64,000 nucleotides of DNA, from IMG/VR virus record IMGVR_UViG_3300007171_000004, positions 1 through 64,000 of that record; one strand, given 5' to 3'. The DNA is from a virus (taxonomy: Duplodnaviria; Caudoviricetes). A model generated the notes under the pieces. It was not told where the DNA came from, did not search any database, and saw only the letters and a list, made by a program, of their open reading frames with translations. Numbering within the stretch: the first letter of the stretch is position 1; each line of letters opens with the position of its first letter. This document shows positions 1-64,000 of this stretch, one piece after another. Position numbers and translations under genes: made by a program.

Positions 1-342
1 TATAAAAACCATAATTGCAATTGATCGTTACACAATTAGCAATTACTCCACCATATCCTCTTGAAAATCCATAAGTACAGTTTTTTGCTACACAATAAAC
101 GGGATGAGTTACTGAAAATCCTGTAGTACAAGTATCTGCTTCACAATTCATTGTTCCAACTGTATTTCCAGACAGAAATACAGTTGGAACAATGAATTGT
201 GAAGCAGATACTTGTACTACAGGATTTTCAGTAACTCATCCCGTTTATTGTGTAGCAAAAAACTGTACTTATGGATTTTCAAGAGGATATGGTGGAGTAA
301 TTGCTAATTGTGTAACGATCAATTGCAATTATGGTTTTTATA
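1..342. repeat. Perfect 168-bp inverted repeat (1-168 vs 175-342) with a 6-nt loop CAGACA (169-174); fold-back at the window start
   Basis: 1-60 is the exact reverse complement of 283-342, and pairing continues to TGTATTTC-cagaca-GAAATACA at the centre (paired positions sum to 343). Confidence 0.95.
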
Positions 343-1271
343 TTGGTAATTGCACTCTAAATCATTGTATAGCTCACAATTCTTCAATCAATGGTGTTTA
401 CAATACCGCATCTGGTAATGGATTATTTAATTGTCTCATAACAAACAGTGGCGGTTATGGGTTAGCTGATGGTGGTAATACTTTAATCAGAAATTCATTT
501 GGATTTGGGAATACTTTAGGCAATTCCAATGGAGTTACATATGGATTCACAACTTTAACAGCAAGTCCTTATGTTGATTCTACAAGCTCTGATTTGAGAT
601 TGAATAATAATCCTGGCGGAGGTTTGTTAGTCAAAAATAATGTTTATCCCAAATCGTTTCCGGGAGTTCCAGCATTAATTACTTATGCAGATGCTAGTGC
701 TGCACAATCAATTGACTCTGTTTCTTATTTGAATCCAGAAATATCAATCTTAGTTAAAGCTGGAACAACATCAAGAACAGAATTTTTATATCTTAATACT
801 ACAGGACTGACATTTAGTTCTGTTGGATTGTCAGCTTCTTACGTAAGACCTGGATCAGCAAGAACTGCAATCACTTTAGTAACACAAACAACATCTGGAT
901 CATGGACTTCAGGAGGATTTGTTGAAGTTGATTCAGTGACTATGCCAGGATTATATAGGTTAGATGTTCCAAATGCGGTCTTTGCTTCAGGTGTAAATTC
1001 AGCAGCGATTGAAATTTTTAACAGCAACACTAATGATAGATTTGTTGTTACATATCATTTTACTCAAGAAATGCAATTAGATTTAACACAAACAATTCCT
1101 AATTCTACAACTGTTGGAAGTGTAGGTGAAGCTCTTAATGCTATGAGAGCTCAAGGATTTGGTAAATGGACTTTTGACGGTACAAATTTAAATATGTATG
1201 CTGCAGATAATGTAACTATTTTGAAAACATTAACTTTTAATTCTGTTAGCAATCCTACAATGAGGTCATAA
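192..1271 (+). CDS. Putative virion surface protein, 5'-truncated: beta-helix-like repeats plus conserved C-terminal module
   Basis: CxxxNCxxGF coil repeats, then the module KAGTTSRTEF...WTSGGFVEVD...MPGLYRLDVP...GEALNAMRAQGFGKW shared with 8 other ORFs. The true N-terminus is probably lost at the fold-back. Confidence 0.7.
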   Translation: MNCEADTCTTGFSVTHPVYCVAKNCTYGFSRGYGGVIANCVTINCNYGFYIGNCTLNHCIAHNSSINGVYNTASGNGLFNCLITNSGGYGLADGGNTLIRNSFGFGNTLGNSNGVTYGFTTLTASPYVDSTSSDLRLNNNPGGGLLVKNNVYPKSFPGVPALITYADASAAQSIDSVSYLNPEISILVKAGTTSRTEFLYLNTTGLTFSSVGLSASYVRPGSARTAITLVTQTTSGSWTSGGFVEVDSVTMPGLYRLDVPNAVFASGVNSAAIEIFNSNTNDRFVVTYHFTQEMQLDLTQTIPNSTTVGSVGEALNAMRAQGFGKWTFDGTNLNMYAADNVTILKTLTFNSVSNPTMRS

Positions 1272-1272
1272 A

Positions 1273-1605
1273 ATGGATATAGATCATCCCGAATTAGTAA
1301 AGTTCTCAAATGAAAAAGGCAGAATTTGTGCTGATTCTTTACTGCAAGCTTATAACACAGCTAAACAATTTATTGAGCATTGGAATAATCTTTCCACTGC
1401 TATGCCTAATTTACCAGATGAAATTGCAGATGGCTCTCAATCTTCTATGGGTATTTCAGCTGATGGTAGAAAATCAATTACAGGCGAAAAATATCATCAA
1501 TTCAAAACTTCTTGTGAATCAATTATAACTTTAGTAGAATCCAATGATAATGAAATTAAAACATTATTATTAAATATAGCTGTGAATGGACAGGCTAGGT
1601 TCTAA
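1273..1605 (+). CDS. 110-aa hypothetical protein (possible fibre chaperone), paralog of 11716..12048
   Basis: Near-identical layout to 11716..12048 (HPELVKFSNEK..ICADS...IADGS...ADGRK.ITG...IAVNGQARF); its stop overlaps the next ATG. Confidence 0.8.
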   Translation: MDIDHPELVKFSNEKGRICADSLLQAYNTAKQFIEHWNNLSTAMPNLPDEIADGSQSSMGISADGRKSITGEKYHQFKTSCESIITLVESNDNEIKTLLLNIAVNGQARF

Positions 1606-3734
1606 TGGGAGTTCAACTAAGCTTGATGGAAGTTCAAGCTACTGGATCAGATAATAATTCAGGCTTGTTTGATACACAAGCTTCTATGACATCTACATTA
1701 TCTGCTACAAGTGCTAATACAGCTTCTCCAGTAGTAACAGCTTCAAACTACACATTTACTGCAAATGATGTAGGACATTTTTTATACGTCAAGCCTAGTG
1801 GAAGTTGGAAATCTGGTTGGTATAAAATCGCATCTGTAACTTCTGGTGCTGCTACTTTAATTGCTAGTATTGGAAGTGTATTTGGTGGTGATAAACAACC
1901 CAATACTACACTTGGAATCAGCTTAAATGCAACAGATTCAGGTGGGACATGGGCAGTTGATTATACACAGAAAAATACTTCTTTTATTTCATATACAGAT
2001 TTAGTTGCAGTTACAGCTTCACAATTAACATCTGCTGCTAATCCATTTACACCTAATTTAATTGGTAATTCAATACAAATATTATCAGGTACAGGATTTT
2101 CCCCTAACATTTACATCATAAGTTCATTAACAGGTTCTGCTGCAAATTTTCATACTAGCTTTGCCACACCCGGATCTACAGGTGGAACTGGAAATCTAGG
2201 CGGAGCTTTAGCCACTGTACATAAAGCTTGTGGAATGATTGGAATTAATCAAAATTATGTTTATGTAAAAGGAAGCGCTGGGATAATTACTGTATCTTCT
2301 AATGCTTTCGGATTAATACAAGCTCATAGTGTTATTGGTTATCAAAATAATAGATGGGATAATTTAAAAGCCACCATTAGATTAGGAGCAGCAGGGACAA
2401 GATTTTTAACAAGTGGTGATGGTAGATATGCATACTTACATAATCTTATAATCGATGGACAAGGTTATTCTGATACAAGGGCTACTTCATTTGGAAATAA
2501 TCAAAGATCATATGCTTATAATTGTGAATTTAGAAATTTAACATATGGGCTTTGGGCTCAAGGTGGTTTTACTGTAGATAATTGTATCTTTGAAAATATT
2601 ACTACCAGTCCTTTTGGATATACTACAGGTTCTATATCCAGATGTATATTTAAGAATTGTTATGGTAGTGTAGGTAATCCAGTCACTGTAGATAGATCTA
2701 TATTTATTGGTGGAAATACAGGTATATATAATTCTGGTGCTGTGGGACAAATAACTAACAACACATTTTATAATCTTTCTGGTGATGCAATATATTTTTA
2801 TAGCAATTACACAACTACAATAGGCAACACAGCTATAATTTATAATAATATATTTTCAAATATATCAGGATATGCAATTAATTACGCAAACAATGGACTT
2901 CAATATAACTTAGTATCAAAGAATAATGCTTACTTTGCTTGTACTAGTGGTAATTTTTATAATGGCAGAGGTAATGACCCTAACGTAGGTAATATTCAGT
3001 TAGTAAGTCAAATCCAATTATCTTCGTCCCCATTTGTTAATCCAAGTGTTGGTGATTTAAGACTAAATAATGATCTAACAGGTGGAAGATTATGTCGTGG
3101 TGCTTCTATATCTTCAACCAGTATTGTAACAACATCTATTGATGCCTTGGATTTAGGTGCAGTTCAGTCAAGTTCTAATCTAGTTGATCGTAATTTAGCA
3201 CCAGTAAGTAAAAGTCTAACGATTAAACAAGGCACAACTTCGTATACAGAATTTATAAATTTAATTGGAACTGGATATACAATCAGTAATCTTAAAGCTT
3301 ATTACACGAGAGTGGGATCTTCACCAGTGGAAATTACATTGACTTCTCAAACTGTTAATGGAGCATGGACATCTGGTGGTTTTGTAGAAATAGATAATAA
3401 CTCAATGCCGGGTATTTATAGATTTGATGTACCTAATGCAGTATTTAGTTCTGGATCTTCCTCAGCTATATTGCAAATATCAAACTTAAGTACAGGGGAT
3501 AAAGCAATTATTATTTACAAATTCCAAGATCAACAAACCCTAGATTTCACTCAAACATTTCCAAATTCTAATGTAGCACAATCTATTGGAGATGCTTTAA
3601 ATGCAGCTAGATCTTCAGGTTTTGGTAGATGGACTTTGAATGATAGAACTTTGAGTTTATATGGTGCAGATAATACCACTATTGTTAAAACATTCACTTT
3701 GAATTCTTCCACATTCCCTACAGAGAGAAGTTAA
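1605..3734 (+). CDS. Putative virion surface protein: beta-helix passenger plus conserved C-terminal module
   Basis: N-terminal EVQ..GSD.NSG.FD domain shared with 12048..14876; NC.F.N and NN.F coil repeats; C-terminal SGGFVEID/MPGIYRFDVP module. Confidence 0.75.
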   Translation: MGVQLSLMEVQATGSDNNSGLFDTQASMTSTLSATSANTASPVVTASNYTFTANDVGHFLYVKPSGSWKSGWYKIASVTSGAATLIASIGSVFGGDKQPNTTLGISLNATDSGGTWAVDYTQKNTSFISYTDLVAVTASQLTSAANPFTPNLIGNSIQILSGTGFSPNIYIISSLTGSAANFHTSFATPGSTGGTGNLGGALATVHKACGMIGINQNYVYVKGSAGIITVSSNAFGLIQAHSVIGYQNNRWDNLKATIRLGAAGTRFLTSGDGRYAYLHNLIIDGQGYSDTRATSFGNNQRSYAYNCEFRNLTYGLWAQGGFTVDNCIFENITTSPFGYTTGSISRCIFKNCYGSVGNPVTVDRSIFIGGNTGIYNSGAVGQITNNTFYNLSGDAIYFYSNYTTTIGNTAIIYNNIFSNISGYAINYANNGLQYNLVSKNNAYFACTSGNFYNGRGNDPNVGNIQLVSQIQLSSSPFVNPSVGDLRLNNDLTGGRLCRGASISSTSIVTTSIDALDLGAVQSSSNLVDRNLAPVSKSLTIKQGTTSYTEFINLIGTGYTISNLKAYYTRVGSSPVEITLTSQTVNGAWTSGGFVEIDNNSMPGIYRFDVPNAVFSSGSSSAILQISNLSTGDKAIIIYKFQDQQTLDFTQTFPNSNVAQSIGDALNAARSSGFGRWTLNDRTLSLYGADNTTIVKTFTLNSSTFPTERS

Positions 3735-5884
3735 TGAGTAAATTCTTATACCAGATACAATCAGGATTAAACCATCAACATACTTTTGGATTGATTGATT
3801 ATTGGGTTCAAACTGTCACTGCATCTGGATATACTCAAACATTAGAAATTCAAGCTGAAGCTACAGGAAATATTACAAAAATAGGTGTTTTATTCAGTAG
3901 TAGATCTGGAACTCCTGGTATTTTTAGAATTAGTTTAGAAGACCCTGCAACCCCTGGAGTATATTTAAATTCTGGTACAGCCTATGCAGATTATAATTCA
4001 GCCACTGGTACTGTAAACACTTTTGCTGAATTAACTATACCTCCATGCCCAGTAGTTTTAGGACAATATATTAATGTTGTAACTCAAACATATTCTGGAA
4101 CATTTGATGCTAATAATAAAACTAATCATCTTTATGCTTTATGGGCTGGTGGATATCAATTTCCAAATGGCAGAGGAACATTTCGCACTCCAGTATTTTA
4201 TTATGTAATCAATGGTAAATACTATGGATATCCTCATTATGGAGAAACATCAACAACAGTATCTGGAACACAAGAAGCTGGAATAAAAATCACAATTCCT
4301 AAGGGAGCTGGGACTACGCATTTATTGCAAGATATCGTATCAAAACTTAATGGTAACACTCCAGTAACTATTCTTATATATGCGTCTAATGGAACAACTT
4401 TACTTCATCAATCTACTGTTATTTTTGTAAGTAATTCATGGAGAGCAAATAAATTTCCATTATCTAGTGAATTTTATATGAAAGCTGGAGAAACATATTA
4501 TATCGTTTTCAAAGCTCCTTCTGGCGGTACATTATATTTTGCAGTAGTTGATGGTTATAATGAACAAGCTTGGGAATCTCAAACTCAAGAATATATGATT
4601 TATGTTAACAGAGCTTCGAATAGTGTTGCTTTTACTGAAACTGCTGGTAGAAGAATGTCAGCTCAATTAAGATTCAAAGATTTAGCTTCCTTAGATTATT
4701 ACAACCCTACATCTACATATAATAAAGCGATTAATATCAAAGCTGGCACAACATCTTATTCTGAATATGTGCAATTAAACGCCACTGGAATTGCATTTAA
4801 TACTCCGGGAATTACAGCTTCATATGTTAGATCAGGTGGAGTTAGAGTTGGTATTACTTTAGTATCTCAAACTGTTAATGGCGCATGGACTTCTGGTGGA
4901 TTTGTAGAGGTAGATGCTGTTAACATGCCGGGTCTTTATAGAATTGACATACCGGATGCAGCATTTGCTTCAGGTGTTAATCAAGTTACATTAATGATTA
5001 AAGGATATAATCAGACAAATGGAGCTTTAGTGACATATCAATTTACTCAAGAATTAATGCAGATTGATATGACACAAAATTATCCTAATACAAATACAGC
5101 TGGAACTATTGGAGATGCTTTTAATGCTGCGAGAACTGGAACATTTGGTAGGAGATCAATAAGAGACAAAACCATATATTATTATTCTCCTAATGAAATT
5201 GATATAGTTAAAACATTGTATCTTGATTCAGCATCAGCCCCTAAAAGCAAAATGGAAATTCAAACTGATAATGTGTTTGGATTGATATTTCATTTAGATG
5301 CTGCAAATTCAACTTCATATCCCGGAACTGGAACTACATGGCTTGATATATCTGGTTTTGGAAATCATGGAGCCTTAACAAATGGACCAACTATAGGCGG
5401 TACTGGAACGGGTAAATATTTCTTTTTTGATGGTACTAATGACTTTGTGGATTTTGGGTCTTATACTCCCGAAGCAGATACTATTTCTCTATGGTATTAT
5501 CACATTTCTAACAATGGTGCAATTGCTGCTGTAGGTAATGATGCTTATAATTATGGCACATGGTCTTGGTCTTTAATCTCAGGATCTGGTGGTGCTAATA
5601 ATTATAATGTTTTTAGTGGAAGTAACGAATGGATTAATCAGAATCAATGGGTAAATGTTGTAATGGTTCGTTCAAATCCTACACAAGTTTATGTAAATGG
5701 ATTATTAAGATCAACATATAACTCTGGCAATTTATCAAATCCTTTTCCATTTTTAAAATTAATGACATCAGGAAACACTAAACCTGCTGGAAGACTGTCT
5801 GTAGTAAAAATCTGGAACATAAGATTAAACGATGCACAAATACTACAAGAATTTAACACATATAAATCTAGGTATGGCTTATAA
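3734..5884 (+). CDS. Putative virion surface protein: beta-sandwich N-terminus, conserved module, LamG-like lectin domain
   Basis: Module at ~aa 335-505; C-terminal LDAANSTSYPGTGTTW...FDGTND...KSRYGL LamG/concanavalin-like domain; N-terminus resembles that of 10139..11713. Confidence 0.75.
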   Translation: MSKFLYQIQSGLNHQHTFGLIDYWVQTVTASGYTQTLEIQAEATGNITKIGVLFSSRSGTPGIFRISLEDPATPGVYLNSGTAYADYNSATGTVNTFAELTIPPCPVVLGQYINVVTQTYSGTFDANNKTNHLYALWAGGYQFPNGRGTFRTPVFYYVINGKYYGYPHYGETSTTVSGTQEAGIKITIPKGAGTTHLLQDIVSKLNGNTPVTILIYASNGTTLLHQSTVIFVSNSWRANKFPLSSEFYMKAGETYYIVFKAPSGGTLYFAVVDGYNEQAWESQTQEYMIYVNRASNSVAFTETAGRRMSAQLRFKDLASLDYYNPTSTYNKAINIKAGTTSYSEYVQLNATGIAFNTPGITASYVRSGGVRVGITLVSQTVNGAWTSGGFVEVDAVNMPGLYRIDIPDAAFASGVNQVTLMIKGYNQTNGALVTYQFTQELMQIDMTQNYPNTNTAGTIGDAFNAARTGTFGRRSIRDKTIYYYSPNEIDIVKTLYLDSASAPKSKMEIQTDNVFGLIFHLDAANSTSYPGTGTTWLDISGFGNHGALTNGPTIGGTGTGKYFFFDGTNDFVDFGSYTPEADTISLWYYHISNNGAIAAVGNDAYNYGTWSWSLISGSGGANNYNVFSGSNEWINQNQWVNVVMVRSNPTQVYVNGLLRSTYNSGNLSNPFPFLKLMTSGNTKPAGRLSVVKIWNIRLNDAQILQEFNTYKSRYGL

Positions 5885-7191
5885 TGGCAATTTATCCGTA
5901 TTTCTCAACAACAATAATTAACAAAGATGTATTAACAAATTCATCTTTTAAAGCTGGAATGGCTCTTGTATTAGATAGCAATGGAAGAGCAATAAAAGCT
6001 GATAGTCAATTATTAGTATTTGATTCAATTTCTCAAAAATATGGAAAATTCTTAGGGTTCGCTGCTTCTGATCATGATATTTCTGGCAACACAATTATTA
6101 TCCCAGATGTTGTTGGATCAAATTATCTAGATGCAAATTATAACTTTGTCAAAAATGAAAATACAGAATACTCAGTTGCCAAAAGAGCCATATTAGATCA
6201 TCAAGACACAGCTGTAAGTAATTTCTATAATGCTTCTGATTCTAATATCTTATCTAAAAGAGGTATTGGAGTTTATAACACACCCGGAGATTATTTTGTA
6301 ACAGATCAATTTGTCAGAGTATTGCATGGAGATTATGGAGTAGATTCAACCACTCTTGTAGATTTAAATCCCGGAGACCTATTAACTTTTGGCGGAGGAA
6401 TTAACGCTGGAAAATTAGTGAAGGTTAATGTTAATTCTTTTGGACCAGATTTAATTGTTGTAGGCCAAGTAAATAAATATGTTCCAGTTACAGGATTGCT
6501 ATATTTTACTCAGGTTAATTATAGTGTAAGTTTTGGTGGTAATTCTTCTACTGTCTTAGCTCTTGATGCTGGCTCCACTGTCTCTTATCCGGGCTCTGGT
6601 ACAGTTTGGTATGATTTGTCTGGTAATGCTAGAAATTTCAGTTTAATCAATGGTCCAGTTTATTCTCCTGTAAATTCTGGTGTCATTTCATTTGATGGTA
6701 CTAACGATTATGCTGAATTAAACTATACATCAGCACAAAATATTTCTACATTATTATTTTGGTTCAATTCGAGAAGTTTTTCTTCTGCTCCATCTTACGA
6801 ATGTTTGACTGCTTGGGATAGTGCTTCTCCAGGAGGTTTTGACATAAGAAAAAGTTTAGGCTCAAATCAGATTGAGTATAGTGATTATTACAATGGGCTT
6901 TTGGGTACTAGAAGTATTGGGGCTATATCTGACAATTCTTGGTACTTGGTGGCAATTACTTATGACAATGTTTCATTAAAAATTTATTTAAATAATAGTA
7001 AGGTTGTAGATTCACCTACAACTGGTCCAAAAGTAACTGGATCTCCGACATTACAAATTGCAGGAAATCCTTTTAGACCTAATAGACAATTAGATTGTTA
7101 TTTTTCTGAATATAGATTCTTGTCCAAAGCACTAACAGCCACAGAAATATCAGCTTACTATAATGCAACAAAAGGAAGATACGGTTTATAA
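5884..7191 (+). CDS. Putative head-decoration-like N-terminal domain fused to a LamG-like domain
   Basis: N-terminal GMALVLDSNGRAIKAD...FLGFAASDH...PGDLLTF...GKLVKV...VVGQV pattern resembles capsid cement proteins; C-terminal LDAGSTVSYPGSG...FDGTND LamG domain; lacks the conserved module. Confidence 0.6.
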   Translation: MAIYPYFSTTIINKDVLTNSSFKAGMALVLDSNGRAIKADSQLLVFDSISQKYGKFLGFAASDHDISGNTIIIPDVVGSNYLDANYNFVKNENTEYSVAKRAILDHQDTAVSNFYNASDSNILSKRGIGVYNTPGDYFVTDQFVRVLHGDYGVDSTTLVDLNPGDLLTFGGGINAGKLVKVNVNSFGPDLIVVGQVNKYVPVTGLLYFTQVNYSVSFGGNSSTVLALDAGSTVSYPGSGTVWYDLSGNARNFSLINGPVYSPVNSGVISFDGTNDYAELNYTSAQNISTLLFWFNSRSFSSAPSYECLTAWDSASPGGFDIRKSLGSNQIEYSDYYNGLLGTRSIGAISDNSWYLVAITYDNVSLKIYLNNSKVVDSPTTGPKVTGSPTLQIAGNPFRPNRQLDCYFSEYRFLSKALTATEISAYYNATKGRYGL

Positions 7192-10139
7192 TGGCTACAT
7201 TTTATATTAAACCATCTGCAAGCGGTGGTAATGATAGCAATAATGGATTATCTCCTTCTACAGCTTGGGCAACATTAGGAAAAGCTTTAAGTGCTAGTCC
7301 TGGATTGTCAGCTGGAGATATTGTTTATGTAGCTCCCGGAACATACAGAGAATCATTAAGTGCAAACCTAGAATATTTAGGAAATAGTGGAACTGATGTC
7401 AATCCAATCCAAATCAAAGGAGATCCAAGAGCATTACAAGCTTGGGGAAATATTACTCCTGGAATTGTAAGATGGACTGTATTTCCAACAGATAATACAA
7501 ACCCAGTGACAGGATGGAAAATTTTATCTGCCAATTCTAAAAATTATGTCAAATGGGAATCAATTTATTTTGATACATGGACAAGTAGCTATGCAATCAC
7601 ATTAAATTTATGCAGAGGCTGGTCTTTTACTAAATGTTGCTTTAATTCTGTTCAATTAAATAATCAAATCTTTCAACTCACAAACGCTGCAGGAGTGCCA
7701 TATGATTTTACTTTAGATCAATGTGTTCTTTATGGAATGCAATGTTTTACAGTTACACATGAAAGACATACTTCTACTTATGATGTTAATATAAATATAA
7801 AAGATTGTATATTTTTAGGCAATCCTCAAACAGGTCAAGCAATTGTATTCACGGCTTCTGGAACTGGATCAGATGGTAATGGAATAAAAATTTACAATTC
7901 TTATTTCGCAGGTTTTAATAGTCAATCTATATATATTAGCTCTACAAACACAACCCATAATAGCATTGTTAAAAACTGCATAATCGTAAACGGAAACATA
8001 TATGGGGCAGTAACAGGAGCAGTAGTACAAACATATAACAGATTGATTGGAACAAGTTTACAAAATACTGCTTCAAGTGCAACATCCATATCTGCTGGAA
8101 CTTCTGGACTTTCTCTTGGCTACGAAAGAATTAACAATCTTTTTGCCCATGATATTTATTCGAGTTATTTAAATAGTCCTTTGATTAACTCTGGAGAATT
8201 ACTTAACGCTCCGACAACAGATTTATATAGCAACCCTTGGACTGGAGCTAACCCTGATGTTGGACCTATAGCTTACAAACCCATCTCTAATCCTCAATTT
8301 GTCGCATCAGATTCAGTGGTAAATATTAGACAAAATACAACATCTAGGACAGAATTTATCAACCTTAACTCTGTCGGATATAAATTTAATACAGCCACTT
8401 TAGTCGCATCTTATATCAAACTAGGTGGAACAAGAACAAGTATTCCCCTAGTAACACAAACAGTAACAGGAGCTTGGACATCTGGAGGGTTTGTTGAAAT
8501 AGATCCAATTAATATGCCTGGACTCTATAGATTTGACGTGCCAGATACAGTATTCGCCAGCTCCGCATCAGCAATACAAATTATAAATACAGCTAATTCA
8601 GATAAAGCCACAATTACATATAAATTTACACAAGAATATAAAATAGATTTAACTCAGGCTGTTCCAGAAATTAATGTTCCAAATACTGTCGGAGATGCAC
8701 TTAACGCAGCCAGAGCAGGAACATTTGGTGGCATGACAATTGGTAATAAAGAATTAAATTACTATAGTCCTACAAATGCTATTATCAAAACATTTACAGT
8801 TGATTCTAATACATACATCAGATCTAAAAAAGAAAAGAACTTTATTCCTTATGATGGATTAAAATTATATCTAGATGCTGGTAAAGGATTATCATATTCT
8901 GGCACTGGTTCTAACTGGGTGGATTTAAGTGGAAATTACAATAATGGCTTCCTAACAAATGGCCCTACATATAATTCAGCCAACGAAGGAACTATTGTAT
9001 TTGATGGCACTAACGATTATATTTCTTTCAACACGCAGCCATTAAGTGCCACAGCTTTTACGATTATTTTGAATTTTAAAATATCAACATTTACAACTCA
9101 AGGAACTAAATTTAGAAGATTAATCGCTATCAATCAAACTGGATATGCTTTTGATAATCCTTTTGCATTCTTTGTTAACGATACAGGCAAATTAGGATAT
9201 TTAGTTGGGAATGGTGCGTTTCCGAACACTGAGGAAATGCTAACTATTACAGGTGGGCCAACATTAGAAATTAATAAATGGTATCACGCTGCTTTAACAT
9301 TTAACGGAACACAAAAGAAACTATACATTGGCGGTAATTTAGTATCAACAATTACAAACTCTACAACATTCACAAATTCATTAAATAATAAGCTGATAAT
9401 AGGCTCAAGAAATGGCACTGATGGATGTTTACAAGGTTCTATTGGTACTGTTCATGTTTATAATAGAGCTTTATCAGATGCAGAGGTTATGAGTAATTAT
9501 GCTATATATAATTCTAGATATATTTCTGGCATAGTTCAATCAGGATTACTTCTTTATATTGATCCAAATAATTTGCAATCATATCCTGGATCTGGAATTG
9601 TTTTATATAATTTAGTCAATGCTCAATACAATGGTGTGATGACAAATGGAGCTTCTTTTGGTTCTGATTCTTCTGGCGGATATATAGCCACTGATGGAAC
9701 CAATGATTATGTAAAATTTCCATTAACAAGAAATACAACTCCATACACTGTTTTTGTATTTTCAAGAATATTTTCAAATGGAAGAATGATATCTGACGAT
9801 TCCAACTGGTTAATGGGAAACTGGATGGGCAATCAAAATGCTTATCATGCTAATGGCTGGGTCTGGCAAAATGGTGGTCCTACAGGAAATGGATGGAGAT
9901 CGCATTGTGTTACTGGAGATTACACTAACGACACCTGGAAAGTTTTTGCCAATGGTGTTAAGTTAGCTGAAAATAGTGGTGGAAGCAGTGGTTTTACAAA
10001 TATCACATGGGGAATTTGGAATAGTGCAGGCGAACCCTGTGCTGCTCATTTTGGTGTATTCTTAGTGTATGACAGAGTATTAACAGATGCAGAAGTATTA
10101 CAAAACCATGAAGCTCTTAGAGGAAGGTACGGAATCTAA
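7191..10139 (+). CDS. Putative virion surface protein: beta-helix, conserved module, two LamG-like domains
   Basis: Starts FYIKPS..GGNDSNNG...AWATLGKA (typical pectin-lyase-like start); central module; two LamG repeats (LDAG..SY.G.G and IDP.N..SY.G.G), each with a DGTNDY motif. Confidence 0.8.
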   Translation: MATFYIKPSASGGNDSNNGLSPSTAWATLGKALSASPGLSAGDIVYVAPGTYRESLSANLEYLGNSGTDVNPIQIKGDPRALQAWGNITPGIVRWTVFPTDNTNPVTGWKILSANSKNYVKWESIYFDTWTSSYAITLNLCRGWSFTKCCFNSVQLNNQIFQLTNAAGVPYDFTLDQCVLYGMQCFTVTHERHTSTYDVNINIKDCIFLGNPQTGQAIVFTASGTGSDGNGIKIYNSYFAGFNSQSIYISSTNTTHNSIVKNCIIVNGNIYGAVTGAVVQTYNRLIGTSLQNTASSATSISAGTSGLSLGYERINNLFAHDIYSSYLNSPLINSGELLNAPTTDLYSNPWTGANPDVGPIAYKPISNPQFVASDSVVNIRQNTTSRTEFINLNSVGYKFNTATLVASYIKLGGTRTSIPLVTQTVTGAWTSGGFVEIDPINMPGLYRFDVPDTVFASSASAIQIINTANSDKATITYKFTQEYKIDLTQAVPEINVPNTVGDALNAARAGTFGGMTIGNKELNYYSPTNAIIKTFTVDSNTYIRSKKEKNFIPYDGLKLYLDAGKGLSYSGTGSNWVDLSGNYNNGFLTNGPTYNSANEGTIVFDGTNDYISFNTQPLSATAFTIILNFKISTFTTQGTKFRRLIAINQTGYAFDNPFAFFVNDTGKLGYLVGNGAFPNTEEMLTITGGPTLEINKWYHAALTFNGTQKKLYIGGNLVSTITNSTTFTNSLNNKLIIGSRNGTDGCLQGSIGTVHVYNRALSDAEVMSNYAIYNSRYISGIVQSGLLLYIDPNNLQSYPGSGIVLYNLVNAQYNGVMTNGASFGSDSSGGYIATDGTNDYVKFPLTRNTTPYTVFVFSRIFSNGRMISDDSNWLMGNWMGNQNAYHANGWVWQNGGPTGNGWRSHCVTGDYTNDTWKVFANGVKLAENSGGSSGFTNITWGIWNSAGEPCAAHFGVFLVYDRVLTDAEVLQNHEALRGRYGI

Positions 10140-11713
10140 TGCCAACTCCAACAGGTTTTCAAAGAAACTTAATAACTGTTCGTGCTACGCCAACTCCTTC
10201 TCAAGGCAACTCAGAACTTCAGAATGGTTTATTTAACAGTGATGGATTAAGAATGGTCCATAACTTTCAAATGCCAGATACAGATACAATCACTACAATC
10301 GGCATTCATATTGCTGGTCATGGTCCCGGAACTTTACAAAAACATCTTAAAGTTGGAATTCAATCTATAGCACCTAATGGACAACCTACAGGAACTTGGA
10401 GAACAGTAATAGATTATTATTCCAATGGTAATTCAGCAACAGGTTTACAAACATTTAATCTTTCCCCATCTTTAACTTTAAATCGTGGAGAATATTACGC
10501 TGTAGTAATCCAATCTATATCAGGACATGCAACAGATAACTACACATACGTTTCATCTGTAAGAAATGGAGTTTTGCAATCAGGTCTTCCATATACAGTA
10601 AGACCAGATTTCTTTATAGAGTACAGAGGAGAGCCTTATATTGTTGTAAGATCAGCTACAAACTCATATTCTATTCCCCTAGTGACATATCCAATTCAAG
10701 AAGCTTTTAATCAAACACTAGAAAAAGGATTTAAATTTAATCTCAATCCTTCTGTTGGTTCAAGATTTACATTAAGAGGGGTGAAAATTTATGCAGATCT
10801 TTCACTCTATAATGCAACAATTAATATGAATCTTTATGACTCTGATGGAACAACAATTTTAGATACAGTGACATTAGATACAGATTTACCAGCAGACTTA
10901 CAAAATGTTTTCCACACCTTATATTTTGATGGCACATTTCTACCTCAAATCTATACAAATAAGAACTATTATATAGGTTTCACTACTAATTCATCTACCA
11001 ACATGTTTTTGAATTCTTATGAGGTTTATAACATTCAAGATTGGGGTTATATTACAAACCATCAATTTACATATTATAACAAAAATAATAATGTGATAAC
11101 TGAAACAAATACAAAGAGAATTATTGTTGAATTAATTCTTGAAGATGTATCAGGAATGTCAGTGGCTTATACAAATGCTGAGATTAATCAACAAGTAGCA
11201 GCAGGAATTACAAGCAGGACAGAATTTATATACCTTAATGCTTCTGGATATACATTTAATACCGCAGGACTTTCAGCATCATATATCAGATCAGGATCAA
11301 CAAGAACTTCTATTACATTAGCTTCTCAAACTGTTAATGGATCTTTTGTTTCAGGTGGTTTTGTTGAGGTTGATTCCCTAAACATGCCGGGACTTTATAG
11401 ATTTGATGTCCCCGATGCAGTGTTTGTAAGCGGTGTTAAATCAGCTGCTGTAGAAATAATAAATAGTAATACAAATGACAGGTTTATTATTACATACAAT
11501 TTCCTAGAATCAATGACTTTAGACTTTGCACAAGCTATTCCCCTTACGAACACTCCTGGAACAATTGGAGATGCTTTAAATGCAGCTAGGGCAACAGGTT
11601 TTGGAAGATGGGTTATTACAGGAAACACAATGAATTTATATGGACCTGATAATACAACGGTTATTAAGACCTTTACATTAGATTCAGGGTCTGCGCCAAA
11701 GAGTAGGAGTTAA
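10139..11713 (+). CDS. Putative virion surface protein: beta-sandwich N-terminus plus conserved C-terminal module
   Basis: N-terminus ITTIGIHI...LKVGIQ resembles 3734..5884; C-terminal module SGGFVEVD/MPGLYRFDVPDA/GDALNAARATGFGRW. Confidence 0.75.
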   Translation: MPTPTGFQRNLITVRATPTPSQGNSELQNGLFNSDGLRMVHNFQMPDTDTITTIGIHIAGHGPGTLQKHLKVGIQSIAPNGQPTGTWRTVIDYYSNGNSATGLQTFNLSPSLTLNRGEYYAVVIQSISGHATDNYTYVSSVRNGVLQSGLPYTVRPDFFIEYRGEPYIVVRSATNSYSIPLVTYPIQEAFNQTLEKGFKFNLNPSVGSRFTLRGVKIYADLSLYNATINMNLYDSDGTTILDTVTLDTDLPADLQNVFHTLYFDGTFLPQIYTNKNYYIGFTTNSSTNMFLNSYEVYNIQDWGYITNHQFTYYNKNNNVITETNTKRIIVELILEDVSGMSVAYTNAEINQQVAAGITSRTEFIYLNASGYTFNTAGLSASYIRSGSTRTSITLASQTVNGSFVSGGFVEVDSLNMPGLYRFDVPDAVFVSGVKSAAVEIINSNTNDRFIITYNFLESMTLDFAQAIPLTNTPGTIGDALNAARATGFGRWVITGNTMNLYGPDNTTVIKTFTLDSGSAPKSRS

Positions 11714-11715
11714 GA

Positions 11716-12048
11716 ATGTATATTGAACATCCAGAATTAGTGAAATTTAGCAACGAAAAGACTAGAATTTGTGCAGATTCTATTCTTCAATCATACAACA
11801 CAATGAAGCAATTTTTAGATCATTTTGAAGCATTAATCGAAACAATGCCAAACACCACCGATCAGATTGCAGATGGTTCTCATGATGCTATGGGACAGTT
11901 TGCAGATGGAAGAAAACCTATCACCGGAGCGCAAACATTAGAATTTAAAGCTGCTGTAGAACAAATTATTGCTCTTTATGAATCTAATGACAACCTAATT
12001 AAAAAGACCTTATTACATATTGCAGTGAATGGTCAGGCTAGATTCTAA
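11716..12048 (+). CDS. 110-aa hypothetical protein, paralog of 1273..1605
   Basis: Same length and motifs as 1273..1605; coupled to the next gene through TAATG. Confidence 0.8.
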   Translation: MYIEHPELVKFSNEKTRICADSILQSYNTMKQFLDHFEALIETMPNTTDQIADGSHDAMGQFADGRKPITGAQTLEFKAAVEQIIALYESNDNLIKKTLLHIAVNGQARF

Positions 12049-14876
12049 TGGCAATATCAGGTTATTCAGTGTGGGAAGTTCAAAGCGCAGGAAGTGACAC
12101 AAATTCTGGCTGTTTTGATCCTAATGCCACAATGACTAGCACTTTATCAACAACTAACGGAACAAATGCTAATCCTATTGTTACAGCTTCTAATTATGCT
12201 TTCGTTTCAGATGACATTGGACATTATCTCTATATAAAATCTGGAAGTGGTTGGTATCCTGGTTGGTATAAAATTCTTTCAGTTTCTTCTGGAGCTGCTA
12301 CTGTTCAGGCTGGCTTAAATAATGCAACTCAAGGTAACGGAGTTTTAAACGTTTTAACAGGGATTTCATCTTCAAATTCAAATTCATCAGGAACTTGGGC
12401 AGTTGATTATTCACAAAAACCAACAGCATTTAAAACATACACAGATTTATTTACATATACAAATACAGGAGTAAATTCAGCTGCACAACCTTTTACTCCT
12501 AACTTAATCGGCAATGTTTTAAATGTCACTGGTGGCACGGGATACTTTACTGGTAGATTTGTAATTAATAGCGTAACAGGAAACAATGCAGGTTTAGATC
12601 GTACAATTGCTGCTTCTAATACTTCTGGCGGACAAGCAACTTTAGGCGGAGCAATGGCATCTGTCCAAAGTTGTTTAGCTACAATCAGGCCAAACAGTGG
12701 TAGTGGCAGTCTATATCTTAGAATTTTTATAAAAGCTGATGCTACTTATAATGTTAACTCCTCCATAACTGTAGATTGTCCAGATTATTTTAGTTTGATT
12801 GGTTATGGAACAGTTAGAGGAGATAGACAAAAGCCATTAATTAGTATAAACGCAAACAATGTGACTTTCTTAAAAGGTGGAAGTTATGTCCCGCAACAAA
12901 TGAGATGGTTTAATATTAAAGTTACAGGAAATGGTTTTACAACTAGTACATATGCATGGTCTTTTGTTCAATTTAGTGGATTAAGGCAAGTAGTAACAAA
13001 TTGTGAATTCTATGATATGACTCTCTTGGGAGGTGCATATGGTGTAGGATTTAATTTTGATAAATGCTATTTCAAAGGCATTACAGGCTCTTGTAATGAC
13101 TCACCTCATGTTGTAAATTCTTGTACTATTGATTCATGCACAAGCCCTAGATTCTGGGGTGGACAAGCATATAATTCATTGTTTTTTAATTCTGGAGGAT
13201 GTGTTTTTGGTAACGGTTCTGGGATTATGAATGTTAAAAATTGCACTTTTTATAATTGCAACACTCCCATTTGGATACATAACAATTGTCATGGAGGCAA
13301 TACACAGCATACAATTATAGAAAACAATATTTTCTCTAATAATTCTGGATATGCGATTCAAGGTATAGGATTAGCAAACTGTGGAGAACATGCTTCAGCT
13401 ACCGTTCAAAATAATGCCTTTTATCTTAATTCTTCTGGAAATTTCAATTATGGCTACAACTCATATAATGTAAATATGGTTGAAAGTGTTGATAATGTAA
13501 TATTAACTGCTTCACCTTTTGTTTCTACAGCTACAAATGATTATAGACTAAACAATACAATAGGTGGAGGATTAAATTGCAAAGGAAAGGGAGCACCGAG
13601 TTTATATTTCAATAATAGCGCAGCAAACTCAATTGACATAGGAGCGGTGCAATCAGCCTCTAACAATCTTGATAAAACCCTTGGAACTTTAAATAAACCA
13701 ATCCTTATTAAAGCTGGAACAACTGGATATACAGAATTTGTCTATCTCTCAAATACAGGCTATACATATCAAACAACAGGATTAAAAGCTTTCTATATTA
13801 GACCTGGAATCAATAATACACAAATTACTCTAGCATCTCAAACAGTAAATGGATCTTATGTTTCTGGAGGATTTGTAGAAGTTGATGCTGTGAATATGCC
13901 TGGACTTTATAGAATTGATGTCCCCGATGTTGTTTTAGCAAGCGGAGCAACAACCTCTGTATTACAAATTATCAATCAATCTAATAATGATAAAGCAATT
14001 ATATCTTATAAATTCCAAGATCCTATTAATTTAAATCTTACACAATCTGTTCCTTTGAATAACACTGACCAAACTGTAGGAGATGCTTTAAATTCCGCAA
14101 GAGCATATGGATTTGGAAAATGGGCTATTAATGGAAATCTTTTAGAATATTACACTCCTGATAATTTAACCATTATGAAATCTTTAACCTTGGACAATTC
14201 TAATTACCCAAGATCTAGAGGCACTGCATTCACTACATTTGGTCTTGTTATGAATTTAGATGCAAAAAATATTTCTTCTTATCCTGGTTATGGAAATACA
14301 TGGTTCGACACAACAGGTAACTTAAATCACGTAACCTTAACGAATGGGCCTGTATGGAATTCTAATGGGTACTTTGTAAATGATGCAGATTCTTATTTTA
14401 CTGGCGCTGGAACCTCTTCAATACCTATAGCAAATTCATCTTACTCTATGTTTGTTTATGTAAGAATGTCGAGTTGGGCCGATCAGAGAGGTTTTATTTC
14501 TATAGGTGGATTTGGAACCAATAATCAATCTAATGCTTTAAGAACACAAGGAAGCCTAGGGACATTGATTCATTATTGGTGGTGGAATGATTTATCCATA
14601 ACCAATAATAATGCAAATATAGCTCTTAATAGATGGTTTTACGTTGGAGCTACATTTGATGGCATTACAAGAAAAGTTTATGTAGATGGAATTCTTGTTG
14701 GATCTGATACACCTTCAAACCATAATGTAACTTCCACAGCTATTCAAATATCAAGAACCTCAAGTAATGAATATCAACAAGGTGATATTGCCACTGCTCA
14801 AATTTATAATAGAGCTTTAACAATAGAAGAAGTAAATGCAAATCTTCTTTATTTTAGAAATAGATTTGGCTTGTAA
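12048..14876 (+). CDS. Putative virion surface protein: beta-helix, conserved module, LamG-like domain; paralog of 1605..3734
   Basis: The first ~200 aa align with 1605..3734 (WYKI.SV.SGAAT, GTWAVDY.QK, FTPNLIGN); module followed by a C-terminal LamG domain. Confidence 0.8.
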   Translation: MAISGYSVWEVQSAGSDTNSGCFDPNATMTSTLSTTNGTNANPIVTASNYAFVSDDIGHYLYIKSGSGWYPGWYKILSVSSGAATVQAGLNNATQGNGVLNVLTGISSSNSNSSGTWAVDYSQKPTAFKTYTDLFTYTNTGVNSAAQPFTPNLIGNVLNVTGGTGYFTGRFVINSVTGNNAGLDRTIAASNTSGGQATLGGAMASVQSCLATIRPNSGSGSLYLRIFIKADATYNVNSSITVDCPDYFSLIGYGTVRGDRQKPLISINANNVTFLKGGSYVPQQMRWFNIKVTGNGFTTSTYAWSFVQFSGLRQVVTNCEFYDMTLLGGAYGVGFNFDKCYFKGITGSCNDSPHVVNSCTIDSCTSPRFWGGQAYNSLFFNSGGCVFGNGSGIMNVKNCTFYNCNTPIWIHNNCHGGNTQHTIIENNIFSNNSGYAIQGIGLANCGEHASATVQNNAFYLNSSGNFNYGYNSYNVNMVESVDNVILTASPFVSTATNDYRLNNTIGGGLNCKGKGAPSLYFNNSAANSIDIGAVQSASNNLDKTLGTLNKPILIKAGTTGYTEFVYLSNTGYTYQTTGLKAFYIRPGINNTQITLASQTVNGSYVSGGFVEVDAVNMPGLYRIDVPDVVLASGATTSVLQIINQSNNDKAIISYKFQDPINLNLTQSVPLNNTDQTVGDALNSARAYGFGKWAINGNLLEYYTPDNLTIMKSLTLDNSNYPRSRGTAFTTFGLVMNLDAKNISSYPGYGNTWFDTTGNLNHVTLTNGPVWNSNGYFVNDADSYFTGAGTSSIPIANSSYSMFVYVRMSSWADQRGFISIGGFGTNNQSNALRTQGSLGTLIHYWWWNDLSITNNNANIALNRWFYVGATFDGITRKVYVDGILVGSDTPSNHNVTSTAIQISRTSSNEYQQGDIATAQIYNRALTIEEVNANLLYFRNRFGL

Positions 14877-14909
14877 GGAACTGTCTCTGGATTTTAGAAA
14901 GATATATGT

Positions 14910-16562
14910 ATGGCAACTTATTATGTAACAGTATCTGGATTAACAACAAATACAGGATTGAGTGTTAATAGTCCTTGGTCTATAGGTAAAGCTTTTTCAA
15001 CAGCTACAGCAGGAGATACAGTATATATTGCTCCTGGAGAATATAGTGGGAATTTTACAGTAACAAATACAGGAACTTCTGGATCTAATTTAAATTTTAT
15101 AGGCGACCCTTTATTAACACAAAACTGGACCGGAATTTCTGCTGGAGAAGTTTCAATTACAGGTTTTACAAGCAATATCGCAGATCCACCAAATACAACT
15201 GCTATTGTTTCAATTACAAGCAAGTCTTATATAAATTTCTCATACATCACATTTAGAGGAAAGACTTTAAATGCAGCATATCCTGCTTCTCCAGCTGGAT
15301 TGCTAACATTGACTACCTCAAGCTTTATTAGTTTCAATAAATGTTATTTTGATCAATATAATACAAATGCACCATCTGTATTTATTACAAACTACACAAA
15401 CAATTTATTCAATTTTACTTTTACAAACTGCATTGCAAACTTCATTAGATCTACAAGTCACATGGTTTATATACTAAGTAACCAATCAGCTTCGACTTTT
15501 CCATGTAGTATAAAAAATTGTCTAGCAATCAATGGTGGAATTTATTATAATTACGTTTATGTTGGAAGAAATGACATTGCATCATCATTGGGAGGTTCTG
15601 TAATCCAGAATTGCACATGTATAAATGGCAACTCTGCAATAGAAACTGCAACTTCATCTTCAGTCAAAGATCAAGTTACAAACTGCTTGATTGCTTGCTC
15701 AACTGGATCATTAGTGGCATATCAAAGTGGAATCAATGAAAATTATAACAGAATTATATCAGGGCCTAGAACAAACACTCCAGTTGGTGCAAACTCTATT
15801 TCTGGAGGCACTTATGGTCTTGAAATAGGTGCATCTTTATTTTATGGATTACCTAATACACAATTCTATAATCCAACACCAAATTCTCAAAATCTAGCTA
15901 TTGGCACTTCCACTGGTTTACTTTCACCTGATCTTTATGGAGTTACATGGGCTAATCCACCAGCAGTAGGATCATCAACATATAGCCCATTAAGTAATCA
16001 AGCAATATATATACCATCTGATAGAACAACATTAAATTTAAATATATATGAAGGATCGACATCTCAATCTATTCAAGTATATCTTGGGCAAACAGGTTTA
16101 ACATTTAATAATTCAAATATAACAGTGAAATATGCTAAATTAAATCAATCTTCAACGAATGTGACTTTAGCTAATCAAACTCCTACAGGCTCTTGGGTCT
16201 CTGGAGGATTTTGTGAAATTGATTCTGTTAATATACCTGGTTACTATAGATTTGACATACCAGACGCTGCGCTTTCTCTTGGAACTAAATTATTAACAAT
16301 TACTTTTAAGGGATATAATTCTAGTACTAATGGAACTTTTGTCAATGTAAATCTGATAAAAGCGCAACTAGATATGACCCAACCTGTTCCTACATCTAAT
16401 ACAGCTCAAACGGTGGGAGATGCATTAAACGCAGCTAGAGCACAAGGTTTCGGTAAATGGACAATTAATGGGAATACATTGTCCTTTTATGCACCTGATG
16501 GAACTACAATAATTAAATCCTTTACATTAGATTCAGCAAAATTCCCAAGTCAGAGAGTATAG
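14910..16562 (+). CDS. Putative virion surface protein: beta-helix plus conserved C-terminal module
   Basis: MATYYV...G...PW...GDTVYIAPG.Y start; C-terminal module. Confidence 0.75.
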   Translation: MATYYVTVSGLTTNTGLSVNSPWSIGKAFSTATAGDTVYIAPGEYSGNFTVTNTGTSGSNLNFIGDPLLTQNWTGISAGEVSITGFTSNIADPPNTTAIVSITSKSYINFSYITFRGKTLNAAYPASPAGLLTLTTSSFISFNKCYFDQYNTNAPSVFITNYTNNLFNFTFTNCIANFIRSTSHMVYILSNQSASTFPCSIKNCLAINGGIYYNYVYVGRNDIASSLGGSVIQNCTCINGNSAIETATSSSVKDQVTNCLIACSTGSLVAYQSGINENYNRIISGPRTNTPVGANSISGGTYGLEIGASLFYGLPNTQFYNPTPNSQNLAIGTSTGLLSPDLYGVTWANPPAVGSSTYSPLSNQAIYIPSDRTTLNLNIYEGSTSQSIQVYLGQTGLTFNNSNITVKYAKLNQSSTNVTLANQTPTGSWVSGGFCEIDSVNIPGYYRFDIPDAALSLGTKLLTITFKGYNSSTNGTFVNVNLIKAQLDMTQPVPTSNTAQTVGDALNAARAQGFGKWTINGNTLSFYAPDGTTIIKSFTLDSAKFPSQRV

Positions 16563-16565
16563 TAA

Positions 16566-18242
16566 ATGGCCACTTATTATGTTAGACCGGATGGAAGCGA
16601 TTTAAACTCAGGATTAGGACCAGCAGCAAATCAAGCTTGGGCAACAATTGGGAAAGCTATGTCCAATAGTGTTTCTCCTAATGATCCTGCAACTGTCTAT
16701 ATTGCCCCAGGTACATATAGAGGACAAATAACAGCATCTTTTACAAATCCTTGGGACTATTCTAGAAGAATGTCATATTACGGAGACCCTACATGCTCTC
16801 AATTTTCGGGTATTTCTCCAGGACCTGTAGTCATAACAAATTTTACATCTAATACTTCATACCTTAATGTTTCTGGTGTCATCAGTATACAAAAAGATTA
16901 TTTGACATTTAGAGATATCACATTTCAGGGGTATATTCCTGGATCCGTTCCTAATTATGGGATTGTGATGAGTTTCAGGGGTATACAGATGATTTTTCAA
17001 AGATGTCAATTTATGGCTTACGTTGTTGACGATGCATATCCTATGACTTTTGTAATTCCAGCTGGTCAACAAGGATATACATTTGAATCATGTACATTTT
17101 TAGGTAAAGTAAATATCCAAGGGGAAGCTCATACTTCAGACTGGAACCCAAATACAACTGTAAAAAAATGTTTATTCATAAATGTTTCAAACAGAGCTAA
17201 CAATCAAGATAATTTAAATTTTCAAGCTTCTAGTGCTTGGCAATACGGTGGTGCTACTGTTTCTAATAATGTATTTATTTCATCAAGATATGGAGTGTCA
17301 AACATAGGGCAAAACTCTAGTTCTACATATCCTATTATTGTGAAAAACAATATTTTTTACACATCTGATTATTCTATATATGGGACCAATGCTAATCAAA
17401 TTATTGAATCATATAATATTTTTGTTACAGTAAATCCTAGAAATAACTTTGTTTATGCTGGGACTGGTAGTTATACTAATCCTATGCATTTATTTAATTT
17501 AGGTATGTCTCGAGTTCAAGGATGGAATCAAAATTTACCATTCTTTGCTTCTTTAAATTCTGGATTAGCAAATAATATTGGTACTTCTGTGGGAGCTGCA
17601 TCTTCGGACTTTAATGAGACTGCTTGGAATAATCCGTCCACACCAACTATAGGTATGTTCGAATATACTTTTAATGATCCTGTGGAAAAATACATGCCCC
17701 TAGAACGTCAAGTAGAATCTTTCACAGTATCTCCAAACACAACAAATAGAACAGAATTAATCTATCTTGGAGCTAAAGGATTAACACATACAACTCCATC
17801 TTTATCTGCTTCATATGTAAGAGCTGGAGCAATTAGAACAGCAATTACATTAGTAAGCCAAACCCCTAATGGATCTTGGACTTCTGGGGGATTCTGCGAA
17901 ATTGACTCTACAAACATGCCTGGAATTTATAGAATAGATGTACCAAATGCTGTTTTCGTTGCTGGAGCTGAATCTGCAATGCTACAACTCACCGGAGCTA
18001 GTCAAACAAATGGAGCTGTAGTGCATTATAATATGGCTAAAGTACAATTTGATCTTTCACAAAATGTACCGCTAACAAATACAGCACATAGTATCGGAGA
18101 CGCTTTAAATGCAGCCAGAGCCCAAGGATTCGGCAAATGGCAAATAGTTGGAAATACTATGAATATTTATGCTGAAGATGGAATTACTTTAGTGAAATCA
18201 TTTAATCTAGATTCAGGGTCTTATCCAACTCAGAGAATGTAA
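16566..18242 (+). CDS. Putative virion surface protein: beta-helix plus conserved C-terminal module
   Basis: MATYYVRPDGSD.NSG.GPAANQAW start nearly identical to 49745..51373; C-terminal module. Confidence 0.75.
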   Translation: MATYYVRPDGSDLNSGLGPAANQAWATIGKAMSNSVSPNDPATVYIAPGTYRGQITASFTNPWDYSRRMSYYGDPTCSQFSGISPGPVVITNFTSNTSYLNVSGVISIQKDYLTFRDITFQGYIPGSVPNYGIVMSFRGIQMIFQRCQFMAYVVDDAYPMTFVIPAGQQGYTFESCTFLGKVNIQGEAHTSDWNPNTTVKKCLFINVSNRANNQDNLNFQASSAWQYGGATVSNNVFISSRYGVSNIGQNSSSTYPIIVKNNIFYTSDYSIYGTNANQIIESYNIFVTVNPRNNFVYAGTGSYTNPMHLFNLGMSRVQGWNQNLPFFASLNSGLANNIGTSVGAASSDFNETAWNNPSTPTIGMFEYTFNDPVEKYMPLERQVESFTVSPNTTNRTELIYLGAKGLTHTTPSLSASYVRAGAIRTAITLVSQTPNGSWTSGGFCEIDSTNMPGIYRIDVPNAVFVAGAESAMLQLTGASQTNGAVVHYNMAKVQFDLSQNVPLTNTAHSIGDALNAARAQGFGKWQIVGNTMNIYAEDGITLVKSFNLDSGSYPTQRM

Positions 18243-18269
18243 AAAAAGGCTTCGAAAGAAGCCTTTTTT
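18242..18269. terminator. Bidirectional intrinsic terminator between convergent operons
   Basis: AAAAAAGGCTTC-GAAA-GAAGCCTTTTTT: perfect stem with A/T tracts on both sides. Confidence 0.9.
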
Positions 18270-18270
18270 C

Positions 18271-18975
18271 TTATTCAGATTTATCATTCAAAGATTTCTT
18301 AAGTTCTTTAATGAATTCTTGAAAAATTTCTACAGTAGATGTGTTTCTGCCAATATTAGCTGTGTAACAAGCAAGAACTACATTATCTCTTGTATATCCC
18401 TTGTATCTATCTAATCTATCTAAAGAAGGCTGCCAAGGATATTTAGCTATATTAGATGGTTTTATATCTACGTTAAACCAATAACATTTACCATTCTGCT
18501 TTACATAAAGTTCTTCAATGAAAGCTTCGTCAATATCAAAATCATATTTAGAATGTTTTTTTGCGTGAAGAAAACATCTTTTAGCCCATTTATTCAATTC
18601 ATAAGCTTTTCGTGAATTTGTAGTTATTTCATATTCACATTTTTTGCATTTTGATGAATAACCATCTATAAATAAAATTCGTTTTTTGAATTCACAAACA
18701 GGTTTTATAATTCCACAACTAGAACATTCTTTTTCGGATATAGTGTAAACAAAACTTTCTTCTTTTCTAGCCTTAAAATTTTCTTGACTTATTTTACGCT
18801 TTTCGGGGTCAAGCCCAATTCTTCTAGGTTCTATACCATTTTTACGTCTTATATTTCTTTTTTTTTCAAGGACACAAGTTTTACACCATAAGCTCAAACC
18901 ATCTTTTTTTGACTTGTTCTTATAAAAAAGCGAATGATCTAATAAATTTTTACAATTCAAACATAATTTTTCCAT
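18271..18975 (-). CDS. HNH-like (homing) endonuclease with two N-terminal CxxC...DG...CKxC zinc-finger repeats
   Basis: Two CxxC/CKxC repeats; C-terminal QNGKCYW...SLDRLDRYKGYTRDNVVLACYTAN motif typical of phage HNH-variant nucleases. Confidence 0.7.
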   Translation of the reverse strand: MEKLCLNCKNLLDHSLFYKNKSKKDGLSLWCKTCVLEKKRNIRRKNGIEPRRIGLDPEKRKISQENFKARKEESFVYTISEKECSSCGIIKPVCEFKKRILFIDGYSSKCKKCEYEITTNSRKAYELNKWAKRCFLHAKKHSKYDFDIDEAFIEELYVKQNGKCYWFNVDIKPSNIAKYPWQPSLDRLDRYKGYTRDNVVLACYTANIGRNTSTVEIFQEFIKELKKSLNDKSE

Positions 18976-19012
18976 AATATATAATTAAGGAAATATAACG
19001 TTTATCCCTTTT

Positions 19013-19303
19013 CTACTTTTCACTTCTCCAAGTTCCGCCTTTTGATTTGTAACGACGAGCTGCGCTTGCATTCGAATAAGCACTAGGGTGCGTATCATAT
19101 GTTCTTTTCGCCCAAGCCTGACATTCTGCCCAAAGAGAAGGATCGTTAGGCACATTCTTGCCAGATTTCTTCTTCTTTTTCTTGGATAACTTAACAAAAA
19201 TCTCATGTAATGCATCAGCTTCTACATGTAAGCCATTTTCTTCTAATTCTTCTAAAACATTATTAATTTGAGCTAAAATCGTCCTCATCATCATACCCCT
19301 CAT
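19013..19303 (-). CDS. Small basic phage protein with N-terminal leader motif (start probably at one of the MMM codons, 19288-19294)
   Basis: Leader LEELEENGLHVEADAL...VKLS; C-terminal HPSAYSNASAARRYKSKGGTW motif common in large phages. Confidence 0.65.
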   Translation of the reverse strand: MRGMMMRTILAQINNVLEELEENGLHVEADALHEIFVKLSKKKKKKSGKNVPNDPSLWAECQAWAKRTYDTHPSAYSNASAARRYKSKGGTWRSEK

Positions 19304-20096
19304 AATTATTCTCTTCGTAATATTTTTGCTTCTTATAATCTTCTAAATTTGTTTGTCCGACCATAGATTGTATTCTCATAGTTTTCATAAGATCTACAAT
19401 ATTTTCAGGAACTTCAAACAAACCTAACATAGATGGTGCAATATGTATGAAATTATCTTCTAACCCAATATAAGAAGACAATAATTCCGGTTGTTTAAAA
19501 TTCGGATCCATACTAAATGTTTCTTCTTGATATAGTTGTAATTGCTTTGGTCTTAAATCAATACCTACAGCCTTTGCAACACCCTCAGCATCTTCTTGGC
19601 TTGAAAATGTAACAATCTGACCCTTATATTTAAATAAACCTGTAGGACCTTCCAAGACATAAAGATCGTTAGGATGCATTACATATCCAGCATCCATACC
19701 CTTATCAAGCTTTTTATTATTAGCTATATCTGCATCAGGGTAAACAATCTTAAATTTATAACCAATATCTCTAGAGGTCATTCTTTCAACTGTAATATTT
19801 TCAACCCCGGTAATATAACTAGCTTTTTCCAGCACTTCTTTATATTGTTCAGGATTATCAATAGAAGAATTTTGAACTAATAATACATCTCCATTAGCAT
19901 CAATAAGTTCTTTGCCATTAGATGCATCAACAAGAACATTTACATTAATCTTGAAATCATCGTTTGGTTCGCTCATACCTAATGGATCTTCTTCTGACAT
20001 TTGTGCCTCAATCAATTTTATCACAATATCAGATTTCTTGAACAAACCTTTGGCATCTAAATTATGAGCTAGGATAATGTATTTTTTGTAGTTCAT
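19263..20096 (-). CDS. Acidic hypothetical protein with N-terminal leader motif
   Basis: 277-aa ORF starting LAHNLDAKGLFKKSD...IEAQ. Confidence 0.65.
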   Translation of the reverse strand: MNYKKYIILAHNLDAKGLFKKSDIVIKLIEAQMSEEDPLGMSEPNDDFKINVNVLVDASNGKELIDANGDVLLVQNSSIDNPEQYKEVLEKASYITGVENITVERMTSRDIGYKFKIVYPDADIANNKKLDKGMDAGYVMHPNDLYVLEGPTGLFKYKGQIVTFSSQEDAEGVAKAVGIDLRPKQLQLYQEETFSMDPNFKQPELLSSYIGLEDNFIHIAPSMLGLFEVPENIVDLMKTMRIQSMVGQTNLEDYKKQKYYEENNYEGYDDEDDFSSN

Positions 20097-20860
20097 TTCC
20101 TATGCAATCCCTCGCTGTCAATTGTCTTCCAAATTCCTAAAAGAGTTGAAGATAATGTAGCAGGATCGTCTTTAATAGCAATAATTTGATCTTTATTAGC
20201 CATAACATTTCTTGCAAATCTAGCTGCTAATTCCATACTGTCTGAAGTTGTATCTGAATCTCTTCCTACAGTTGTTCTTAAAAATTTATCTCTATCTTCG
20301 GCTTTTAGGTTATTCTTTTTGGAAACTGCACTAATAGCTTGTTGAACTTCTGGGGCAATATTAGGATCTGCAAAATGAATTACAATAGTGTCAACATGAA
20401 TTGCTAACATTTGAACATTTGTAGCAACCTTAAAAGAAATCGGAAGTTCTGTCTGTATGTTTTGAAGTTTTTTCCCAAGATCATAAAGAGTTTGAACAAG
20501 TCCTTGAAAATCCTCTAATGGGTTCTGGGCTGTAAAATAAACCTTGTAATTTCTAGCATTTTCAGGTTTCTTCTTACCTTTTAAACTAAATTGCGACCAA
20601 GAGTTTTCCCCATAAAAAGACCAGTTAGAAGACAATAATCCAGCCACTTGTTTTAAGGAGTTCATCCAAAGAGATTTCCATGCATCTTTATCAAAATTCT
20701 TGTCTTGAAATAATTGCTTTTTGACAGATTTTCTTTGGGTAAAATGATCATAAGTTGCGTCTTTAATCATTACTTCAGCAGCAAAAGGTTGAGTTTCTAA
20801 AAAATTTACAACCTTTGTTGCCCATTCTTGATGGTTATTTTGAGCGAGTTTATACCACAT
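20093..20860 (-). CDS. Hypothetical protein with MWYKLAQ leader (weak resemblance to HopA1-like domain)
   Basis: MWYKLAQ start; NYKVYFT...FKV...DTIVIHF pattern; ATGA-type overlap with the next gene. Confidence 0.6.
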   Translation of the reverse strand: MWYKLAQNNHQEWATKVVNFLETQPFAAEVMIKDATYDHFTQRKSVKKQLFQDKNFDKDAWKSLWMNSLKQVAGLLSSNWSFYGENSWSQFSLKGKKKPENARNYKVYFTAQNPLEDFQGLVQTLYDLGKKLQNIQTELPISFKVATNVQMLAIHVDTIVIHFADPNIAPEVQQAISAVSKKNNLKAEDRDKFLRTTVGRDSDTTSDSMELAARFARNVMANKDQIIAIKDDPATLSSTLLGIWKTIDSEGLHRK

Positions 20861-20882
20861 TATTATCTTTCCTTAATAACTT

Positions 20883-21584
20883 TTATATATCCATTTTAAG
20901 CTGTGATTTGTCTTCTGGTTTTGGTTCTGGTTGTTTTTGTTCTGGAAGTTTATGCACCACTCTAACGTGTTGGCTTTGATCAATTCGTGGATTACCCCAA
21001 GAGTCCCATCTAGCTTTAGGTAATTTTTTCATTGCTTGTGGTTCTGTAATTTCTTCTTTCTTCCATCTTCTATCATCACCAAATTCATTCCATTCGAGAG
21101 TATGAGGTTTGCCGAATACTTTGTTTCTAGCTTTTAAGGCAGTGTTTGAATGGACTTCTCCGATAATAAATTTAGCATCTGGAAAATGTTCAGCTATGTA
21201 ATCTTTTGCTAATTTGTAAAGATATTGTCCAAGACCCCATCCACTTCTTTTGGATTCTACATCTTCACCAGCAAGATCGTTAATTTCCATAGAATCTTCA
21301 AGGCCCAATTCATCAATTTTAATTCTATAAATACTAACAATTGGATATGGAAGCTTACCCTCTATTGAATTAGAAAAAGCAGGGTAATAATTGAACATTA
21401 TATCGCCTATTTCTTGATTATTGCTATAGAGTCTGATAACTACTGGTATTGTTGGGTCTTGTTCATATTTATTGGTCCATACTGTATGTCTTAAGTTATC
21501 TTCTATATTGAATCTTGTTTTGGGCATATCCATTCTCATTTGCCCTGCAGGATCCATTCTGAGTTGAGCAAGCCTATACCACAT
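20883..21584 (-). CDS. Putative GNAT-fold protein with MWYRLAQ leader
   Basis: MWYRLAQ start; KRSGWGLGQYLYKLA resembles the GNAT acetyl-CoA-binding motif A. Confidence 0.5.
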   Translation of the reverse strand: MWYRLAQLRMDPAGQMRMDMPKTRFNIEDNLRHTVWTNKYEQDPTIPVVIRLYSNNQEIGDIMFNYYPAFSNSIEGKLPYPIVSIYRIKIDELGLEDSMEINDLAGEDVESKRSGWGLGQYLYKLAKDYIAEHFPDAKFIIGEVHSNTALKARNKVFGKPHTLEWNEFGDDRRWKKEEITEPQAMKKLPKARWDSWGNPRIDQSQHVRVVHKLPEQKQPEPKPEDKSQLKMDI

Positions 21585-22159
21585 TATTTGCCTTTGAGAT
21601 TATCCGAAACTGATCTACCAGCCTCCCAATTTTTGCATGACCAGTAACGAGCTTTCCACTTAGGACCCGGATTATCGCAATTGTGTCTGGCTCTAAAGTT
21701 TTTTCTGCGCTCTGGATTGTCTCTTTTTATGCTAAGTCCGGGATCGCCAAAATTCACCTTAACAATATTCCCTTTATCGTTTTTAACATATACTGAGAAC
21801 TTTTTAGGACCATTTGGAGTGCGGAAAGGCTTATTTAGTGGTTTATTATCGTATTTGCCAGCTTCAATTATTTTTTTTTTGGAAGATGCGGTTTTTTCAT
21901 CTTCAAAATATTCGCAAGCGGACATAGCACTCTCAAATCCCATGTTCTTGAGCTTCGAAACAAGGGATCCAAAATTCTTGAAGCGATTAGGCATTTTATC
22001 CATAACTTCTCTTGCCATCTCTTCATAATCAGCATCTGTCATTTTCTTAGCTGTATGGGTATGGGCAATTTTTTCCATTGTTTCAAGAAGATCGTCGGCA
22101 TCAGCATGTAATCCTCTGGCATCTAATTCTCTTGCAATCTGGGCTAAAACTTTTAACAT
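21584..22159 (-). CDS. Basic phage protein with leader motif and conserved C-terminal VNFGDP...RRKNFRARHNC...YWSC domain
   Basis: Start reassigned from the GTG at 22201 to the ATG at 22159 (GGAG SD upstream, leader begins there). The C-terminal domain is widespread in large phages. Confidence 0.7.
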   Translation of the reverse strand: MLKVLAQIARELDARGLHADADDLLETMEKIAHTHTAKKMTDADYEEMAREVMDKMPNRFKNFGSLVSKLKNMGFESAMSACEYFEDEKTASSKKKIIEAGKYDNKPLNKPFRTPNGPKKFSVYVKNDKGNIVKVNFGDPGLSIKRDNPERRKNFRARHNCDNPGPKWKARYWSCKNWEAGRSVSDNLKGK

Positions 22160-22255
22160 ATAATTTCTCCGAAAGGGTTTGATTTTAATTTCCTTGTACA
22201 CACTCTATAAATCCTGCTCATAGGAAGAAATTAGCTTGTAAAAGAAAAATATATT

Positions 22256-22606
22256 ATGTTAAAAATTTCTTATAGAATTATCACATCCGAAGCTCTGAAC
22301 AAAAATATCCCTATACCTTCTACAGTCAAAAATAAAGCTGTGGTAGGATATGAATGGGCTAGAGCAAATCGTGAATATGTTTCTAGTAACGAAATTGAAA
22401 TTGCAAGAAAATTAGCTAGTTATTCTACAATTGATTTAGGAACTGTATTGGAAATTCATAGATATACAGCTAAGAATAGATACAAGGTTCCTTCTGATCA
22501 TGAACATCCGCTTGCACAAAAATGGCTGATGTATGGTGGTGAAGAGGGTAGATCTTGGAGTGATTTAATTGTTAGAAATAACTTGCCTAAAAGGAGAGTA
22601 TTTTGA
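22256..22606 (+). CDS. Hypothetical phage protein (divergent member of the ...ARxLA...WLxWGG.xG..W domain family)
   Basis: GYEWAR...IARKLA...KWLMYGGEEGRSW pattern resembles a small domain often fused to phage head-morphogenesis proteins. Confidence 0.5.
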   Translation: MLKISYRIITSEALNKNIPIPSTVKNKAVVGYEWARANREYVSSNEIEIARKLASYSTIDLGTVLEIHRYTAKNRYKVPSDHEHPLAQKWLMYGGEEGRSWSDLIVRNNLPKRRVF

Positions 22607-23028
22607 AGATCTTTTTAACTTTACTTTTAATCGGTAATGTTGCTTTTGCACAAACACAATCTTTTAACCCCAGATATAGTTTGTTTGGCACTAATCAACT
22701 TACTAATGTTAATGTCACTGCTGCAATGAAAAAGTTGCCTGGTTTCACTGTTAATGTAGATTCTTGGCATAAAGATAATGATTTGTCTTATTCTTTAGAT
22801 CACAACATAAAAGCATCTTATAATCTTAAGGGTTTTTATGTAAGTGCTGATGCAGTAAAAGATCAAAAGACATTATTTAACGATAACAATAATTTAGCTT
22901 TTGGATATAAGAGTCAATGGAAATCTTCTTTCTTGAATGTATCTTTTAAGCAACAAGATTTTAAGCAAACAAATTTTGGACATAAACCTAATCAAACAAT
23001 ATCAATAGAGGGAAAGTTGGTTTTCTAA
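22603..23028 (+). CDS. Secreted, putative outer-membrane beta-strand protein
   Basis: Sec signal MKIFLTLLLIGNVAFA|Q; alternating aromatic beta-strands; C-terminal Phe (ISIEGKLVF). Confidence 0.55.
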   Translation: MKIFLTLLLIGNVAFAQTQSFNPRYSLFGTNQLTNVNVTAAMKKLPGFTVNVDSWHKDNDLSYSLDHNIKASYNLKGFYVSADAVKDQKTLFNDNNNLAFGYKSQWKSSFLNVSFKQQDFKQTNFGHKPNQTISIEGKLVF

Positions 23029-24453
23029 ATGACAAGAGAAGCTATTTTAAGAGATCTGGAAAAAATGATCAGAGAATGTGAAAAAAATGAAGATTTCGTA
23101 ACAGCTTCTGAACTTGATGAATTGTTTGTAAAAATTGCTGGAAGTAAATTTGACAAGTACTTTTTTCCTGCGGTTTTAGGTCTTGGGGCTGCTGGTGGGC
23201 TTTATAGACAATTACAGGATAATCAACCATTAGATTATAAACCGATTGCTGCTATTGTTTCTGCTCCGGGCATGGGTAGAAAACTTGCCAAAGATCCTAA
23301 TGTTCTTATGAATTGGAAGAAATTTTTAGAAGAGAATAATCTTTTAGTTGAGGGTAGTCCGACATATGATTTGGATGAGATTGAAGCTACCAAAGAATTT
23401 CAAGATAGTGTTAAGTTAATTCCTGATGGTTCTTTAGGCCCACAAACTCTTAAGGCTGCTTTTGATTTAAATCCTAATTCACAATATCTTAAGAACATTA
23501 TCCAATATTTAAAATCTGTCCAAGAAGCTCCAAGATCTGTTCCTCAAACCCAACAAGCTCCTCAGGCTCCAATGCAAGTAGAAGCTCCAAGACAAGAAAA
23601 GACAATTGAAACCTTAGCTCCTGAGAAACCAATAAAGAAGATCAAAGAAGTTAAGGAAGAAAAAGAAGAAGCGCCAAAGAAGAAGCAAAAATTAAATATC
23701 AAACAAAGATCTAAAATTGCTTGGGATGCTCCTGTTGATGAGGTTTATAAGCAATATTTCCCTTTAAGATTTGATTTAGAGGGTGACGTATCTGATTGGA
23801 AGTATGATCGTGGTGGTTTAACAAAGCGTGGTATTACTCAAGTTGTTGTTAAAAAATACTTCCCAGGCAAAAAAGTTACAGATTTAAATAACGAACAATT
23901 AGAGTTTATTGCAAGATCTGAATTTAATAGAACAATGAGAGCTGGTTTACCTAATAATACTGGTGTTTCTATGGCTGACTTTGACTTTAATAGTGGGATG
24001 AGACATACAAATACTGTGATGAGAAGAACCTTAAGGGATATGTTTGGTATTCCTCTTAAAGCTATGATGGTAAAAGGCACATTAATGTCAAGAGTTGAGC
24101 CTGAAAGAAGAATATTAGAGAAGATTATCAAGCAGAGAGTTAATTCACAGCAAGAAGATGAAAAATTAGCTGAAATCTTTAATCTTAACAGGAATTTATT
24201 TTACACTCAAGAATGTCCAGGAATGATTGTAAGTAATCCTGGAGTTCTTTCTAGACCTGATGACATTGCTGAGTTGACCGGAAGTGATATTAATATTGAA
24301 AAGCATGATGATAAGTTCGTCAATGTTCGTAAAAAGGGTACGCCATTAAAGAAAACATTTAAGATGCGAAGAAAGATGCTACCTAGTATTTCAAGAGCAT
24401 TATTAAAAGAAAGACAAGACGCTTTAAAACAGTGGAAGAAACAACAAAACTAA
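23029..24453 (+). CDS. Putative virion-associated lysozyme: leader, hydrophobic segment, PG-binding motif, GH108-like domain
   Basis: PDGSLGPQT peptidoglycan-binding motif; LEGDVSDWKYDRGGLTKRGITQ matches the GH108 E-G...D-x-GG-x-T-x-x-GIT signature. Confidence 0.65.
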   Translation: MTREAILRDLEKMIRECEKNEDFVTASELDELFVKIAGSKFDKYFFPAVLGLGAAGGLYRQLQDNQPLDYKPIAAIVSAPGMGRKLAKDPNVLMNWKKFLEENNLLVEGSPTYDLDEIEATKEFQDSVKLIPDGSLGPQTLKAAFDLNPNSQYLKNIIQYLKSVQEAPRSVPQTQQAPQAPMQVEAPRQEKTIETLAPEKPIKKIKEVKEEKEEAPKKKQKLNIKQRSKIAWDAPVDEVYKQYFPLRFDLEGDVSDWKYDRGGLTKRGITQVVVKKYFPGKKVTDLNNEQLEFIARSEFNRTMRAGLPNNTGVSMADFDFNSGMRHTNTVMRRTLRDMFGIPLKAMMVKGTLMSRVEPERRILEKIIKQRVNSQQEDEKLAEIFNLNRNLFYTQECPGMIVSNPGVLSRPDDIAELTGSDINIEKHDDKFVNVRKKGTPLKKTFKMRRKMLPSISRALLKERQDALKQWKKQQN

Positions 24454-24767
24454 AAAATATCATAGATTACTTCACTGACAGAGGATGGGTATTTTCTCAT
24501 AGGGATTTATCTTTATTTTTCAGTTTATCAGAGTCTTTTAGTTTTACAGAAGATGATATTGAAAGTTTATTGCCTCAAAGATATACTAGTTCGGTAAGAT
24601 TGTTAAAAAGACTTGATACAGAGAAATGTTATCATCCTAAGGGCTATAAGAAAAAAGTATCCAAATATTACATCTATGATTTTATAATGTCAGCTAAAAA
24701 TAAAAAGCCAAGTGTTATTCTTGGCTTTTTGCATGATAAGATAAATAAGAGTCTTAGATCTTATTAA
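24432..24767 (+). CDS. Hypothetical protein
   Basis: 111-aa ORF filling the gap between 24453 and the convergent 24754 gene. Confidence 0.5.
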   Translation: MEETTKLKNIIDYFTDRGWVFSHRDLSLFFSLSESFSFTEDDIESLLPQRYTSSVRLLKRLDTEKCYHPKGYKKKVSKYYIYDFIMSAKNKKPSVILGFLHDKINKSLRSY

Positions 24768-27700
24768 TAACATATTCAAGAATTTTTATCAAATCTGCTT
24801 GAATTTTTGGAGACCTAATATGGTCAGGATTTTTTCTATAAATCTTAAAAGTTGTTTTTAGATCTAATTCTTCTTTAGGAATGGCTTCTTGAAGAAAATC
24901 TATAGGAGCTAAAGCTAAAAGATCATAGAAATTCAATAACTCACTTTTTTTGTATTCATTTAGTAATTTAATCAATTCTTCCCTAGGAATATTATAAGTA
25001 GTTTGAAATCCAGGTGTAAAAGCTTGATTCGCTTCTGTAGATTTTAAAGTATATTGATTTTCACTATCTCTTATGTAATAATCTGCAAATTTTCTCCATT
25101 GTCTTTGTGAATGAAATGGATTTGAAGGCGTTGGATTATTATTTCCTACTGGTTTTATTTCATTTTTTGGAAGTGTATTGCTACCAAAATTGACCATTCT
25201 TCCCAATCCATTAAAACTTTCAAAATAATCTAAGTAAATATTGTTAATAGCCTCTTTTACTTGTGGAGTCAATCCAGGTTTAAATTCCATAGAGTCAACA
25301 ACAATAGTAGATCCACTTTCAGATTCCCAGCAATAAGATTGAGCATACATTTCATTTTTTTTATTTAGTATCACGAAAAGGGCTGATTTTGGAGATAATT
25401 GAGAATCAAAAGCACAAGATTGAGCATAATGATAAAGGGTTTGACAACAGCCTGTAAATTTTCCAGCAAACATAATCCTTGTGTCATTTTTAGGAAGAAA
25501 TTTAGCTGTAAATCCATTTTGTGTTATGACATTTCTAGCCCAAAGAGGAAGAGGCATGCTTTTGGACATTTTATACCAATTCTCCATGTCAGAATATTTA
25601 AAGCCTCTTTTAATTGTGTCATCGTATTTAGGATTTGTTTTGTCAGCTGATTTAAGAAATTCTACTGCAAAATCTTCATCTTCATAATCGCCATGTTCTT
25701 CAGAAAAATTAATTAATCTTACAGCAAATTCAAGCTTTTTAATATCAGCTTTATTTTTAATATGTTCAGATACTTTAGCCGTTACTCCATCAAAAGTGAT
25801 TTCATCATTCCACATGCCTGAAAGAAATAGGGCTGAATCTCTTGTAGATCTGAGGATGTTATTAAGTAAAAAATCTCTTATTTCTGGATTAAATTCTTTT
25901 ACTGTTGGAAGAAAAACTGTTTTATCATGTAAATTTTGAGCTGGATATCTTCTTAAATAACTTATTGTCATCTTACCAAATATCATAAAAGCATTACCAA
26001 TATAATTTAAATCTTCATTTTTTATGGTACTTGGGTTAATATTAGCTTCTTGTAAATAATTTAGAAGATCTTGAATTCCAGATTGTGGTAGATTTTGTAA
26101 AGCATCAAAATTAGAAGAAATGATAGTTAGATATGTATCTTTAACATCCTGTCTTTTTGGAACAGTATATTCTCCATCAGCATCTTTAACTAGAAAACTA
26201 TTTTTAATTTTAGTTTCTTGTAATTTTTCTTTCGCTTCTTTAAAGTACATATCGAATGCTTTTTGAATTCTTTGAGCATTATCCGCTGAACTATAAGAAG
26301 ATAACGTAATATTTGCTTTTTTAATACAGTAATTAAATAAAAAATCTTGCTCTCCTGCAGAAAATTCTTTCAATAAGTACATAAGATTATCAGAGTTAAT
26401 ATATGTTATTAGACTTTGTGATGTCTCAAAATTGGAAAATAATTTATTTGAAAATCTGGAATCAACATATTCTTTTACGTAATTGATATCTTCTGCTGGT
26501 ATTTTGAACATTCTTATAAAATTAAGATTACCATATTTTTGATCACGGTAGAGAATCTTAGCACTATCTAATATATAATCAGCAATTTCATTTCTTATTT
26601 TATTAAAATCTATTGCGTTAAGACCATAATAAAGCAAAGTTGATATATCTTGCCCAGAGTCAATGAAATGTTTAATTCCAAATAAAATACCAGGATAAAA
26701 ATTTAAAGCATCAAAGTCGTATGGTTCCATCTTTTCGTAAATAGATTTTAATGATGGATATTTACTTACTACTAAATCAATAATAAAATCTTTATTATTT
26801 GAATATTTATCATATGACTTGATACTGTCTAAATTATCAATCAGTTTATTATTTAAAACATACTCATAAACTTTGGTATTTGTTGAAGCAAAAGCTACAA
26901 AATCTATAATATTCTTTGAAAGTCTATCAAATTTTTCAAGCTTATAATATTCATTTGAACTTAACAAATCTATTGCATATGATAAAATATATGCAGAATC
27001 TGTCTTGTCAATCAATTTTTTTACATCACTTATATTTACATATGTTCTAGAATATGTAATTGCTGCAAGTAAAAGTTCTATTTTATTTGATGGAATACTT
27101 TTCAAACCATCAGTAATTGCTATTTCTCTGATTTTTCTAGGATCAGTAGAATTTGCTTTATAAAATTTAAGATCATTTTTATAAAAATTATATTGAGAAT
27201 ACCTTTCATTGAATAAGTCAGGATATCTTTCTCTTAAACTATAAAAATAATCTTTTTCTGCTTTAGTATTCCCATGAAAGAAAACGTTTTCATTTTGTTC
27301 TTCAGAGTATTCGAATGAAGAAAAGGATTGATATCTTTCGATAAAATCCCATTCCTCTAACAAATACCCAACTAAATTATTTTCAAATAAAAATTTAACA
27401 CCATAAGAAAGTGCAACATTTTTTAATTCTTGAACAAACTTGGTGTAAAGTATATCCCAATCTTTATATTGATCAGGAAGAGTTGCTCCTGTTTTGTCAA
27501 AGTAAGCAATTACACCTGACCAATAATCTTTAAATCTTTCAAACTGCTTATTTACTATTTCTTTAATCTTAGGACTTTCAAAAACTTCATTTCTAAAAGT
27601 GTTGATTTCTTTGACATATTCTTTTAATCTAGCTAAAATATTTTGAAAATTTGAATCAATATCTGAGAGAAAGCTATATATATAATCCACAAGAGCAGAA

Positions 27701-28233
27701 TCAGTGTTAACAATTTTTAAATCATATTTTAACAGATTCAATATCCATGATTTTGCTTTTTGTTCATCATTCCAATAATTTTCTCTAATAAGGTTTAAGC
27801 TATATTTTAAACTATCATAATAATCAACTTCATCACCTTCAAACATTGGGTCTTGCAATTGTCTATAAATTGTGTGATCATAATTCAATTGAGGAATATT
27901 TAATTGCAAATTTCCAGTTTGATGTGTAATGATGTTAGAATCTGAATATTGAGGAAATTCATAATAAGCTTCATGTTCTTGAGGGCCTACTGTTGAATCT
28001 GCCATAAAATAATCTGGACTGTATATGAGATCAGGAGAAGTTTCAGTATTTGCATCATGAGCAGCTTTTAAATGATTAAATAACTCATCCTGGCCCTCTT
28101 CTTCTTTTTCTGCAAATCTTAAGTTACTAGAGGACTGTGCTAAAGAAAATGCAACTTCTGAAAATATAAAGTCGCCATGTTTATCAAGAGTTTCAGCTAA
28201 TCTGATATATTTTAAAGCTTTGTTAGTTTTCAT
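24754..28233 (-). CDS. Large (1159 aa) hypothetical protein with leader motif; probable internal virion protein
   Basis: Leader LAETLDKHGDF...SLAQ; long helical body; C-terminal GKFTGCCQ...AQSYCW...VVDSME domain. Confidence 0.7.
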   Translation of the reverse strand: MKTNKALKYIRLAETLDKHGDFIFSEVAFSLAQSSSNLRFAEKEEEGQDELFNHLKAAHDANTETSPDLIYSPDYFMADSTVGPQEHEAYYEFPQYSDSNIITHQTGNLQLNIPQLNYDHTIYRQLQDPMFEGDEVDYYDSLKYSLNLIRENYWNDEQKAKSWILNLLKYDLKIVNTDSALVDYIYSFLSDIDSNFQNILARLKEYVKEINTFRNEVFESPKIKEIVNKQFERFKDYWSGVIAYFDKTGATLPDQYKDWDILYTKFVQELKNVALSYGVKFLFENNLVGYLLEEWDFIERYQSFSSFEYSEEQNENVFFHGNTKAEKDYFYSLRERYPDLFNERYSQYNFYKNDLKFYKANSTDPRKIREIAITDGLKSIPSNKIELLLAAITYSRTYVNISDVKKLIDKTDSAYILSYAIDLLSSNEYYKLEKFDRLSKNIIDFVAFASTNTKVYEYVLNNKLIDNLDSIKSYDKYSNNKDFIIDLVVSKYPSLKSIYEKMEPYDFDALNFYPGILFGIKHFIDSGQDISTLLYYGLNAIDFNKIRNEIADYILDSAKILYRDQKYGNLNFIRMFKIPAEDINYVKEYVDSRFSNKLFSNFETSQSLITYINSDNLMYLLKEFSAGEQDFLFNYCIKKANITLSSYSSADNAQRIQKAFDMYFKEAKEKLQETKIKNSFLVKDADGEYTVPKRQDVKDTYLTIISSNFDALQNLPQSGIQDLLNYLQEANINPSTIKNEDLNYIGNAFMIFGKMTISYLRRYPAQNLHDKTVFLPTVKEFNPEIRDFLLNNILRSTRDSALFLSGMWNDEITFDGVTAKVSEHIKNKADIKKLEFAVRLINFSEEHGDYEDEDFAVEFLKSADKTNPKYDDTIKRGFKYSDMENWYKMSKSMPLPLWARNVITQNGFTAKFLPKNDTRIMFAGKFTGCCQTLYHYAQSCAFDSQLSPKSALFVILNKKNEMYAQSYCWESESGSTIVVDSMEFKPGLTPQVKEAINNIYLDYFESFNGLGRMVNFGSNTLPKNEIKPVGNNNPTPSNPFHSQRQWRKFADYYIRDSENQYTLKSTEANQAFTPGFQTTYNIPREELIKLLNEYKKSELLNFYDLLALAPIDFLQEAIPKEELDLKTTFKIYRKNPDHIRSPKIQADLIKILEYVINKI

Positions 28234-28314
28234 AGGGGAGAGTTTCCATACTAATATTTCAAATTCTTAGCATATGATATCCTTGTACAATAGGGATAGA
28301 GGTAGGATACAACT

Positions 28315-29190
28315 ATGGAAAATAAATCAGTGGAATTTGCCCTTGAAGCTGGAATCGCAATATGGGCTAAAGATAACCAAGAAATTGTAAAGAAAGCAAT
28401 AAACCTTGGCGCAGAAACTACATCTTTAGGACTTTGTGATACAGATGTCAACCCTTTTATGCAAATTGTCCCTAAAGATATGTTTGGTCCTAATGGTAAT
28501 CTTGTTCATGAATGTTTTTTGAATATTAATCATCAAGCTTGGGGTTATTATAGAATCATTGTTGAAGAGCATGAATATAAGGTTATTGAACCAAAATTAG
28601 CACGTTCTCAAGAAACAGATGTAATTCTCTTGACAGATGCAGAAGCTATTGGGTATGTGAGAGATTTAGCAGAGTCATTAGATCCTCATTATAAAATGTA
28701 TGAACTTTTAGAACAAGAAAATTATAAAGCAGCTGAAGATATCTTGAATGAAATGCTAGCGGTTTATAAAATTAAGATCCTAGAACCTCTTAAAGAAATT
28801 AAAAACACAATTGATAACTTTTCTGGAGAATTATCTATAAAGGCTACAAATTCTGATGATATGCAACTTGTCAAAAATTTAAATACACGATATGATTTAG
28901 CATTGTTTCATCCTGAGAATTGGATTGTCACCGAAGATCTTGGAATTAATAGTCAAGAATGGTTATCAAAAGCTCTTAAAGATTTTCAGATTTTAGAGAA
29001 TAAGGCAGCATCTTTACTCTACTTTGCTCAGAAGATTATTAAGAATGATTTTCCAGTAACATTGATTGTTCATACAGATTCTAAAGAGCCTGAATCCGAT
29101 TTGACAGGGGAAGTATTGAAAGACGAAGCATTAAATTTAGTGTTAGTGCGACCAGTGATTCATGCAACAAGATTTGAGATTAAAAAATGA
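28315..29190 (+). CDS. Hypothetical protein
   Basis: 291-aa ORF; ATGA overlap with the next gene. Confidence 0.65.
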   Translation: MENKSVEFALEAGIAIWAKDNQEIVKKAINLGAETTSLGLCDTDVNPFMQIVPKDMFGPNGNLVHECFLNINHQAWGYYRIIVEEHEYKVIEPKLARSQETDVILLTDAEAIGYVRDLAESLDPHYKMYELLEQENYKAAEDILNEMLAVYKIKILEPLKEIKNTIDNFSGELSIKATNSDDMQLVKNLNTRYDLALFHPENWIVTEDLGINSQEWLSKALKDFQILENKAASLLYFAQKIIKNDFPVTLIVHTDSKEPESDLTGEVLKDEALNLVLVRPVIHATRFEIKK

Positions 29191-29696
29191 ATTCAATTTA
29201 TAAAAGAGTGGATTTTTCAAAAGATCGATATGATAGATATGATACTATTGGAAAGCGATTAGGGCTTGCACTTCTTGATTTTTCATATTCAAACAACTCA
29301 AAGTTTATAATCCAACCTATTAATGAAAATAAATCTTGTGGAGACATTTCAGTTTTAAATTTAGAAACTAATAAATTAAAATGGTATGAAATCGAGGTCA
29401 GATCTTCCAAATATTTTCAATTAAATTTTAATAGATCATTTGATTCATTAGATATACCAATGAAAAAATTTTCTACAATCAAGGATGGAACTTACTTAGT
29501 TTTTGATGAGTCCGAAGAATATAATAAAATTCCTCATAGATTCATGAGTATAAAAGTAAATGATATTCTTGATATTGAGCCTTCAGCAAAAAGAACTAAA
29601 TTTAACACAGATAAGGATGAATATTTTTACAAAGTTTCCTATGAAAAGGTAAAATTTTGTAAATTCAATTCAGAGAAAAATAGATATGAGTTTTAA
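29187..29696 (+). CDS. Putative PD-(D/E)xK-like nuclease
   Basis: GDISV...WYEIEVRS spacing of acidic residues resembles the restriction-like fold. Confidence 0.4.
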   Translation: MNSIYKRVDFSKDRYDRYDTIGKRLGLALLDFSYSNNSKFIIQPINENKSCGDISVLNLETNKLKWYEIEVRSSKYFQLNFNRSFDSLDIPMKKFSTIKDGTYLVFDESEEYNKIPHRFMSIKVNDILDIEPSAKRTKFNTDKDEYFYKVSYEKVKFCKFNSEKNRYEF

Positions 29697-30078
29697 CGAA
29701 TACAACATAACAATTACCGATTATGCCAGAGATATCATCAAAGAAGCTGCTGCAGAGATTGATGAAGATTATTATTTAGCTTTTTATGTTAAAGGCGGAG
29801 GATGTTCTGGACTTGAATATGGCTTGGCTTTAGAAACAGGCGAGATTAGAATTGATGATATTGTCATTGAATCTAATGGAATTAAAATTGCCTTAGATTT
29901 TTATTCAAGGCAATACTTAGCTGGTTCTACAATTGATTATGAAGAGTCAGATATCAAGAAAGGATTTAAAATTGATAATCCAAATGCAAAATCTTCTTGT
30001 GGATGTAATAAATCATTCTCAGTTGGTGGTGATGAAGTAGGATCTTGTGGTTCTTGCGGATCCTGCGGAAGCAACTAA
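29686..30078 (+). CDS. iscA: A-type iron-sulfur cluster assembly protein (IscA/ErpA/HesB family)
   Basis: GGGCSGLEY and SSCGCNKSF motifs carry the three conserved Cys; extra GSC x3 tail. Confidence 0.9.
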   Translation: MSFNEYNITITDYARDIIKEAAAEIDEDYYLAFYVKGGGCSGLEYGLALETGEIRIDDIVIESNGIKIALDFYSRQYLAGSTIDYEESDIKKGFKIDNPNAKSSCGCNKSFSVGGDEVGSCGSCGSCGSN

Positions 30079-30081
30079 AAG

Positions 30082-30108
30082 AAAAAGCTCCCTTTCGGGA
30101 GCTTTTTT
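30082..30108. terminator. Bidirectional intrinsic terminator
   Basis: AAAAAGCTCCC-TTTC-GGGAGCTTTTTT between convergent genes. Confidence 0.9.
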
Positions 30109-30481
30109 ACATCATGTTTAGTCTATACTTTGTCTGATTTAAAATTGCAAGCATTTCATCTCTAATATTCAATAAATCTGTGTCTTTTTCAGAATCTAAT
30201 GAACTAGTGACATAATCTTGCAAATAAGAGATAAATTCATCAACAAAATCCATATGATCGTCCTTAAGATTTTGACAAATAACTGTAAAGTTTCCCTTAG
30301 CTAAAATTGCACCCTTTTTACCCTGATAAATCTCAATAAAATCGTCAATTAGTGGATCAAGTTCTTCATAAGCTGTTCCAAAAGCCATGTGTTGAGCATA
30401 ACTTCCAGGCTTCTTTTGTGTTTGCCAATGATAAACTCTCAATTGGTTCTGTAAAGTCAAAAAATTAGTTACAAAATTCAT
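30107..30481 (-). CDS. Dps/ferritin-like four-helix protein (phage DUF5856-like)
   Basis: HWQT...YAQHMAFG.AYEEL...IDDFIE and NIRDEM ferroxidase-type ligands. Confidence 0.75.
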   Translation of the reverse strand: MNFVTNFLTLQNQLRVYHWQTQKKPGSYAQHMAFGTAYEELDPLIDDFIEIYQGKKGAILAKGNFTVICQNLKDDHMDFVDEFISYLQDYVTSSLDSEKDTDLLNIRDEMLAILNQTKYRLNMM

Positions 30482-31170
30482 TTTTTTATTTCCTCATAAT
30501 TTTTACTAACTAACTTCCAATTGATAACCTTGAACCAATTAGTTAGATATTTTTCTCTATTATTCTGATATTTGAGATAATAAGCATGTTCCCATACGTC
30601 ACATCCCAATAAAGGTGTTCCGCATCCTGCAATATGTGGGTTCATTTGATTAGGCATTCCTGTAATCATCAACTTATTTTCATTATTTAAACAAAGCCAA
30701 ACCCATCCAGAACCAAATTGCTTTAAACCTTTATCAATAAACTCTTCTTTAAATTTCTGGAAACTACCAAAGTCTTTATCAATATCTTCTTTGAGTTTAC
30801 CTAGAGGTTCTTGATTCGTATCAGGGGACATTGTTACCCAGAAAAATGAGTGATTGAAATGTCCACCTGCATTATCTTTAAATTGTTCTCTTTGCTTTGC
30901 TGGAATCTGATCTAAGTCTTGTAATAATTCTACAAGAGTTTTATTTTTTAATGATTTTTTAGCATCTAGAACTTCCACCATCTTGTCAACATATTTTTGA
31001 TGATGTTTAGTGTGATGAACTCGCATTGTCGTGGAATCAATAACAGGCTCCAAGGCAGAATATGAGTAAGGAAGATCAGGCAGCTCAAACCCAAAATCTT
31101 CAATCTTTTCAATTTCTTTTTTCCCAGCAAGTTTAAGTAAATTTATATGGTTAGCAAAATAATCTCTCAT
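30478..31170 (-). CDS. sodA: Fe/Mn superoxide dismutase, probably Mn-type, with N-terminal extension
   Basis: LPDLPYSYSALEP, HHTKHH, NAGGHFNH, FGSGWVWL, DVWEHAYY. GGH plus NQ are the Mn-SOD-type signature. Confidence 0.9.
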   Translation of the reverse strand: MRDYFANHINLLKLAGKKEIEKIEDFGFELPDLPYSYSALEPVIDSTTMRVHHTKHHQKYVDKMVEVLDAKKSLKNKTLVELLQDLDQIPAKQREQFKDNAGGHFNHSFFWVTMSPDTNQEPLGKLKEDIDKDFGSFQKFKEEFIDKGLKQFGSGWVWLCLNNENKLMITGMPNQMNPHIAGCGTPLLGCDVWEHAYYLKYQNNREKYLTNWFKVINWKLVSKNYEEIKK

Positions 31171-31616
31171 CCTTTTTGAACTCCTATGGTTACTGGTCCG
31201 CCTTCAGGATCTGCCATTTGAGGAATTGTTAAACCTACAGTACCAGTTAAATTCACAGCAGCATTTAAGCCAGAATTAGGATTGACATTTCCAACACCAC
31301 ATGCAATAATTTGATCTACTGAAGGGTCATATCCATGTTCTCTCATCCAATTTGCGAGTTCATTTTCGGATACTGAATTACCGCCTCCGACATCAAAGTA
31401 TTGTTTACCATCTTGAAAAACACCATGTAACACTAAGAACTTTTTACCGTCTGTTGTAGTAAATTCTAATGGATTATGGGATTGTAGAGATTGCTGGATC
31501 TTAGTTGCAGTAGGAAAGTCAACTTGAAACCCAGATCCTTCCATTATAGAGCTTGGCTTGTTCTCTAAGGCAATGTTTTGAGTTGGAGCTAAAGATTTTG
31601 AAATTTTATACCACAT
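31167..31616 (-). CDS. Hypothetical protein with MWYK leader
   Basis: MWYKISKS start; coupled to the SOD gene by an ATGA-type overlap. Confidence 0.6.
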   Translation of the reverse strand: MWYKISKSLAPTQNIALENKPSSIMEGSGFQVDFPTATKIQQSLQSHNPLEFTTTDGKKFLVLHGVFQDGKQYFDVGGGNSVSENELANWMREHGYDPSVDQIIACGVGNVNPNSGLNAAVNLTGTVGLTIPQMADPEGGPVTIGVQKG

Positions 31617-31652
31617 ACCTTATTTTTACATTTTTAGGTTCGTGGATTCCTC

Positions 31653-31661
31653 TGGTATAAT
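31653..31661 (+). promoter_or_regulatory. Extended -10 promoter (TG-G-TATAAT) 6 nt upstream of the trxB ATG
   Basis: TGGTATAAT at 31653-31661, ATG at 31668, no SD in between. Confidence 0.55.
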
Positions 31662-31667
31662 ATAGTT

Positions 31668-32576
31668 ATGAATAATGTAGCTATCATTGGTAGTGGACCT
31701 GCGGGATATACAGCTGCCATTTACACATCAAGGGCTAATTTACACCCTCATCTCTATACTGGCTTTCTTAGTGGTGGACAACTTATGAATACCACTCTTG
31801 TTGAAAACTATCCGGGATTTAGCAAAGGAATTCAAGGACCTGATTTAATGCAAGAAATGGAAAAACAAGCATTAGAATTTGGAACTACATTCTTTTGTTC
31901 TGAAGTTGTTAAAATCGATAAAGAAAAGGACCATTTTGTAGTATCTGATGGGCAAGAAACACAAGAATATAAAGCAATCATTTATGCTACAGGTGCTTCT
32001 CCAAAGTGGCTTAATGTCCCAGGAGAAATGGATTACTTAGGTCGTGGTGTAACTTCATGTGCTACTTGTGATGGTTTTTTCTACAAGGGTAAGCAAGTGG
32101 TAGTAGTTGGTGCTGGCGATACTGCTATGGAAGAAGCACTATATTTAAGTAAAATTTGTTCTTCAGTTCAGTTGCTAAATCGTTCTTCATCTTATAAGGC
32201 ATCAAAGATTATGGTAGATAAGGTTTTTAAGACAGAAAATATCACTGTGCATGAAAACACTTCTATCAGACAAATTATTGGAGATGATAAAGTTAATGCA
32301 GTTATTCTTCATAATAACGTTTCTGATACTGAATCTCTATTATCTACAAGTGGTGTTTTTGTAGCTATTGGAAATACACCTAATAGTAATCTTGTGAAGC
32401 ATCTTGGAATTGTAGGAGTAGATGGATATATTGATTCATGCAATACTACTACAGCTTTAAAGGGATTTTTTGCTGCTGGAGATGTTACTGATAGGCATTA
32501 TAAGCAAGCTATCACATCGGCAGGATCAGGTTGTATGGCAGCTTTAGAGGCAGAGAGATATATTAATTCTCTTTAA
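31668..32576 (+). CDS. trxB: Thioredoxin-disulfide reductase
   Basis: GSGPAGYTAA FAD motif, CATCDG redox centre, VVGAGDTAMEEA, FAAGDV...QAITSAG.G. Confidence 0.93.
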   Translation: MNNVAIIGSGPAGYTAAIYTSRANLHPHLYTGFLSGGQLMNTTLVENYPGFSKGIQGPDLMQEMEKQALEFGTTFFCSEVVKIDKEKDHFVVSDGQETQEYKAIIYATGASPKWLNVPGEMDYLGRGVTSCATCDGFFYKGKQVVVVGAGDTAMEEALYLSKICSSVQLLNRSSSYKASKIMVDKVFKTENITVHENTSIRQIIGDDKVNAVILHNNVSDTESLLSTSGVFVAIGNTPNSNLVKHLGIVGVDGYIDSCNTTTALKGFFAAGDVTDRHYKQAITSAGSGCMAALEAERYINSL

Positions 32577-33102
32577 ACCATACAACTAGATATTCTTCCT
32601 CTAAACATGAGATTGCTAAGTTTTCTAATTGTAAAAGAATTTCCACGACTTCTTGATTAGTGCCAAATAAATCTTCTGTTATTAGGATTGTTGAATTAAG
32701 TTTTTGTTCAAACTTTTCTGGGTGCATTTTTCCTTCGAGAGATAACCCCATTTGTTTTAAGATATCTGAAGCTACAAAAGGATCTACTTCAACTTTAAGA
32801 TAGTCTGTTAATGGTTTATATTTAGTAAGTGTGATAACTAAAATTTCATAGTCTTCATCATCGTAGAGATGAAATTTTTTAAACTCACCTTGATCCAAAT
32901 TTACGTTGAAACCAAAATCTTTTAAAAACATTCCCCAATAACTTAATGGCATAGGAAATGGGAATTCAGATTTTAAAAACTTCATTAAATTTTCAGGAAT
33001 TTTAGCGTTTGAATTTAAAATCTTATATGTCATGATCCAGGTTGTATTTTCAAATTCTTTTTTCTTATCAAATACCTGGGCTTTGAATACTATTTTTGCC
33101 AT
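32563..33102 (-). CDS. Hypothetical protein
   Basis: 179-aa ORF convergent with trxB. Confidence 0.55.
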   Translation of the reverse strand: MAKIVFKAQVFDKKKEFENTTWIMTYKILNSNAKIPENLMKFLKSEFPFPMPLSYWGMFLKDFGFNVNLDQGEFKKFHLYDDEDYEILVITLTKYKPLTDYLKVEVDPFVASDILKQMGLSLEGKMHPEKFEQKLNSTILITEDLFGTNQEVVEILLQLENLAISCLEEEYLVVWFKEN

Positions 33103-33113
33103 GGGATATAGTA

Positions 33114-33146
33114 AACCCCCCTAAGAAATTAATCCTAGAGGGGTGT
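33114..33146 (-). terminator. Possible weak hairpin terminator after 33153..33686
   Basis: Minus strand ACCCCTCTAGGA-TTAATT-TCTTAGGGGGGT with G-U pairs and only a short U tract. Confidence 0.35.
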
Positions 33147-33152
33147 CTTTCG

Positions 33153-33686
33153 TTAAGGTTTATAAAGCTCTACGAATCTTACAAGGAAAGCTCTCATTGC
33201 AAGAAGATTTGGCTTACTTGACATTGCTTTAAGTTCTGTCATAGCCTTGAAATACAAATCAGACTTAAATGCTTGAAGAACATTGCTAGTAATTTCTTCT
33301 GATGTTGGAGCTTCTACAGGTTTAACTTCTGCAAGAGCTTCATCAATCATTTTTGTAACTTCTGCATCTTCTTCGGTGTCATATTCCTTAATTGCATGTT
33401 GAACATAATCAGATACAAATTCCTTAGTTGCTGCCTCTGTACGAACAACATGAACAATCATATCTAACATTTCTTGTCGCATGTTATCATAAGGTGCTGG
33501 ATCAATAATTGCTGGCTTTTGATCAATCATATCCTTAACTTGCTCATATGAAAGACCCTTAGGAGCTTCAGCAATCATTTGGCTCACTTTTTGCATATGA
33601 GCTTCAAGAATTTTGTTTACATCCTCTTTAGTATAGAATTCAACTTCAGGCTCACTACTACGATTAAATAAATTAAAAAGACCCAT
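33153..33686 (-). CDS. Hypothetical helical protein
   Basis: 177-aa ORF coupled to the upstream gene through TAATG. Confidence 0.6.
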   Translation of the reverse strand: MGLFNLFNRSSEPEVEFYTKEDVNKILEAHMQKVSQMIAEAPKGLSYEQVKDMIDQKPAIIDPAPYDNMRQEMLDMIVHVVRTEAATKEFVSDYVQHAIKEYDTEEDAEVTKMIDEALAEVKPVEAPTSEEITSNVLQAFKSDLYFKAMTELKAMSSKPNLLAMRAFLVRFVELYKP

Positions 33687-34159
33687 TAAAATCTTCTCCC
33701 TCCATTCATATTACCTCCAAAACGTGTGCCTTGATTAATAAAAAGAATTTGACCAAGAACAGATTGTAAGTCAAATGGATCAATGTGGTTCAATCTAATA
33801 ATCTGAAATGAATTTGTTTTTGGATTTTCAGGAATAGGATCAGGACCAGCAGTTTGAGGGATAGGTGTGATGATTCTCTGCTTTACAATCCATACATCAT
33901 TTTCTTTAATATAGGTGAGAGGAATTGTAGCAGCTCTCATGACAAGTTTAAGAGAATTTTCAAAAGGCTGATCTTCTAATTTCATTGTTACAAAACCAGC
34001 TACAGTATTTTCGATAACATAATTTTTGATTCCAGCTTGTTTGAACATCATCTCTAAAGTTGTTCTCACTGGTGCATCTTTTAAATCTACAGAAATATTT
34101 TGAGCGAAAGAAGAAGCTGCTAAAAAGAAGAAACAAAAGGATAGGATTAATTTTTTCAT
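33686..34159 (-). CDS. Secreted secretin-N0/STN-domain protein
   Basis: Signal peptide ...AASSFA|Q; ISVDLKDAPVRTTLEMMF...V.GFVTMKLEDQPFENSLKLV...LTY..ENDVWIV is an STN/N0 pattern, followed by an IRLNHIDP N1-like start. Confidence 0.75.
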   Translation of the reverse strand: MKKLILSFCFFFLAASSFAQNISVDLKDAPVRTTLEMMFKQAGIKNYVIENTVAGFVTMKLEDQPFENSLKLVMRAATIPLTYIKENDVWIVKQRIITPIPQTAGPDPIPENPKTNSFQIIRLNHIDPFDLQSVLGQILFINQGTRFGGNMNGGRRF

Positions 34160-34488
34160 GGTTTTTTGTCCTTAAGAATTACTGTTACAAAATCTTTCTT
34201 TTCAGTAAATTTAAATTCAACATTATAAAACATAGATAGTAAATTTACAGATTGATCTACTGTCTTATTCTTGAATTGGAAGTTCTTTCTCTCCATCTTT
34301 TCAATCTTTTCGTCAATGTAAAAATCTGTAATATTCGCTTGCTTAAAAAAACCTTCAATGACTCCAGTAGCATTTCTATAATAATTGGAAGAAATTGATA
34401 CTAGGATTTCCTTCTTTGGTTTTTGATCCTGAGAAAACACTGGAGAAGAAACGATTAAAAAGAGAGCAATAATAGATAAAAATTTCAT
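34156..34488 (-). CDS. Secreted protein, possible degenerate STN-like paralog
   Basis: Signal peptide ...SPVFS|Q; IEGFFKQANITDFYIDEKI parallels LEMMFKQAGIKNYVIENTV of the adjacent gene. Confidence 0.55.
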   Translation of the reverse strand: MKFLSIIALFLIVSSPVFSQDQKPKKEILVSISSNYYRNATGVIEGFFKQANITDFYIDEKIEKMERKNFQFKNKTVDQSVNLLSMFYNVEFKFTEKKDFVTVILKDKKP

Positions 34489-34567
34489 AATTTTTCCTTA
34501 AACCTATAACTAGATAATAGGCTTGTACAAGAGGATTAGACCGTTTAAAATAAAAAGGCTTCATAAA

Positions 34568-34915
34568 ATGCATGTGTCAGATTTAGATTCAAAAATATAT
34601 GGCGAGAAATTAGTGAAGAAGATTTTGAGTAGTGAAATTGATATAAATAATTTGATTATCGAACCTAAATCTTTAGCATTATTTGAAAAAACACAATCTG
34701 GAATATTAAAGTTCCATGGCTGTTCTTTATGTTTCAATTCACAGGTTACATTAAACTCTTTGGGAAAACCTATGATAGATGATGAAGAATTGTTAGGTTC
34801 TGAAAATGTACCTGAAACAGAAATTTTGTCAGATCAGATAAGAATTAATATGTGGTTCTGTCCTAAATGCAACAATCTTATAGAATCTTTAATGCCAGAA
34901 AGCTTGAGGAAATAA
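34568..34915 (+). CDS. Hypothetical zinc-binding protein (CxxC...CPKC); start probably the ATG at 34568
   Basis: CSLC and CPKC pairs; the TTG at 34523 lies within the intergenic palindrome. Confidence 0.55.
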   Translation: MHVSDLDSKIYGEKLVKKILSSEIDINNLIIEPKSLALFEKTQSGILKFHGCSLCFNSQVTLNSLGKPMIDDEELLGSENVPETEILSDQIRINMWFCPKCNNLIESLMPESLRK

Positions 34916-35344
34916 ATGTCAGCTTACAAAAAAATAGAATGTGAATTTAAAGATCGTGAAACTCTTTTAGAAGCTTTAGATTTTTTAGAATTAGATTATA
35001 GACAATATGATAATCCAGAGAATCTTAAAGGCTGGAAAAATGATATTAGAAATGAAAAAGCTCATATCATTGTGCCTAAAGAAACATTAAATAAATTTCT
35101 CACAGGAGCTTCTAATGATCTTGGATTTTTATGGAACGAAGAAGAGAAAAGATTTGAGATGATTTGTTCTCAATATGATCAATCCAAGAATGTTGACAAG
35201 AAAATTATTCAATCATATGCGAAATCGGCTATGGAAAAAGTGCTTAAAGAAAATGGATTTAAGACAAAAGTTTCAATTCGCAAAGAAGATTTATTGAGCA
35301 AGAAAATGCAAGAATTAAAAATGACTGTGAGAAAAATTGTATGA
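34916..35344 (+). CDS. DUF1257 (Ycf35-like) family protein
   Basis: MS.Y..IE..FKD...L.EAL...NDLGF......FE.I...YD...Q.YA pattern. Confidence 0.7.
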   Translation: MSAYKKIECEFKDRETLLEALDFLELDYRQYDNPENLKGWKNDIRNEKAHIIVPKETLNKFLTGASNDLGFLWNEEEKRFEMICSQYDQSKNVDKKIIQSYAKSAMEKVLKENGFKTKVSIRKEDLLSKKMQELKMTVRKIV

Positions 35345-35547
35345 AAGAGGTAGACTTAGAAATAACAATCCTTGAAAATGGAGAAATCAAAATTGTTCCT
35401 AAGGGTACAGCTGGCAAGGAATGTTTAGATATCATGGCTTTTTTAGATAAAGTGCCTGGATTAACTGTCAAGGAAACCACCCCTAATAAAGACATGAATA
35501 AGATTAACCCACAAACAGCTGTACAAATTCAAAATAGGAGAAAATAG
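35341..35547 (+). CDS. DUF2997 family protein
   Basis: EITI..NGEI.....G..GKEC pattern; adjacent to DUF1257 as usual. Confidence 0.7.
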   Translation: MKEVDLEITILENGEIKIVPKGTAGKECLDIMAFLDKVPGLTVKETTPNKDMNKINPQTAVQIQNRRK

Positions 35548-36162
35548 ATGAATAAAGTTAAAGAATTTGCATGGAAATTATTGTCTACAGATAAGTTCAA
35601 TGATTTCTCTGCTTTAGCTGTAAAATCCCCTGGTCCTGTTGCAAGAAGAGCTGCTGAAGATTGTCAAAGAGATGATGTTTTAGCTGTTCGTGAAGAAGGT
35701 AACAATAGAGGCAGATGGGTTTTGGAATATCTTAAATCTGTATTCCTTGGACCGGGAAATCCTTGGTGTCAAGCTTTTGTTGTTTATAGATTAATTAAGG
35801 CTGCACATGCATTAATCATTAACATTCCCAAAGAATTTCCTCGCACTGGATCTTGCACCGTATCTGTAAAATGGGCTCAATCTGCTGGACATTTTATTCC
35901 AAGAGCTGATATTGAATTAAAAAGAACTAAGGTGCAGGTGGGAGATATTGCTTATTTCTGGTTCCCTAATCTTGGTCGTTGGGGTCACACTGGAATTGTT
36001 GTAGAAGTTAAACCTGATGGATCTTTTGTAACTGTCGAAGGAAACACTGGCCCATCTCCGTCCTCTGAAGATGTTGTTAGAGAAGGACAAGGCGTTTATT
36101 TGAAGTCTCGTACTCTTAAAAGCCTTGGAGTTCTTGGTGGTTTCATGCGTCTTCCATATTAA
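35548..36162 (+). CDS. CHAP-domain amidase/peptidase (putative endolysin)
   Basis: EEGNNRG...GNPWCQAFV (catalytic Cys); GHTGIV...VTVEGNT (catalytic His/Glu). Confidence 0.85.
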   Translation: MNKVKEFAWKLLSTDKFNDFSALAVKSPGPVARRAAEDCQRDDVLAVREEGNNRGRWVLEYLKSVFLGPGNPWCQAFVVYRLIKAAHALIINIPKEFPRTGSCTVSVKWAQSAGHFIPRADIELKRTKVQVGDIAYFWFPNLGRWGHTGIVVEVKPDGSFVTVEGNTGPSPSSEDVVREGQGVYLKSRTLKSLGVLGGFMRLPY

Positions 36163-36973
36163 AATACAAGATTTCTTCCTTATTCTTATCTAAAGGCTTG
36201 GCTAAAACCAGGCCTTTTTTATTTACTATTTCAGAAGAACCCCTAAAATATAATCCTGGAAATAACCATCCACAACAATAAGGTCTTAAAATTGGAACAT
36301 TATTTTCTTTAGCTCTGTCTCTATGTGGGGTTTCTTTAGATTCGTCAAAAGGATACCAAGGAAATAATCTAAATCCATTACTAGGAACAAGAATAACTTC
36401 AGCCCCATTCTCAACAAGATCTTTAATATATTGAGGATCATTTACATCAAAACAAATAGCTAATCCGACTTTTGTATCATCAATTAAAACAGGTACAGGA
36501 TTATAAACACCCTTAACACCCCAAGCTTTTTCTATACCAACAAGCTTATATTTAAATCGCTTTTCAACTAAATTTCCATCTCTATCATAAAAAGAACAAA
36601 CATTATATAATTTATTGTCAATCTTTTCATAATAAGATCCTGAACAGATATTAATATTATATTCTTTAGATAATTTAGAAAATGCTGATTCTATAATATC
36701 TTTTTGATTCTTTGTAGCAATTAAAGATGTCATCCAAGAAAGATTAAATTTTGTTATTAAGAATTCAAATGCATGTTCTAAGACAGGTTTGATACTTTTT
36801 ATCCCAAATTTATCATATTTTGTCCATAAAACACATAAGTTAATATCTTCTGGAAATACAATAAGATCAGATTGCTTTTCTTTTGCTTGTTCCACTAGAT
36901 TTTCCATGTGTTTATAAAAATCAGAATAATTGATATATTGATTTAAATTTAATTGAACGATAGCTATTTTCAT
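36143..36973 (-). CDS. Carbon-nitrogen hydrolase (nitrilase superfamily)
   Basis: IAIVQL, LIVFPE (Glu), KYKL (Lys), LAICFD (Cys) catalytic triad. Confidence 0.85.
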   Translation of the reverse strand: MKIAIVQLNLNQYINYSDFYKHMENLVEQAKEKQSDLIVFPEDINLCVLWTKYDKFGIKSIKPVLEHAFEFLITKFNLSWMTSLIATKNQKDIIESAFSKLSKEYNINICSGSYYEKIDNKLYNVCSFYDRDGNLVEKRFKYKLVGIEKAWGVKGVYNPVPVLIDDTKVGLAICFDVNDPQYIKDLVENGAEVILVPSNGFRLFPWYPFDESKETPHRDRAKENNVPILRPYCCGWLFPGLYFRGSSEIVNKKGLVLAKPLDKNKEEILYFNMEDA

Positions 36974-37041
36974 ATAGATTTAATTCAAAGAAGATGTTAG
37001 ACAAACTTTGTAGAAATATTAATATTACAGGAGATTTTATT

Positions 37042-37899
37042 ATGGATCCAGATGCTATTAATTTTACGATTGAAGTACCCATTAGAATAGATGATGCAAA
37101 TGATGTTATGAATGCTTTCGCTACATCTTATGGGTATTCAGAAACAGTGGAAGTGGGACAAGGAATTACACAACCTAACCCTATTTCTAAAGAGGTTTTT
37201 GTTTCTCAGTGTGTAGAGAACTTTGTTATGAATGTTCTTAAAGCTCACATGGTAAAGAAAGAATTTGAATTAGCTAAAAACGAAGCTGAACAATTAGCTG
37301 CACAAAGACAATTAGATGCAGCTCAGTGGTTTGATGCTAGAAGAATTGAAGCTATTAGACCAAGTATTAATAGTGGAGATATTATTATTGATGAAGATAC
37401 TAGTGGAGATTTTGTAGCTGTTAGTGTAGATCCTAATGGCAAATCTTTAACTTATTCTGTTAGTGTGCAACCTCTACATGGATCTGTAAGTGTTGTTGAT
37501 TCTACTTTTACTTACACCCCTAATACTAACTACTTTGGAACAGATACATTTTCGATAGTAGCTTCTAATGATATCTGCTCTTCTGAAAATGGTATGGTTA
37601 ATGTTGTTGTGAATGCTGTTCCTGATGTTCTTACAGTTGATAGTTTCTCTGGTAATTTAGATAAAAACACTTCTATTGATTTAGAGCTTACTGGTGTCGA
37701 TCTTGATGGTGAAGTATTTGATTATGTAGTCGTAGATAATCCTACTCATGGTGTTTTATCGGGAACTGCTCCTTTATTAACATACACTCCTGAAGCTGAT
37801 TATGTTGGAGTTGATTCCTTTACTTATAAAATCACAAATGCTACTGAAGAATCTGCTCTCGGTACAGTTACTTTGAATGTAAATGAGGTCGTATTATGA
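37042..37899 (+). CDS. Protein with short N-terminal domain plus two Ig-like (Big_9/cadherin-like) repeats
   Basis: Start moved to the ATG at 37042 (AGGAGA SD); two P.HG.....FTYTP...Y.G.D.F repeats. Confidence 0.8.
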   Translation: MDPDAINFTIEVPIRIDDANDVMNAFATSYGYSETVEVGQGITQPNPISKEVFVSQCVENFVMNVLKAHMVKKEFELAKNEAEQLAAQRQLDAAQWFDARRIEAIRPSINSGDIIIDEDTSGDFVAVSVDPNGKSLTYSVSVQPLHGSVSVVDSTFTYTPNTNYFGTDTFSIVASNDICSSENGMVNVVVNAVPDVLTVDSFSGNLDKNTSIDLELTGVDLDGEVFDYVVVDNPTHGVLSGTAPLLTYTPEADYVGVDSFTYKITNATEESALGTVTLNVNEVVL

Positions 37900-38195
37900 A
37901 TCCAACTATAGCTTTTACAGTTACAATTCCAATTAAAAATTCTGATGCTGCAAATATCAAAGAAGCGTTTGCAACACAATATAATTTTAAGCCTCAGGTA
38001 ACAGATTCTTTGGGAAATGTTTTATATATCACTGAAGAATTGTTTATTGAAGATACTGTAGCTTATTTTATTATGAATGTTACAAAAGATTATTTAGTTA
38101 AGATGGCTGCTGAAGGTGCTGCTGACACTGCAAGATCTTCTGCTGAATTATATGCTAATAATCTTAAAGCATGGTTTGAAAGCCAAAGAAGCTAA
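37896..38195 (+). CDS. Small protein paralogous to the N-terminal domain of 37042..37899
   Basis: FT..IPI...DA..+.EAFAT.Y....F+MNV.K aligns with the upstream gene. Confidence 0.7.
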   Translation: MNPTIAFTVTIPIKNSDAANIKEAFATQYNFKPQVTDSLGNVLYITEELFIEDTVAYFIMNVTKDYLVKMAAEGAADTARSSAELYANNLKAWFESQRS

Positions 38196-39736
38196 GATAT
38201 TGTAGGTATTCTTCTTCTAGGGGTTGGATCTTTGAAGCCGAGGATCCATCCCCTTCTTGCTGTTGCATTGGCTACATCAAGATTTACATTATATCCTGGT
38301 CTACTTCCAAAATTAGATATTGTCCCTGAAATTAAATCTTCAATCGATCCTGCATTATTTCTACCAATTGTAATACCATTCGTAGATATTTTATTAAATA
38401 CATTTGTGGGAGTCACATTGTCTGCTTCTCCAAATGTAAGACATAATTGTCTAGGATAGTAATAATTATATCCAGCAGCAGACACGGCTGTTGTAGCGTT
38501 TCCTGTTAATGTCAAAGAAGTATCATTTGTAACACTGCTTACTGTACCAATTACTGAATTACTTAATGAATATAAAATATCACCATAATTAAACTGTTTA
38601 AATGTTGTACTTGTACCAGTAACTGTTGTAGAATTTGTAGCAGAAGTAATAGTGCCTGTTCCAACATTATAAGGAGCTGTATTAGCTTCAGAGACAAATA
38701 AGTTCACTGACTCACAATCTGGAGATGTTTGGCTAGAAGTTGCTGGTGCATCAGATGTGGTTCCAGTCAAAGCTCCCATTACAAATTGTGGAACTGAGCC
38801 ACTAGATCCAAAATAATTAAATTGATCTCCTGTTGATGTTCCCGAAGCATAATCTGTCAACATAAAATCGTTTCCACTTGAGCCTTTGAGAGCAAACCAT
38901 AATAAATTATTACTTGTACCTGTTGCAGATATTAAAGTACTTGTTATAGTGAACCCATTGGCATCCCAAGATGTTACCGCATATGTATTTAAGGCACCTG
39001 CAGCAGTCGATACAGATGCAGCACAAGATGTGGAAGATGCATAAGTATGGGTTTGAGTTGATAAACCTGTGCCACGATCTGTGCATCTATATGCTATTGT
39101 TGATTGTTTCGTTGATGGTAATCTTACTGCTGCTCCGAGACTAAACCTAGTTTGAGTAGTTTGGCTTGCGTTAGCTGCAACTTCAACAAAATTAGTTATT
39201 ATGCAATCTGGAGTGAAATTTAATGTTGATATGCTAGCGGTATTATTTGTAGCAGTCCCTAAAGCTAAGTTCCCAACACCTACTGTCAAATCACTACCTG
39301 TAAAAAATATACATATTAGATCTAAATTAATATTTGCTTGAGGTGTTGTGGTTGTAAAAGTAAGACCTGCAGAGCCATTGCTGAATGAAACAGCAGTGCA
39401 TTGATAGTAATTTGTACCAGCATTGTTTGTAGCTCTAATAAATCTAGTATTATCATTTCTTCTGGCATATGAAGTTGGTGTAATTCCATCTAAAGTTGTC
39501 ATCCACTGGGATCTGACTAAAATCGTAGAAGTTCCATCACCTGCAGGACCGGCTATTCCTACACCTAAATTTCTAACAGATGTAGAAGTGTCATATGATC
39601 CAGTATTAGCATTACATTCCGTATAATAACAGATCATAGCTTTAGGAGTGCCAAAACCTGGTTCTGTATATATAGTGACAGTTCCATTTACCGCTTCTGA
39701 TGTAAGAACTCTTCTTCTAACTGTACAAACTTTCAA
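38192..39736 (-). CDS. Putative virion structural/fibre protein (Thr/Ser/Gly-rich beta)
   Basis: 514 aa; GTGTITSATNSTTVTGTSTTF fibre-like repeat; lies within the tail module. Confidence 0.6.
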   Translation of the reverse strand: MKVCTVRRRVLTSEAVNGTVTIYTEPGFGTPKAMICYYTECNANTGSYDTSTSVRNLGVGIAGPAGDGTSTILVRSQWMTTLDGITPTSYARRNDNTRFIRATNNAGTNYYQCTAVSFSNGSAGLTFTTTTPQANINLDLICIFFTGSDLTVGVGNLALGTATNNTASISTLNFTPDCIITNFVEVAANASQTTQTRFSLGAAVRLPSTKQSTIAYRCTDRGTGLSTQTHTYASSTSCAASVSTAAGALNTYAVTSWDANGFTITSTLISATGTSNNLLWFALKGSSGNDFMLTDYASGTSTGDQFNYFGSSGSVPQFVMGALTGTTSDAPATSSQTSPDCESVNLFVSEANTAPYNVGTGTITSATNSTTVTGTSTTFKQFNYGDILYSLSNSVIGTVSSVTNDTSLTLTGNATTAVSAAGYNYYYPRQLCLTFGEADNVTPTNVFNKISTNGITIGRNNAGSIEDLISGTISNFGSRPGYNVNLDVANATARRGWILGFKDPTPRRRIPTIS

Positions 39737-39737
39737 A

Positions 39738-42581
39738 TTATGCCTCTTCTAATAATAATTGTACGAAGAAATTCGCATGAGTTGAATTCAATGCTGTAAA
39801 GTTTAATCTAACTTTATTACCCGAAGCTAATGTTGTTTGTGAAAAAGTTGTAGTAAAAGCTTCATATGTAGAAGCTCCAGTAATACTCAAAGCAGAAGCC
39901 ATCATATTACCTGTAGCAGAAAATGCTGATGTACCGGTGTAGTATTCCACTTGTATTGATGTCGTGCCAGAAGATGGGGTTTCTACTCTTACAAATAATT
40001 CTCTTACATTATATGACACAGATGTTGATCCATCTGCAGGACTATCAGGTATTCTCAACACAACAGAATCTGCACCTGATGCAACAGGGGTAAATCCAGA
40101 ACAGAATGTCAGATACAGAGGTCTTTTTTGTCTAATAGCAATAGAACCATTCCCATTAGTGATAGCAACACCAGAACCAGCAGTTAGAGTTGCTTTAGTA
40201 AGAGTGTTACCTGAAGTATTTCCTATTAATAATTGACCATCAGTATAAGTTGTTTGACCTGTTCCGCCATATGAGACTCCAATAGTTGAAGCATTCCATG
40301 TACCTGTTGAAATATTACCAGAATTATTAATCACAAATACATCAGTTGTATTTAAAATAGCCTTAAATATAGCAGCTGTTTGAGAAGTAATTCCTGTGAC
40401 AGCTAATGGTATTACACCTGTGCCTGAAGCTGTTATTGTTAAGTTAGTTCCTGTTGTTGCGTAATCTAAAGCAGACGCATCATCAACAGTAGTACCAGCT
40501 GATGGATAATATGCAATTTTGCCAGAAGCACCTGAGTTTACTGTTCCTGATCCCGTGCCCGTACCAGATAAAAGATTTGTTCCAGCTCCATTGGCACATG
40601 CAGTTAGATCAATGTAAGCTCCTCTTGCATTGCCACCTGTCTCAAAAAATCTTAATTTATTTTGATATACGTCGATAGTTACTGAAGTTGTTAAAGTTGA
40701 CCCTGAAGAAGGAAGAGCTAAAGTAATTTCTCCACCTTCATTGGCAATAGATTGTGTAGAACTTAATAATGTTGCAGAAAATACTCCTGTAGATGTATTT
40801 AGAGTTACAGAAGGAGGAAAAGATAGTGTTCCAGATCCGTTTGTTGCTAAAAATGTAGTTGTGCTAGCAGTTCCATCAGCACTAGGCAATGTCCATATGA
40901 GATTTGATGTGATTGCGTCTGGAGCCTTAAATCCAACATAATTAAGACCATTCGCAACTAACTCCATAAATCTTAATTCAGATGTGCCAGGAGTTGTATT
41001 ACCATAAGCACCTAAGCTAAAATAAAATGCTTCACTTTGAGGAGATAATCGAATTCCACTTTCAGAATCTACAAAAAAGTTTACATATTTACTTGTATTA
41101 AGACCAATTCTAAGAGGAATATTAAGAGATGTTCCAGTGCCAGCCCCAGCATATGATGCTATTCCAAAATTTGCTGAACTTGTTGAAGCACTTTGATTAT
41201 CTACAATAATACCAAATGTAGATATACCATTAGTCGCATGTGTTCCTGTAGATGATATATATAAACCAGTCCTACCTGTAGCTCCTGCTGTACCTGTCAT
41301 GGCTACATTGATCATCCTACCAGATGTTATTGAGTTGGAAGAAAGATGTAATCCATAACCTGTAGTGAGAGAGTTTGTAACCAATGACAAAGCAGAAGAT
41401 GTAGTTTGGCCTGTAGAATTTCCAGATGTGAAAGCATTTGAGGTAGCTGTAAGGGTTGGAACTACTGAAGTGTCAATAGCAATAGTTCCAGAGGTTGTAA
41501 TTGTTCCACCAGTAAGACCAGTTCCAGCTGTAATACTAGTTACCGTTCCTGTACCTGCTGCTGGTGTGTCCCAAGATAATACTCCTGATGCACCAACTTT
41601 TAAAAATTGCCCACTTGTTCCCACGGTAGATGGTAAGGTCCACATTACACTTGAGGAAATAGTGTCAGGAGCCTTAAATCCTACATAATTTGCACCAGTA
41701 AGAGCATTAAATCTAAGTTCATATGTACCGGAACCAGCATCATAAGGAGATAAAAGAATATTATTATAAGAGATTCTAACTTTTTCTGTTAATACTTCAG
41801 TACCAGATCCATTAGTTTTAAATACAAATGCACCACGATATGAAGCTGCTGTTACGGATGCTAATATTCCTTCAAATGCAAGATTTCGTACTAAAGTCCC
41901 ACCATCATTTTCAGTTTTAAAAATAATACTAGATCCTAAACCATTAGCAGCAGTAGCGGAAGTTGTTCTCTCTAAAGATATCGTTTCTTTGACAGTATCT
42001 GTACTAGCATCTTCTATAAATTTTACTGATAATGGATATCCGCTACTACTGCTGTTTAACTGCAATCCATAGCCCGTAGTGCCATCAGCAGAAATATTAA
42101 ATATTGTATGACTTCCTCCTGAATTACCAATACTTAAAATATTTTGATCTACTGTTTGATTGCCAGCTCCACGAAGAGTTAATCTGATTCCTCTTTGCCC
42201 AGAAACATTACCTTCAACCTTGATCGTACCACCATTTGTAATAGAAAGTAAATCGTTAGTATTAGTTGCACCACCAGTAATTGTAACTGTTCCAGAAGCA
42301 CTTATAGAGGTAGCGGAAACGGCCCACCTATAAGCATCCGAACCTAATTCATGACCATTTGTGCCTGGAATTAACGTACCAGAGGCTGAATCATTAATAG
42401 TTACTCTGGTTACCGGGTCATTAGGAGCAGTTCCAGCAGTTCCACCAAAGGCTCCTGAATAACCAATGAAATTAATTTTATCTGAAGCATTGCCAGATAT
42501 TGCTATTGATTGGGCTGTAGCTTGATTATCATTCCAATAAATTTGTCCATTAGAAGGATCTATAATAACATCAACAGCCAC
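39738..42581 (-). CDS. Tail fibre-like protein
   Basis: GTGTVTSITAGTGLTGGTITTSGTIA, GGTGQTTYTDGQLLIGN and two ELRF...YVGFKAPD...WTLP repeats. Confidence 0.75.
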   Translation of the reverse strand: MAVDVIIDPSNGQIYWNDNQATAQSIAISGNASDKINFIGYSGAFGGTAGTAPNDPVTRVTINDSASGTLIPGTNGHELGSDAYRWAVSATSISASGTVTITGGATNTNDLLSITNGGTIKVEGNVSGQRGIRLTLRGAGNQTVDQNILSIGNSGGSHTIFNISADGTTGYGLQLNSSSSGYPLSVKFIEDASTDTVKETISLERTTSATAANGLGSSIIFKTENDGGTLVRNLAFEGILASVTAASYRGAFVFKTNGSGTEVLTEKVRISYNNILLSPYDAGSGTYELRFNALTGANYVGFKAPDTISSSVMWTLPSTVGTSGQFLKVGASGVLSWDTPAAGTGTVTSITAGTGLTGGTITTSGTIAIDTSVVPTLTATSNAFTSGNSTGQTTSSALSLVTNSLTTGYGLHLSSNSITSGRMINVAMTGTAGATGRTGLYISSTGTHATNGISTFGIIVDNQSASTSSANFGIASYAGAGTGTSLNIPLRIGLNTSKYVNFFVDSESGIRLSPQSEAFYFSLGAYGNTTPGTSELRFMELVANGLNYVGFKAPDAITSNLIWTLPSADGTASTTTFLATNGSGTLSFPPSVTLNTSTGVFSATLLSSTQSIANEGGEITLALPSSGSTLTTSVTIDVYQNKLRFFETGGNARGAYIDLTACANGAGTNLLSGTGTGSGTVNSGASGKIAYYPSAGTTVDDASALDYATTGTNLTITASGTGVIPLAVTGITSQTAAIFKAILNTTDVFVINNSGNISTGTWNASTIGVSYGGTGQTTYTDGQLLIGNTSGNTLTKATLTAGSGVAITNGNGSIAIRQKRPLYLTFCSGFTPVASGADSVVLRIPDSPADGSTSVSYNVRELFVRVETPSSGTTSIQVEYYTGTSAFSATGNMMASALSITGASTYEAFTTTFSQTTLASGNKVRLNFTALNSTHANFFVQLLLEEA

Positions 42582-42590
42582 TTAATACCT

Positions 42591-42851
42591 CTACTCTTTT
42601 ACGATGATGCAATTGGTATATTCTAATAACTTAGCAATGATAGCAAGACTTAATTCTGTATTGCTTTTACCAAGATCATTGTATTCATCACCTTGAATTA
42701 CAAATAAATTTTTAGATATAACTTGTTGTTCTAGGTTTAAAAATGAAAATACCATTCTTATACCTGATTCAAGATCTATGTTGCCTGTTTCAATAGAGAT
42801 CCAGGCAACATTCGGGTTATCTTTTTTATATACTCTGAACAAATGCATCAC
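42591..42851 (-). CDS. Hypothetical protein
   Basis: 86-aa ORF coupled between two fibre genes. Confidence 0.5.
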   Translation of the reverse strand: MMHLFRVYKKDNPNVAWISIETGNIDLESGIRMVFSFLNLEQQVISKNLFVIQGDEYNDLGKSNTELSLAIIAKLLEYTNCIIVKE

Positions 42852-45481
42852 TGCTCAATTTCTAGTGGAGCGTCCAATCTAGCACCGTGAACAACATAAT
42901 CCACTTTAATTGTTTTTAATTTTCTCATTACGAAGTTGCTAGATAGTTGTATTATAAAATAATGTTCTGTTTTTTCCACTAAATGAACTGCATATGGTCC
43001 CCAAGATGTAAGTTGAACAGAGTAATTTTCACCGACTAATTTATGCCAATATTCTGGAAGTTCTACCTTAAGTTTGTCTTTACCCTCAACTGTTCCTCTA
43101 TGATATACTCCATGTTCAGGGCCTTCAAGAACACCGTATACAAGTCTCATTCCTTCTTTTGTCGGGTGAGGAATATCAAAGCTCTTAGTTGTTGCTCTTA
43201 AGTTTCCACTAGCATCAACGGAGAATTTAGAGGTTCCTGATGAATTTAATCCTCTTATAAAATAATCTGAAGTAGAATCATTATCTGTAACATGTGTAGT
43301 GATTGTCAAATAAGTTCCAGATGATAATGCAGATGAGGATGTGATTGTTGAGGCTCTTCCTAAAGCAATTGTGGTTGCATCATCAACAATTGCAGAATTT
43401 GCAAATTGGGATGATGCTGTCGTCCAAATTGGCACAGTATTGTTTGATAGTGAGCCAGCATTTTTGAGTGATATTGTATGATCTATTGTCTCACCGGAAG
43501 TGGCTCCAGAAGATGCAATACCCGATCCTGCTGTAATAGATGCAACATAATTACCAGTTGTATCCGTACCAAGAGCAACAGAGTTAGCAGCAATTGAAGC
43601 GACTCCGCCAGATGTAACTGTAATGTCACCAGAAACTTTACCAAATACATAATCTGAAATTCTTGTTGCAGAAGCTTTACGATTAGTACCAGCTCCACCA
43701 TCATCAACAATAAATAAATCTGCATCTGCTAGGGCAGCTCCAATATCAGTACCACCATCGATATCTAATGCTGATAAACTTACCTTGTTAGCAGTGGTAA
43801 TAGTTGCTAATTTAGTGTCTGATATCGCTGCAGATGCATTGATATCTGCATCAACTATTGCTCCTGCTGTTATTGCTGTTGTAAGAGATACATTGCCTCC
43901 AGATGTATATGTAACACCAGTAGCAGTAATATCTCCAGTTAAAGCTACAGTACCAGAAGTAGCTAAAGATGTAGCTGTTGTGGCATTACCGGATAATGCA
44001 CCATAAAATGTAGTAGCTTCAATGTTACCTAAAGTTCCACCAAAAACTTCAGATGTGTTAGTTGCATCTGGAATAAACATGAATCTTTGGTTATCATCAT
44101 TAAATCCAAAGAAGCCAATTTTTGCTGCAGTACCATTATGCCATCTAAATTCAATACCACGATCCTTACTATCGTCTGATGCAGGAGCTGTGTCTCCGCC
44201 TAATGTAAAGACTGGGTCATCAATGGTGACAGTAGTAGCATTGACTGTAGTAGTAGTTCCATTTACTGTTAATGTACCAGCAACAGTAAGGTTGTCATTT
44301 ACAGTAACTGTACCTCCTACTGAATCAAGAGTTAAATTCCCAGATGATGTATCGATCGTTCCTGATGTATTACCTACTCTGACACTGTTAGCAGTAACAG
44401 AAGCAAATGTAACTGCTGAGTTTGTTGCTACCGCTTGTCCAATAGCTACTTGAGTTCCAGTTACAGTAACACCAGTTCCAGCTGTAACAACCGTAATATC
44501 CGAAGAACCGTTAAATGATACTCCTTGAATATTTCTTGCTGTTTGAAGTGTTGTAGCAGTCGAAGCGTTACCAGATAAAGCACCGGTAAATGTTGTCGCT
44601 GCTATAGATGTTAAACCTGAAATGGTTGTAGCTGTAGCACCTAATGATATAGTTGTTGAACCAATTGTCACACTAGAGTTTGTCAAAGAAGAATTTGGAA
44701 TACTTGCAGTTGCAATAGTTAATGTATCTGTAGTAGCATTAATAGTACATGTTATACCTGCTCCTGCAGTAAACGTAAATGTATCAGTAGAAGTATCAGC
44801 AACAGCGGTATTTGTACCGTCTGTCATATTTTGGAAAATATTTTGCGCACCAGCGAGATCAGATGTATATGCAATCGAATTAGCTGTAGTTCCATCACCA
44901 ATAACTAATCTTGTTCCAGTCCAACCTAAATGGCCCCTAGTTGTTGTTGTTTGAGAAACTCCAGTGCTAGTACCAAATTGTATTGATGCGGTATTTGTAG
45001 TTTGTTCTAATACTAATTTTGCGGCATCAATTGTACCCGAAAATGGGTGCATCCAAATTCTTGCAATTGTTTGTCCTGTAGGTCCTCCATATGTTGCTGA
45101 AGGAGAATAATATGTACCGTTATATCCACCAATTGCTAAAACAGGTTCTTCGTTAGGAGATGCATTTTCTACATAGTTAAAGATAGTAGTTCTGAAGTTT
45201 GTATCAGTGTTTGTAGAACCTTGTGTTGTGGGTTTACTCCAATAAAAGTTAATCTGAGATGTAGAATCAGCAGAAGTGCCACCACCAGGAATAACAACAA
45301 TATCTTTCCCATTAGCACTCGCACCAGGAGTACCAGAGTTAGCAGCCATTGTTTGGAAATCTTGACTTTGTGCAGTAACTTCTTCTGGAGCTGCTTCTAC
45401 AACAACATCTTCTGTCAGATCTACCGCTAAATTCTGCTTTTGAAGTTTCTTTACAACTTTATCTGAAAAATTATCAGCCAT
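42848..45481 (-). CDS. Tail fibre-like protein with C-terminal KSF.I.HP...LEGPE domain
   Basis: ASTATTLQTARNI, DRGIEFRWH and DTTGNYVA fibre motifs; C-terminal RATTKSFDIPHP...LEGPEHGVYHRG. Confidence 0.8.
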   Translation of the reverse strand: MADNFSDKVVKKLQKQNLAVDLTEDVVVEAAPEEVTAQSQDFQTMAANSGTPGASANGKDIVVIPGGGTSADSTSQINFYWSKPTTQGSTNTDTNFRTTIFNYVENASPNEEPVLAIGGYNGTYYSPSATYGGPTGQTIARIWMHPFSGTIDAAKLVLEQTTNTASIQFGTSTGVSQTTTTRGHLGWTGTRLVIGDGTTANSIAYTSDLAGAQNIFQNMTDGTNTAVADTSTDTFTFTAGAGITCTINATTDTLTIATASIPNSSLTNSSVTIGSTTISLGATATTISGLTSIAATTFTGALSGNASTATTLQTARNIQGVSFNGSSDITVVTAGTGVTVTGTQVAIGQAVATNSAVTFASVTANSVRVGNTSGTIDTSSGNLTLDSVGGTVTVNDNLTVAGTLTVNGTTTTVNATTVTIDDPVFTLGGDTAPASDDSKDRGIEFRWHNGTAAKIGFFGFNDDNQRFMFIPDATNTSEVFGGTLGNIEATTFYGALSGNATTATSLATSGTVALTGDITATGVTYTSGGNVSLTTAITAGAIVDADINASAAISDTKLATITTANKVSLSALDIDGGTDIGAALADADLFIVDDGGAGTNRKASATRISDYVFGKVSGDITVTSGGVASIAANSVALGTDTTGNYVASITAGSGIASSGATSGETIDHTISLKNAGSLSNNTVPIWTTASSQFANSAIVDDATTIALGRASTITSSSALSSGTYLTITTHVTDNDSTSDYFIRGLNSSGTSKFSVDASGNLRATTKSFDIPHPTKEGMRLVYGVLEGPEHGVYHRGTVEGKDKLKVELPEYWHKLVGENYSVQLTSWGPYAVHLVEKTEHYFIIQLSSNFVMRKLKTIKVDYVVHGARLDAPLEIEQ

Positions 45482-45485
45482 ATTA

Positions 45486-47660
45486 TTATCCCTTATCTTG
45501 CTCCAAAATTAGTTTTTGATCTTTACGATCACCTACGCAAAAATAATCAAATTCAATTTTAATTTTTCTCAAGAATAGTAATCCTGTCCTTGAGATTTTA
45601 AATGAATTTTGTGACTGAGAGACTACAAAAAGAGAAGAATTACATCTTGAAGTGATATAAATGCTATAATTTTCTTCTACAAGGTCTTTCCAGTAATCAG
45701 GTAGTTGAATAGTGACATAATTTATTCCACTTGCCCTACCTCTAACATATGCTCCGTGTTCTGGTCCTTCAAGAGATCCATGTTCTAAAAGCTTGTCTGG
45801 ATATGAAGGATGATCAATTAAGAAGCTTTTGGTTGTTGCTCTAAAATTGCCAGCTACTGTTATTTGAGTAGCTCCTGCATTTTGTGATATTATAGAATCC
45901 CCTAATGAACTGGTATTTGTCCACATTGGGATTGCATATTGAGTACCGCCTCCAGAAATAGTTCCAGATGATGCTGCCCCCCAAGAAAGAGTAACATTTC
46001 CTCCTGATACTGAAGCTGCAGTTAATACTTGGTTTAAAGCTGGGGCAACTGCTGGTAATGTATATGTAATAGATTGAGCATGAATATCTGGAGCCTTAAA
46101 TGCTGTATAATCTGCTCCATTTGCTGCTAATTCATAAAATCTTAATTCTGTTGTTGATGCTGTTGGAGATAAAGATACAGTGTTATTAAAATCTCCACTA
46201 GTAGCATATAAATTCCATCTATTACTACTTCCACCTAATGCTAATCCTGATGTTGTTGGCAAGAAAGAACCTGAAGGATTAATAAAAGATAAAATCGCTG
46301 AAGAACTATTTTGTATTTCTAAAAGATTTGCAGTTTGAGATGTAGCGCCCTTAATCTTGAGACCAACAGCAGAAGCAGAACTTAAGAATATGCTTGTATC
46401 TGCATTAGGACCAACTATAAATCTATCTACACTGGAAACTGCAAATTGAGCTAAATTACCTGTATATGTGCCAAAATTATTTATATTAGCATAGAGAAGA
46501 TTTGTAGCATCCCAACCATTAGAAGAATTGTATCCAGTAATGTTAATTACTAAGTTACCATAACCACCAAAATAACTTCTTTCTCCACCACCAGGACTAC
46601 TAATTCCTAAAGTTCTTGTATTATCGGACCATGAAGAAGCTTGAACAGAAATTCCAGAAATCGAAGTAGTGCCATTAGAAGCGAAAAAAGATTTATTAGT
46701 TGTTTGATATAAATAAGCGCCAGAGGTGGAAAAATATATAGTATTCCCAGTCCATATTTGTCCAGTTACATTTAATCTATTACCAGCAAAATCTATACCA
46801 GTATTTTGAGAAAGGTTTTGAATCGCATTACCAGCTATATATCCACCTTTAGAAACAAAGAAAGTTTCATTTCCATCGCCGTAGAGAGAAATAGATCTTA
46901 CTGTTAGTGTATTTCCAGCGGTTGTGATAGCATTATAAATAGCACCATCAGAAGCAACTCTATATTTAATTGCACCTGTACTATCTTGAAGTTCTAAGAG
47001 ATTACCTGTTTGAGAAGCGAAACCTTTGACAACAATACCAACTTGAGATGCAGCATTAGTTTCTAGGAATAATTTGGATGATACTGTCCCTGCTGCTGTT
47101 AATCCTAAATTTCCTGCTGAAGTTAATCTAGCTTTTTGTGTCCCGCCGAAGTACCATACAAAATCATCTGTACTTCTGGCAATAGATTCTAATTGATTAT
47201 TACTGTATCCGAATCCTGAAGAGTTTGTTCCATCGTAATATAATCTTAATTTAGGATTCGCTCCAGCTGTTGAAGAATATGTACCGCCTAAAGATATTGT
47301 TAATGGGGTGGCGGTGGATGCAGCTGTATTTGTTCCTGCTGTGATTTTAAAAGGTGGTGTAGCTCCAGCAGTGCCAATTCCAATGTTTCCTGAATATTCT
47401 GCTAATCCTATTGTTCCATCTGCATTAACTCTAAAAGATGGAATACCTGATATATCTGAAACAGCAAAAATCCAGCCTGAAGATAGGTTATTATTGATAG
47501 AAAGTAATTGGCCAGCTGTTCCTTCAAAAGATAGAGTATTATCATCCAAAACTCTCAATAAAATAGGGTTATTACTTTGACCTGTAAACCTAATAAATGG
47601 AGTGTCAGTGGAGGAATTTCTGTTGGGGATTATGCGAATATTTTTATCTGAATTAGCCAT
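45486..47660 (-). CDS. Tail fibre-like protein with C-terminal KSF.I.HP...LEGPE domain
   Basis: QT.NL.E.Q.S repeats, ELRF..FKAPD repeat, C-terminal RATTKSFLIDHP...LEGPEHGAYVRG. Confidence 0.8.
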   Translation of the reverse strand: MANSDKNIRIIPNRNSSTDTPFIRFTGQSNNPILLRVLDDNTLSFEGTAGQLLSINNNLSSGWIFAVSDISGIPSFRVNADGTIGLAEYSGNIGIGTAGATPPFKITAGTNTAASTATPLTISLGGTYSSTAGANPKLRLYYDGTNSSGFGYSNNQLESIARSTDDFVWYFGGTQKARLTSAGNLGLTAAGTVSSKLFLETNAASQVGIVVKGFASQTGNLLELQDSTGAIKYRVASDGAIYNAITTAGNTLTVRSISLYGDGNETFFVSKGGYIAGNAIQNLSQNTGIDFAGNRLNVTGQIWTGNTIYFSTSGAYLYQTTNKSFFASNGTTSISGISVQASSWSDNTRTLGISSPGGGERSYFGGYGNLVINITGYNSSNGWDATNLLYANINNFGTYTGNLAQFAVSSVDRFIVGPNADTSIFLSSASAVGLKIKGATSQTANLLEIQNSSSAILSFINPSGSFLPTTSGLALGGSSNRWNLYATSGDFNNTVSLSPTASTTELRFYELAANGADYTAFKAPDIHAQSITYTLPAVAPALNQVLTAASVSGGNVTLSWGAASSGTISGGGTQYAIPMWTNTSSLGDSIISQNAGATQITVAGNFRATTKSFLIDHPSYPDKLLEHGSLEGPEHGAYVRGRASGINYVTIQLPDYWKDLVEENYSIYITSRCNSSLFVVSQSQNSFKISRTGLLFLRKIKIEFDYFCVGDRKDQKLILEQDKG

Positions 47661-47719
47661 ATCTGATTATTCTTCTACATTAATATTCGCTTTATCTGGA
47701 ATTGATTCTTCTAGAAGGG

Positions 47720-49069
47720 TTAAATGCCATATCTACCCCTTAAAGCATTGAAATTTGATAAGATTTCAGTTGATGTTAAAGCTCTGTTGTAAACTTTAAA
47801 ATGTCCAATTCTAATATTGCTAAAAATAAACGTTCTATAAGATGCTATATATAAACCCGAACTGGAATAAGATGGATTTATATGAGTACCTGCAACATTT
47901 GTTCTATCAATACCATTTACATAAATTCTTACAGAAGATCCATTTCTTACATCTGAAACCATATACCAAACACCTGTAGTAAAAGTTCCTGCAGCTGTAG
48001 TAGTAGCTTGCATAGCACCAGATTGATTCGTACCAAAAAAATAACTACCATCAGAACTTAACTGCGTATAATATCCATTACTCTGATAATCACCTTTGTA
48101 ATATGGAATTGGACCTTGGGTAGGCTGATTCGTTGTAAAGCTATTGATATAAATCCAATAAGAATATGTAAAGCTTTCTGAGGTAAATCCAAAAGGACTA
48201 TTGTAAACTAAAATATGATCATTAGTACCGTCAAAATTTAAATATCCACCATTATTAGAGCTAAAAGTTGGACCATTAACAAGTAATCCAGGATAGTTAT
48301 TAATTGTACTTTGAATGTAAGTAGTTGGATTTCTATACGACAATGCTGTAGATATATCATAATTTAAAAGAAGACCGTTTTTAACAATATCTGCTTTGTA
48401 AGAATACCTATCTTTTGTAGCATTATATAATTGTGCTACTTCTGCTGCGGATAAAGCTTTGTTATAGATTTGGACACTTGATATAAAACCTCCAAAATAT
48501 CTGTTGTATCCAGTTCCAATTCCAACATTTACAAAAGAAGTAGGCCAAAGAGTCCAAGAAGAGCTAGAAACATTTAAAGAACCGTTCAAATATCCAATAA
48601 AAGAATTAGTAGATTGATTCCAAGTAACTAAAACATGATACCAAGTGTTTACATTAATTGTTGAAAAAGTTAATGAAGCCAATCCACCAGAACCAATCCA
48701 TACTTTTAAAGATCCAGCAGATTCTCCAATTTCAAATCTTAAAACATTAGTATTGAATCCATTATAATTAGTTGAAAAAGGATTTGTAATAACTAATTGG
48801 ACCTCTAAACAATTCATCCAAAAGCTAATTGTTCCTTGAGTTGTAAATGTGCCTAAACTTCCAACATTAATAAAGTCATCTACACCATCAAAAGAAAAAT
48901 ATCCAGATAAATTTGAGGAATATCCCGTGCCGTTTGTTAAAGTTTCTACTGCACCTGTAACAATATCATTTACATTTGTACCAGATCCAGAATAGCTTTT
49001 TGCATTTCCAGCATCTATTGAAAAAACAAGCCCGTCTAAAGGAATACTAGGAGAAGAAAAAACACCCAT
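47720..49069 (-). CDS. Tandem LamG/concanavalin-like lectin protein (2 domains)
   Basis: Two repeats (IDAGNAKSYSGSG and YDISTALSY), each with FDG.(D/N)D and NKAL/NRAL...RY. Confidence 0.8.
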   Translation of the reverse strand: MGVFSSPSIPLDGLVFSIDAGNAKSYSGSGTNVNDIVTGAVETLTNGTGYSSNLSGYFSFDGVDDFINVGSLGTFTTQGTISFWMNCLEVQLVITNPFSTNYNGFNTNVLRFEIGESAGSLKVWIGSGGLASLTFSTINVNTWYHVLVTWNQSTNSFIGYLNGSLNVSSSSWTLWPTSFVNVGIGTGYNRYFGGFISSVQIYNKALSAAEVAQLYNATKDRYSYKADIVKNGLLLNYDISTALSYRNPTTYIQSTINNYPGLLVNGPTFSSNNGGYLNFDGTNDHILVYNSPFGFTSESFTYSYWIYINSFTTNQPTQGPIPYYKGDYQSNGYYTQLSSDGSYFFGTNQSGAMQATTTAAGTFTTGVWYMVSDVRNGSSVRIYVNGIDRTNVAGTHINPSYSSSGLYIASYRTFIFSNIRIGHFKVYNRALTSTEILSNFNALRGRYGI

Positions 49070-49734
49070 TATAAATATCTTCCTTTTGTGGCATTGTAAT
49101 TTTGTAAGATTTCTTGTCGTGAAAGGGCACGATTATATATCTGCACAATTGAAATATTTCCATTGTAATAATAAGAACCTGCATTTTGGCCAATACTTAA
49201 AGTTCTTCCTGATATCTGCAAAACACCAGAAGCAGTAAAAGTAGTATCTACAACTCCATTTATATATTGAGTACATAAACCAGAATTTCTAGTCAAACCA
49301 ACTAAATTCCAAAGACCAGTGCAGATATCAATAGTTCCATTTTTTGGCACTCCAGCAACCCAATTTCTTAAAACACCAGAATTTATTGCGGTATATATCA
49401 AATAACCCGTGCCATTTCCATCATCTAAACTCATAATTGTAGAATAATTTGACTTAAAAGAAGTTTTATGCCAAGCTAATATTGTAAAGTCACCTGTTCC
49501 TATATTAAAAATATCATTAGGAAGAAATGATATAAAGTCATTAGAGCCATCAAATGTAAACAAACCATTATTATTTGAACTAAATCCAACACCATTATTC
49601 AAAACACCAATATAATTTGAATTACTTATATTTGTTACATTTGTTCCACTACCGCTATAACTTTTAAGATTAGCAGCATCAAGATATAAAACTAACCCAT
49701 CTGTGATAATAGATGGGTTATAAGCAACAGCCAT
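49069..49734 (-). CDS. Single LamG/concanavalin-like lectin protein
   Basis: GLVLYLDAANLKSYSGSG...FDGSND...YNRALS...KGRY. Confidence 0.8.
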   Translation of the reverse strand: MAVAYNPSIITDGLVLYLDAANLKSYSGSGTNVTNISNSNYIGVLNNGVGFSSNNNGLFTFDGSNDFISFLPNDIFNIGTGDFTILAWHKTSFKSNYSTIMSLDDGNGTGYLIYTAINSGVLRNWVAGVPKNGTIDICTGLWNLVGLTRNSGLCTQYINGVVDTTFTASGVLQISGRTLSIGQNAGSYYYNGNISIVQIYNRALSRQEILQNYNATKGRYL

Positions 49735-49744
49735 GAGAATTTAC

Positions 49745-51373
49745 CTATACTCTTTGTGATGGAGATGTTTCAGAATCTAATGTAAATGTACGAACAACTG
49801 TAGTACCATCAGGAGCATATAATCTTAAAGTAGTGCCAGTTACAGCCCACTTACCAAATCCCTGAGCACGAGCAGCATTTAAACAGTCTCCAATTGTATT
49901 TGCTGTATTTGATGTCGGAACAGCTTGAGTGAGATCTAATTGACTAGAAATTAACTGACAATCTACAACAGCTCCATTCGTTCCAGAAGCTCCTCTTACT
50001 GTAATTGTTACTCTATCGACACCAGAGACAAAAGCTGCATTTGGTACATCTAATCTATATAACCCAGGCTGATTAATCGCATCAATCTCAGCAAAACCAC
50101 CTGAAACCCATGCGCCATTAGATGTTTGACTCACTAATGAGATTGCAACTGAATTTGAACCTGATCTTGTATATCTTGCCGACAAACCAGATGTATTAAA
50201 TAATAATCCTGTAGCTCCTAAATAAAGATGAAGGGTTTTAGATGTAGCATTAGGAGAAATTGTTACAGAAGATGTGTTGCGCTCTGTTGGGTAGTAGTAA
50301 CTTGTCCCTGATGCTTGCACTGCTGTCGCACATCCAATATCTGGCAACGATGCACCAGCCGACCAAGTTTGTCCATACAAATCGGTAGTGCTTGCATATG
50401 TTGATAGACCTGCACCGACGTTTACAGAGCCTGTTATGGAACTGAATGGTTTTTGAATTGCTAAACCAAACAAAGAAGAATGACCAAAATCAAATTGTGG
50501 TGCGCCGTCTGTTACTGTTGATGCACCATTAGGAACAGTGACATTTCCTCCTGAGCCAACTCGCCTATTATAATTTTCGATAATATTTGTTGACGAACCG
50601 CCATTCAAGGTGCTTGTACATTGATAGATAATACTGTTTGTGAAATAACACAATGATGTGCTATTTCCTGTTCCTTGGATATAGACTGCACTGCCAGATG
50701 TGCCAGATATAACTGTATTGGTAATTTTAATACCTCCACCAGTACTATTATTTATCCAAATTGCAGTATTACCATTATTGACAAAACAATTTCGGATTAA
50801 TATGTTTGTATCAGTATCAGTAGTAGTTGCTAAGTACATACCAACATATGACCGCATAATAATACAGTTTTCTATTGTAATATTTTTTATAGATGTTAAT
50901 CTGATTGCTGGACTGCCCAAACCACCACCAGCGGCTCCATTTCCTGAAAAAATACAATTCTTTATACTTGAATTTGTCCCAGTACCTGTGTAATAAATCC
51001 CGCCTTGTATTGACGAATGATCAAAATAAATATTACTAATATTGATATAATCAAATGTAGTACCACCCCATAAAAGTTGACTTGTCGCAGCACTGTTGTC
51101 ATTTACTAAGAAATTAGTAATTCTCACAATGCCTGGTGTTACTCCAGGAAATTGTGAAGCAGTCGGGTCGCCAGTGAAGTATGTCGGTGATGTATATACA
51201 GATGTATATAATGACTGACGATATGTGCCAGGGGCGATAAATACTGTGTCTCCTGAGGTAAATGCAGTGCCTCCTTGAGTAATTCTTGCTAAAGTTTGCC
51301 ACGCTTGATTAGCAGCTGGGCCTGTGCCTGTATTGCTGTTATTGCCATCTGGGCGAACATAATAAATTGCCAT
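49745..51373 (-). CDS. Putative virion surface protein: beta-helix plus conserved C-terminal module (ninth copy)
   Basis: MAIYYVRPDG...GPAANQAW start; module SGGFAEID...PGLYRLDVP...GDCLNAARAQGFGKW. Confidence 0.8.
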   Translation of the reverse strand: MAIYYVRPDGNNSNTGTGPAANQAWQTLARITQGGTAFTSGDTVFIAPGTYRQSLYTSVYTSPTYFTGDPTASQFPGVTPGIVRITNFLVNDNSAATSQLLWGGTTFDYINISNIYFDHSSIQGGIYYTGTGTNSSIKNCIFSGNGAAGGGLGSPAIRLTSIKNITIENCIIMRSYVGMYLATTTDTDTNILIRNCFVNNGNTAIWINNSTGGGIKITNTVISGTSGSAVYIQGTGNSTSLCYFTNSIIYQCTSTLNGGSSTNIIENYNRRVGSGGNVTVPNGASTVTDGAPQFDFGHSSLFGLAIQKPFSSITGSVNVGAGLSTYASTTDLYGQTWSAGASLPDIGCATAVQASGTSYYYPTERNTSSVTISPNATSKTLHLYLGATGLLFNTSGLSARYTRSGSNSVAISLVSQTSNGAWVSGGFAEIDAINQPGLYRLDVPNAAFVSGVDRVTITVRGASGTNGAVVDCQLISSQLDLTQAVPTSNTANTIGDCLNAARAQGFGKWAVTGTTLRLYAPDGTTVVRTFTLDSETSPSQRV

Positions 51374-51600
51374 TATTCCGCTGTCCCATCTACTATTTCT
51401 CTAGCCATAAGCCAAACAAATTGATTTACGATTGATAATTGCCATTCTGAGTCTTGTCTAGCCCACCATTCAAACATACTTGTACCATTGGGACCAAAAT
51501 TGGCAATTTCTTCATTTAAATTATTTGTAATCACGCCTTTAACAATCCAATCTGCTGGATTCTGAGGATTTTGTGTAATTTCTAATGTCGAGAAGTTCAT
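51373..51600 (-). CDS. Small protein with one ~70-aa W..G.I...FG..GT...WW..Q repeat
   Basis: Aligns with both halves of 51644..52093. Confidence 0.7.
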   Translation of the reverse strand: MNFSTLEITQNPQNPADWIVKGVITNNLNEEIANFGPNGTSMFEWWARQDSEWQLSIVNQFVWLMAREIVDGTAE

Positions 51601-51643
51601 TTTCTTACCTTTAAAATTTTAATATGATGAAAAAATGCTAACA

Positions 51644-52093
51644 TTATTCAGCGCTTCCTTGAATAATCTCTTGAGCCATATAAATAGCGAATCTTCCAAC
51701 ATAAGAAGCTTGATATTCTTGAGATTGAGATAGCCACCAAGCGTTAACTAAAGTTCCATCTTCTCCAAATGTAGCTAAAATATTTCCATGATCATCTTCA
51801 ATATTTCCCAAAATCTTCCAATCATTTGTTTCTGCAACCTTAATGATAGAAAATTCTTGAAAATTCATGCTGCCAGAATAATTACCTAAAAGATTCCTAG
51901 CAATTTCTACAGCATATTGTTGAACGATTGATAATTGAAATCCATCATCTTGTCTCATCCACCAAGGTCCGACGAGAGTTCCAGATTCGCCAAATGTTCC
52001 TAAAATTGTATTAGAATCGTCCTCAATATCGCCAAAAACTTTCCAATCATTCAATGTTTCATCATATTCAATATAATAATTTTGCAGATTCAT
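51644..52093 (-). CDS. Small protein with two tandem ~70-aa repeats
   Basis: DWK..G.IEDD...IL.TFGE.GTLV..WW..Q occurs twice. Confidence 0.75.
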   Translation of the reverse strand: MNLQNYYIEYDETLNDWKVFGDIEDDSNTILGTFGESGTLVGPWWMRQDDGFQLSIVQQYAVEIARNLLGNYSGSMNFQEFSIIKVAETNDWKILGNIEDDHGNILATFGEDGTLVNAWWLSQSQEYQASYVGRFAIYMAQEIIQGSAE

Positions 52094-52094
52094 A

Positions 52095-53420
52095 TTAAAA
52101 CTCCACTTTCAATTTTGCTACGTCTTTTCTCTCAGCAAAAACAGTGTAAAAACAGCTTATTTTTGACCACCAATAACTTTTTACAAATACTGTGTTGTTT
52201 TCTATTTTTTCGACCCTTAAACCATAAGAATTGCCTAAAGGTGTTAAATTTACAGTGATTGTATTTTCATCAACTAATCCTACCCAATAGTCTGGAAGAT
52301 AGATAATATTATCCTTTAAAATTCCCCTAACATATACACCATTTTCTGGACCTTCAAGAGAGCCATATCTTAGTTTCATGTCAGGCTTTGTGGGGTGATT
52401 AATTACAAAGCTTTTATTTGTTGCTGAAATTTCTCCATTAACTTCAAGATCATATGATGGAGAGGATGTACCAATTCCAATTCTATTATTTACTGTATCT
52501 ACTGTTAAAATATTTGTGCCAGCAGAATTTTGAAAAGATAGAGAATTTGTAGCATTAGTCGTGGGTTTAATTGCTAAAGTTGTTGAAGGAGCTAAAATTG
52601 TCGCAGAAGATAATATTGTAGAGCTTAACGTCCCAGTAGATGGATTGTAAGTAAGCTTAGTAGAAGAAACATTAAAAGTAGCAGCGCCAGATGTAACAGA
52701 TGTGAAAGAAATATACCGAGGAGAATTAGTTGTTGTATCATCTGTAACATTTAAAGTACTCGCTGAAGAAACTGCTGCTGTTAATACTACCCCTGAAACA
52801 TCTGCAGAACCATCTATCGTAAATGAACCAGTAACGTTGCCTCCAGAAAAAGTTACTGTTCTAGGAGTAGGCCAATATACATTTTTTCTACCAATATATC
52901 TGTATCCTGTAACTTTATATGGTGCTCTTGAAATTACAGTGCCAGAATCAGTGTTGGCATTCTTAAAAACTAAAATTCCAGTCTGATAATCAAAAAACCA
53001 ACTCGATGCATCTGCTTTTGGTACTAGAATATTATCTTTATCATATACCTTAATTTCATATCCAGTACCAGCGATAGTTCCAGGAGCATCATATTTATCA
53101 GGAATCCAATCTTTTAACCTAGATGATTCCGAAAGAGAAGATCCATTATTAGCAGTTACAGTGTCAGTAATGCTTGTTGCGAACCATGCTTGTTTATTAG
53201 GTACAGAAAGATCTTCGACTAACGTAAGAAGAGTATTGACCTGTACGATTGATGTTGAAGAACCTGGCGGAGTAGATGGAATATTATCAAGTTTAATATC
53301 TGTATAGTGAAGTTCAAGAGTAGATGCACCCTTTTCTTCATTAATACCTTTTCCAGTACTTGTGGTAATTCGTTTATTATTTAGCTTCTTAAAGCTTACA
53401 TCATTATCTGTCCAAGGCAT
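52095..53420 (-). CDS. Virion fibre/baseplate-like protein with C-terminal KSF.I.HP...LEGPE domain
   Basis: WFFDYQTGIL motif, RIGIGTSSPSY.LEV repeat, ATNKSFVINHP...LEGPENGVYVRG. Confidence 0.75.
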   Translation of the reverse strand: MPWTDNDVSFKKLNNKRITTSTGKGINEEKGASTLELHYTDIKLDNIPSTPPGSSTSIVQVNTLLTLVEDLSVPNKQAWFATSITDTVTANNGSSLSESSRLKDWIPDKYDAPGTIAGTGYEIKVYDKDNILVPKADASSWFFDYQTGILVFKNANTDSGTVISRAPYKVTGYRYIGRKNVYWPTPRTVTFSGGNVTGSFTIDGSADVSGVVLTAAVSSASTLNVTDDTTTNSPRYISFTSVTSGAATFNVSSTKLTYNPSTGTLSSTILSSATILAPSTTLAIKPTTNATNSLSFQNSAGTNILTVDTVNNRIGIGTSSPSYDLEVNGEISATNKSFVINHPTKPDMKLRYGSLEGPENGVYVRGILKDNIIYLPDYWVGLVDENTITVNLTPLGNSYGLRVEKIENNTVFVKSYWWSKISCFYTVFAERKDVAKLKVEF

Positions 53421-53421
53421 T

Positions 53422-55875
53422 TTAGCTGCTTACTATAGATGTGATTACTGGACTTGTGTTTTTAATAATAATCACTAATCTATACCTTCCTAAGTTTCCT
53501 GAAGTTGTTGGACCTGTTGTATATAAATTTCCTAAAGACCATCCCACTGCCCCACCAGAACCAGATGTTTTAGCGGATATAGCAGCTGCACGGGAAGATC
53601 CATCATTACTATTTGATCCCTGAGGTACGCCAAGATCAAACCATTTATTGTCAGCATCTAGATAAATTAATACATTTAAATTTCCAGTGCCATAAGGAGA
53701 AATATCTGTGTGAGCAATATTAGTAAATGTCAAAGTTCCAGTAGATGCAGATGTCTTATAGAAGAATCTTTGATATTCTTGATCTCCTGAAAAACCTGGA
53801 TATTCTGTTGCGTTAGGAAATTGTAAACAACCTGTATTAGCAGTTGAATGGTTTCTAACTTGAGCATTTCCATTAGCCAGAGTGTTAGTTGAAGTCCATG
53901 CAGTTGTGGTGTTTAATATTAATCTTTGAGCTTCATCTTGGAAATAATCCGCTGTGGTTGTAGATGTAGTTCCAAAAGTATTAATATAATAATTTAAATT
54001 TGCATTACCAGAAGTTGAAGCCCCAGAAGGTTTATTTAATGCAACAGTTAGATATTTATTTAATGAACTTCTTCCTGATACATTAATTGTGGCGATAGCA
54101 AAATTTCCACCAGATTTATCAAATGTGTCTGTATATACTGGAGTTGAGACAGGATTGACAGCAGTTTCATTCATTCCTGTTCCTGTGATTGCTGCTACTT
54201 TAGTCGGGTGGTAGCATCTGTTAAAAATACCAGAAGCTGCAATAAATCTAATTTGAAATGTAGATGTTGCTGTGTAATATGCTATACCAGATAAATATTT
54301 AAAGTTTACAGTGGCTTCAGTGGCTGTTGGAGATGTACTAAAAGATGGATTAGGGTTAGCTGCTGAATATGAATCGTAATAAGAATTAAAGATGTTAGTT
54401 TCACCAGCATCAGTATGTACGATTGAGTGACCTTCCCATCCATCAGTATTGTGCAAATAAGAAATAGTTGCATTAGCTTTTTTCCAGATACTGTTATAGG
54501 TAATGAAAGATGAAATTGTAAGAGAACCTGAAGTTAATGGAGTGCTTACAATACTGGACATTAGAATAGGATCAATACTAGTTCCAGAAGGCGCTAATGG
54601 TGTGTACTTCTTATGTGCAGTGGTTCCATATGTGGCTGTATCATTTGCTTTACCAGATTTATATGTCGTTGCTGTATTGGCTGTGGCTCCAGAAATAGTT
54701 CCAGATACAAAATACGTTGAGATTGTAGAACCCGCAGAAGCTCCACCATAATACCAATCAGGAATTCCAGAAGATACAATTGCGTTATAGAAAGTAACTC
54801 CAGAAGTAGATAAAGATGTTCCAGAAAGAGGATTGGCTTGAGCAGGAGCAATTGCATTTAAAAGCTCATTTACATCATCAAAAGCATCAGAAATCAAAGT
54901 AGAAGAAGTCCATGTACTAAAAAACCCATCTGTAAAAGTTCCATCAATAGTAGGAGTACCAAGAGTATTTGAACCTGTACCTGATACTGTACCCCAAGTA
55001 GGAACTCCAGATACAACCTTAAGCACTTCTCCTTCATTGCCAATTGCTCTTCTTGTCCATCCTCCAGCAGATCTATAAATTAGGTCTCCTGTAGCTTGAG
55101 AGGCAATTGTAAGTCCAGTAATATTAAATGTTTGTGAAGCTGAAAATGAAATAGCTTGTGTATGTGTATGAGCACCAGTCCAGTTAAAATTATATGCTTC
55201 ATCAACTGCTATCGTTCCAGCTGTTGTAATTGGATTAGGAGTAAGAGTAATTCCATTGCCAGGATTTAATGTTGTAGAACCGCCTCCTGCACCAATGACA
55301 GCCCAAGCAGATCCATTATAGTATTTTAGGATATTTGAAGCTGAATTATAATAAATTTGACCTGAAAAGCCTGTTAATGGGTCAGCAGTCTTATTTCCAA
55401 CTCTTAATACTGTAGTGCCAAGATCTAAATCACCAGTTATAGGGTCGTTTGAAGCATCTAATTTAAGATATCTTCCATCTCCTGTTGTTATATCTAATGC
55501 TCCAGATTGTGCTAAAGGCAACCATGCACCATCTGAATACACCTTTAATTGATTTAGGTTAGTATTGAAATATAGGGCTCCTTCTGCATTTTCTGTTGGA
55601 TCTGCAGTGGAAGCTAAGACTTTTAATCCATATTTACCAGCTGTGGGATAAAAATCTAAGTTGCCTAAAAATGAATCTCCAGCTTTCTTAACATAAAAAT
55701 CAGGAGTAATTGAAAGATTTAAGGTTTTGTTCGTGATACTAAGAGATAGGCCAGACAGAGTATTAGCGGAAACAAACAAATCGCCTTTAAGGCCATTTAA
55801 GCTTGTGACTACTTGATATGAGGTTGGGAGACTCCCTGGAATTAATCGAGGGGGAACAATATAAAAATCTGGCAT
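53422..55875 (-). CDS. Virion structural/fibre protein
   Basis: G.LYFNT....LKVY and GQIYYN....LKYY fibre repeats; GDLIY...W.R.AIG.EG.VL motif. Confidence 0.7.
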   Translation of the reverse strand: MPDFYIVPPRLIPGSLPTSYQVVTSLNGLKGDLFVSANTLSGLSLSITNKTLNLSITPDFYVKKAGDSFLGNLDFYPTAGKYGLKVLASTADPTENAEGALYFNTNLNQLKVYSDGAWLPLAQSGALDITTGDGRYLKLDASNDPITGDLDLGTTVLRVGNKTADPLTGFSGQIYYNSASNILKYYNGSAWAVIGAGGGSTTLNPGNGITLTPNPITTAGTIAVDEAYNFNWTGAHTHTQAISFSASQTFNITGLTIASQATGDLIYRSAGGWTRRAIGNEGEVLKVVSGVPTWGTVSGTGSNTLGTPTIDGTFTDGFFSTWTSSTLISDAFDDVNELLNAIAPAQANPLSGTSLSTSGVTFYNAIVSSGIPDWYYGGASAGSTISTYFVSGTISGATANTATTYKSGKANDTATYGTTAHKKYTPLAPSGTSIDPILMSSIVSTPLTSGSLTISSFITYNSIWKKANATISYLHNTDGWEGHSIVHTDAGETNIFNSYYDSYSAANPNPSFSTSPTATEATVNFKYLSGIAYYTATSTFQIRFIAASGIFNRCYHPTKVAAITGTGMNETAVNPVSTPVYTDTFDKSGGNFAIATINVSGRSSLNKYLTVALNKPSGASTSGNANLNYYINTFGTTSTTTADYFQDEAQRLILNTTTAWTSTNTLANGNAQVRNHSTANTGCLQFPNATEYPGFSGDQEYQRFFYKTSASTGTLTFTNIAHTDISPYGTGNLNVLIYLDADNKWFDLGVPQGSNSNDGSSRAAAISAKTSGSGGAVGWSLGNLYTTGPTTSGNLGRYRLVIIIKNTSPVITSIVSS

Positions 55876-56068
55876 AAGTTATCTTTGTACCTTTTGTTTT
55901 TTGTACAATCTGCTTGTTTTTTTCTATTGGTTAAAGGGAAAATCCTATGAACCCAGAAAAAGGTATTTAAATTCCTCATTAAGAATAAAATTGAGGAAAA
56001 CAATAAAAAAATTTATTAAAGGTTTTCGATCCGTTTTTTTCTTCGAAGAGAAACAAGGAGTAAAATAT

Positions 56069-56890
56069 ATGCCAAATTATCCATCATCTTTCATCAATGG
56101 TGCTGCACCTGGTGTAAGAGCTGTAAATAACGTAACAGATGCGAGAGAATTGAAGTTCACACAGGCTCTTTCGGTAGCGTTCGTCGCTGCTGGAACTGTT
56201 GGAACCCCAGCTACAATCCATGCTGCTACAACCACAAACATCACATTGTCCAACTCCCAAACCGTTGACGGTGTTTCGCTTACCGCTGCAGGTAACAACA
56301 CTGTTCTCGTTAAGGACCAAACCAACCCAGCACAAAATGGTATCTATACCGTTGTAGACGCTGGTGCTTGGACAAGAGTTGCTGCATTTGATACCTCTGC
56401 TGAGTTCATCTCTGCTAATAACTTTAAACTTCCTGCTGTATCTAACGGTACTGTCAATGCAGGTAGAGTTTATGTTGTCAGAAATGTTGTTTCTGGTTTC
56501 ACACTTGGAACTGATCCACTCAGATTTGAGCTTCTTCCTGCAGTTAACGTATTCAATTCTGCTGCTAAGTACCCAACTGACTCGGTCGTTGGTACTGCAA
56601 CAAGAATCAATCCTTCCAACGTTTGGGAAGATTTTGTTAACATCGCTGGTCAACTTGATGCTGCACTCCTCGCATTTGAGGCTGAATATGCATCTACCCT
56701 TTCTGCTAACTCTGATGAATTAGCAGCAAACGCAGCTATCCTTTCTATTGAGAATCTCCAAAGAAAGTTCGAAATGAACCTCTTTGAACTTAACAGATTG
56801 ACTGCTGACTTGACCAGAATCAGAACTGCATCTGGTACTCTCCGTGGTGCTACATCCAGATACCCAAGTGGACAATACAGAGGCTATTAA
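56069..56890 (+). CDS. Putative abundant virion protein with ATT.NITL...TVDGV...VLVKDQT...QNGIY domain (273 aa)
   Basis: Start moved from 55901 to the ATG at 56069 (AAGGAG SD at 56055-56060); common phage fibre domain followed by a helical C-terminus; C-ending codons enriched. Confidence 0.75.
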   Translation: MPNYPSSFINGAAPGVRAVNNVTDARELKFTQALSVAFVAAGTVGTPATIHAATTTNITLSNSQTVDGVSLTAAGNNTVLVKDQTNPAQNGIYTVVDAGAWTRVAAFDTSAEFISANNFKLPAVSNGTVNAGRVYVVRNVVSGFTLGTDPLRFELLPAVNVFNSAAKYPTDSVVGTATRINPSNVWEDFVNIAGQLDAALLAFEAEYASTLSANSDELAANAAILSIENLQRKFEMNLFELNRLTADLTRIRTASGTLRGATSRYPSGQYRGY

Positions 56891-56911
56891 TCTTAATAGT
56901 TTCTATACTAA

Positions 56912-56940
56912 AAAAGAGGGAAGAAATTCTTCCCTCTTTT
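56912..56940. terminator. Bidirectional intrinsic terminator
   Basis: AAAAGAGGGAAG-AAATT-CTTCCCTCTTTT between convergent genes. Confidence 0.85.
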
Positions 56941-56944
56941 CTTT

Positions 56945-57547
56945 TTATCTCCAAATCGGCCCTTTTTTCAATTTAGCCTTTAAAGATGCTATTGATAATG
57001 TTTTCAATCTAGTCTGCACAAGCATTGTCTTAACTGAATATCTATTTTTAAGATAAGACCCATTATAAGATCTATACATATTCCTATAAGCTGTTCGACT
57101 AGGCAATCCACCTCTTGAATATTTCTTTAAATGAGCTGCTAACTCTAAACTTCCAATAGCAATATTTCCATAAATTGTATAGGGATTATATACTCTTTTT
57201 GGGTCATAATACCTAATTGATGATCTAACAAGTTGCATCATTCCAATACAAGGTCTGCTAGTCATTCTAAATTCACTTTCAACATATGCAGTAGAAGCTA
57301 TAACATACGGATCAAGTTTAAATTTCTTAGCTGATACAAATATAGCACCAGTAATAATATCTACTTTCGATTGAGAATATTTTGGCTGAACTGTTTTAAT
57401 AAACGCCTTAATTTTCTCTTTATCTTTATTTATTGAAGCTGATTGTGTAACTTTGGGTTTGTTCACAACTTCAATTTTTTTATTTGGTTGCATTGGGCCT
57501 TGAAGCAATGTCCAGAGCAATACAATCGGTGTTAGAATTAAATGCAT
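56945..57547 (-). CDS. Lytic transglycosylase (SLT domain) with N-terminal hydrophobic/signal segment
   Basis: IDPY-like LDPYVIASTAYVESEF (catalytic Glu), IGMMQL, YNG motifs. Confidence 0.8.
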   Translation of the reverse strand: MHLILTPIVLLWTLLQGPMQPNKKIEVVNKPKVTQSASINKDKEKIKAFIKTVQPKYSQSKVDIITGAIFVSAKKFKLDPYVIASTAYVESEFRMTSRPCIGMMQLVRSSIRYYDPKRVYNPYTIYGNIAIGSLELAAHLKKYSRGGLPSRTAYRNMYRSYNGSYLKNRYSVKTMLVQTRLKTLSIASLKAKLKKGPIWR

Positions 57548-57590
57548 ATTAATTCTCCTTTCCTATGTTCTCTTAGCGAAGGAAGTCTTT

Positions 57591-57618
57591 TTGACAACCA
57601 CACAATAATCTATAGTAT
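57591..57618 (+). promoter_or_regulatory. Possible sigma70-type promoter
   Basis: TTGACA (57591-57596) with TAGTAT (57613-57618) at 16-nt spacing, upstream of 57646. Confidence 0.45.
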
Positions 57619-57645
57619 AACATTAACTATACAAATTGTAAAGCA

Positions 57646-57921
57646 ATGAATAACTATATCCCTGAAACTAACAAAAATATACCATGCTGTGTTTGCAATC
57701 AGCCTATTCTTCATCCAGTTGCCAAAAGTTCCTGTACTAAATGTGGAGCTTTAGCGCATCCTAATTGTAGAGGAATTCTTCTCGCATCTAATCAACCTTG
57801 GAGATGCCCTAAATGTACTGAAGAATTAACTGGCTTCATGAACAATATGCGGGTATCATCTGTTGTCGATAGTGATATAGACTACCTTTTTGAAAAGATA
57901 TATGACAATGGAAAAAAATAA
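57646..57921 (+). CDS. PHD-finger-like (C4HC3) zinc-finger protein
   Basis: C-x2-C-x13-C-x2-C-x4-H-x2-C-x10-W-x-C-x2-C. Confidence 0.65.
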   Translation: MNNYIPETNKNIPCCVCNQPILHPVAKSSCTKCGALAHPNCRGILLASNQPWRCPKCTEELTGFMNNMRVSSVVDSDIDYLFEKIYDNGKK

Positions 57922-58144
57922 GAAGACTGCTCAAGTATTTAATTTAGCTGATAATCCTCCTGCAATTGTTCAACCTGCCCCTGAAAAAGCTGACATTAGT
58001 TCTATTACTGAAGATGTAGCTATGAGTGCAGTAGCTAATCTATTTTCAGAAGGCCGAATTGAAATGGATGATAATGGTGATTTGACATCTGAGTCTAAAC
58101 AAATTCTTATGAAATATGTTATGGGTATGATTAACGGAGCCTAG
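57890..58144 (+). CDS. Hypothetical acidic protein
   Basis: 84-aa ORF; start probably a few codons downstream (MTMEK). Confidence 0.5.
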   Translation: MKRYMTMEKNKKTAQVFNLADNPPAIVQPAPEKADISSITEDVAMSAVANLFSEGRIEMDDNGDLTSESKQILMKYVMGMINGA

Positions 58145-58367
58145 CTGTATATCGAGCTAGGTCGTTCAAACAACTTTCAGGAACTTTGTTTAGTCTACAT
58201 TTTGGGCAGTGAGTGGTATAATGTTGTATCCAATCTGCCCAAGTCACAGGATCAGTATTATTTTTTGATAGCCTGTTCATATTACTGGGGATTAAGAGTT
58301 CTTCAGAATTAATGAAGAATCTATCTAAACACTCATAACATATTGCTGAAGAAATACCTCTACTCAT
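58131..58367 (-). CDS. Small zinc-ribbon-like protein
   Basis: CYEC...HCPKC; ATGA-type overlap with the upstream gene. Confidence 0.5.
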   Translation of the reverse strand: MSRGISSAICYECLDRFFINSEELLIPSNMNRLSKNNTDPVTWADWIQHYTTHCPKCRLNKVPESCLNDLARYTARLR

Positions 58368-58735
58368 AATTCTTCTATGCTACCCAGTAAATCTATAAGT
58401 GCCAAGTTAAGTTCACTCTCATTTGAAAAGTGCTTAATTCGATTACCATAAAAAATTATATGGTTCTTAATTGGCCCTAAAACTTCTACATTTTTCACTA
58501 CTAAATATCTGTAGTTATATTGTTTCCTAATTTTGGAATAATGCTCAATATAATTAACTTTTGAGCCTGTTTTCTGTGTATACCAAACGTCAACATCTTC
58601 TTTTGGTTGATCTGACACTAAAACATTAATTGAATCATTAGACATAGCTTTAAAATCATCATATGTTTCAAATGACTTTAATATATCTTTAAGCTTCTTG
58701 GAATCTTTACAATCACCAATAATATTTATGTTCAT
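58364..58735 (-). CDS. Hypothetical protein
   Basis: 123-aa ORF with 4-nt overlaps on both sides. Confidence 0.55.
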   Translation of the reverse strand: MNINIIGDCKDSKKLKDILKSFETYDDFKAMSNDSINVLVSDQPKEDVDVWYTQKTGSKVNYIEHYSKIRKQYNYRYLVVKNVEVLGPIKNHIIFYGNRIKHFSNESELNLALIDLLGSIEEL

Positions 58736-59349
58736 TTTCCAAAGTGAATCATGCCGACTGAAGACAAGATTTGATATAAAACAAATGCTCCACCAAATCC
58801 AGCTAAAATTAGATTAATCCTAAAGAAGAATTTATCTTGTGATTTGCTAATTTCATCCAACTTATTTTCTGTAGCTTCTCTGAAATTCTTAACATGCGTA
58901 GATTGTTCGCTCTTGAGATTAGCAATTTCCGATTTAATTGTGGTGGTTTCATTTCTAACGGATGAATTAACTTCGCCTAATTTTCTCATGAATTTATCTA
59001 TTTCAGAGTTTAGAGCTTGTGCATTGATTATAGCTTGTAAATCATTCTTAAATTCGTTAAGTTCTCCGCCAAAATTAGAGAGAACTGCATTGTATTCATC
59101 GAGTTCTTGCCCAATGCCATTTTTATTTTTAGTATATACATCGAGAAGAGTTGAAATTACTAAAACTTTTTCAAAAATGCTTCTAATCTCAGCCACTTCT
59201 AGGTTGGAATTATTTAGTAAATCTGTTTTAAGTTGATTTTGTAACTCTAGGATTTTAACTAAAGCATTATTAAATTCGACATAAGCTTCTGTTTGAGCTT
59301 CTAATTTATGTTTAAGCTCTTCTATACTTTTGTTGCTTTCTTGATCCAT
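58732..59349 (-). CDS. Coiled-coil protein with a single C-terminal transmembrane helix
   Basis: Heptad-rich body; INLILAGFGGAFVLYQILSSVGMI hydrophobic tail. Confidence 0.65.
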   Translation of the reverse strand: MDQESNKSIEELKHKLEAQTEAYVEFNNALVKILELQNQLKTDLLNNSNLEVAEIRSIFEKVLVISTLLDVYTKNKNGIGQELDEYNAVLSNFGGELNEFKNDLQAIINAQALNSEIDKFMRKLGEVNSSVRNETTTIKSEIANLKSEQSTHVKNFREATENKLDEISKSQDKFFFRINLILAGFGGAFVLYQILSSVGMIHFGK

Positions 59350-59685
59350 TTAAACACTACTCAGAACTTTCTTTAGTCGTGATGTTGATTCTTTAAGTGC
59401 TGCGAGAGAATTTTCTTGTTCTTCTAATGAAACTACAAAACAATTAGTTCCATGATTGATATCTTTAGATTCTATTAAATATTTCTTTCCTGAAAAATTT
59501 ACAAACTTTAAGTGCTCACATTTAGTTGGATTAAATCTTGATAAAATATTGAAGCCTTTATTAGCATATTGTTTTGCTGCATCGTTCATCATGAGCAACT
59601 TACCACTAATATCAATAATCCACATAGGCTGACTAAAACTATCTAAGAAAGCTTCGAGTATATTTGTTTGTAATTGTTGACTCAT
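59350..59685 (-). CDS. Stand-alone PAS-domain protein
   Basis: LEAFLDSFSQPMWIIDISGKLLMMNDAA is a classic PAS N-terminal pattern; ends in a short coiled coil. Confidence 0.7.
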   Translation of the reverse strand: MSQQLQTNILEAFLDSFSQPMWIIDISGKLLMMNDAAKQYANKGFNILSRFNPTKCEHLKFVNFSGKKYLIESKDINHGTNCFVVSLEEQENSLAALKESTSRLKKVLSSV

Positions 59686-59694
59686 TTTTTATCC

Positions 59695-60453
59695 CTAAGA
59701 AAGAAATATGCGATTATAATATTCTTGGAATGTCTTATATGATTCCTCGTCTTCCATTACAAAGTAGACATTTTTTAAACTTACAATGTCATTAGATTGT
59801 AAGAATGTTTTAACAGCAGACAATTGAACTCTAGCTGTATCGTAAATATCATGAGTGCCACAATCTGCTGGAATCATAACAATACTTTGAGCGCCATTTA
59901 AAGATGCATGTAAAAGAGCTTTTCTTGTACTAGATCTAATATCTTCCTCATTTACAAGTCTAGATTCTCCTGCTACAACTCCATGAATGATTTGTTTTGC
60001 CTTGACTAAAGAATTTTCACCGCCATTGGAAGTAATATAAATATCTCCCATCTTATAAGGCTTTTTCAACTTATCGCATTCTTCTTGGACTTTATTTTTA
60101 GAAAGATTATTTAAAAGTTGATCGTCAATTGTAAGAATAGAATTAGCTGGATAATAAATAAAATCAGACTTTACAGCATAAGGATTAGCATGCTTATGAA
60201 TGGATACTTTTGTGCCTGTAGTTTGTTTTGGTTCTACTTTTGGAGTTTCTTGCGCCTTAACTTCTGGCTTTTCTTCGATCTTTTCTTCGATCTTTTCTTT
60301 GAATGAACATGAATTTAAATCTCCATTACATTCATTTGACCAGTTTTCTTTAAGCATAGGTAATGACTTCTGCAATAAAGATGATGTAATAAATTCATTA
60401 GATGTTAATTTAACAAAACAAATTTTCTTATCTTGAATATATAAAGGACACAT
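59695..60453 (-). CDS. Macrodomain protein with N-terminal extension (start probably the ATG at 60453)
   Basis: SDFIYYPANS, IYITSNGG, IIHGVV, IRSSTRKAL...AQSIVMIPA..G and LKNVYFV are macro-fold motifs. Confidence 0.75.
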   Translation of the reverse strand: MCPLYIQDKKICFVKLTSNEFITSSLLQKSLPMLKENWSNECNGDLNSCSFKEKIEEKIEEKPEVKAQETPKVEPKQTTGTKVSIHKHANPYAVKSDFIYYPANSILTIDDQLLNNLSKNKVQEECDKLKKPYKMGDIYITSNGGENSLVKAKQIIHGVVAGESRLVNEEDIRSSTRKALLHASLNGAQSIVMIPADCGTHDIYDTARVQLSAVKTFLQSNDIVSLKNVYFVMEDEESYKTFQEYYNRIFLS

Positions 60454-60509
60454 AAAAAAATCTCCCAAAACGATTAGCTTTAGGAGATTTGTACAATTTA
60501 AGATCTTTT

Positions 60510-61094
60510 TTAAGGTATTTTAGCAAGTTCTGTAGAAATTTGACCCATTTGAGTTGGACTAATTCCTAAAGCTGGTAAAATTGTTGCAATGTTTGTACCT
60601 GAAGTTTTAATTAATGTAGCTAATTCATTGTAGAATTCTTGCATTTTTGTTGGATCACTAGACCTTACAGCTAAATCATATAAACTCTTAGCTTTTCTAA
60701 ATTCAGGAAAACCAGCTAATGTTCTTGTACCTTGCTCAAGAATTTTTCTATTTTGTTGATCGATTAAATTCTGTTGTTGGTCAGGAGTTAAAGTTGAGAC
60801 AGTTCTTGGATCTTGCATGGTATAGAAAAATTCGTCTGGAGTTTTAGGAGTATTGCCAGTAGGATCAATATAAGAACCTTGATAAGGATTCAGACCATAA
60901 TTACCTCTACCTGCTTGTCCACCTAGATATGTATTTAAAGATCCACCAATATTATTAGGATCCATAATATATCCACCAATACCATAATTTTGAGCAGTTT
61001 TAATTAATTGGCTGTCAATCTTATCAGCTGCATAGAATTGGCCTTTTTGATCTAATTGTTTAGCCTTTTTGATATTATTTGAGGGGGATTCCAT
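60510..61094 (-). CDS. Gly/Gln-rich hypothetical protein with leader motif
   Basis: AKQLDQKGQFYAADKID..LIKTAQ leader. Confidence 0.65.
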   Translation of the reverse strand: MESPSNNIKKAKQLDQKGQFYAADKIDSQLIKTAQNYGIGGYIMDPNNIGGSLNTYLGGQAGRGNYGLNPYQGSYIDPTGNTPKTPDEFFYTMQDPRTVSTLTPDQQQNLIDQQNRKILEQGTRTLAGFPEFRKAKSLYDLAVRSSDPTKMQEFYNELATLIKTSGTNIATILPALGISPTQMGQISTELAKIP

Positions 61095-61839
61095 ATTTAC
61101 TAGCTGTCTCCTGTAATTTTTGGGTCAAGACTGATGCTTTTTGTTGATCTGTGTAATCTTTACTATTAATTGTGTTATAAATCATTTCCCAAATAGGCTT
61201 GAAATCTGGGACTTGAACTTCTGCTTGAGCAGTTTTGATATTATCTTCGGTTGCATCATTAAGTTTTTTAAGGCCTCCAGAATGTCCATAACCTGTATAC
61301 TTTGGGACATATTGAGACATAGGAATATCACCAAAATTAGGGCCTTTTGTTAATCCACCAAATGTAGGGGCTGTTCCTGTAAATGTAACATCAGCATTAC
61401 CACCATAAATTGGGTCGCCCTTCATTTTCTTTTGGATTTGTTTAGGAGTAGGAGTATTCATCTTTTGAGCAGCATTAACGGCAACCCCAGCTCTAGCAGC
61501 AAAATCTGCAATCCAGCCTATATTCTGCAAACCTTGAATTTTAGGCAAAAGTTTACCAATAAGATCAGGAATATGAGTGGCTTCATAGATTTTTTCTAAT
61601 TGAGAAACAACAGTCTTTTGCTTTTCTGTTAATGTATTTGGAATTTCAATTTTATTAATTTCAACTAATAATGCTTGCAAAACAGCTGGATCAAATTTAA
61701 ATAATTCTGTTTTTAAGGCTGTTGGATCTTTGATTTGTAATACTCTTTGAAGATCTGCTGCAGTTTGATTTTGAGCAATTTTCATTTCCAATTCATGCAA
61801 CATATTATCAATTTTAATTAATTCAGCTGTTTTATCCAT
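61075..61839 (-). CDS. Hypothetical protein with short leader ending MKIAQ
   Basis: 254-aa ORF; TAATG coupling with the upstream gene. Confidence 0.65.
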   Translation of the reverse strand: MDKTAELIKIDNMLHELEMKIAQNQTAADLQRVLQIKDPTALKTELFKFDPAVLQALLVEINKIEIPNTLTEKQKTVVSQLEKIYEATHIPDLIGKLLPKIQGLQNIGWIADFAARAGVAVNAAQKMNTPTPKQIQKKMKGDPIYGGNADVTFTGTAPTFGGLTKGPNFGDIPMSQYVPKYTGYGHSGGLKKLNDATEDNIKTAQAEVQVPDFKPIWEMIYNTINSKDYTDQQKASVLTQKLQETASKYGIPLK

Positions 61840-63110
61840 TATTTTTTGCCTCTAGCATTTTCATAAATTTCTTTGAGTCTTTTGTTTTTTTCCATTTTCC
61901 CGAGAGTATTTAATGTGTTATTTAAAATTTTGATTAATTGAGACTCGAGCTTGCAAAAGACACCATTAAGTTGAGAACCATCATATATAAAATATCTTGA
62001 TAGTTCTGTAAGCTTATAAAATTCTTTAAAAGGTACAACTTCTACTTCAGGTCTTTTATTTTTCATGGAATCGTTAATTTTATCTATTTCTTCATTTATA
62101 TCTTTAAGGATTTTTTCATATTCTTCATTGTCTTTACTAGTCAAAGTTCCAGCTGTAAATTTATCATCTCTTTGTTTGATAAACATATTTCTTTCGGTTT
62201 CAAGTTTATGTCTTTGTCTAATCAATAATTCTGGATTAGCTTTAACCTGAAGCAAAGGATATCTTAGAATATTAGTAATTTCTTTAGCACCATATTTCTG
62301 CAATTCTGGCATTTGAGCAATTTTTTCTAAGGAACTCATGATTGATTGAACATCTGCGGTATTCCAAACTACAACTTTATCCTTAACTGGCATTACAGCT
62401 GTAGGGTTACCAAAAGGGTCCGTGATAGTACCTCTATCACGCTTAAAATCACCCAATGGACTTCCTGTGGCAGATGCAGGATCATACACTTGAGTATTAG
62501 GATCTGTAGGACCCAATCTATCAGGAGGTGTTAAACCTACTAATCTCTGTAAAGGAGCTAAAGGACTCCTATTTCCTCTATATGTATCTTGAGAAATTGT
62601 AAATATTTTCTTCTTGAAGTAAATTTGAGCATATCCTGTCAAGTTAGTCAATAGATTTTGGATAAATACTTCTTCCTCAATAATACAACCGTCTTTTTTA
62701 GGTTTATCTGGATCTTCATCTTCTTCTGTCGGCTTATATAAATCTAATTCACCCCCTGGAGGTCTTACAATTAAATCGGAAGGACCTTCATTAGGATCTC
62801 TTCTTTCTAATTGATCTAGTGGTATCAAATCTTTATCTGTTGTGTTTGGCGTTGGTGTAGAAGGAGGTTTAGGAGTTGAATTAGGTTTAGGGCTTGGTGT
62901 AGGCGATGTTGGATTACTGCCAGATTGATCATTTGTAGTTTTAAATGCTTCCTGTAGAGCTTCACGGTCAGGATGCATTTCACCCATTGAACCCCATAAT
63001 TCACGAAATTTTAATCGTGGATTCGGTGCAGCTTGTAAAATGGTTAAAAATTCATTATATTTAGCCATATCAAGACTAATTCTAATAGATGCTGCTAATT
63101 TGTACCACAT
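61839..63110 (-). CDS. Hypothetical protein with MWYKLA leader and Pro/Thr linker
   Basis: MWYKLAAS start; PTSPTPSPKPNSTPKPPSTPTP linker. Confidence 0.7.
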   Translation of the reverse strand: MWYKLAASIRISLDMAKYNEFLTILQAAPNPRLKFRELWGSMGEMHPDREALQEAFKTTNDQSGSNPTSPTPSPKPNSTPKPPSTPTPNTTDKDLIPLDQLERRDPNEGPSDLIVRPPGGELDLYKPTEEDEDPDKPKKDGCIIEEEVFIQNLLTNLTGYAQIYFKKKIFTISQDTYRGNRSPLAPLQRLVGLTPPDRLGPTDPNTQVYDPASATGSPLGDFKRDRGTITDPFGNPTAVMPVKDKVVVWNTADVQSIMSSLEKIAQMPELQKYGAKEITNILRYPLLQVKANPELLIRQRHKLETERNMFIKQRDDKFTAGTLTSKDNEEYEKILKDINEEIDKINDSMKNKRPEVEVVPFKEFYKLTELSRYFIYDGSQLNGVFCKLESQLIKILNNTLNTLGKMEKNKRLKEIYENARGKK

Positions 63111-63122
63111 AGATTTTCTTCC

Positions 63123-64000
63123 TTACCAATCAACTGTAGAATATTTCTCTGGATGGTCTGCACAATCCTTTGTAATAATAATCTTCTTTGGCTTGGCAGA
63201 ATGTGGTCCAATATGTTCAAAAGCTGCAAAACTTACAGATCTTTTCACCATATTATTTAAAGCTCTTGTACCTGTCCCCATGGCTTCAACTTTGCTTACA
63301 ATATCTTCAATGAACTCTTCGTCAAATTCTAATTCAATTCCATGTTCAGCAAAAAGAATCTGTTGTTTATTAATAGGAGAATTATCAAGGTCTAACAAAC
63401 ATTGAGTCAATTCTTCTTTTGTAAGTGGAGCAAGAATGACAACTGTTTGAATTCTTCCTACAAATTCAGCAGCCAAACCATAATCAATTAAAGATTCGTT
63501 TAAGATTTCGTGTGTAGCAAGACCAAGAATTTCATGAGGCTTTAAATCATTTTTTGACTTCTCATCATTCTTTGTGAAACCAATATTTTTGTTATGAATC
63601 TTAAGTTTTTCAGCTACAATATCAGATAATCCGTTAAATGCTCCTCCAAAACAAAATAGCATCCTAGCAGTGTCAACAAATGTAGCTGGACCACCCTGAT
63701 CACCTAAAATAGAGGATGGAATTTTAACTTTCTTACCTTCAATTAATTTAAGCATAGAGAACTGAGTATTGGTGTTTAAAGATTCAATTTTAGATTTACT
63801 AGAATTTCCAGCAAGTTTATCAATTTCATCAATAAAAACTATTCCTCTTTCAGCACTATCAATATCGCCTTGGGTTTTTAGAAACAGCTCATGAATAACA
63901 GAATCTGCATCTGCTCCTTGAAAACCTGTTGGAGAATAAGCTGTAGCATCTCCAATTACAAATGGCACTTCAAGATCATTGGCAATTGATGTGGTGATTA
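63123..64000 (-). CDS. clpX: ClpX-family AAA+ unfoldase, 5' part beyond the window
   Basis: Frame is open to the window edge (ITTSIANDLEVPFVIGDAT); Walker B IVFIDEIDK, FGGAF.GL, IGF loop, EFVGRI and sensor-II GTRAL. Confidence 0.88.
   Translation of the reverse strand, partial: ITTSIANDLEVPFVIGDATAYSPTGFQGADADSVIHELFLKTQGDIDSAERGIVFIDEIDKLAGNSSKSKIESLNTNTQFSMLKLIEGKKVKIPSSILGDQGGPATFVDTARMLFCFGGAFNGLSDIVAEKLKIHNKNIGFTKNDEKSKNDLKPHEILGLATHEILNESLIDYGLAAEFVGRIQTVVILAPLTKEELTQCLLDLDNSPINKQQILFAEHGIELEFDEEFIEDIVSKVEAMGTGTRALNNMVKRSVSFAAFEHIGPHSAKPKKIIITKDCADHPEKYSTVDW

Follow-up and report, generated by a model that had tools for sequence, protein, structure and literature searches.

Results

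The window analysed here comprises positions 1 to 64,000 of the virus record IMGVR_UViG_3300007171_000004, which derives from an uncultured freshwater phage with a 300-kb (jumbo) genome. The phage is carried by river and drinking-water samples. This phage encodes ten surface-type proteins with a common two-part module, termed A+B. A first-pass annotation, made from the letters of the window, had assigned the module to eight ORFs of an array at 192-18242 and to a ninth at 49745-51373. A profile HMM of the module matched all nine ORFs, with E values of 1e-77 to 1e-90, and elsewhere in the genome matched only 204032-205645 (minus strand). This tenth copy lies outside the window and directly downstream of the large terminase gene. 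Megablast of the array against GenBank phages returned no match.

The array is described here in its order along the plus strand. A fold-back artefact opens the contig, positions 1-168 being identical (100%) to the reverse complement of 175-342. The first ORF (192-1271) has lost its 5' end as a result; the ATG at 192 lies inside the gene, and 183 residues of a class II passenger remain in front of the A+B module (741-1268); the orthologue, P0009, has 689 residues and is 89% identical. A 110-aa helical ORF (1273-1605) precedes the class II gene 1605-3734, which encodes a beta-helix-like passenger of ~535 aa and the module (3210-3731). The next gene, 3734-5884, combines a class III beta-sandwich passenger, the module (4724-5254) and one LamG-like domain (~5255-5881). 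Gene 5884-7191 belongs to the array and lacks the module; it encodes a 215-aa N-domain, with six paralogues elsewhere in the genome, followed by LamG. A class I beta-helix passenger, the module (8313-8828) and two LamG domains make up 7191-10139, and a class III passenger and the module (11183-11710) make up 10139-11713. A second copy of the 110-aa ORF (11716-12048; 65% identical to the first) marks a segmental duplication, and neither copy gave a Pfam, PHROG or Atlas lead. It is followed by 12048-14876, with a class II passenger, the module (13695-14219) and one LamG domain, and by two genes that each join a class I beta-helix passenger to the module, 14910-16562 (module at 16035-16559) and 16566-18242 (module at 17715-18239). 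The chaining of most genes by TAATG, noted earlier, was confirmed as one-base overlaps at six junctions (1605, 3734, 5884, 7191, 10139 and 12048). Such an overlap is a sign of translational coupling only, and not of the stoichiometric co-assembly suggested earlier. A scan of the array for promoters and terminators revealed no excess over shuffled sequences.

The ninth copy (49745-51373, minus strand) lies within a cluster of tail-fibre-like genes and consists of a class I beta-helix, matched by Pfam Beta_helix, and the module (49748-50272). Immediately upstream is the gene for a 75-aa protein, u75 (51376-51600, minus strand), and further on that for a 149-aa protein in which two u75 units stand in tandem (51644-52093, minus strand); no Pfam, PHROG or Atlas lead was obtained for u75. 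Directly downstream, at 47720-49734 (minus strand), are two free-standing LamG proteins of 221 aa and 449 aa, the latter with two LamG domains. Both ORFs (47720-49069 and 49069-49734) match Laminin_G_3 (PF13385), and the order from the ninth copy to these proteins parallels the fused order module-LamG-LamG.

The passengers had been described as highly divergent beta-helix or beta-sandwich domains. They are, however, not all unrelated and form three classes. Class I is a beta-helix of ~370 aa that starts MATYYV (7191, 14910, 16566, 49745 and the 204-kb copy), class II comprises ~540 aa (1605, 12048 and the truncated 192), and class III is a beta-sandwich that is weakly DUF4082-like (3734 and 10139). 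By sequence class, seven of the ten passengers are beta-helix-like, and direct Pfam support for this fold is narrower, coming from the ninth copy and from class I homologues, which match PF13229 / PF22842. Class I proteins open directly with the beta-helix cap, the shared module coming after the passenger. No Pfam or PHROG match was found for the N-termini of the array proteins, and none of these resembles a signal peptide when read by eye. The proposal that one or two LamG domains follow the module in three genes was also correct, with two in 7191, one in 12048 and one LamG-like domain in 3734. The Laminin_G_3 HMM scored above its gathering threshold with 7191-10139 (90 bits), 12048-14876 (48.6 bits) and 5884-7191 (51.5 bits); the trailing domain of 3734-5884 was found by PHROG 24074 and motif only, without a Pfam match. 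The LamG parts match PHROG families annotated as virion structural proteins.

The module is ~175 aa long rather than the ~150 aa first estimated. In predicted structures, modelled as monomers only, it consists of two separable domains, an Ig-like beta-sandwich (A) and a small domain of a helix and three strands (B). It is the sole element common to all ten proteins and is better conserved than the remainder: measured against the first copy, the modules show 42-57% identity, and mean column identity is 64%, as against 28% for the whole proteins. The module is C-terminal in seven of the ten and is followed by LamG in three. The conserved motif of A contains W, F, Y, R, E and D. Sequence searches of Pfam, PHROG and PDB with the module, A alone or B alone gave nothing usable; a single weak row for BIG2 (E 0.018) was judged to be noise. 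A fold search with A pointed to a generic Ig-like fold with CBM-like neighbours, and no solved structural analogue of B was found. The PDB fold search with the module gave generic Ig matches only, in which no phage head protein stood out, and phi29 head-fibre, Hoc and pb10-type proteins were not among the matches listed. The Peptidase_S74 HMM, for the C-terminal intramolecular chaperone of tail fibres and spikes, had no match in the proteins searched, and the position is not exclusively C-terminal, the domain being N-terminal in many relatives and free-standing in others, with LamG behind it in three genes.

The module family is very large and uncharacterised, with 7,124 clusters at 50% identity. 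By tblastn, 2 of 50,697 GenBank phages matched, both of them uncultured Manatee Spring phages. The MAG contigs that carry members belong to Planctomycetota, Proteobacteria, Chloroflexota, Nitrospirota, Actinomycetota and Cyanobium, and hosts as diverse as these speak against A having a host-specific ligand. In many relatives, including 46 of the best 150 matches, A begins at residue ~3 of a fibre-like protein, and B is often at the extreme C-terminus of such A-fibre proteins. Free-standing A+B genes (186-198 aa), found in clusters of 34-70 member sequences, adjoin separate enzyme and LamG genes. One locus (L012) carries this split form as two class II genes, one of them for a 548-aa protein, a free-standing A+B gene (186 aa) and then two LamG genes, and in another (L120) a gene for an SGNH-esterase-like product of 933 aa is followed by an A+B gene (196 aa). 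An A-fibre-B gene stands between two class II genes in L005, the class III passenger is present as a stand-alone gene in L087, and tandem A-A and A-plus-Ig-like C-termini also occur among relatives. The IMG/VR loci were chosen by way of A, and the conservation of this domain across them is inflated for that reason.

Module homologues are present in the structural gene modules of smaller phages. In podovirus-like contigs they come after the head-tail adaptors, and in MW202621, L089, L090 (a prophage) and L105 (on a Nitrospirota chromosome) A-fibre genes lie between the terminase or portal gene and the major capsid gene. We infer from this structural gene context, which supports it, that the module proteins have a role in the virion.

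Array content was compared across related genomes, as the first-pass annotation had suggested. Across the ten slots, same-slot modules in relatives are 82-97% identical, whereas the flanks have been replaced, with passengers 34-45% and LamG domains 32-39% identical. Thus, 16566 compared with P0002-P0005 shows 94-97% identity in the module and 34-37% in the passenger; the corresponding values are 96 and 37% for 49745 and P0007, 94 and 42% for 7191 and P0026, and 89 and 45% for 1605 and P0017. On the other side of the module, the LamG domains of 3734 and 12048 are 39 and 32% identical in relatives, and the adjoining modules 83-87%. The DNA of a related contig aligns with 16516-16645 (92%) and again with 17718-18278 (95%), and the interval between the two is dissimilar, which places one nucleotide-level breakpoint (17718) at the module border (module start, 17715). 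Codons 1 to ~30 of the 16566 gene thus stay 92% conserved in nucleotide sequence across the swap. Metagenome contigs contained the joints 16642->17718 and 7286->8283; joints between paralogous modules (e.g. 11374->17918, whose shorter side has 27 nt) were left out of account because they may be chimeric. These comparisons support the assignment of the module as the constant element, with the domains on both sides as exchangeable cassettes.

Discussion

The explanation we favour, by a modest preference over its being wrong, is that the ~175-aa module serves as a constant assembly or docking unit for swappable heads on virion surface proteins. A docking role, a location on the virion and a glycan-directed function of the heads are inferred, the first by elimination, because A-fibre-B and free-standing A+B proteins hold no other candidate attachment domain. 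The common anchor proposed earlier survives insofar as a constant module carries exchangeable heads (82-97% identity in slot modules versus 34-45% in passengers); that all copies share a single anchor is doubtful, at 42-57% identity between them. Given that the ten modules differ to this extent within one genome, yet each is conserved in relatives, the sequences suggest slot-specific versions rather than one interchangeable plug. It counts against the docking explanation that phages carrying A have unrelated portal families (P22_portal, SU10_portal, SPP1_portal and Phage_portal) and unrelated capsid families, which is odd for a ~50%-identical domain if A docks onto those proteins. Nor did a common partner emerge from the products of the genes directly preceding A-fibre genes, which had no similarity to one another from phage to phage.

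Such a system might operate as follows. Domain A, helped or capped by B, would fasten the variable heads to one another or to the particle, these being the N-terminal beta-helix or beta-sandwich passengers, probably glycan-binding or glycan-cutting, together with the C-terminal lectin-like LamG domains. Recombination at the module borders would swap heads between related phages and could thereby re-tool host-surface recognition while leaving assembly undisturbed.

A possible, though distinctly less probable, alternative is that the module is the C-terminal domain of ordinary tailspikes, with A binding glycans or stabilising a trimer, B acting as a trimerisation cap, and attachment to the virion provided by the conserved N-terminal beta-helix cap, possibly through u75. 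Canonical depolymerases end in an oligomerisation and/or host-binding domain (PMC10253068), which is where the module sits in classes I and II, and the Ig-like fold of A with its CBM-like neighbours, the W, F, Y, R, E and D of its motif and the tandem A-A and A-plus-Ig-like C-termini would all suit this role. Either u75, whose family is found upstream of class I genes in 53 of 64 IMG/VR loci, or the first ~30 residues of class I, conserved in the 16566 gene across the swap, could be the anchor. However, u75 is missing beside nine of the ten module copies in the source phage, and fibre-like proteins with A at their extreme N-terminus, as well as free-standing A+B, would be anchorless. The module is, moreover, joined to passengers that are not beta-helices and trailed by LamG, and a single glycan is unlikely to be common to so wide a range of hosts.

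Other readings differ from the favoured one in where the proteins act. The module could dock, as a plug, on the head or neck, so that the array would encode head or collar fibres, not tail spikes, and a jumbo capsid or neck decorated with enzymes and lectins. We regard this as unlikely, although the A-fibre genes between terminase or portal and major capsid genes, the tenth copy beside the large terminase and the spread of the family over podo-, sipho- and jumbo-type genomes, which are alike in head/neck architecture and not in baseplates, are in its favour, as is the Ig-like N-terminal domain of the phi29 head fibre (PMC9509320). Gene position is weak evidence, however; podovirus-like contigs place the genes after head-tail adaptors, the ninth copy is among tail-fibre-like genes, and the fold searches singled out no phage head protein. 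An extended form of the docking reading, in which A+B is a portable, widespread plug for the head or neck of tailed phages, a natural phage-display system whose ten slot-specific versions decorate the jumbo particle with exchangeable glycan-cutting and glycan-binding heads, with the enzyme N-terminal and the anchor behind it in reverse of classical tailspikes, is similarly unlikely. Finally, the proteins might be soluble enzymes and lectins that the lysing cell sets free, A+B being the tag that targets them to cell surfaces. Phage depolymerases are known in free form, but this reading is very improbable in view of the consistent placement in structural modules, the fibre-like relatives, the translational coupling in late-type operons and the PHROG structural matches of the LamG parts.

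Broad-host-range phages are built with arrays of receptor-binding proteins, in which a conserved assembly part carries exchangeable parts for specificity, and such arrays are the main handle for host-range engineering. Here, the constant part is an uncharacterised two-domain module, very common among phages of the environment (thousands of clusters, many host phyla) and almost never seen in cultured phages; its place is behind the enzyme, not in front, and it takes cassettes on both sides. Were the docking role true, a new portable attachment system would be defined, a large share of the metagenomic structural genes now labelled "hypothetical" would be explained, and clear domain borders would be available for head exchange.

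Among known systems, the cellulosome finds no support in sequence or fold as an analogy for the array proteins: neither the window proteins nor 60 A domains had a Pfam cohesin or dockerin match, and one weak generic AFDB row was named dockerin (E 1.1e-3). The N-terminal domain of BppU (PF10651) from lactococcal phage TP901-1 baseplates is an Ig-like beta-sandwich with which a structural protein of adaptor type begins. Among predicted-structure neighbours of the module, an AFDB cluster labelled "BppU N-terminal domain-containing" (E 1.5e-11, TM 0.55) resembles a family member with an insert, and an Atlas cluster, 32% of whose members contain BppU_N, reached a TM of 0.42. The PF10651 HMM had no match in window proteins (E <= 0.01) or in 60 N-terminal A domains (E <= 1), and any resemblance is at the level of the generic Ig-like fold.

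T4 fibritin has an N-terminal attachment domain, a shaft and a small C-terminal folding domain. Module relatives with N-terminal A, a repetitive shaft and B at the extreme C-terminus, encoded near portal/neck genes, are similar in layout, the similarity seen being neither of sequence nor of fold; in the source phage, by contrast, A and B are contiguous without a shaft. Ig-like accessory domains, for example in Hoc, are promiscuous on phage structural proteins, and A resembles them in its Ig-like fold and in turning up at many positions in many unrelated phages. It differs in having no Pfam Ig match, much stronger conservation, a constant pairing with B and a free-standing gene form.

A further parallel is with the branched multi-tailspike adsorption complexes of CBA120 (TSP1-4) and of the jumbo phages RaK2/phiK64-1 and phiKp24. 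For the array proteins of this uncultured phage, the evidence on a place in the virion tail comes from gene context. As in those systems, one, often jumbo, genome holds about ten depolymerase-like paralogues, with enzyme activity predicted here, and variable enzymatic domains are joined to a conserved domain for assembly, putative in the present case, with domains swapped by horizontal transfer (PMC10253068, PMC9700779). The docking domains of CBA120/RaK2-type proteins are N-terminal (anchor, D1 and the T4 gp10-like XD), and none of these was found here; instead, an unrelated module, A+B, follows the passenger and is flanked on the far side by lectin-like LamG cassettes.

Results

Genome and Array Organization

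The window comprises the first 64 kb of a single contig of 300,536 bp with a G+C content of about 34%, and the array lies at the contig start. This contig was assigned to a phage because it carries structural, terminase, endolysin and nucleotide-metabolism genes. At least eight metagenome studies, of riverine, drinking-water, sludge and freshwater samples, yielded near-identical sequence, and no close relative was present among 50,697 GenBank phage records. Bases 1-168 are a perfect 168-nt reverse complement of bases 175-342; this fold-back is probably an assembly artefact, with the contig beginning inside a gene. ORF 192-1271 is therefore a fragment, and its orthologue P0009 comprises 689 aa (89% identity over residues 332-689). 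The array may have extended further upstream, and part of the genome may be missing here. At the other end of the array lies an Endonuclease VII/HNH-like gene, 18271-18975 (-), likely a mobile homing-type insertion, which is missing in the related contig L119 (18278 joined to about 19007).

ORF listing and alignment confirmed the first-pass annotation in placing a common module in eight array ORFs and in 49745-51373 (-), although its length is about 175 aa, not ∼150 aa. A profile built from the module copies recovered all nine of these from the genome, together with a tenth at genome positions 204032-205645 (-), immediately 3' of the large terminase gene; the search revealed no further copies in the genome. 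Identity to the first copy is 42-57%, with 27 invariant columns. Seven copies have the module at the C-terminal end of the protein; in the other three, laminin-G-like (LamG) domains come after it, as had been noted. The chaining of most array genes by TAATG, also noted there, is reflected in overlaps at six gene junctions.

ORF 5884-7191 contains LamG without the module. Six paralogues of its 215-aa N-domain are encoded at other places in the genome, five as tandem N-domain-LamG proteins and one as a 228-aa stand-alone protein (genome 257822-264375 and 186716-187399); the N-domain-LamG proteins constitute a second series of constant domain and variable lectin. Another shared-end family is defined by a C-terminal domain of ∼115 aa (PHROG 17490/28536) in three large structural-type proteins of the tail-fibre cluster, 42848-45481, 45486-47660 and 52095-53420 (-).

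Passengers and Small Neighbouring Genes

The variable passengers preceding the module sort into three classes. Class I, with five genes at 27-39% identity, is a beta-helix spanning about 370 aa whose first residues, from Met1, are MATYYV; this assignment is supported by Pfam Beta_helix on the ninth copy (49745) and on homologues. Class II passengers, of about 540 aa, belong to the truncated first gene and to 1605 and 12048. Class III, in 3734 and 10139, is a beta-sandwich with a weak hint of DUF4082. A segmental duplication is visible as the unit module gene, 110-aa ORF, class II gene. The helical 110-aa paralogues (1273-1605 and 11716-12048; 65% identity) each lie just 5' of a class II gene, and a homologue search returned none with an annotated function.

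Of 64 class I genes in the IMG/VR loci, 53 are preceded by a gene for a 75-aa protein (u75) that ends ≤12 nt before them. The window contains three u75 units, at 51376-51600 and 51644-52093 (-), upstream of the ninth copy only. The family is without Pfam, PHROG or Atlas annotation and could be a chaperone, cap or adaptor for the beta-helix.

Fold, Distribution and Architectures of the Module

Sequence searches of Pfam, PHROG and PDB gave no match to the module. With an exhaustive profile search, the representatives of 7,124 clusters matched at E ≤ 1e-3 (4,137 at E ≤ 1e-10). Members of the family were seen on contigs of metagenome-assembled genomes from at least eight phyla; only two GenBank phages, both uncultured, carry the module. 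Match extents separate a domain A (profile positions 2-109) from a domain B (107-175). AlphaFold gave A an Ig-like beta-sandwich fold (pLDDT above 90) and B a three-stranded sheet and one helix. Domain A gave only generic Ig-like matches in the PDB, and a fold search with domain B gave no match. Among the predicted-structure neighbours, some bear the label BppU N-terminal domain or phage tail protein, but 60 members of the module family gave no PF10651 hit.

Besides the passenger-A-B order of this genome, the family includes class I beta-helix-A followed by a beta-rich C terminus of 120-200 aa (the commonest form among the 80 IMG/VR loci fetched), fibre-like proteins with A at residue ∼3 and B often at the extreme C terminus, A-A tandems, and A+B as a protein of its own (172-198 aa), in some cases forming clusters with 34-70 member sequences. 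Six or seven class I beta-helix-A genes stand in tandem in an 82-kb and in a 42-kb contig. In L025/L088 (an 82-kb complete IMG/VR phage) and L072, both much smaller than the present phage, such paralogues directly follow head-tail connector genes; thus, arrays of the family are not a jumbo-phage speciality.

The same parts are either fused or adjacent. In the related 261-kb contig L012, the order runs from two module-less class II genes, through an A+B gene of 186 aa that opens with the canonical MAKLSV... of the family, to two LamG genes. Class II genes flank an A-fibre-B gene on both sides in L005, a 933-aa SGNH-esterase-like gene precedes a 196-aa A+B gene in L120, and L087 encodes a class III passenger in a gene of its own. 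The ninth copy is itself followed by two free-standing LamG genes. Such an arrangement is the classical sign of parts that act in concert.

Cassette Exchange

For each paralogue there are relatives with a near-identical module but dissimilar flanking parts. Passenger and module identities were 34-37 and 94-97% for 16566 against P0002-P0005, 37 and 96% for 49745 against P0007, and 45 and 89% for 1605 against P0017, all without LamG. For 7191 against P0026, passenger, module and LamG were 42, 94 and 86% identical. The divergence lies on the other side in 3734 against P0021 (92, 83 and 39%) and 12048 against P0011 (93, 87 and 32%). At the DNA level, the P0002 contig matches window 16516-16645 (92%) and 17718-18278 (95%) around ∼1 kb of unrelated sequence; the module of 16566 begins at 17715, beside the 17718 breakpoint. 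Contigs from independent metagenomes carry the joints 16642→17718 and 7286→8283 and others across LamG segments, subject to the usual caution for metagenome contigs.

The module is thus a constant element whose flanks are exchanged among relatives, but the single common anchor of the first-pass annotation is doubtful. Given that modules of different slots are only 42-57% identical within the genome, they are old, slot-specific versions and not one interchangeable plug.

Discussion

The best explanation, which we consider slightly more likely than not, is that the module is the constant part of these proteins, serving assembly or docking, while the heads it carries are swappable. This reading rests on slot-specific conservation, on cassette exchange precise to the module border and on the A-shaft-B and free-standing A+B proteins, which have no other part able to attach them. 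If these proteins are structural, as gene context suggests, the module carries the attachment function; within it, A, being universal, is the most plausible carrier of that function. The main rival takes into account that tailspikes usually end in an oligomerization or host-binding domain (PMC10253068): the module would be such a domain, with attachment through an N-terminal cap and u75. We regard this as rather unlikely.

Gene position bears on where a docking unit would sit. The ninth copy is part of a tail-fibre-like gene cluster. In ∼56-kb podovirus-like contigs, class I genes follow portal, capsid and two SU10-type adaptor genes, and in the complete 82-kb phage they follow the connectors. 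Where A is N-terminal, the gene stands between the terminase or portal gene and the capsid gene in four unrelated genomes (two are prophages) and after the connectors in one more. Positions beside the terminase, portal and capsid genes, and the spread of the family across phage morphotypes, lend weak support to docking onto head or neck rather than tail. An argument against capsid or portal proteins as docking partners is that their families differ between phages whose A domains are ∼50% identical; the module may therefore travel together with its partner.

Among known kinds of system, the branched multi-tailspike apparatus of CBA120, RaK2/phiK64-1 and phiKp24 comes closest; it likewise has many depolymerase-like paralogues, conserved assembly domains and domain swapping (PMC10253068, PMC9700779). 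The present phage differs in using another domain family, in placing the constant domain after the passenger and not N-terminally, and in having two-sided cassettes.

Follow-up and report, generated by a model that had tools for sequence, protein, structure and literature searches.

A short N-terminal M-W-Y-K/R tag on unrelated proteins of an uncultured jumbo phage is a candidate capsid-loading address

The closest described counterpart of the peptide considered here is the capsid targeting sequence (CTS) of phage T4, MKTYQEFIAE in IPII/IPIII, in which residues 4 and 7 target the protein and residues 8 and 10 direct its processing (PMC9026906). No more than this CTS is needed for foreign proteins to enter the head, and the head protease cuts it off (PMC9026906, PMC9958956). 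T4 also packages Alt, an ADP-ribosyltransferase with terminal propeptides that is loaded into the head and ejected (PMC9026906), and jumbo phages of the phiKZ-like type, such as SPN3US, pack many proteins that are trimmed by the head or prohead protease (PMC10052503, PMC7411985). The phiKZ-like phages such as SPN3US belong to a clade other than that of the phage studied here. The propeptides of their ejection and inner-body proteins are long, are not known to share one short tag and are cut at A/S/G-x-E. Iyer and colleagues reportedly described, in 2017, polyvalent proteins of phages and conjugative elements and proposed that they are delivered together with the DNA.

The genome analysed here belongs to an uncultured jumbo phage of the 300-kb class (contig of 300,536 bp, estimated to be 84% complete). 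Within the window, that is, the whole stretch of 64,000 nucleotides that was analysed, an earlier note had picked out four gene starts with Trp-Tyr at positions 2 and 3, and all four were found at 20860, 21584, 31616 and 63110 on the minus strand, where they open ORFs of 255, 233, 149 and 423 aa, respectively:

20840..20860, minus strand: tag MWYKLAQ, codons 1-7 of the 255-aa gene; MWY[KR]xAQ is kept in 7 of 8 orthologues
20093..20860, minus strand: payload 1, 255 aa, predicted HopA1/phospho-lyase-like fold (AlphaFold2 model with pLDDT 79, and Foldseek)
21564..21584, minus strand: tag MWYRLAQ, codons 1-7 of the 233-aa gene; MWYR-x-AQ is invariant in 12 aligned sequences
20883..21584, minus strand: payload 2, 233 aa, predicted GNAT-fold acyltransferase-like protein (model with pLDDT 72, and Foldseek)
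31167..31616, minus strand: payload 3, 149 aa, no fold assigned; tag MWYKISK at the ORF start (31596-31616)
61839..63110, minus strand: payload 4, 423 aa, J-domain-like, HPD near residue 46; tag MWYKLAA at 63090-63110

These are the only copies of ATGTGGTAY on either strand of the window, and each is followed by a Lys or Arg codon. Dinucleotide-preserving shuffles contained on average 0.30 matches to ATGTGGTAYMR per window, and none of 100 reached four. Over the whole contig, 10 ORF starts fit MWY[KR][LIFK][AS], compared with an expectation of about 0.14 genes with W-Y at positions 2-3 per 272 crude genes (Poisson P of about 7e-16 for 10). Such starts are enriched over expectation in both the window and the contig, and the view of the earlier note that the Trp-Tyr repeat was very unlikely to be a matter of chance held. 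The sole remaining MWY start in the contig belongs to a 4-codon ORF. The proteins had also been described as otherwise unrelated, and all-against-all BLASTP with the tag removed agreed, with one exception: the 21584 protein has a domain in common with the one that starts at 271239 (E 2e-15). A literature search on MWYK/MWYR returned no relevant match.

Pfam and PHROG scans of the four MWY proteins gave nothing usable. With the model of the 255-aa protein, the best Foldseek matches were HopA1 (4rsw, 4rsx; E 3e-4), the lyase domains of class III lanthipeptide enzymes and SpvC/OspF, and an atlas search likewise pointed to HopA1, which suggests a HopA1/phospho-lyase-like fold. The matches of the 233-aa model include phage Mu Mom, Naa60, RimI and other GNATs, and point to a GNAT-fold acyltransferase-like protein; an initial scan of viral contigs with this payload found no relatives. 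The MWY protein at 271239 carries an ART-PolyVal domain. As for the 149-aa gene, it runs into the start of a superoxide dismutase gene, and its syntenic orthologue in one relative opens with MWYRYSQ. Among the other homologues of the 423-aa protein, 31 of 32 start with MWY[KR][LITS]A, followed by residues 7-15 that are variable and contain indels; Pfam DnaJ was found in four homologues and not in the window's own copy. Neither the 31616 protein nor the C-terminal part of the 63110 protein found a match in the atlas search.

Like the T4 CTS, the MWY tag is a short peptide with aromatic residues at the extreme N terminus, common to unrelated proteins. The two have no sequence similarity, and they differ in the number of fixed residues (4-6 in MWY, 10 in the CTS), in the candidate cut site (K/R-x-A against [LI]-x-E in T4) and in their spread (about 10 genes per genome against about three in T4). 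The MWY genome also differs from T4 in the protease, as a search with Pfam S77 (gp21, PF03420) gave no match in it and recovered gp21 in T4. A loose CTS-like pattern matched only two genes of this genome, neither resembling MKTYQEFIAE, a sequence whose presence in T4 was confirmed by direct check. Domains of the payloads overlap with those of the polyvalent proteins (ART-PolyVal, and weak LPD26 and LPD1 matches), but whereas a polyvalent protein is one giant fusion, each MWY module is a gene by itself and has a tag of its own.

Of the 83 distinct MWY tags collected from this phage together with its relatives, 81 have K or R at position 4, 56 have Ala6 and 28 have Gln7. The earlier note had the tag converge on the same K-x-A-Q box as a long leader found on other genes. 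This is correct only in part: the common form of the tag is K/R-x-A then Q/S/A, and its fixed core is M-W-Y-K/R. An A-[QSAG] junction is present in only 48 of the 83 tags, and 33 lack it in the first ten residues, so that cleavage cannot be general, and on these sequences cleavage of the tag appears less secure than targeting. In a head-region MWY protein with 17 orthologues of 40% mean identity, the only invariant residues are M1, W2, Y3, L75 and G102. Codon 4 is AAA, AGG, AGA or CGA, and codons 5 and 6 vary too; the constraint acts on the peptide, with synonymous variation in codons 4-6. Residues 1-7 of the 255-aa protein have pLDDT below 50 and residues 1-24 of the 233-aa protein are modelled as disordered, so the tag is predicted in both models to be a disordered N-terminal extension. 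A Sec/Tat or lipoprotein signal, which would need some 7 or more hydrophobic core residues and, after them, a signal-peptidase site or lipobox, was rejected on direct reading of the sequences, which turn polar from positions 7-9 (QNNHQE, QLRMDP, KSLAPT) and contain no Cys.

The tag is spread across a clade, whose contigs come from freshwater samples. Five relatives, whose protease-scaffold proteins are 55-58% identical to that of this phage, contain 34 matches to the pattern against 2 for a control pattern; in one of them, with 13 matches, 11 were read and all 11 were ORF starts. There was no MWY enrichment in phage G (2 matches, control 2) or in LR745208. MWY genes lie in arrays whose gene content differs among the relatives. 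A profile search with the 20860 payload recovered full-length homologues, some of which start with MWYK, with MWKK or with MNWYK, a form one residue longer that is used by related phages. At least 17 further start with M-x(1-2)-F-x-x-[FWY]-[LI]...E, which resembles the MKTYQEFIAE of T4; the remaining 52 were left unsorted by tag type. On this one payload family, tags are exchanged. Contigs with T4-like-tagged homologues contain 5-8 such tags locally, and a 381-kb record, G006, about 35; MNWYK-type tags occur in L015 and T4-CTS-like tags in G006, L010 and L014. Both sets are built like the MWY set, with a short N-terminal tag, particular to a clade, at the start of many unrelated proteins; the tag sequences differ. 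G006 (79% complete) has no detectable Pfam S77 protease, no gp23 and nothing of the protease of this phage, and because T4-type head genes are not detectable there, its tags are CTS-like by sequence only.

The tag is further linked to the head genes. In this genome one MWY gene stands directly upstream of the genes for the portal (contig positions 193488-195734) and the protease-scaffold (contig positions 189217-193407), and of 53 related loci that were fetched, 41 have an MWY gene just ahead of the portal gene. The motif K/R-[TILV]-A-[SQA] is concentrated about 10-fold in the head region, where about 6% of the proteome holds 26 of the 63 genomic sites, and it is the same motif as the common form of the tag. 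Within the protease-scaffold protein (1396 aa), [KR]-x-A is invariant or nearly so at 6 of 7 sites across 34 distinct orthologues. A head-maturation protease domain of a type other than S77, phrog_18299, is encoded. A 551-aa protein downstream of the protease, possibly the capsid protein, matched nothing among PDB sequences or cultured phages, and for this reason the head-protease cut sites lack an anchor on a solved capsid. A strongly conserved 364-aa head-region gene was rejected as a capsid-protein candidate, since it encodes UDP-galactopyranose mutase.

The second link is to the long-leader genes. An HMM of the leader found 12 long-leader proteins in the genome, five of them inside the window, where they and a candidate promoter core lie as follows:

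19013..19303, minus strand: long-leader gene with a small DUF5872-like payload (leader HMM E 2e-12; PHROG 27331)
19263..20096, minus strand: long-leader gene directly 3' of the 255-aa MWY gene (leader HMM E 2e-12)
21584..22159, minus strand: long-leader gene, leader plus a DUF5754-like domain (leader HMM E 4e-11; Pfam, PHROG)
22194..22200, minus strand: TGTACAA, candidate promoter core, 41 nt upstream of the long-leader/MWY operon
24754..28233, minus strand: long-leader protein of 1159 aa with a weak LPD1 (polyvalent-protein) match (leader HMM)
60510..61094, minus strand: long-leader gene two genes downstream of the 423-aa MWY gene (leader HMM E 6e-12)

The mean distance from an MWY gene to the nearest long-leader gene is 2.7 kb, against 13.8 kb in circular shifts (P = 0.03), which bears out the earlier statement that the two kinds of gene sit next to each other; the long-leader gene at 21584..22159 is the first of the operon that contains the 255-aa and 233-aa MWY genes. 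It was also proposed that the tag is a 7-aa version of the long-leader signal. That idea is supported in part, by a portable tag that stands on unrelated proteins, clusters with long-leader genes and in its common form matches the head-region motif. The K-x-A-Q ending is not reliable: the invariant part is M-W-Y-K/R, and 33 of 83 tags are without A-[QSAG] in the first ten residues, so that a shortened long leader does not by itself account for the tag. TGTACAA has 19 of its 39 oriented copies in the non-coding 5.7% of the genome, and it also precedes the protease-scaffold gene, which shares it with the MWY operon. It is found ahead of DnaK-like and J-domain genes too, so that it is at most a candidate late promoter. 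Separately, a weak DUF5872 match (E 0.007, below the cut-off) hints at a T4-like tag on a long-leader payload elsewhere; BLASTP did not confirm it.

According to the above-described analysis, M-W-Y-K/R, with a hydrophobic residue and Ala next in most cases, looks like a clade-specific portable N-terminal tag, and we see roughly an even chance that it is a capsid-loading address. The tag would dock its protein onto the assembling head core, here the 1396-aa protease-scaffold fusion together with the portal, and the docked protein would be enclosed in the capsid and then enter the host together with the DNA. Docking would depend on the aromatic pair W2-Y3, in the role that Y4 and F7 play in T4. 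Where K/R-x-A precedes Q/S/A, the head protease may remove the tag. The payloads would form a fast-changing set of probable host-takeover proteins, comprising HopA1/phospho-lyase-like, GNAT, J-domain and ADP-ribosyltransferase proteins. Docking, packaging, cleavage and injection are all steps that we infer. Indirect support for a capsid role comes from the conserved MWY gene beside the portal and from the T4-CTS-like tag on the same payload family. The payload types also match known packaged proteins: the 271239 protein carries an ADP-ribosyltransferase-type domain (ART-PolyVal) comparable to T4 Alt, although the propeptides of Alt, unlike the MWY tag, follow gp21 cleavage logic. Against the capsid reading, the J-domain and Nudix payloads would suit ordinary cytoplasmic proteins just as well.

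Among the other explanations, an unlikely one that still deserves attention is that the tag is a docking peptide for a common partner outside the capsid, for example the Hsp70/J-protein system of the phage, a modifying enzyme or a sorting machine not yet described. A portable, invariant peptide that is disordered in the models would suit such a partner, and among the genes of the phage are one for a DnaK-like protein and several for J-domain proteins. However, only the head genes and the long-leader genes travel with the tag, no candidate partner gene does, and the head-module linkage and the common K/R-x-A motif point to the head. Nor does the genome encode a radical-SAM enzyme: a leader for a radical-SAM/SPASM maturase was rejected because PF04055, matched in 14 of 14 control genomes, is absent from this one (84% complete).

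We consider it improbable that the tag is instead an N-terminal signal for an AAA+ unfoldase (a phage ClpX-like protein with ClpP, or that of the host), marking takeover proteins for timed degradation or unfolding. The gene that brings this reading to mind begins in the window:

63123..64000, continuing to 64475, minus strand: ClpX-like AAA+ gene (Pfam AAA_2 and ClpB_D2-small)

It lies directly upstream of the 63110 MWY gene, and ClpP is encoded at 294202-294627; the tag stands at a free N terminus, is disordered in the models and has the pattern hydrophobic-hydrophobic-basic-hydrophobic. One class of ClpX N-terminal signals, according to what Flynn and colleagues are said to have reported in 2003, resembles that pattern. 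Yet known ClpX N-terminal signals are loose, with no invariant W-Y, phage G and G006 have ClpX-like genes and no MWY tags, and an unfoldase leaves unexplained the MWY gene by the portal, the clustering with long-leader genes and the swap with the T4-CTS-like tag.

It is very improbable that the MWY start is a remnant of common ancestry or of a recombination or gene-shuffling hotspot with no function of its own, for although the arrays differ in content among relatives, as a hotspot would have it, the payload folds differ and the tag has stayed fixed where the residues around it and the synonymous sites have changed. Least credible of all is that the nucleotide sequence is what is conserved, as an RNA element for translation initiation or regulation: the motif is placed exactly at start codons, but it uses four different Lys/Arg codons and several Leu/Ile/Ala/Ser codons, the regions upstream of the starts have no common sequence, and the variant with an extra Asn codon retains the peptide.

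Returning to the capsid-loading address, we put forward, as a tentative extension that we lean against at present, that different huge-phage clades have each acquired a very short N-terminal zip code peculiar to them (in this clade MWYK; in others MNWYK and a T4-like M-x-x-F-x-x-W-L-x-x-E; and the 37-residue long leader besides), each of which would load a large, rapidly exchanged host-takeover arsenal into the capsid for injection, with payload genes crossing clades by a swap of code. If this is true, the injected proteome of uncultured phages would be readable straight from gene starts. Should the tag address an unfoldase or another partner instead, it would reveal a new phage sorting system. 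If the MWY tag is a loading signal, the injected set of this clade would be predictable from sequence (a HopA1/phospho-lyase-like enzyme, GNAT and ADP-ribosyl transferases, J-domain proteins); its four to six residues would make it the shortest known tag of this kind, with a possible use in loading foreign proteins into phage heads; and huge phages in general would have reinvented capsid-targeting tags again and again, which would then be no peculiarity of T4.

Counting both strands, the window contains four copies of ATG-TGG-TAY, and each copy forms the first codons of a long ORF on the minus strand. Dinucleotide-preserving shuffles of the window gave 0.30 expected matches, and four were reached in 0 of 100. 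The whole record (the contig; 300,536 bp, 32.8% G+C, with the window as its first 64 kb) has ten starts of the form M-W-Y-K/R, here called the MWY tag, compared with about 0.14 genes expected to carry Trp-Tyr at positions 2 and 3 (P ~7e-16). The shuffles and this genome-wide count, which the earlier note had proposed, both uphold its claim that four such gene starts are very unlikely by chance.

Window 20860, minus strand, MWY ORF start
Window 21584, minus strand, MWY ORF start
Window 31616, minus strand, MWY ORF start
Window 63110, minus strand, MWY ORF start
Contig 196296, MWY start
Contig 270234, MWY start
Contig 271239, MWY start
Contig 272914, MWY start
Contig 273818, MWY start
Contig 278323, MWY start

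Just beyond the window, a near-variant one residue off the tag, MWIKLAK, heads a 90-aa ORF (contig 65684-65956, plus strand).

The constraint acts on the peptide, not on the DNA. Codon 4 of the tags is AAA, AGG, AGA or CGA, codon 5 is CTC, CTT, ATT, TTA, ATC, ATA, TTC or AAA, codon 6 is GCT, GCA, TCA or TCT, and comparison of the regions upstream of the ten contig genes found no common sequence. Position counts across 83 distinct tags of the clade define the fixed core as M-W-Y-K/R, because position 4 is K/R in 81 of them; Ala holds position 6 in 56 and Gln position 7 in 28. A-[QSAG] junctions fall between residues 6 and 7 in 36 tags, 8 and 9 in 12, and 9 and 10 in 2, and none was present in the first ten residues of the other 33, so the "K-x-A-Q box" described earlier is a frequent continuation of the core but not an obligatory one. 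MWY[KR]xAQ is retained among orthologues of both the 20860 and the 21584 protein. Of 32 further homologues compared with the 63110 protein, at identities down to 51%, 31 start MWY[KR][LITS]A, and residues 7-15 vary, with insertions and deletions.

The proteins behind the tag (payloads) are, as first supposed, otherwise unrelated: with the tag removed, the ten contig proteins do not match one another, save for one domain common to the 21584 and 271239 proteins. Structure prediction for the 20860 protein (pLDDT 79) gave a fold similar to those of HopA1, of the SpvC/OspF phosphothreonine lyases and of the lyase domains in class III lanthipeptide synthetases, and the 21584 protein is modeled as a GNAT fold; both predictions show the tag as an N-terminal extension of low confidence that is apparently unstructured. 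N-terminally, the 63110 protein is J-domain-like and includes an HPD motif; Pfam DnaJ was found in four of its homologues, and a Pfam scan of the window's own protein gave no match. Neither a Pfam scan nor an atlas search identified the 31616 protein, whose gene overlaps the start codon of an Fe/Mn superoxide dismutase (window 30478-31170, minus strand) with a 27-residue N-terminal extension containing LLKLAG, similar to the start of some long leaders (separate 37-residue N-terminal leaders on other genes). Tagged genes beyond the window encode an ART-PolyVal ADP-ribosyltransferase and a protein with a DnaJ domain, and one MWY protein in relatives looks, by eye only, like a Nudix hydrolase.

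A profile of the 20860 payload matched 83 of 1.84 billion representative proteins. Six full-length matches have WY-type tags (MWYKIAQ, MNWYKIAQ, MNWYKISQ, MWKKIAS, VWYRYS and MKIYKIAQ) and at least 17 start M-x(1-2)-F-x-x-[FWY]-[LI]...E, as in MKLFSEWLIAED and MKTFIQFIES; the other 52 were left unclassified. On the contigs of these homologues, many genes share one tag. Eight genes of one (L010) share the same T4-like tag, as do about five of a 508-kb contig (L014), while about 35 of 555 ORFs in the 381,443-bp record G006 (loci L076-L095) start M-x-x-F-K-x-W-L-x-x-E, and G006 has no MWY tags or long leaders. On a 9-kb Logan contig (L015), six genes start MNWYK[KIT][AS][QK], and two of these encode a HopA1-like protein and a GNAT acetyltransferase, the pair of payloads also present at window 20093-21584. 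One payload family thus bears different clade-specific tags.

By its sequence, one of these tags resembles the capsid targeting sequence (CTS) of T4 internal proteins, MKTYQEFIAE, the sole tag of this type with proven function; we confirmed this sequence twice in the T4 genome. Its ten residues suffice for head loading; targeting requires residues 4 and 7, and processing requires 8 and 10 (PMC9026906). G006 has no Pfam gp21, no Pfam gp23 and no homologue of the window phage's protease, so this resemblance is one of sequence. The MWY tag itself may be like the CTS in working as an address tag, but it lies outside the CTS family: it has no sequence similarity to it and a different candidate cut motif, and Pfam gave no S77 protease in the MWY phage. 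We found no paper describing MWYK tags.

Among relatives, the tag is linked to head genes. The contig portal is closest to that of Bacillus phage G (30% identity), and the relatives were 53 IMG/VR loci encoding the same 1396-aa protease-scaffold protein.

Contig 189217-193407, protease-scaffold fusion (PHROGs), protease domain at residues 54-242
Contig 193488-195734, portal gene (PHROGs)
Contig 195919-196296 (start 196296), portal-side MWY gene, 125 aa, directly upstream of the portal gene

An MWY gene holds the portal-upstream position in 41 of the 53 loci. An alignment of 17 portal-side orthologues (mean identity 40%) has just five invariant residues, among them M1, W2 and Y3, and the tag lies at a variable distance from an A-Q/A-S junction ahead of a Gly-rich stretch, which suggests that the address and the junction at this protein start are separable elements. 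Near its end the protein also has L-P-S-N-x-T, kept in most orthologues. A UDP-galactopyranose mutase gene (contig 201940-203034, minus strand; E 3e-101 to PDB 1i8t) lies among the head-region genes. Five long relatives (protease-scaffold 55-58% identical) gave 34 tag-pattern matches versus 2 for a reversed control. The 358-kb relative G001 has 13 matches; all 11 inspected are ORF starts, and five of these MWY genes stand in a row, with two long-leader genes after them. A closer relative interleaves four MWY genes with long-leader genes. The pattern was not enriched in phage G (2 matches, control 2) or in the 485-kb uncultured phage LR745208.

The candidate cut motif, K/R-[TILV]-A-[SQA], occurs at 63 sites in the contig proteome, with 26 in the head region (~6% of all residues) and seven within the protease-scaffold protein. 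At six of these seven, 34 distinct orthologues show no or almost no variation in [KR]-x-A, and at two, KTA-S and [RK]LA-Q, the flanks clearly vary round the fixed motif. Long leaders mostly end in K/R-x-A; a leader HMM found 12 long-leader proteins in the contig, including one encoded in the head region. The observed distance between MWY genes and leader genes is shorter than under circular shifts (P = 0.03), in line with the neighborhood reported in the earlier note. A 474-aa protein (window 23029-24453, plus strand) has a leader-like helix ending VKIA-G before a GH108 lysozyme domain; the leader HMM was not significant on it, and one relative has a GH108 gene without leader and a separate leader gene next after it.

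Of 39 oriented copies of the heptamer TGTACAA, 19 fall in non-coding DNA (5.7% of the genome), an approximately 8-fold enrichment; the motif is often the palindrome TTGTACAA, and non-coding copies lie 14-77 nt upstream of start codons.

Window 22194-22200, TGTACAA site
Window 28283-28290, TGTACAA site
Window 34523-34530, TGTACAA site
Window 55901-55908, TGTACAA site
Window 60489-60496, TGTACAA site
Contig 193478-193484, TGTACAA site
Contig 209601-209608, TGTACAA site

Chaperone genes, as well as the protease-scaffold gene and the MWY operon, have this candidate promoter core upstream, and it therefore argues only weakly for co-expression. Elsewhere (contig 282400-290500), nine copies of an ~80-nt palindromic intergenic repeat centered on TCGGGGGGTTAACCCCCCGA, with AAATAAT/ATTATTT arms, lie between short genes and are perhaps bidirectional terminators or regulatory sites of an early region.

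The phage also encodes a chaperone and protease kit of ClpX-like, ClpP and DnaK-like proteins, plus three or more J-domain proteins, of which two carry the MWY tag.

Window 63123-64000, on to contig 64475, ClpX-like gene with Cys-rich N-terminus
67550-68500, further locus of this kit
Contig 118607 (start), minus strand, DnaK-like gene, N-terminus MPVTVGIDLGTTNS
Contig 294202-294627, ClpP gene

Docking of the tag onto a non-capsid partner, such as the phage Hsp70/J system, has a low but appreciable probability. The main rival, a signal for the ClpX-like unfoldase, is still less probable: the tag forms an exposed N-terminus of hydrophobic and basic residues, the ClpX-like gene adjoins the 63110 gene and ClpP is also phage-encoded, but some tagless phages have ClpX-like genes too, and the portal-side MWY gene and the tag exchange would be left unexplained. 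A radical-SAM partner is excluded because none is encoded in the genome.

The MWY tag is conserved and portable, with a link to the head genes. In the best-supported reading, whose chances we consider about evenly balanced, it is an address tag that would dock its proteins onto the head core; the docked proteins would be enclosed in the head and later injected, with the head protease optionally removing the tag.
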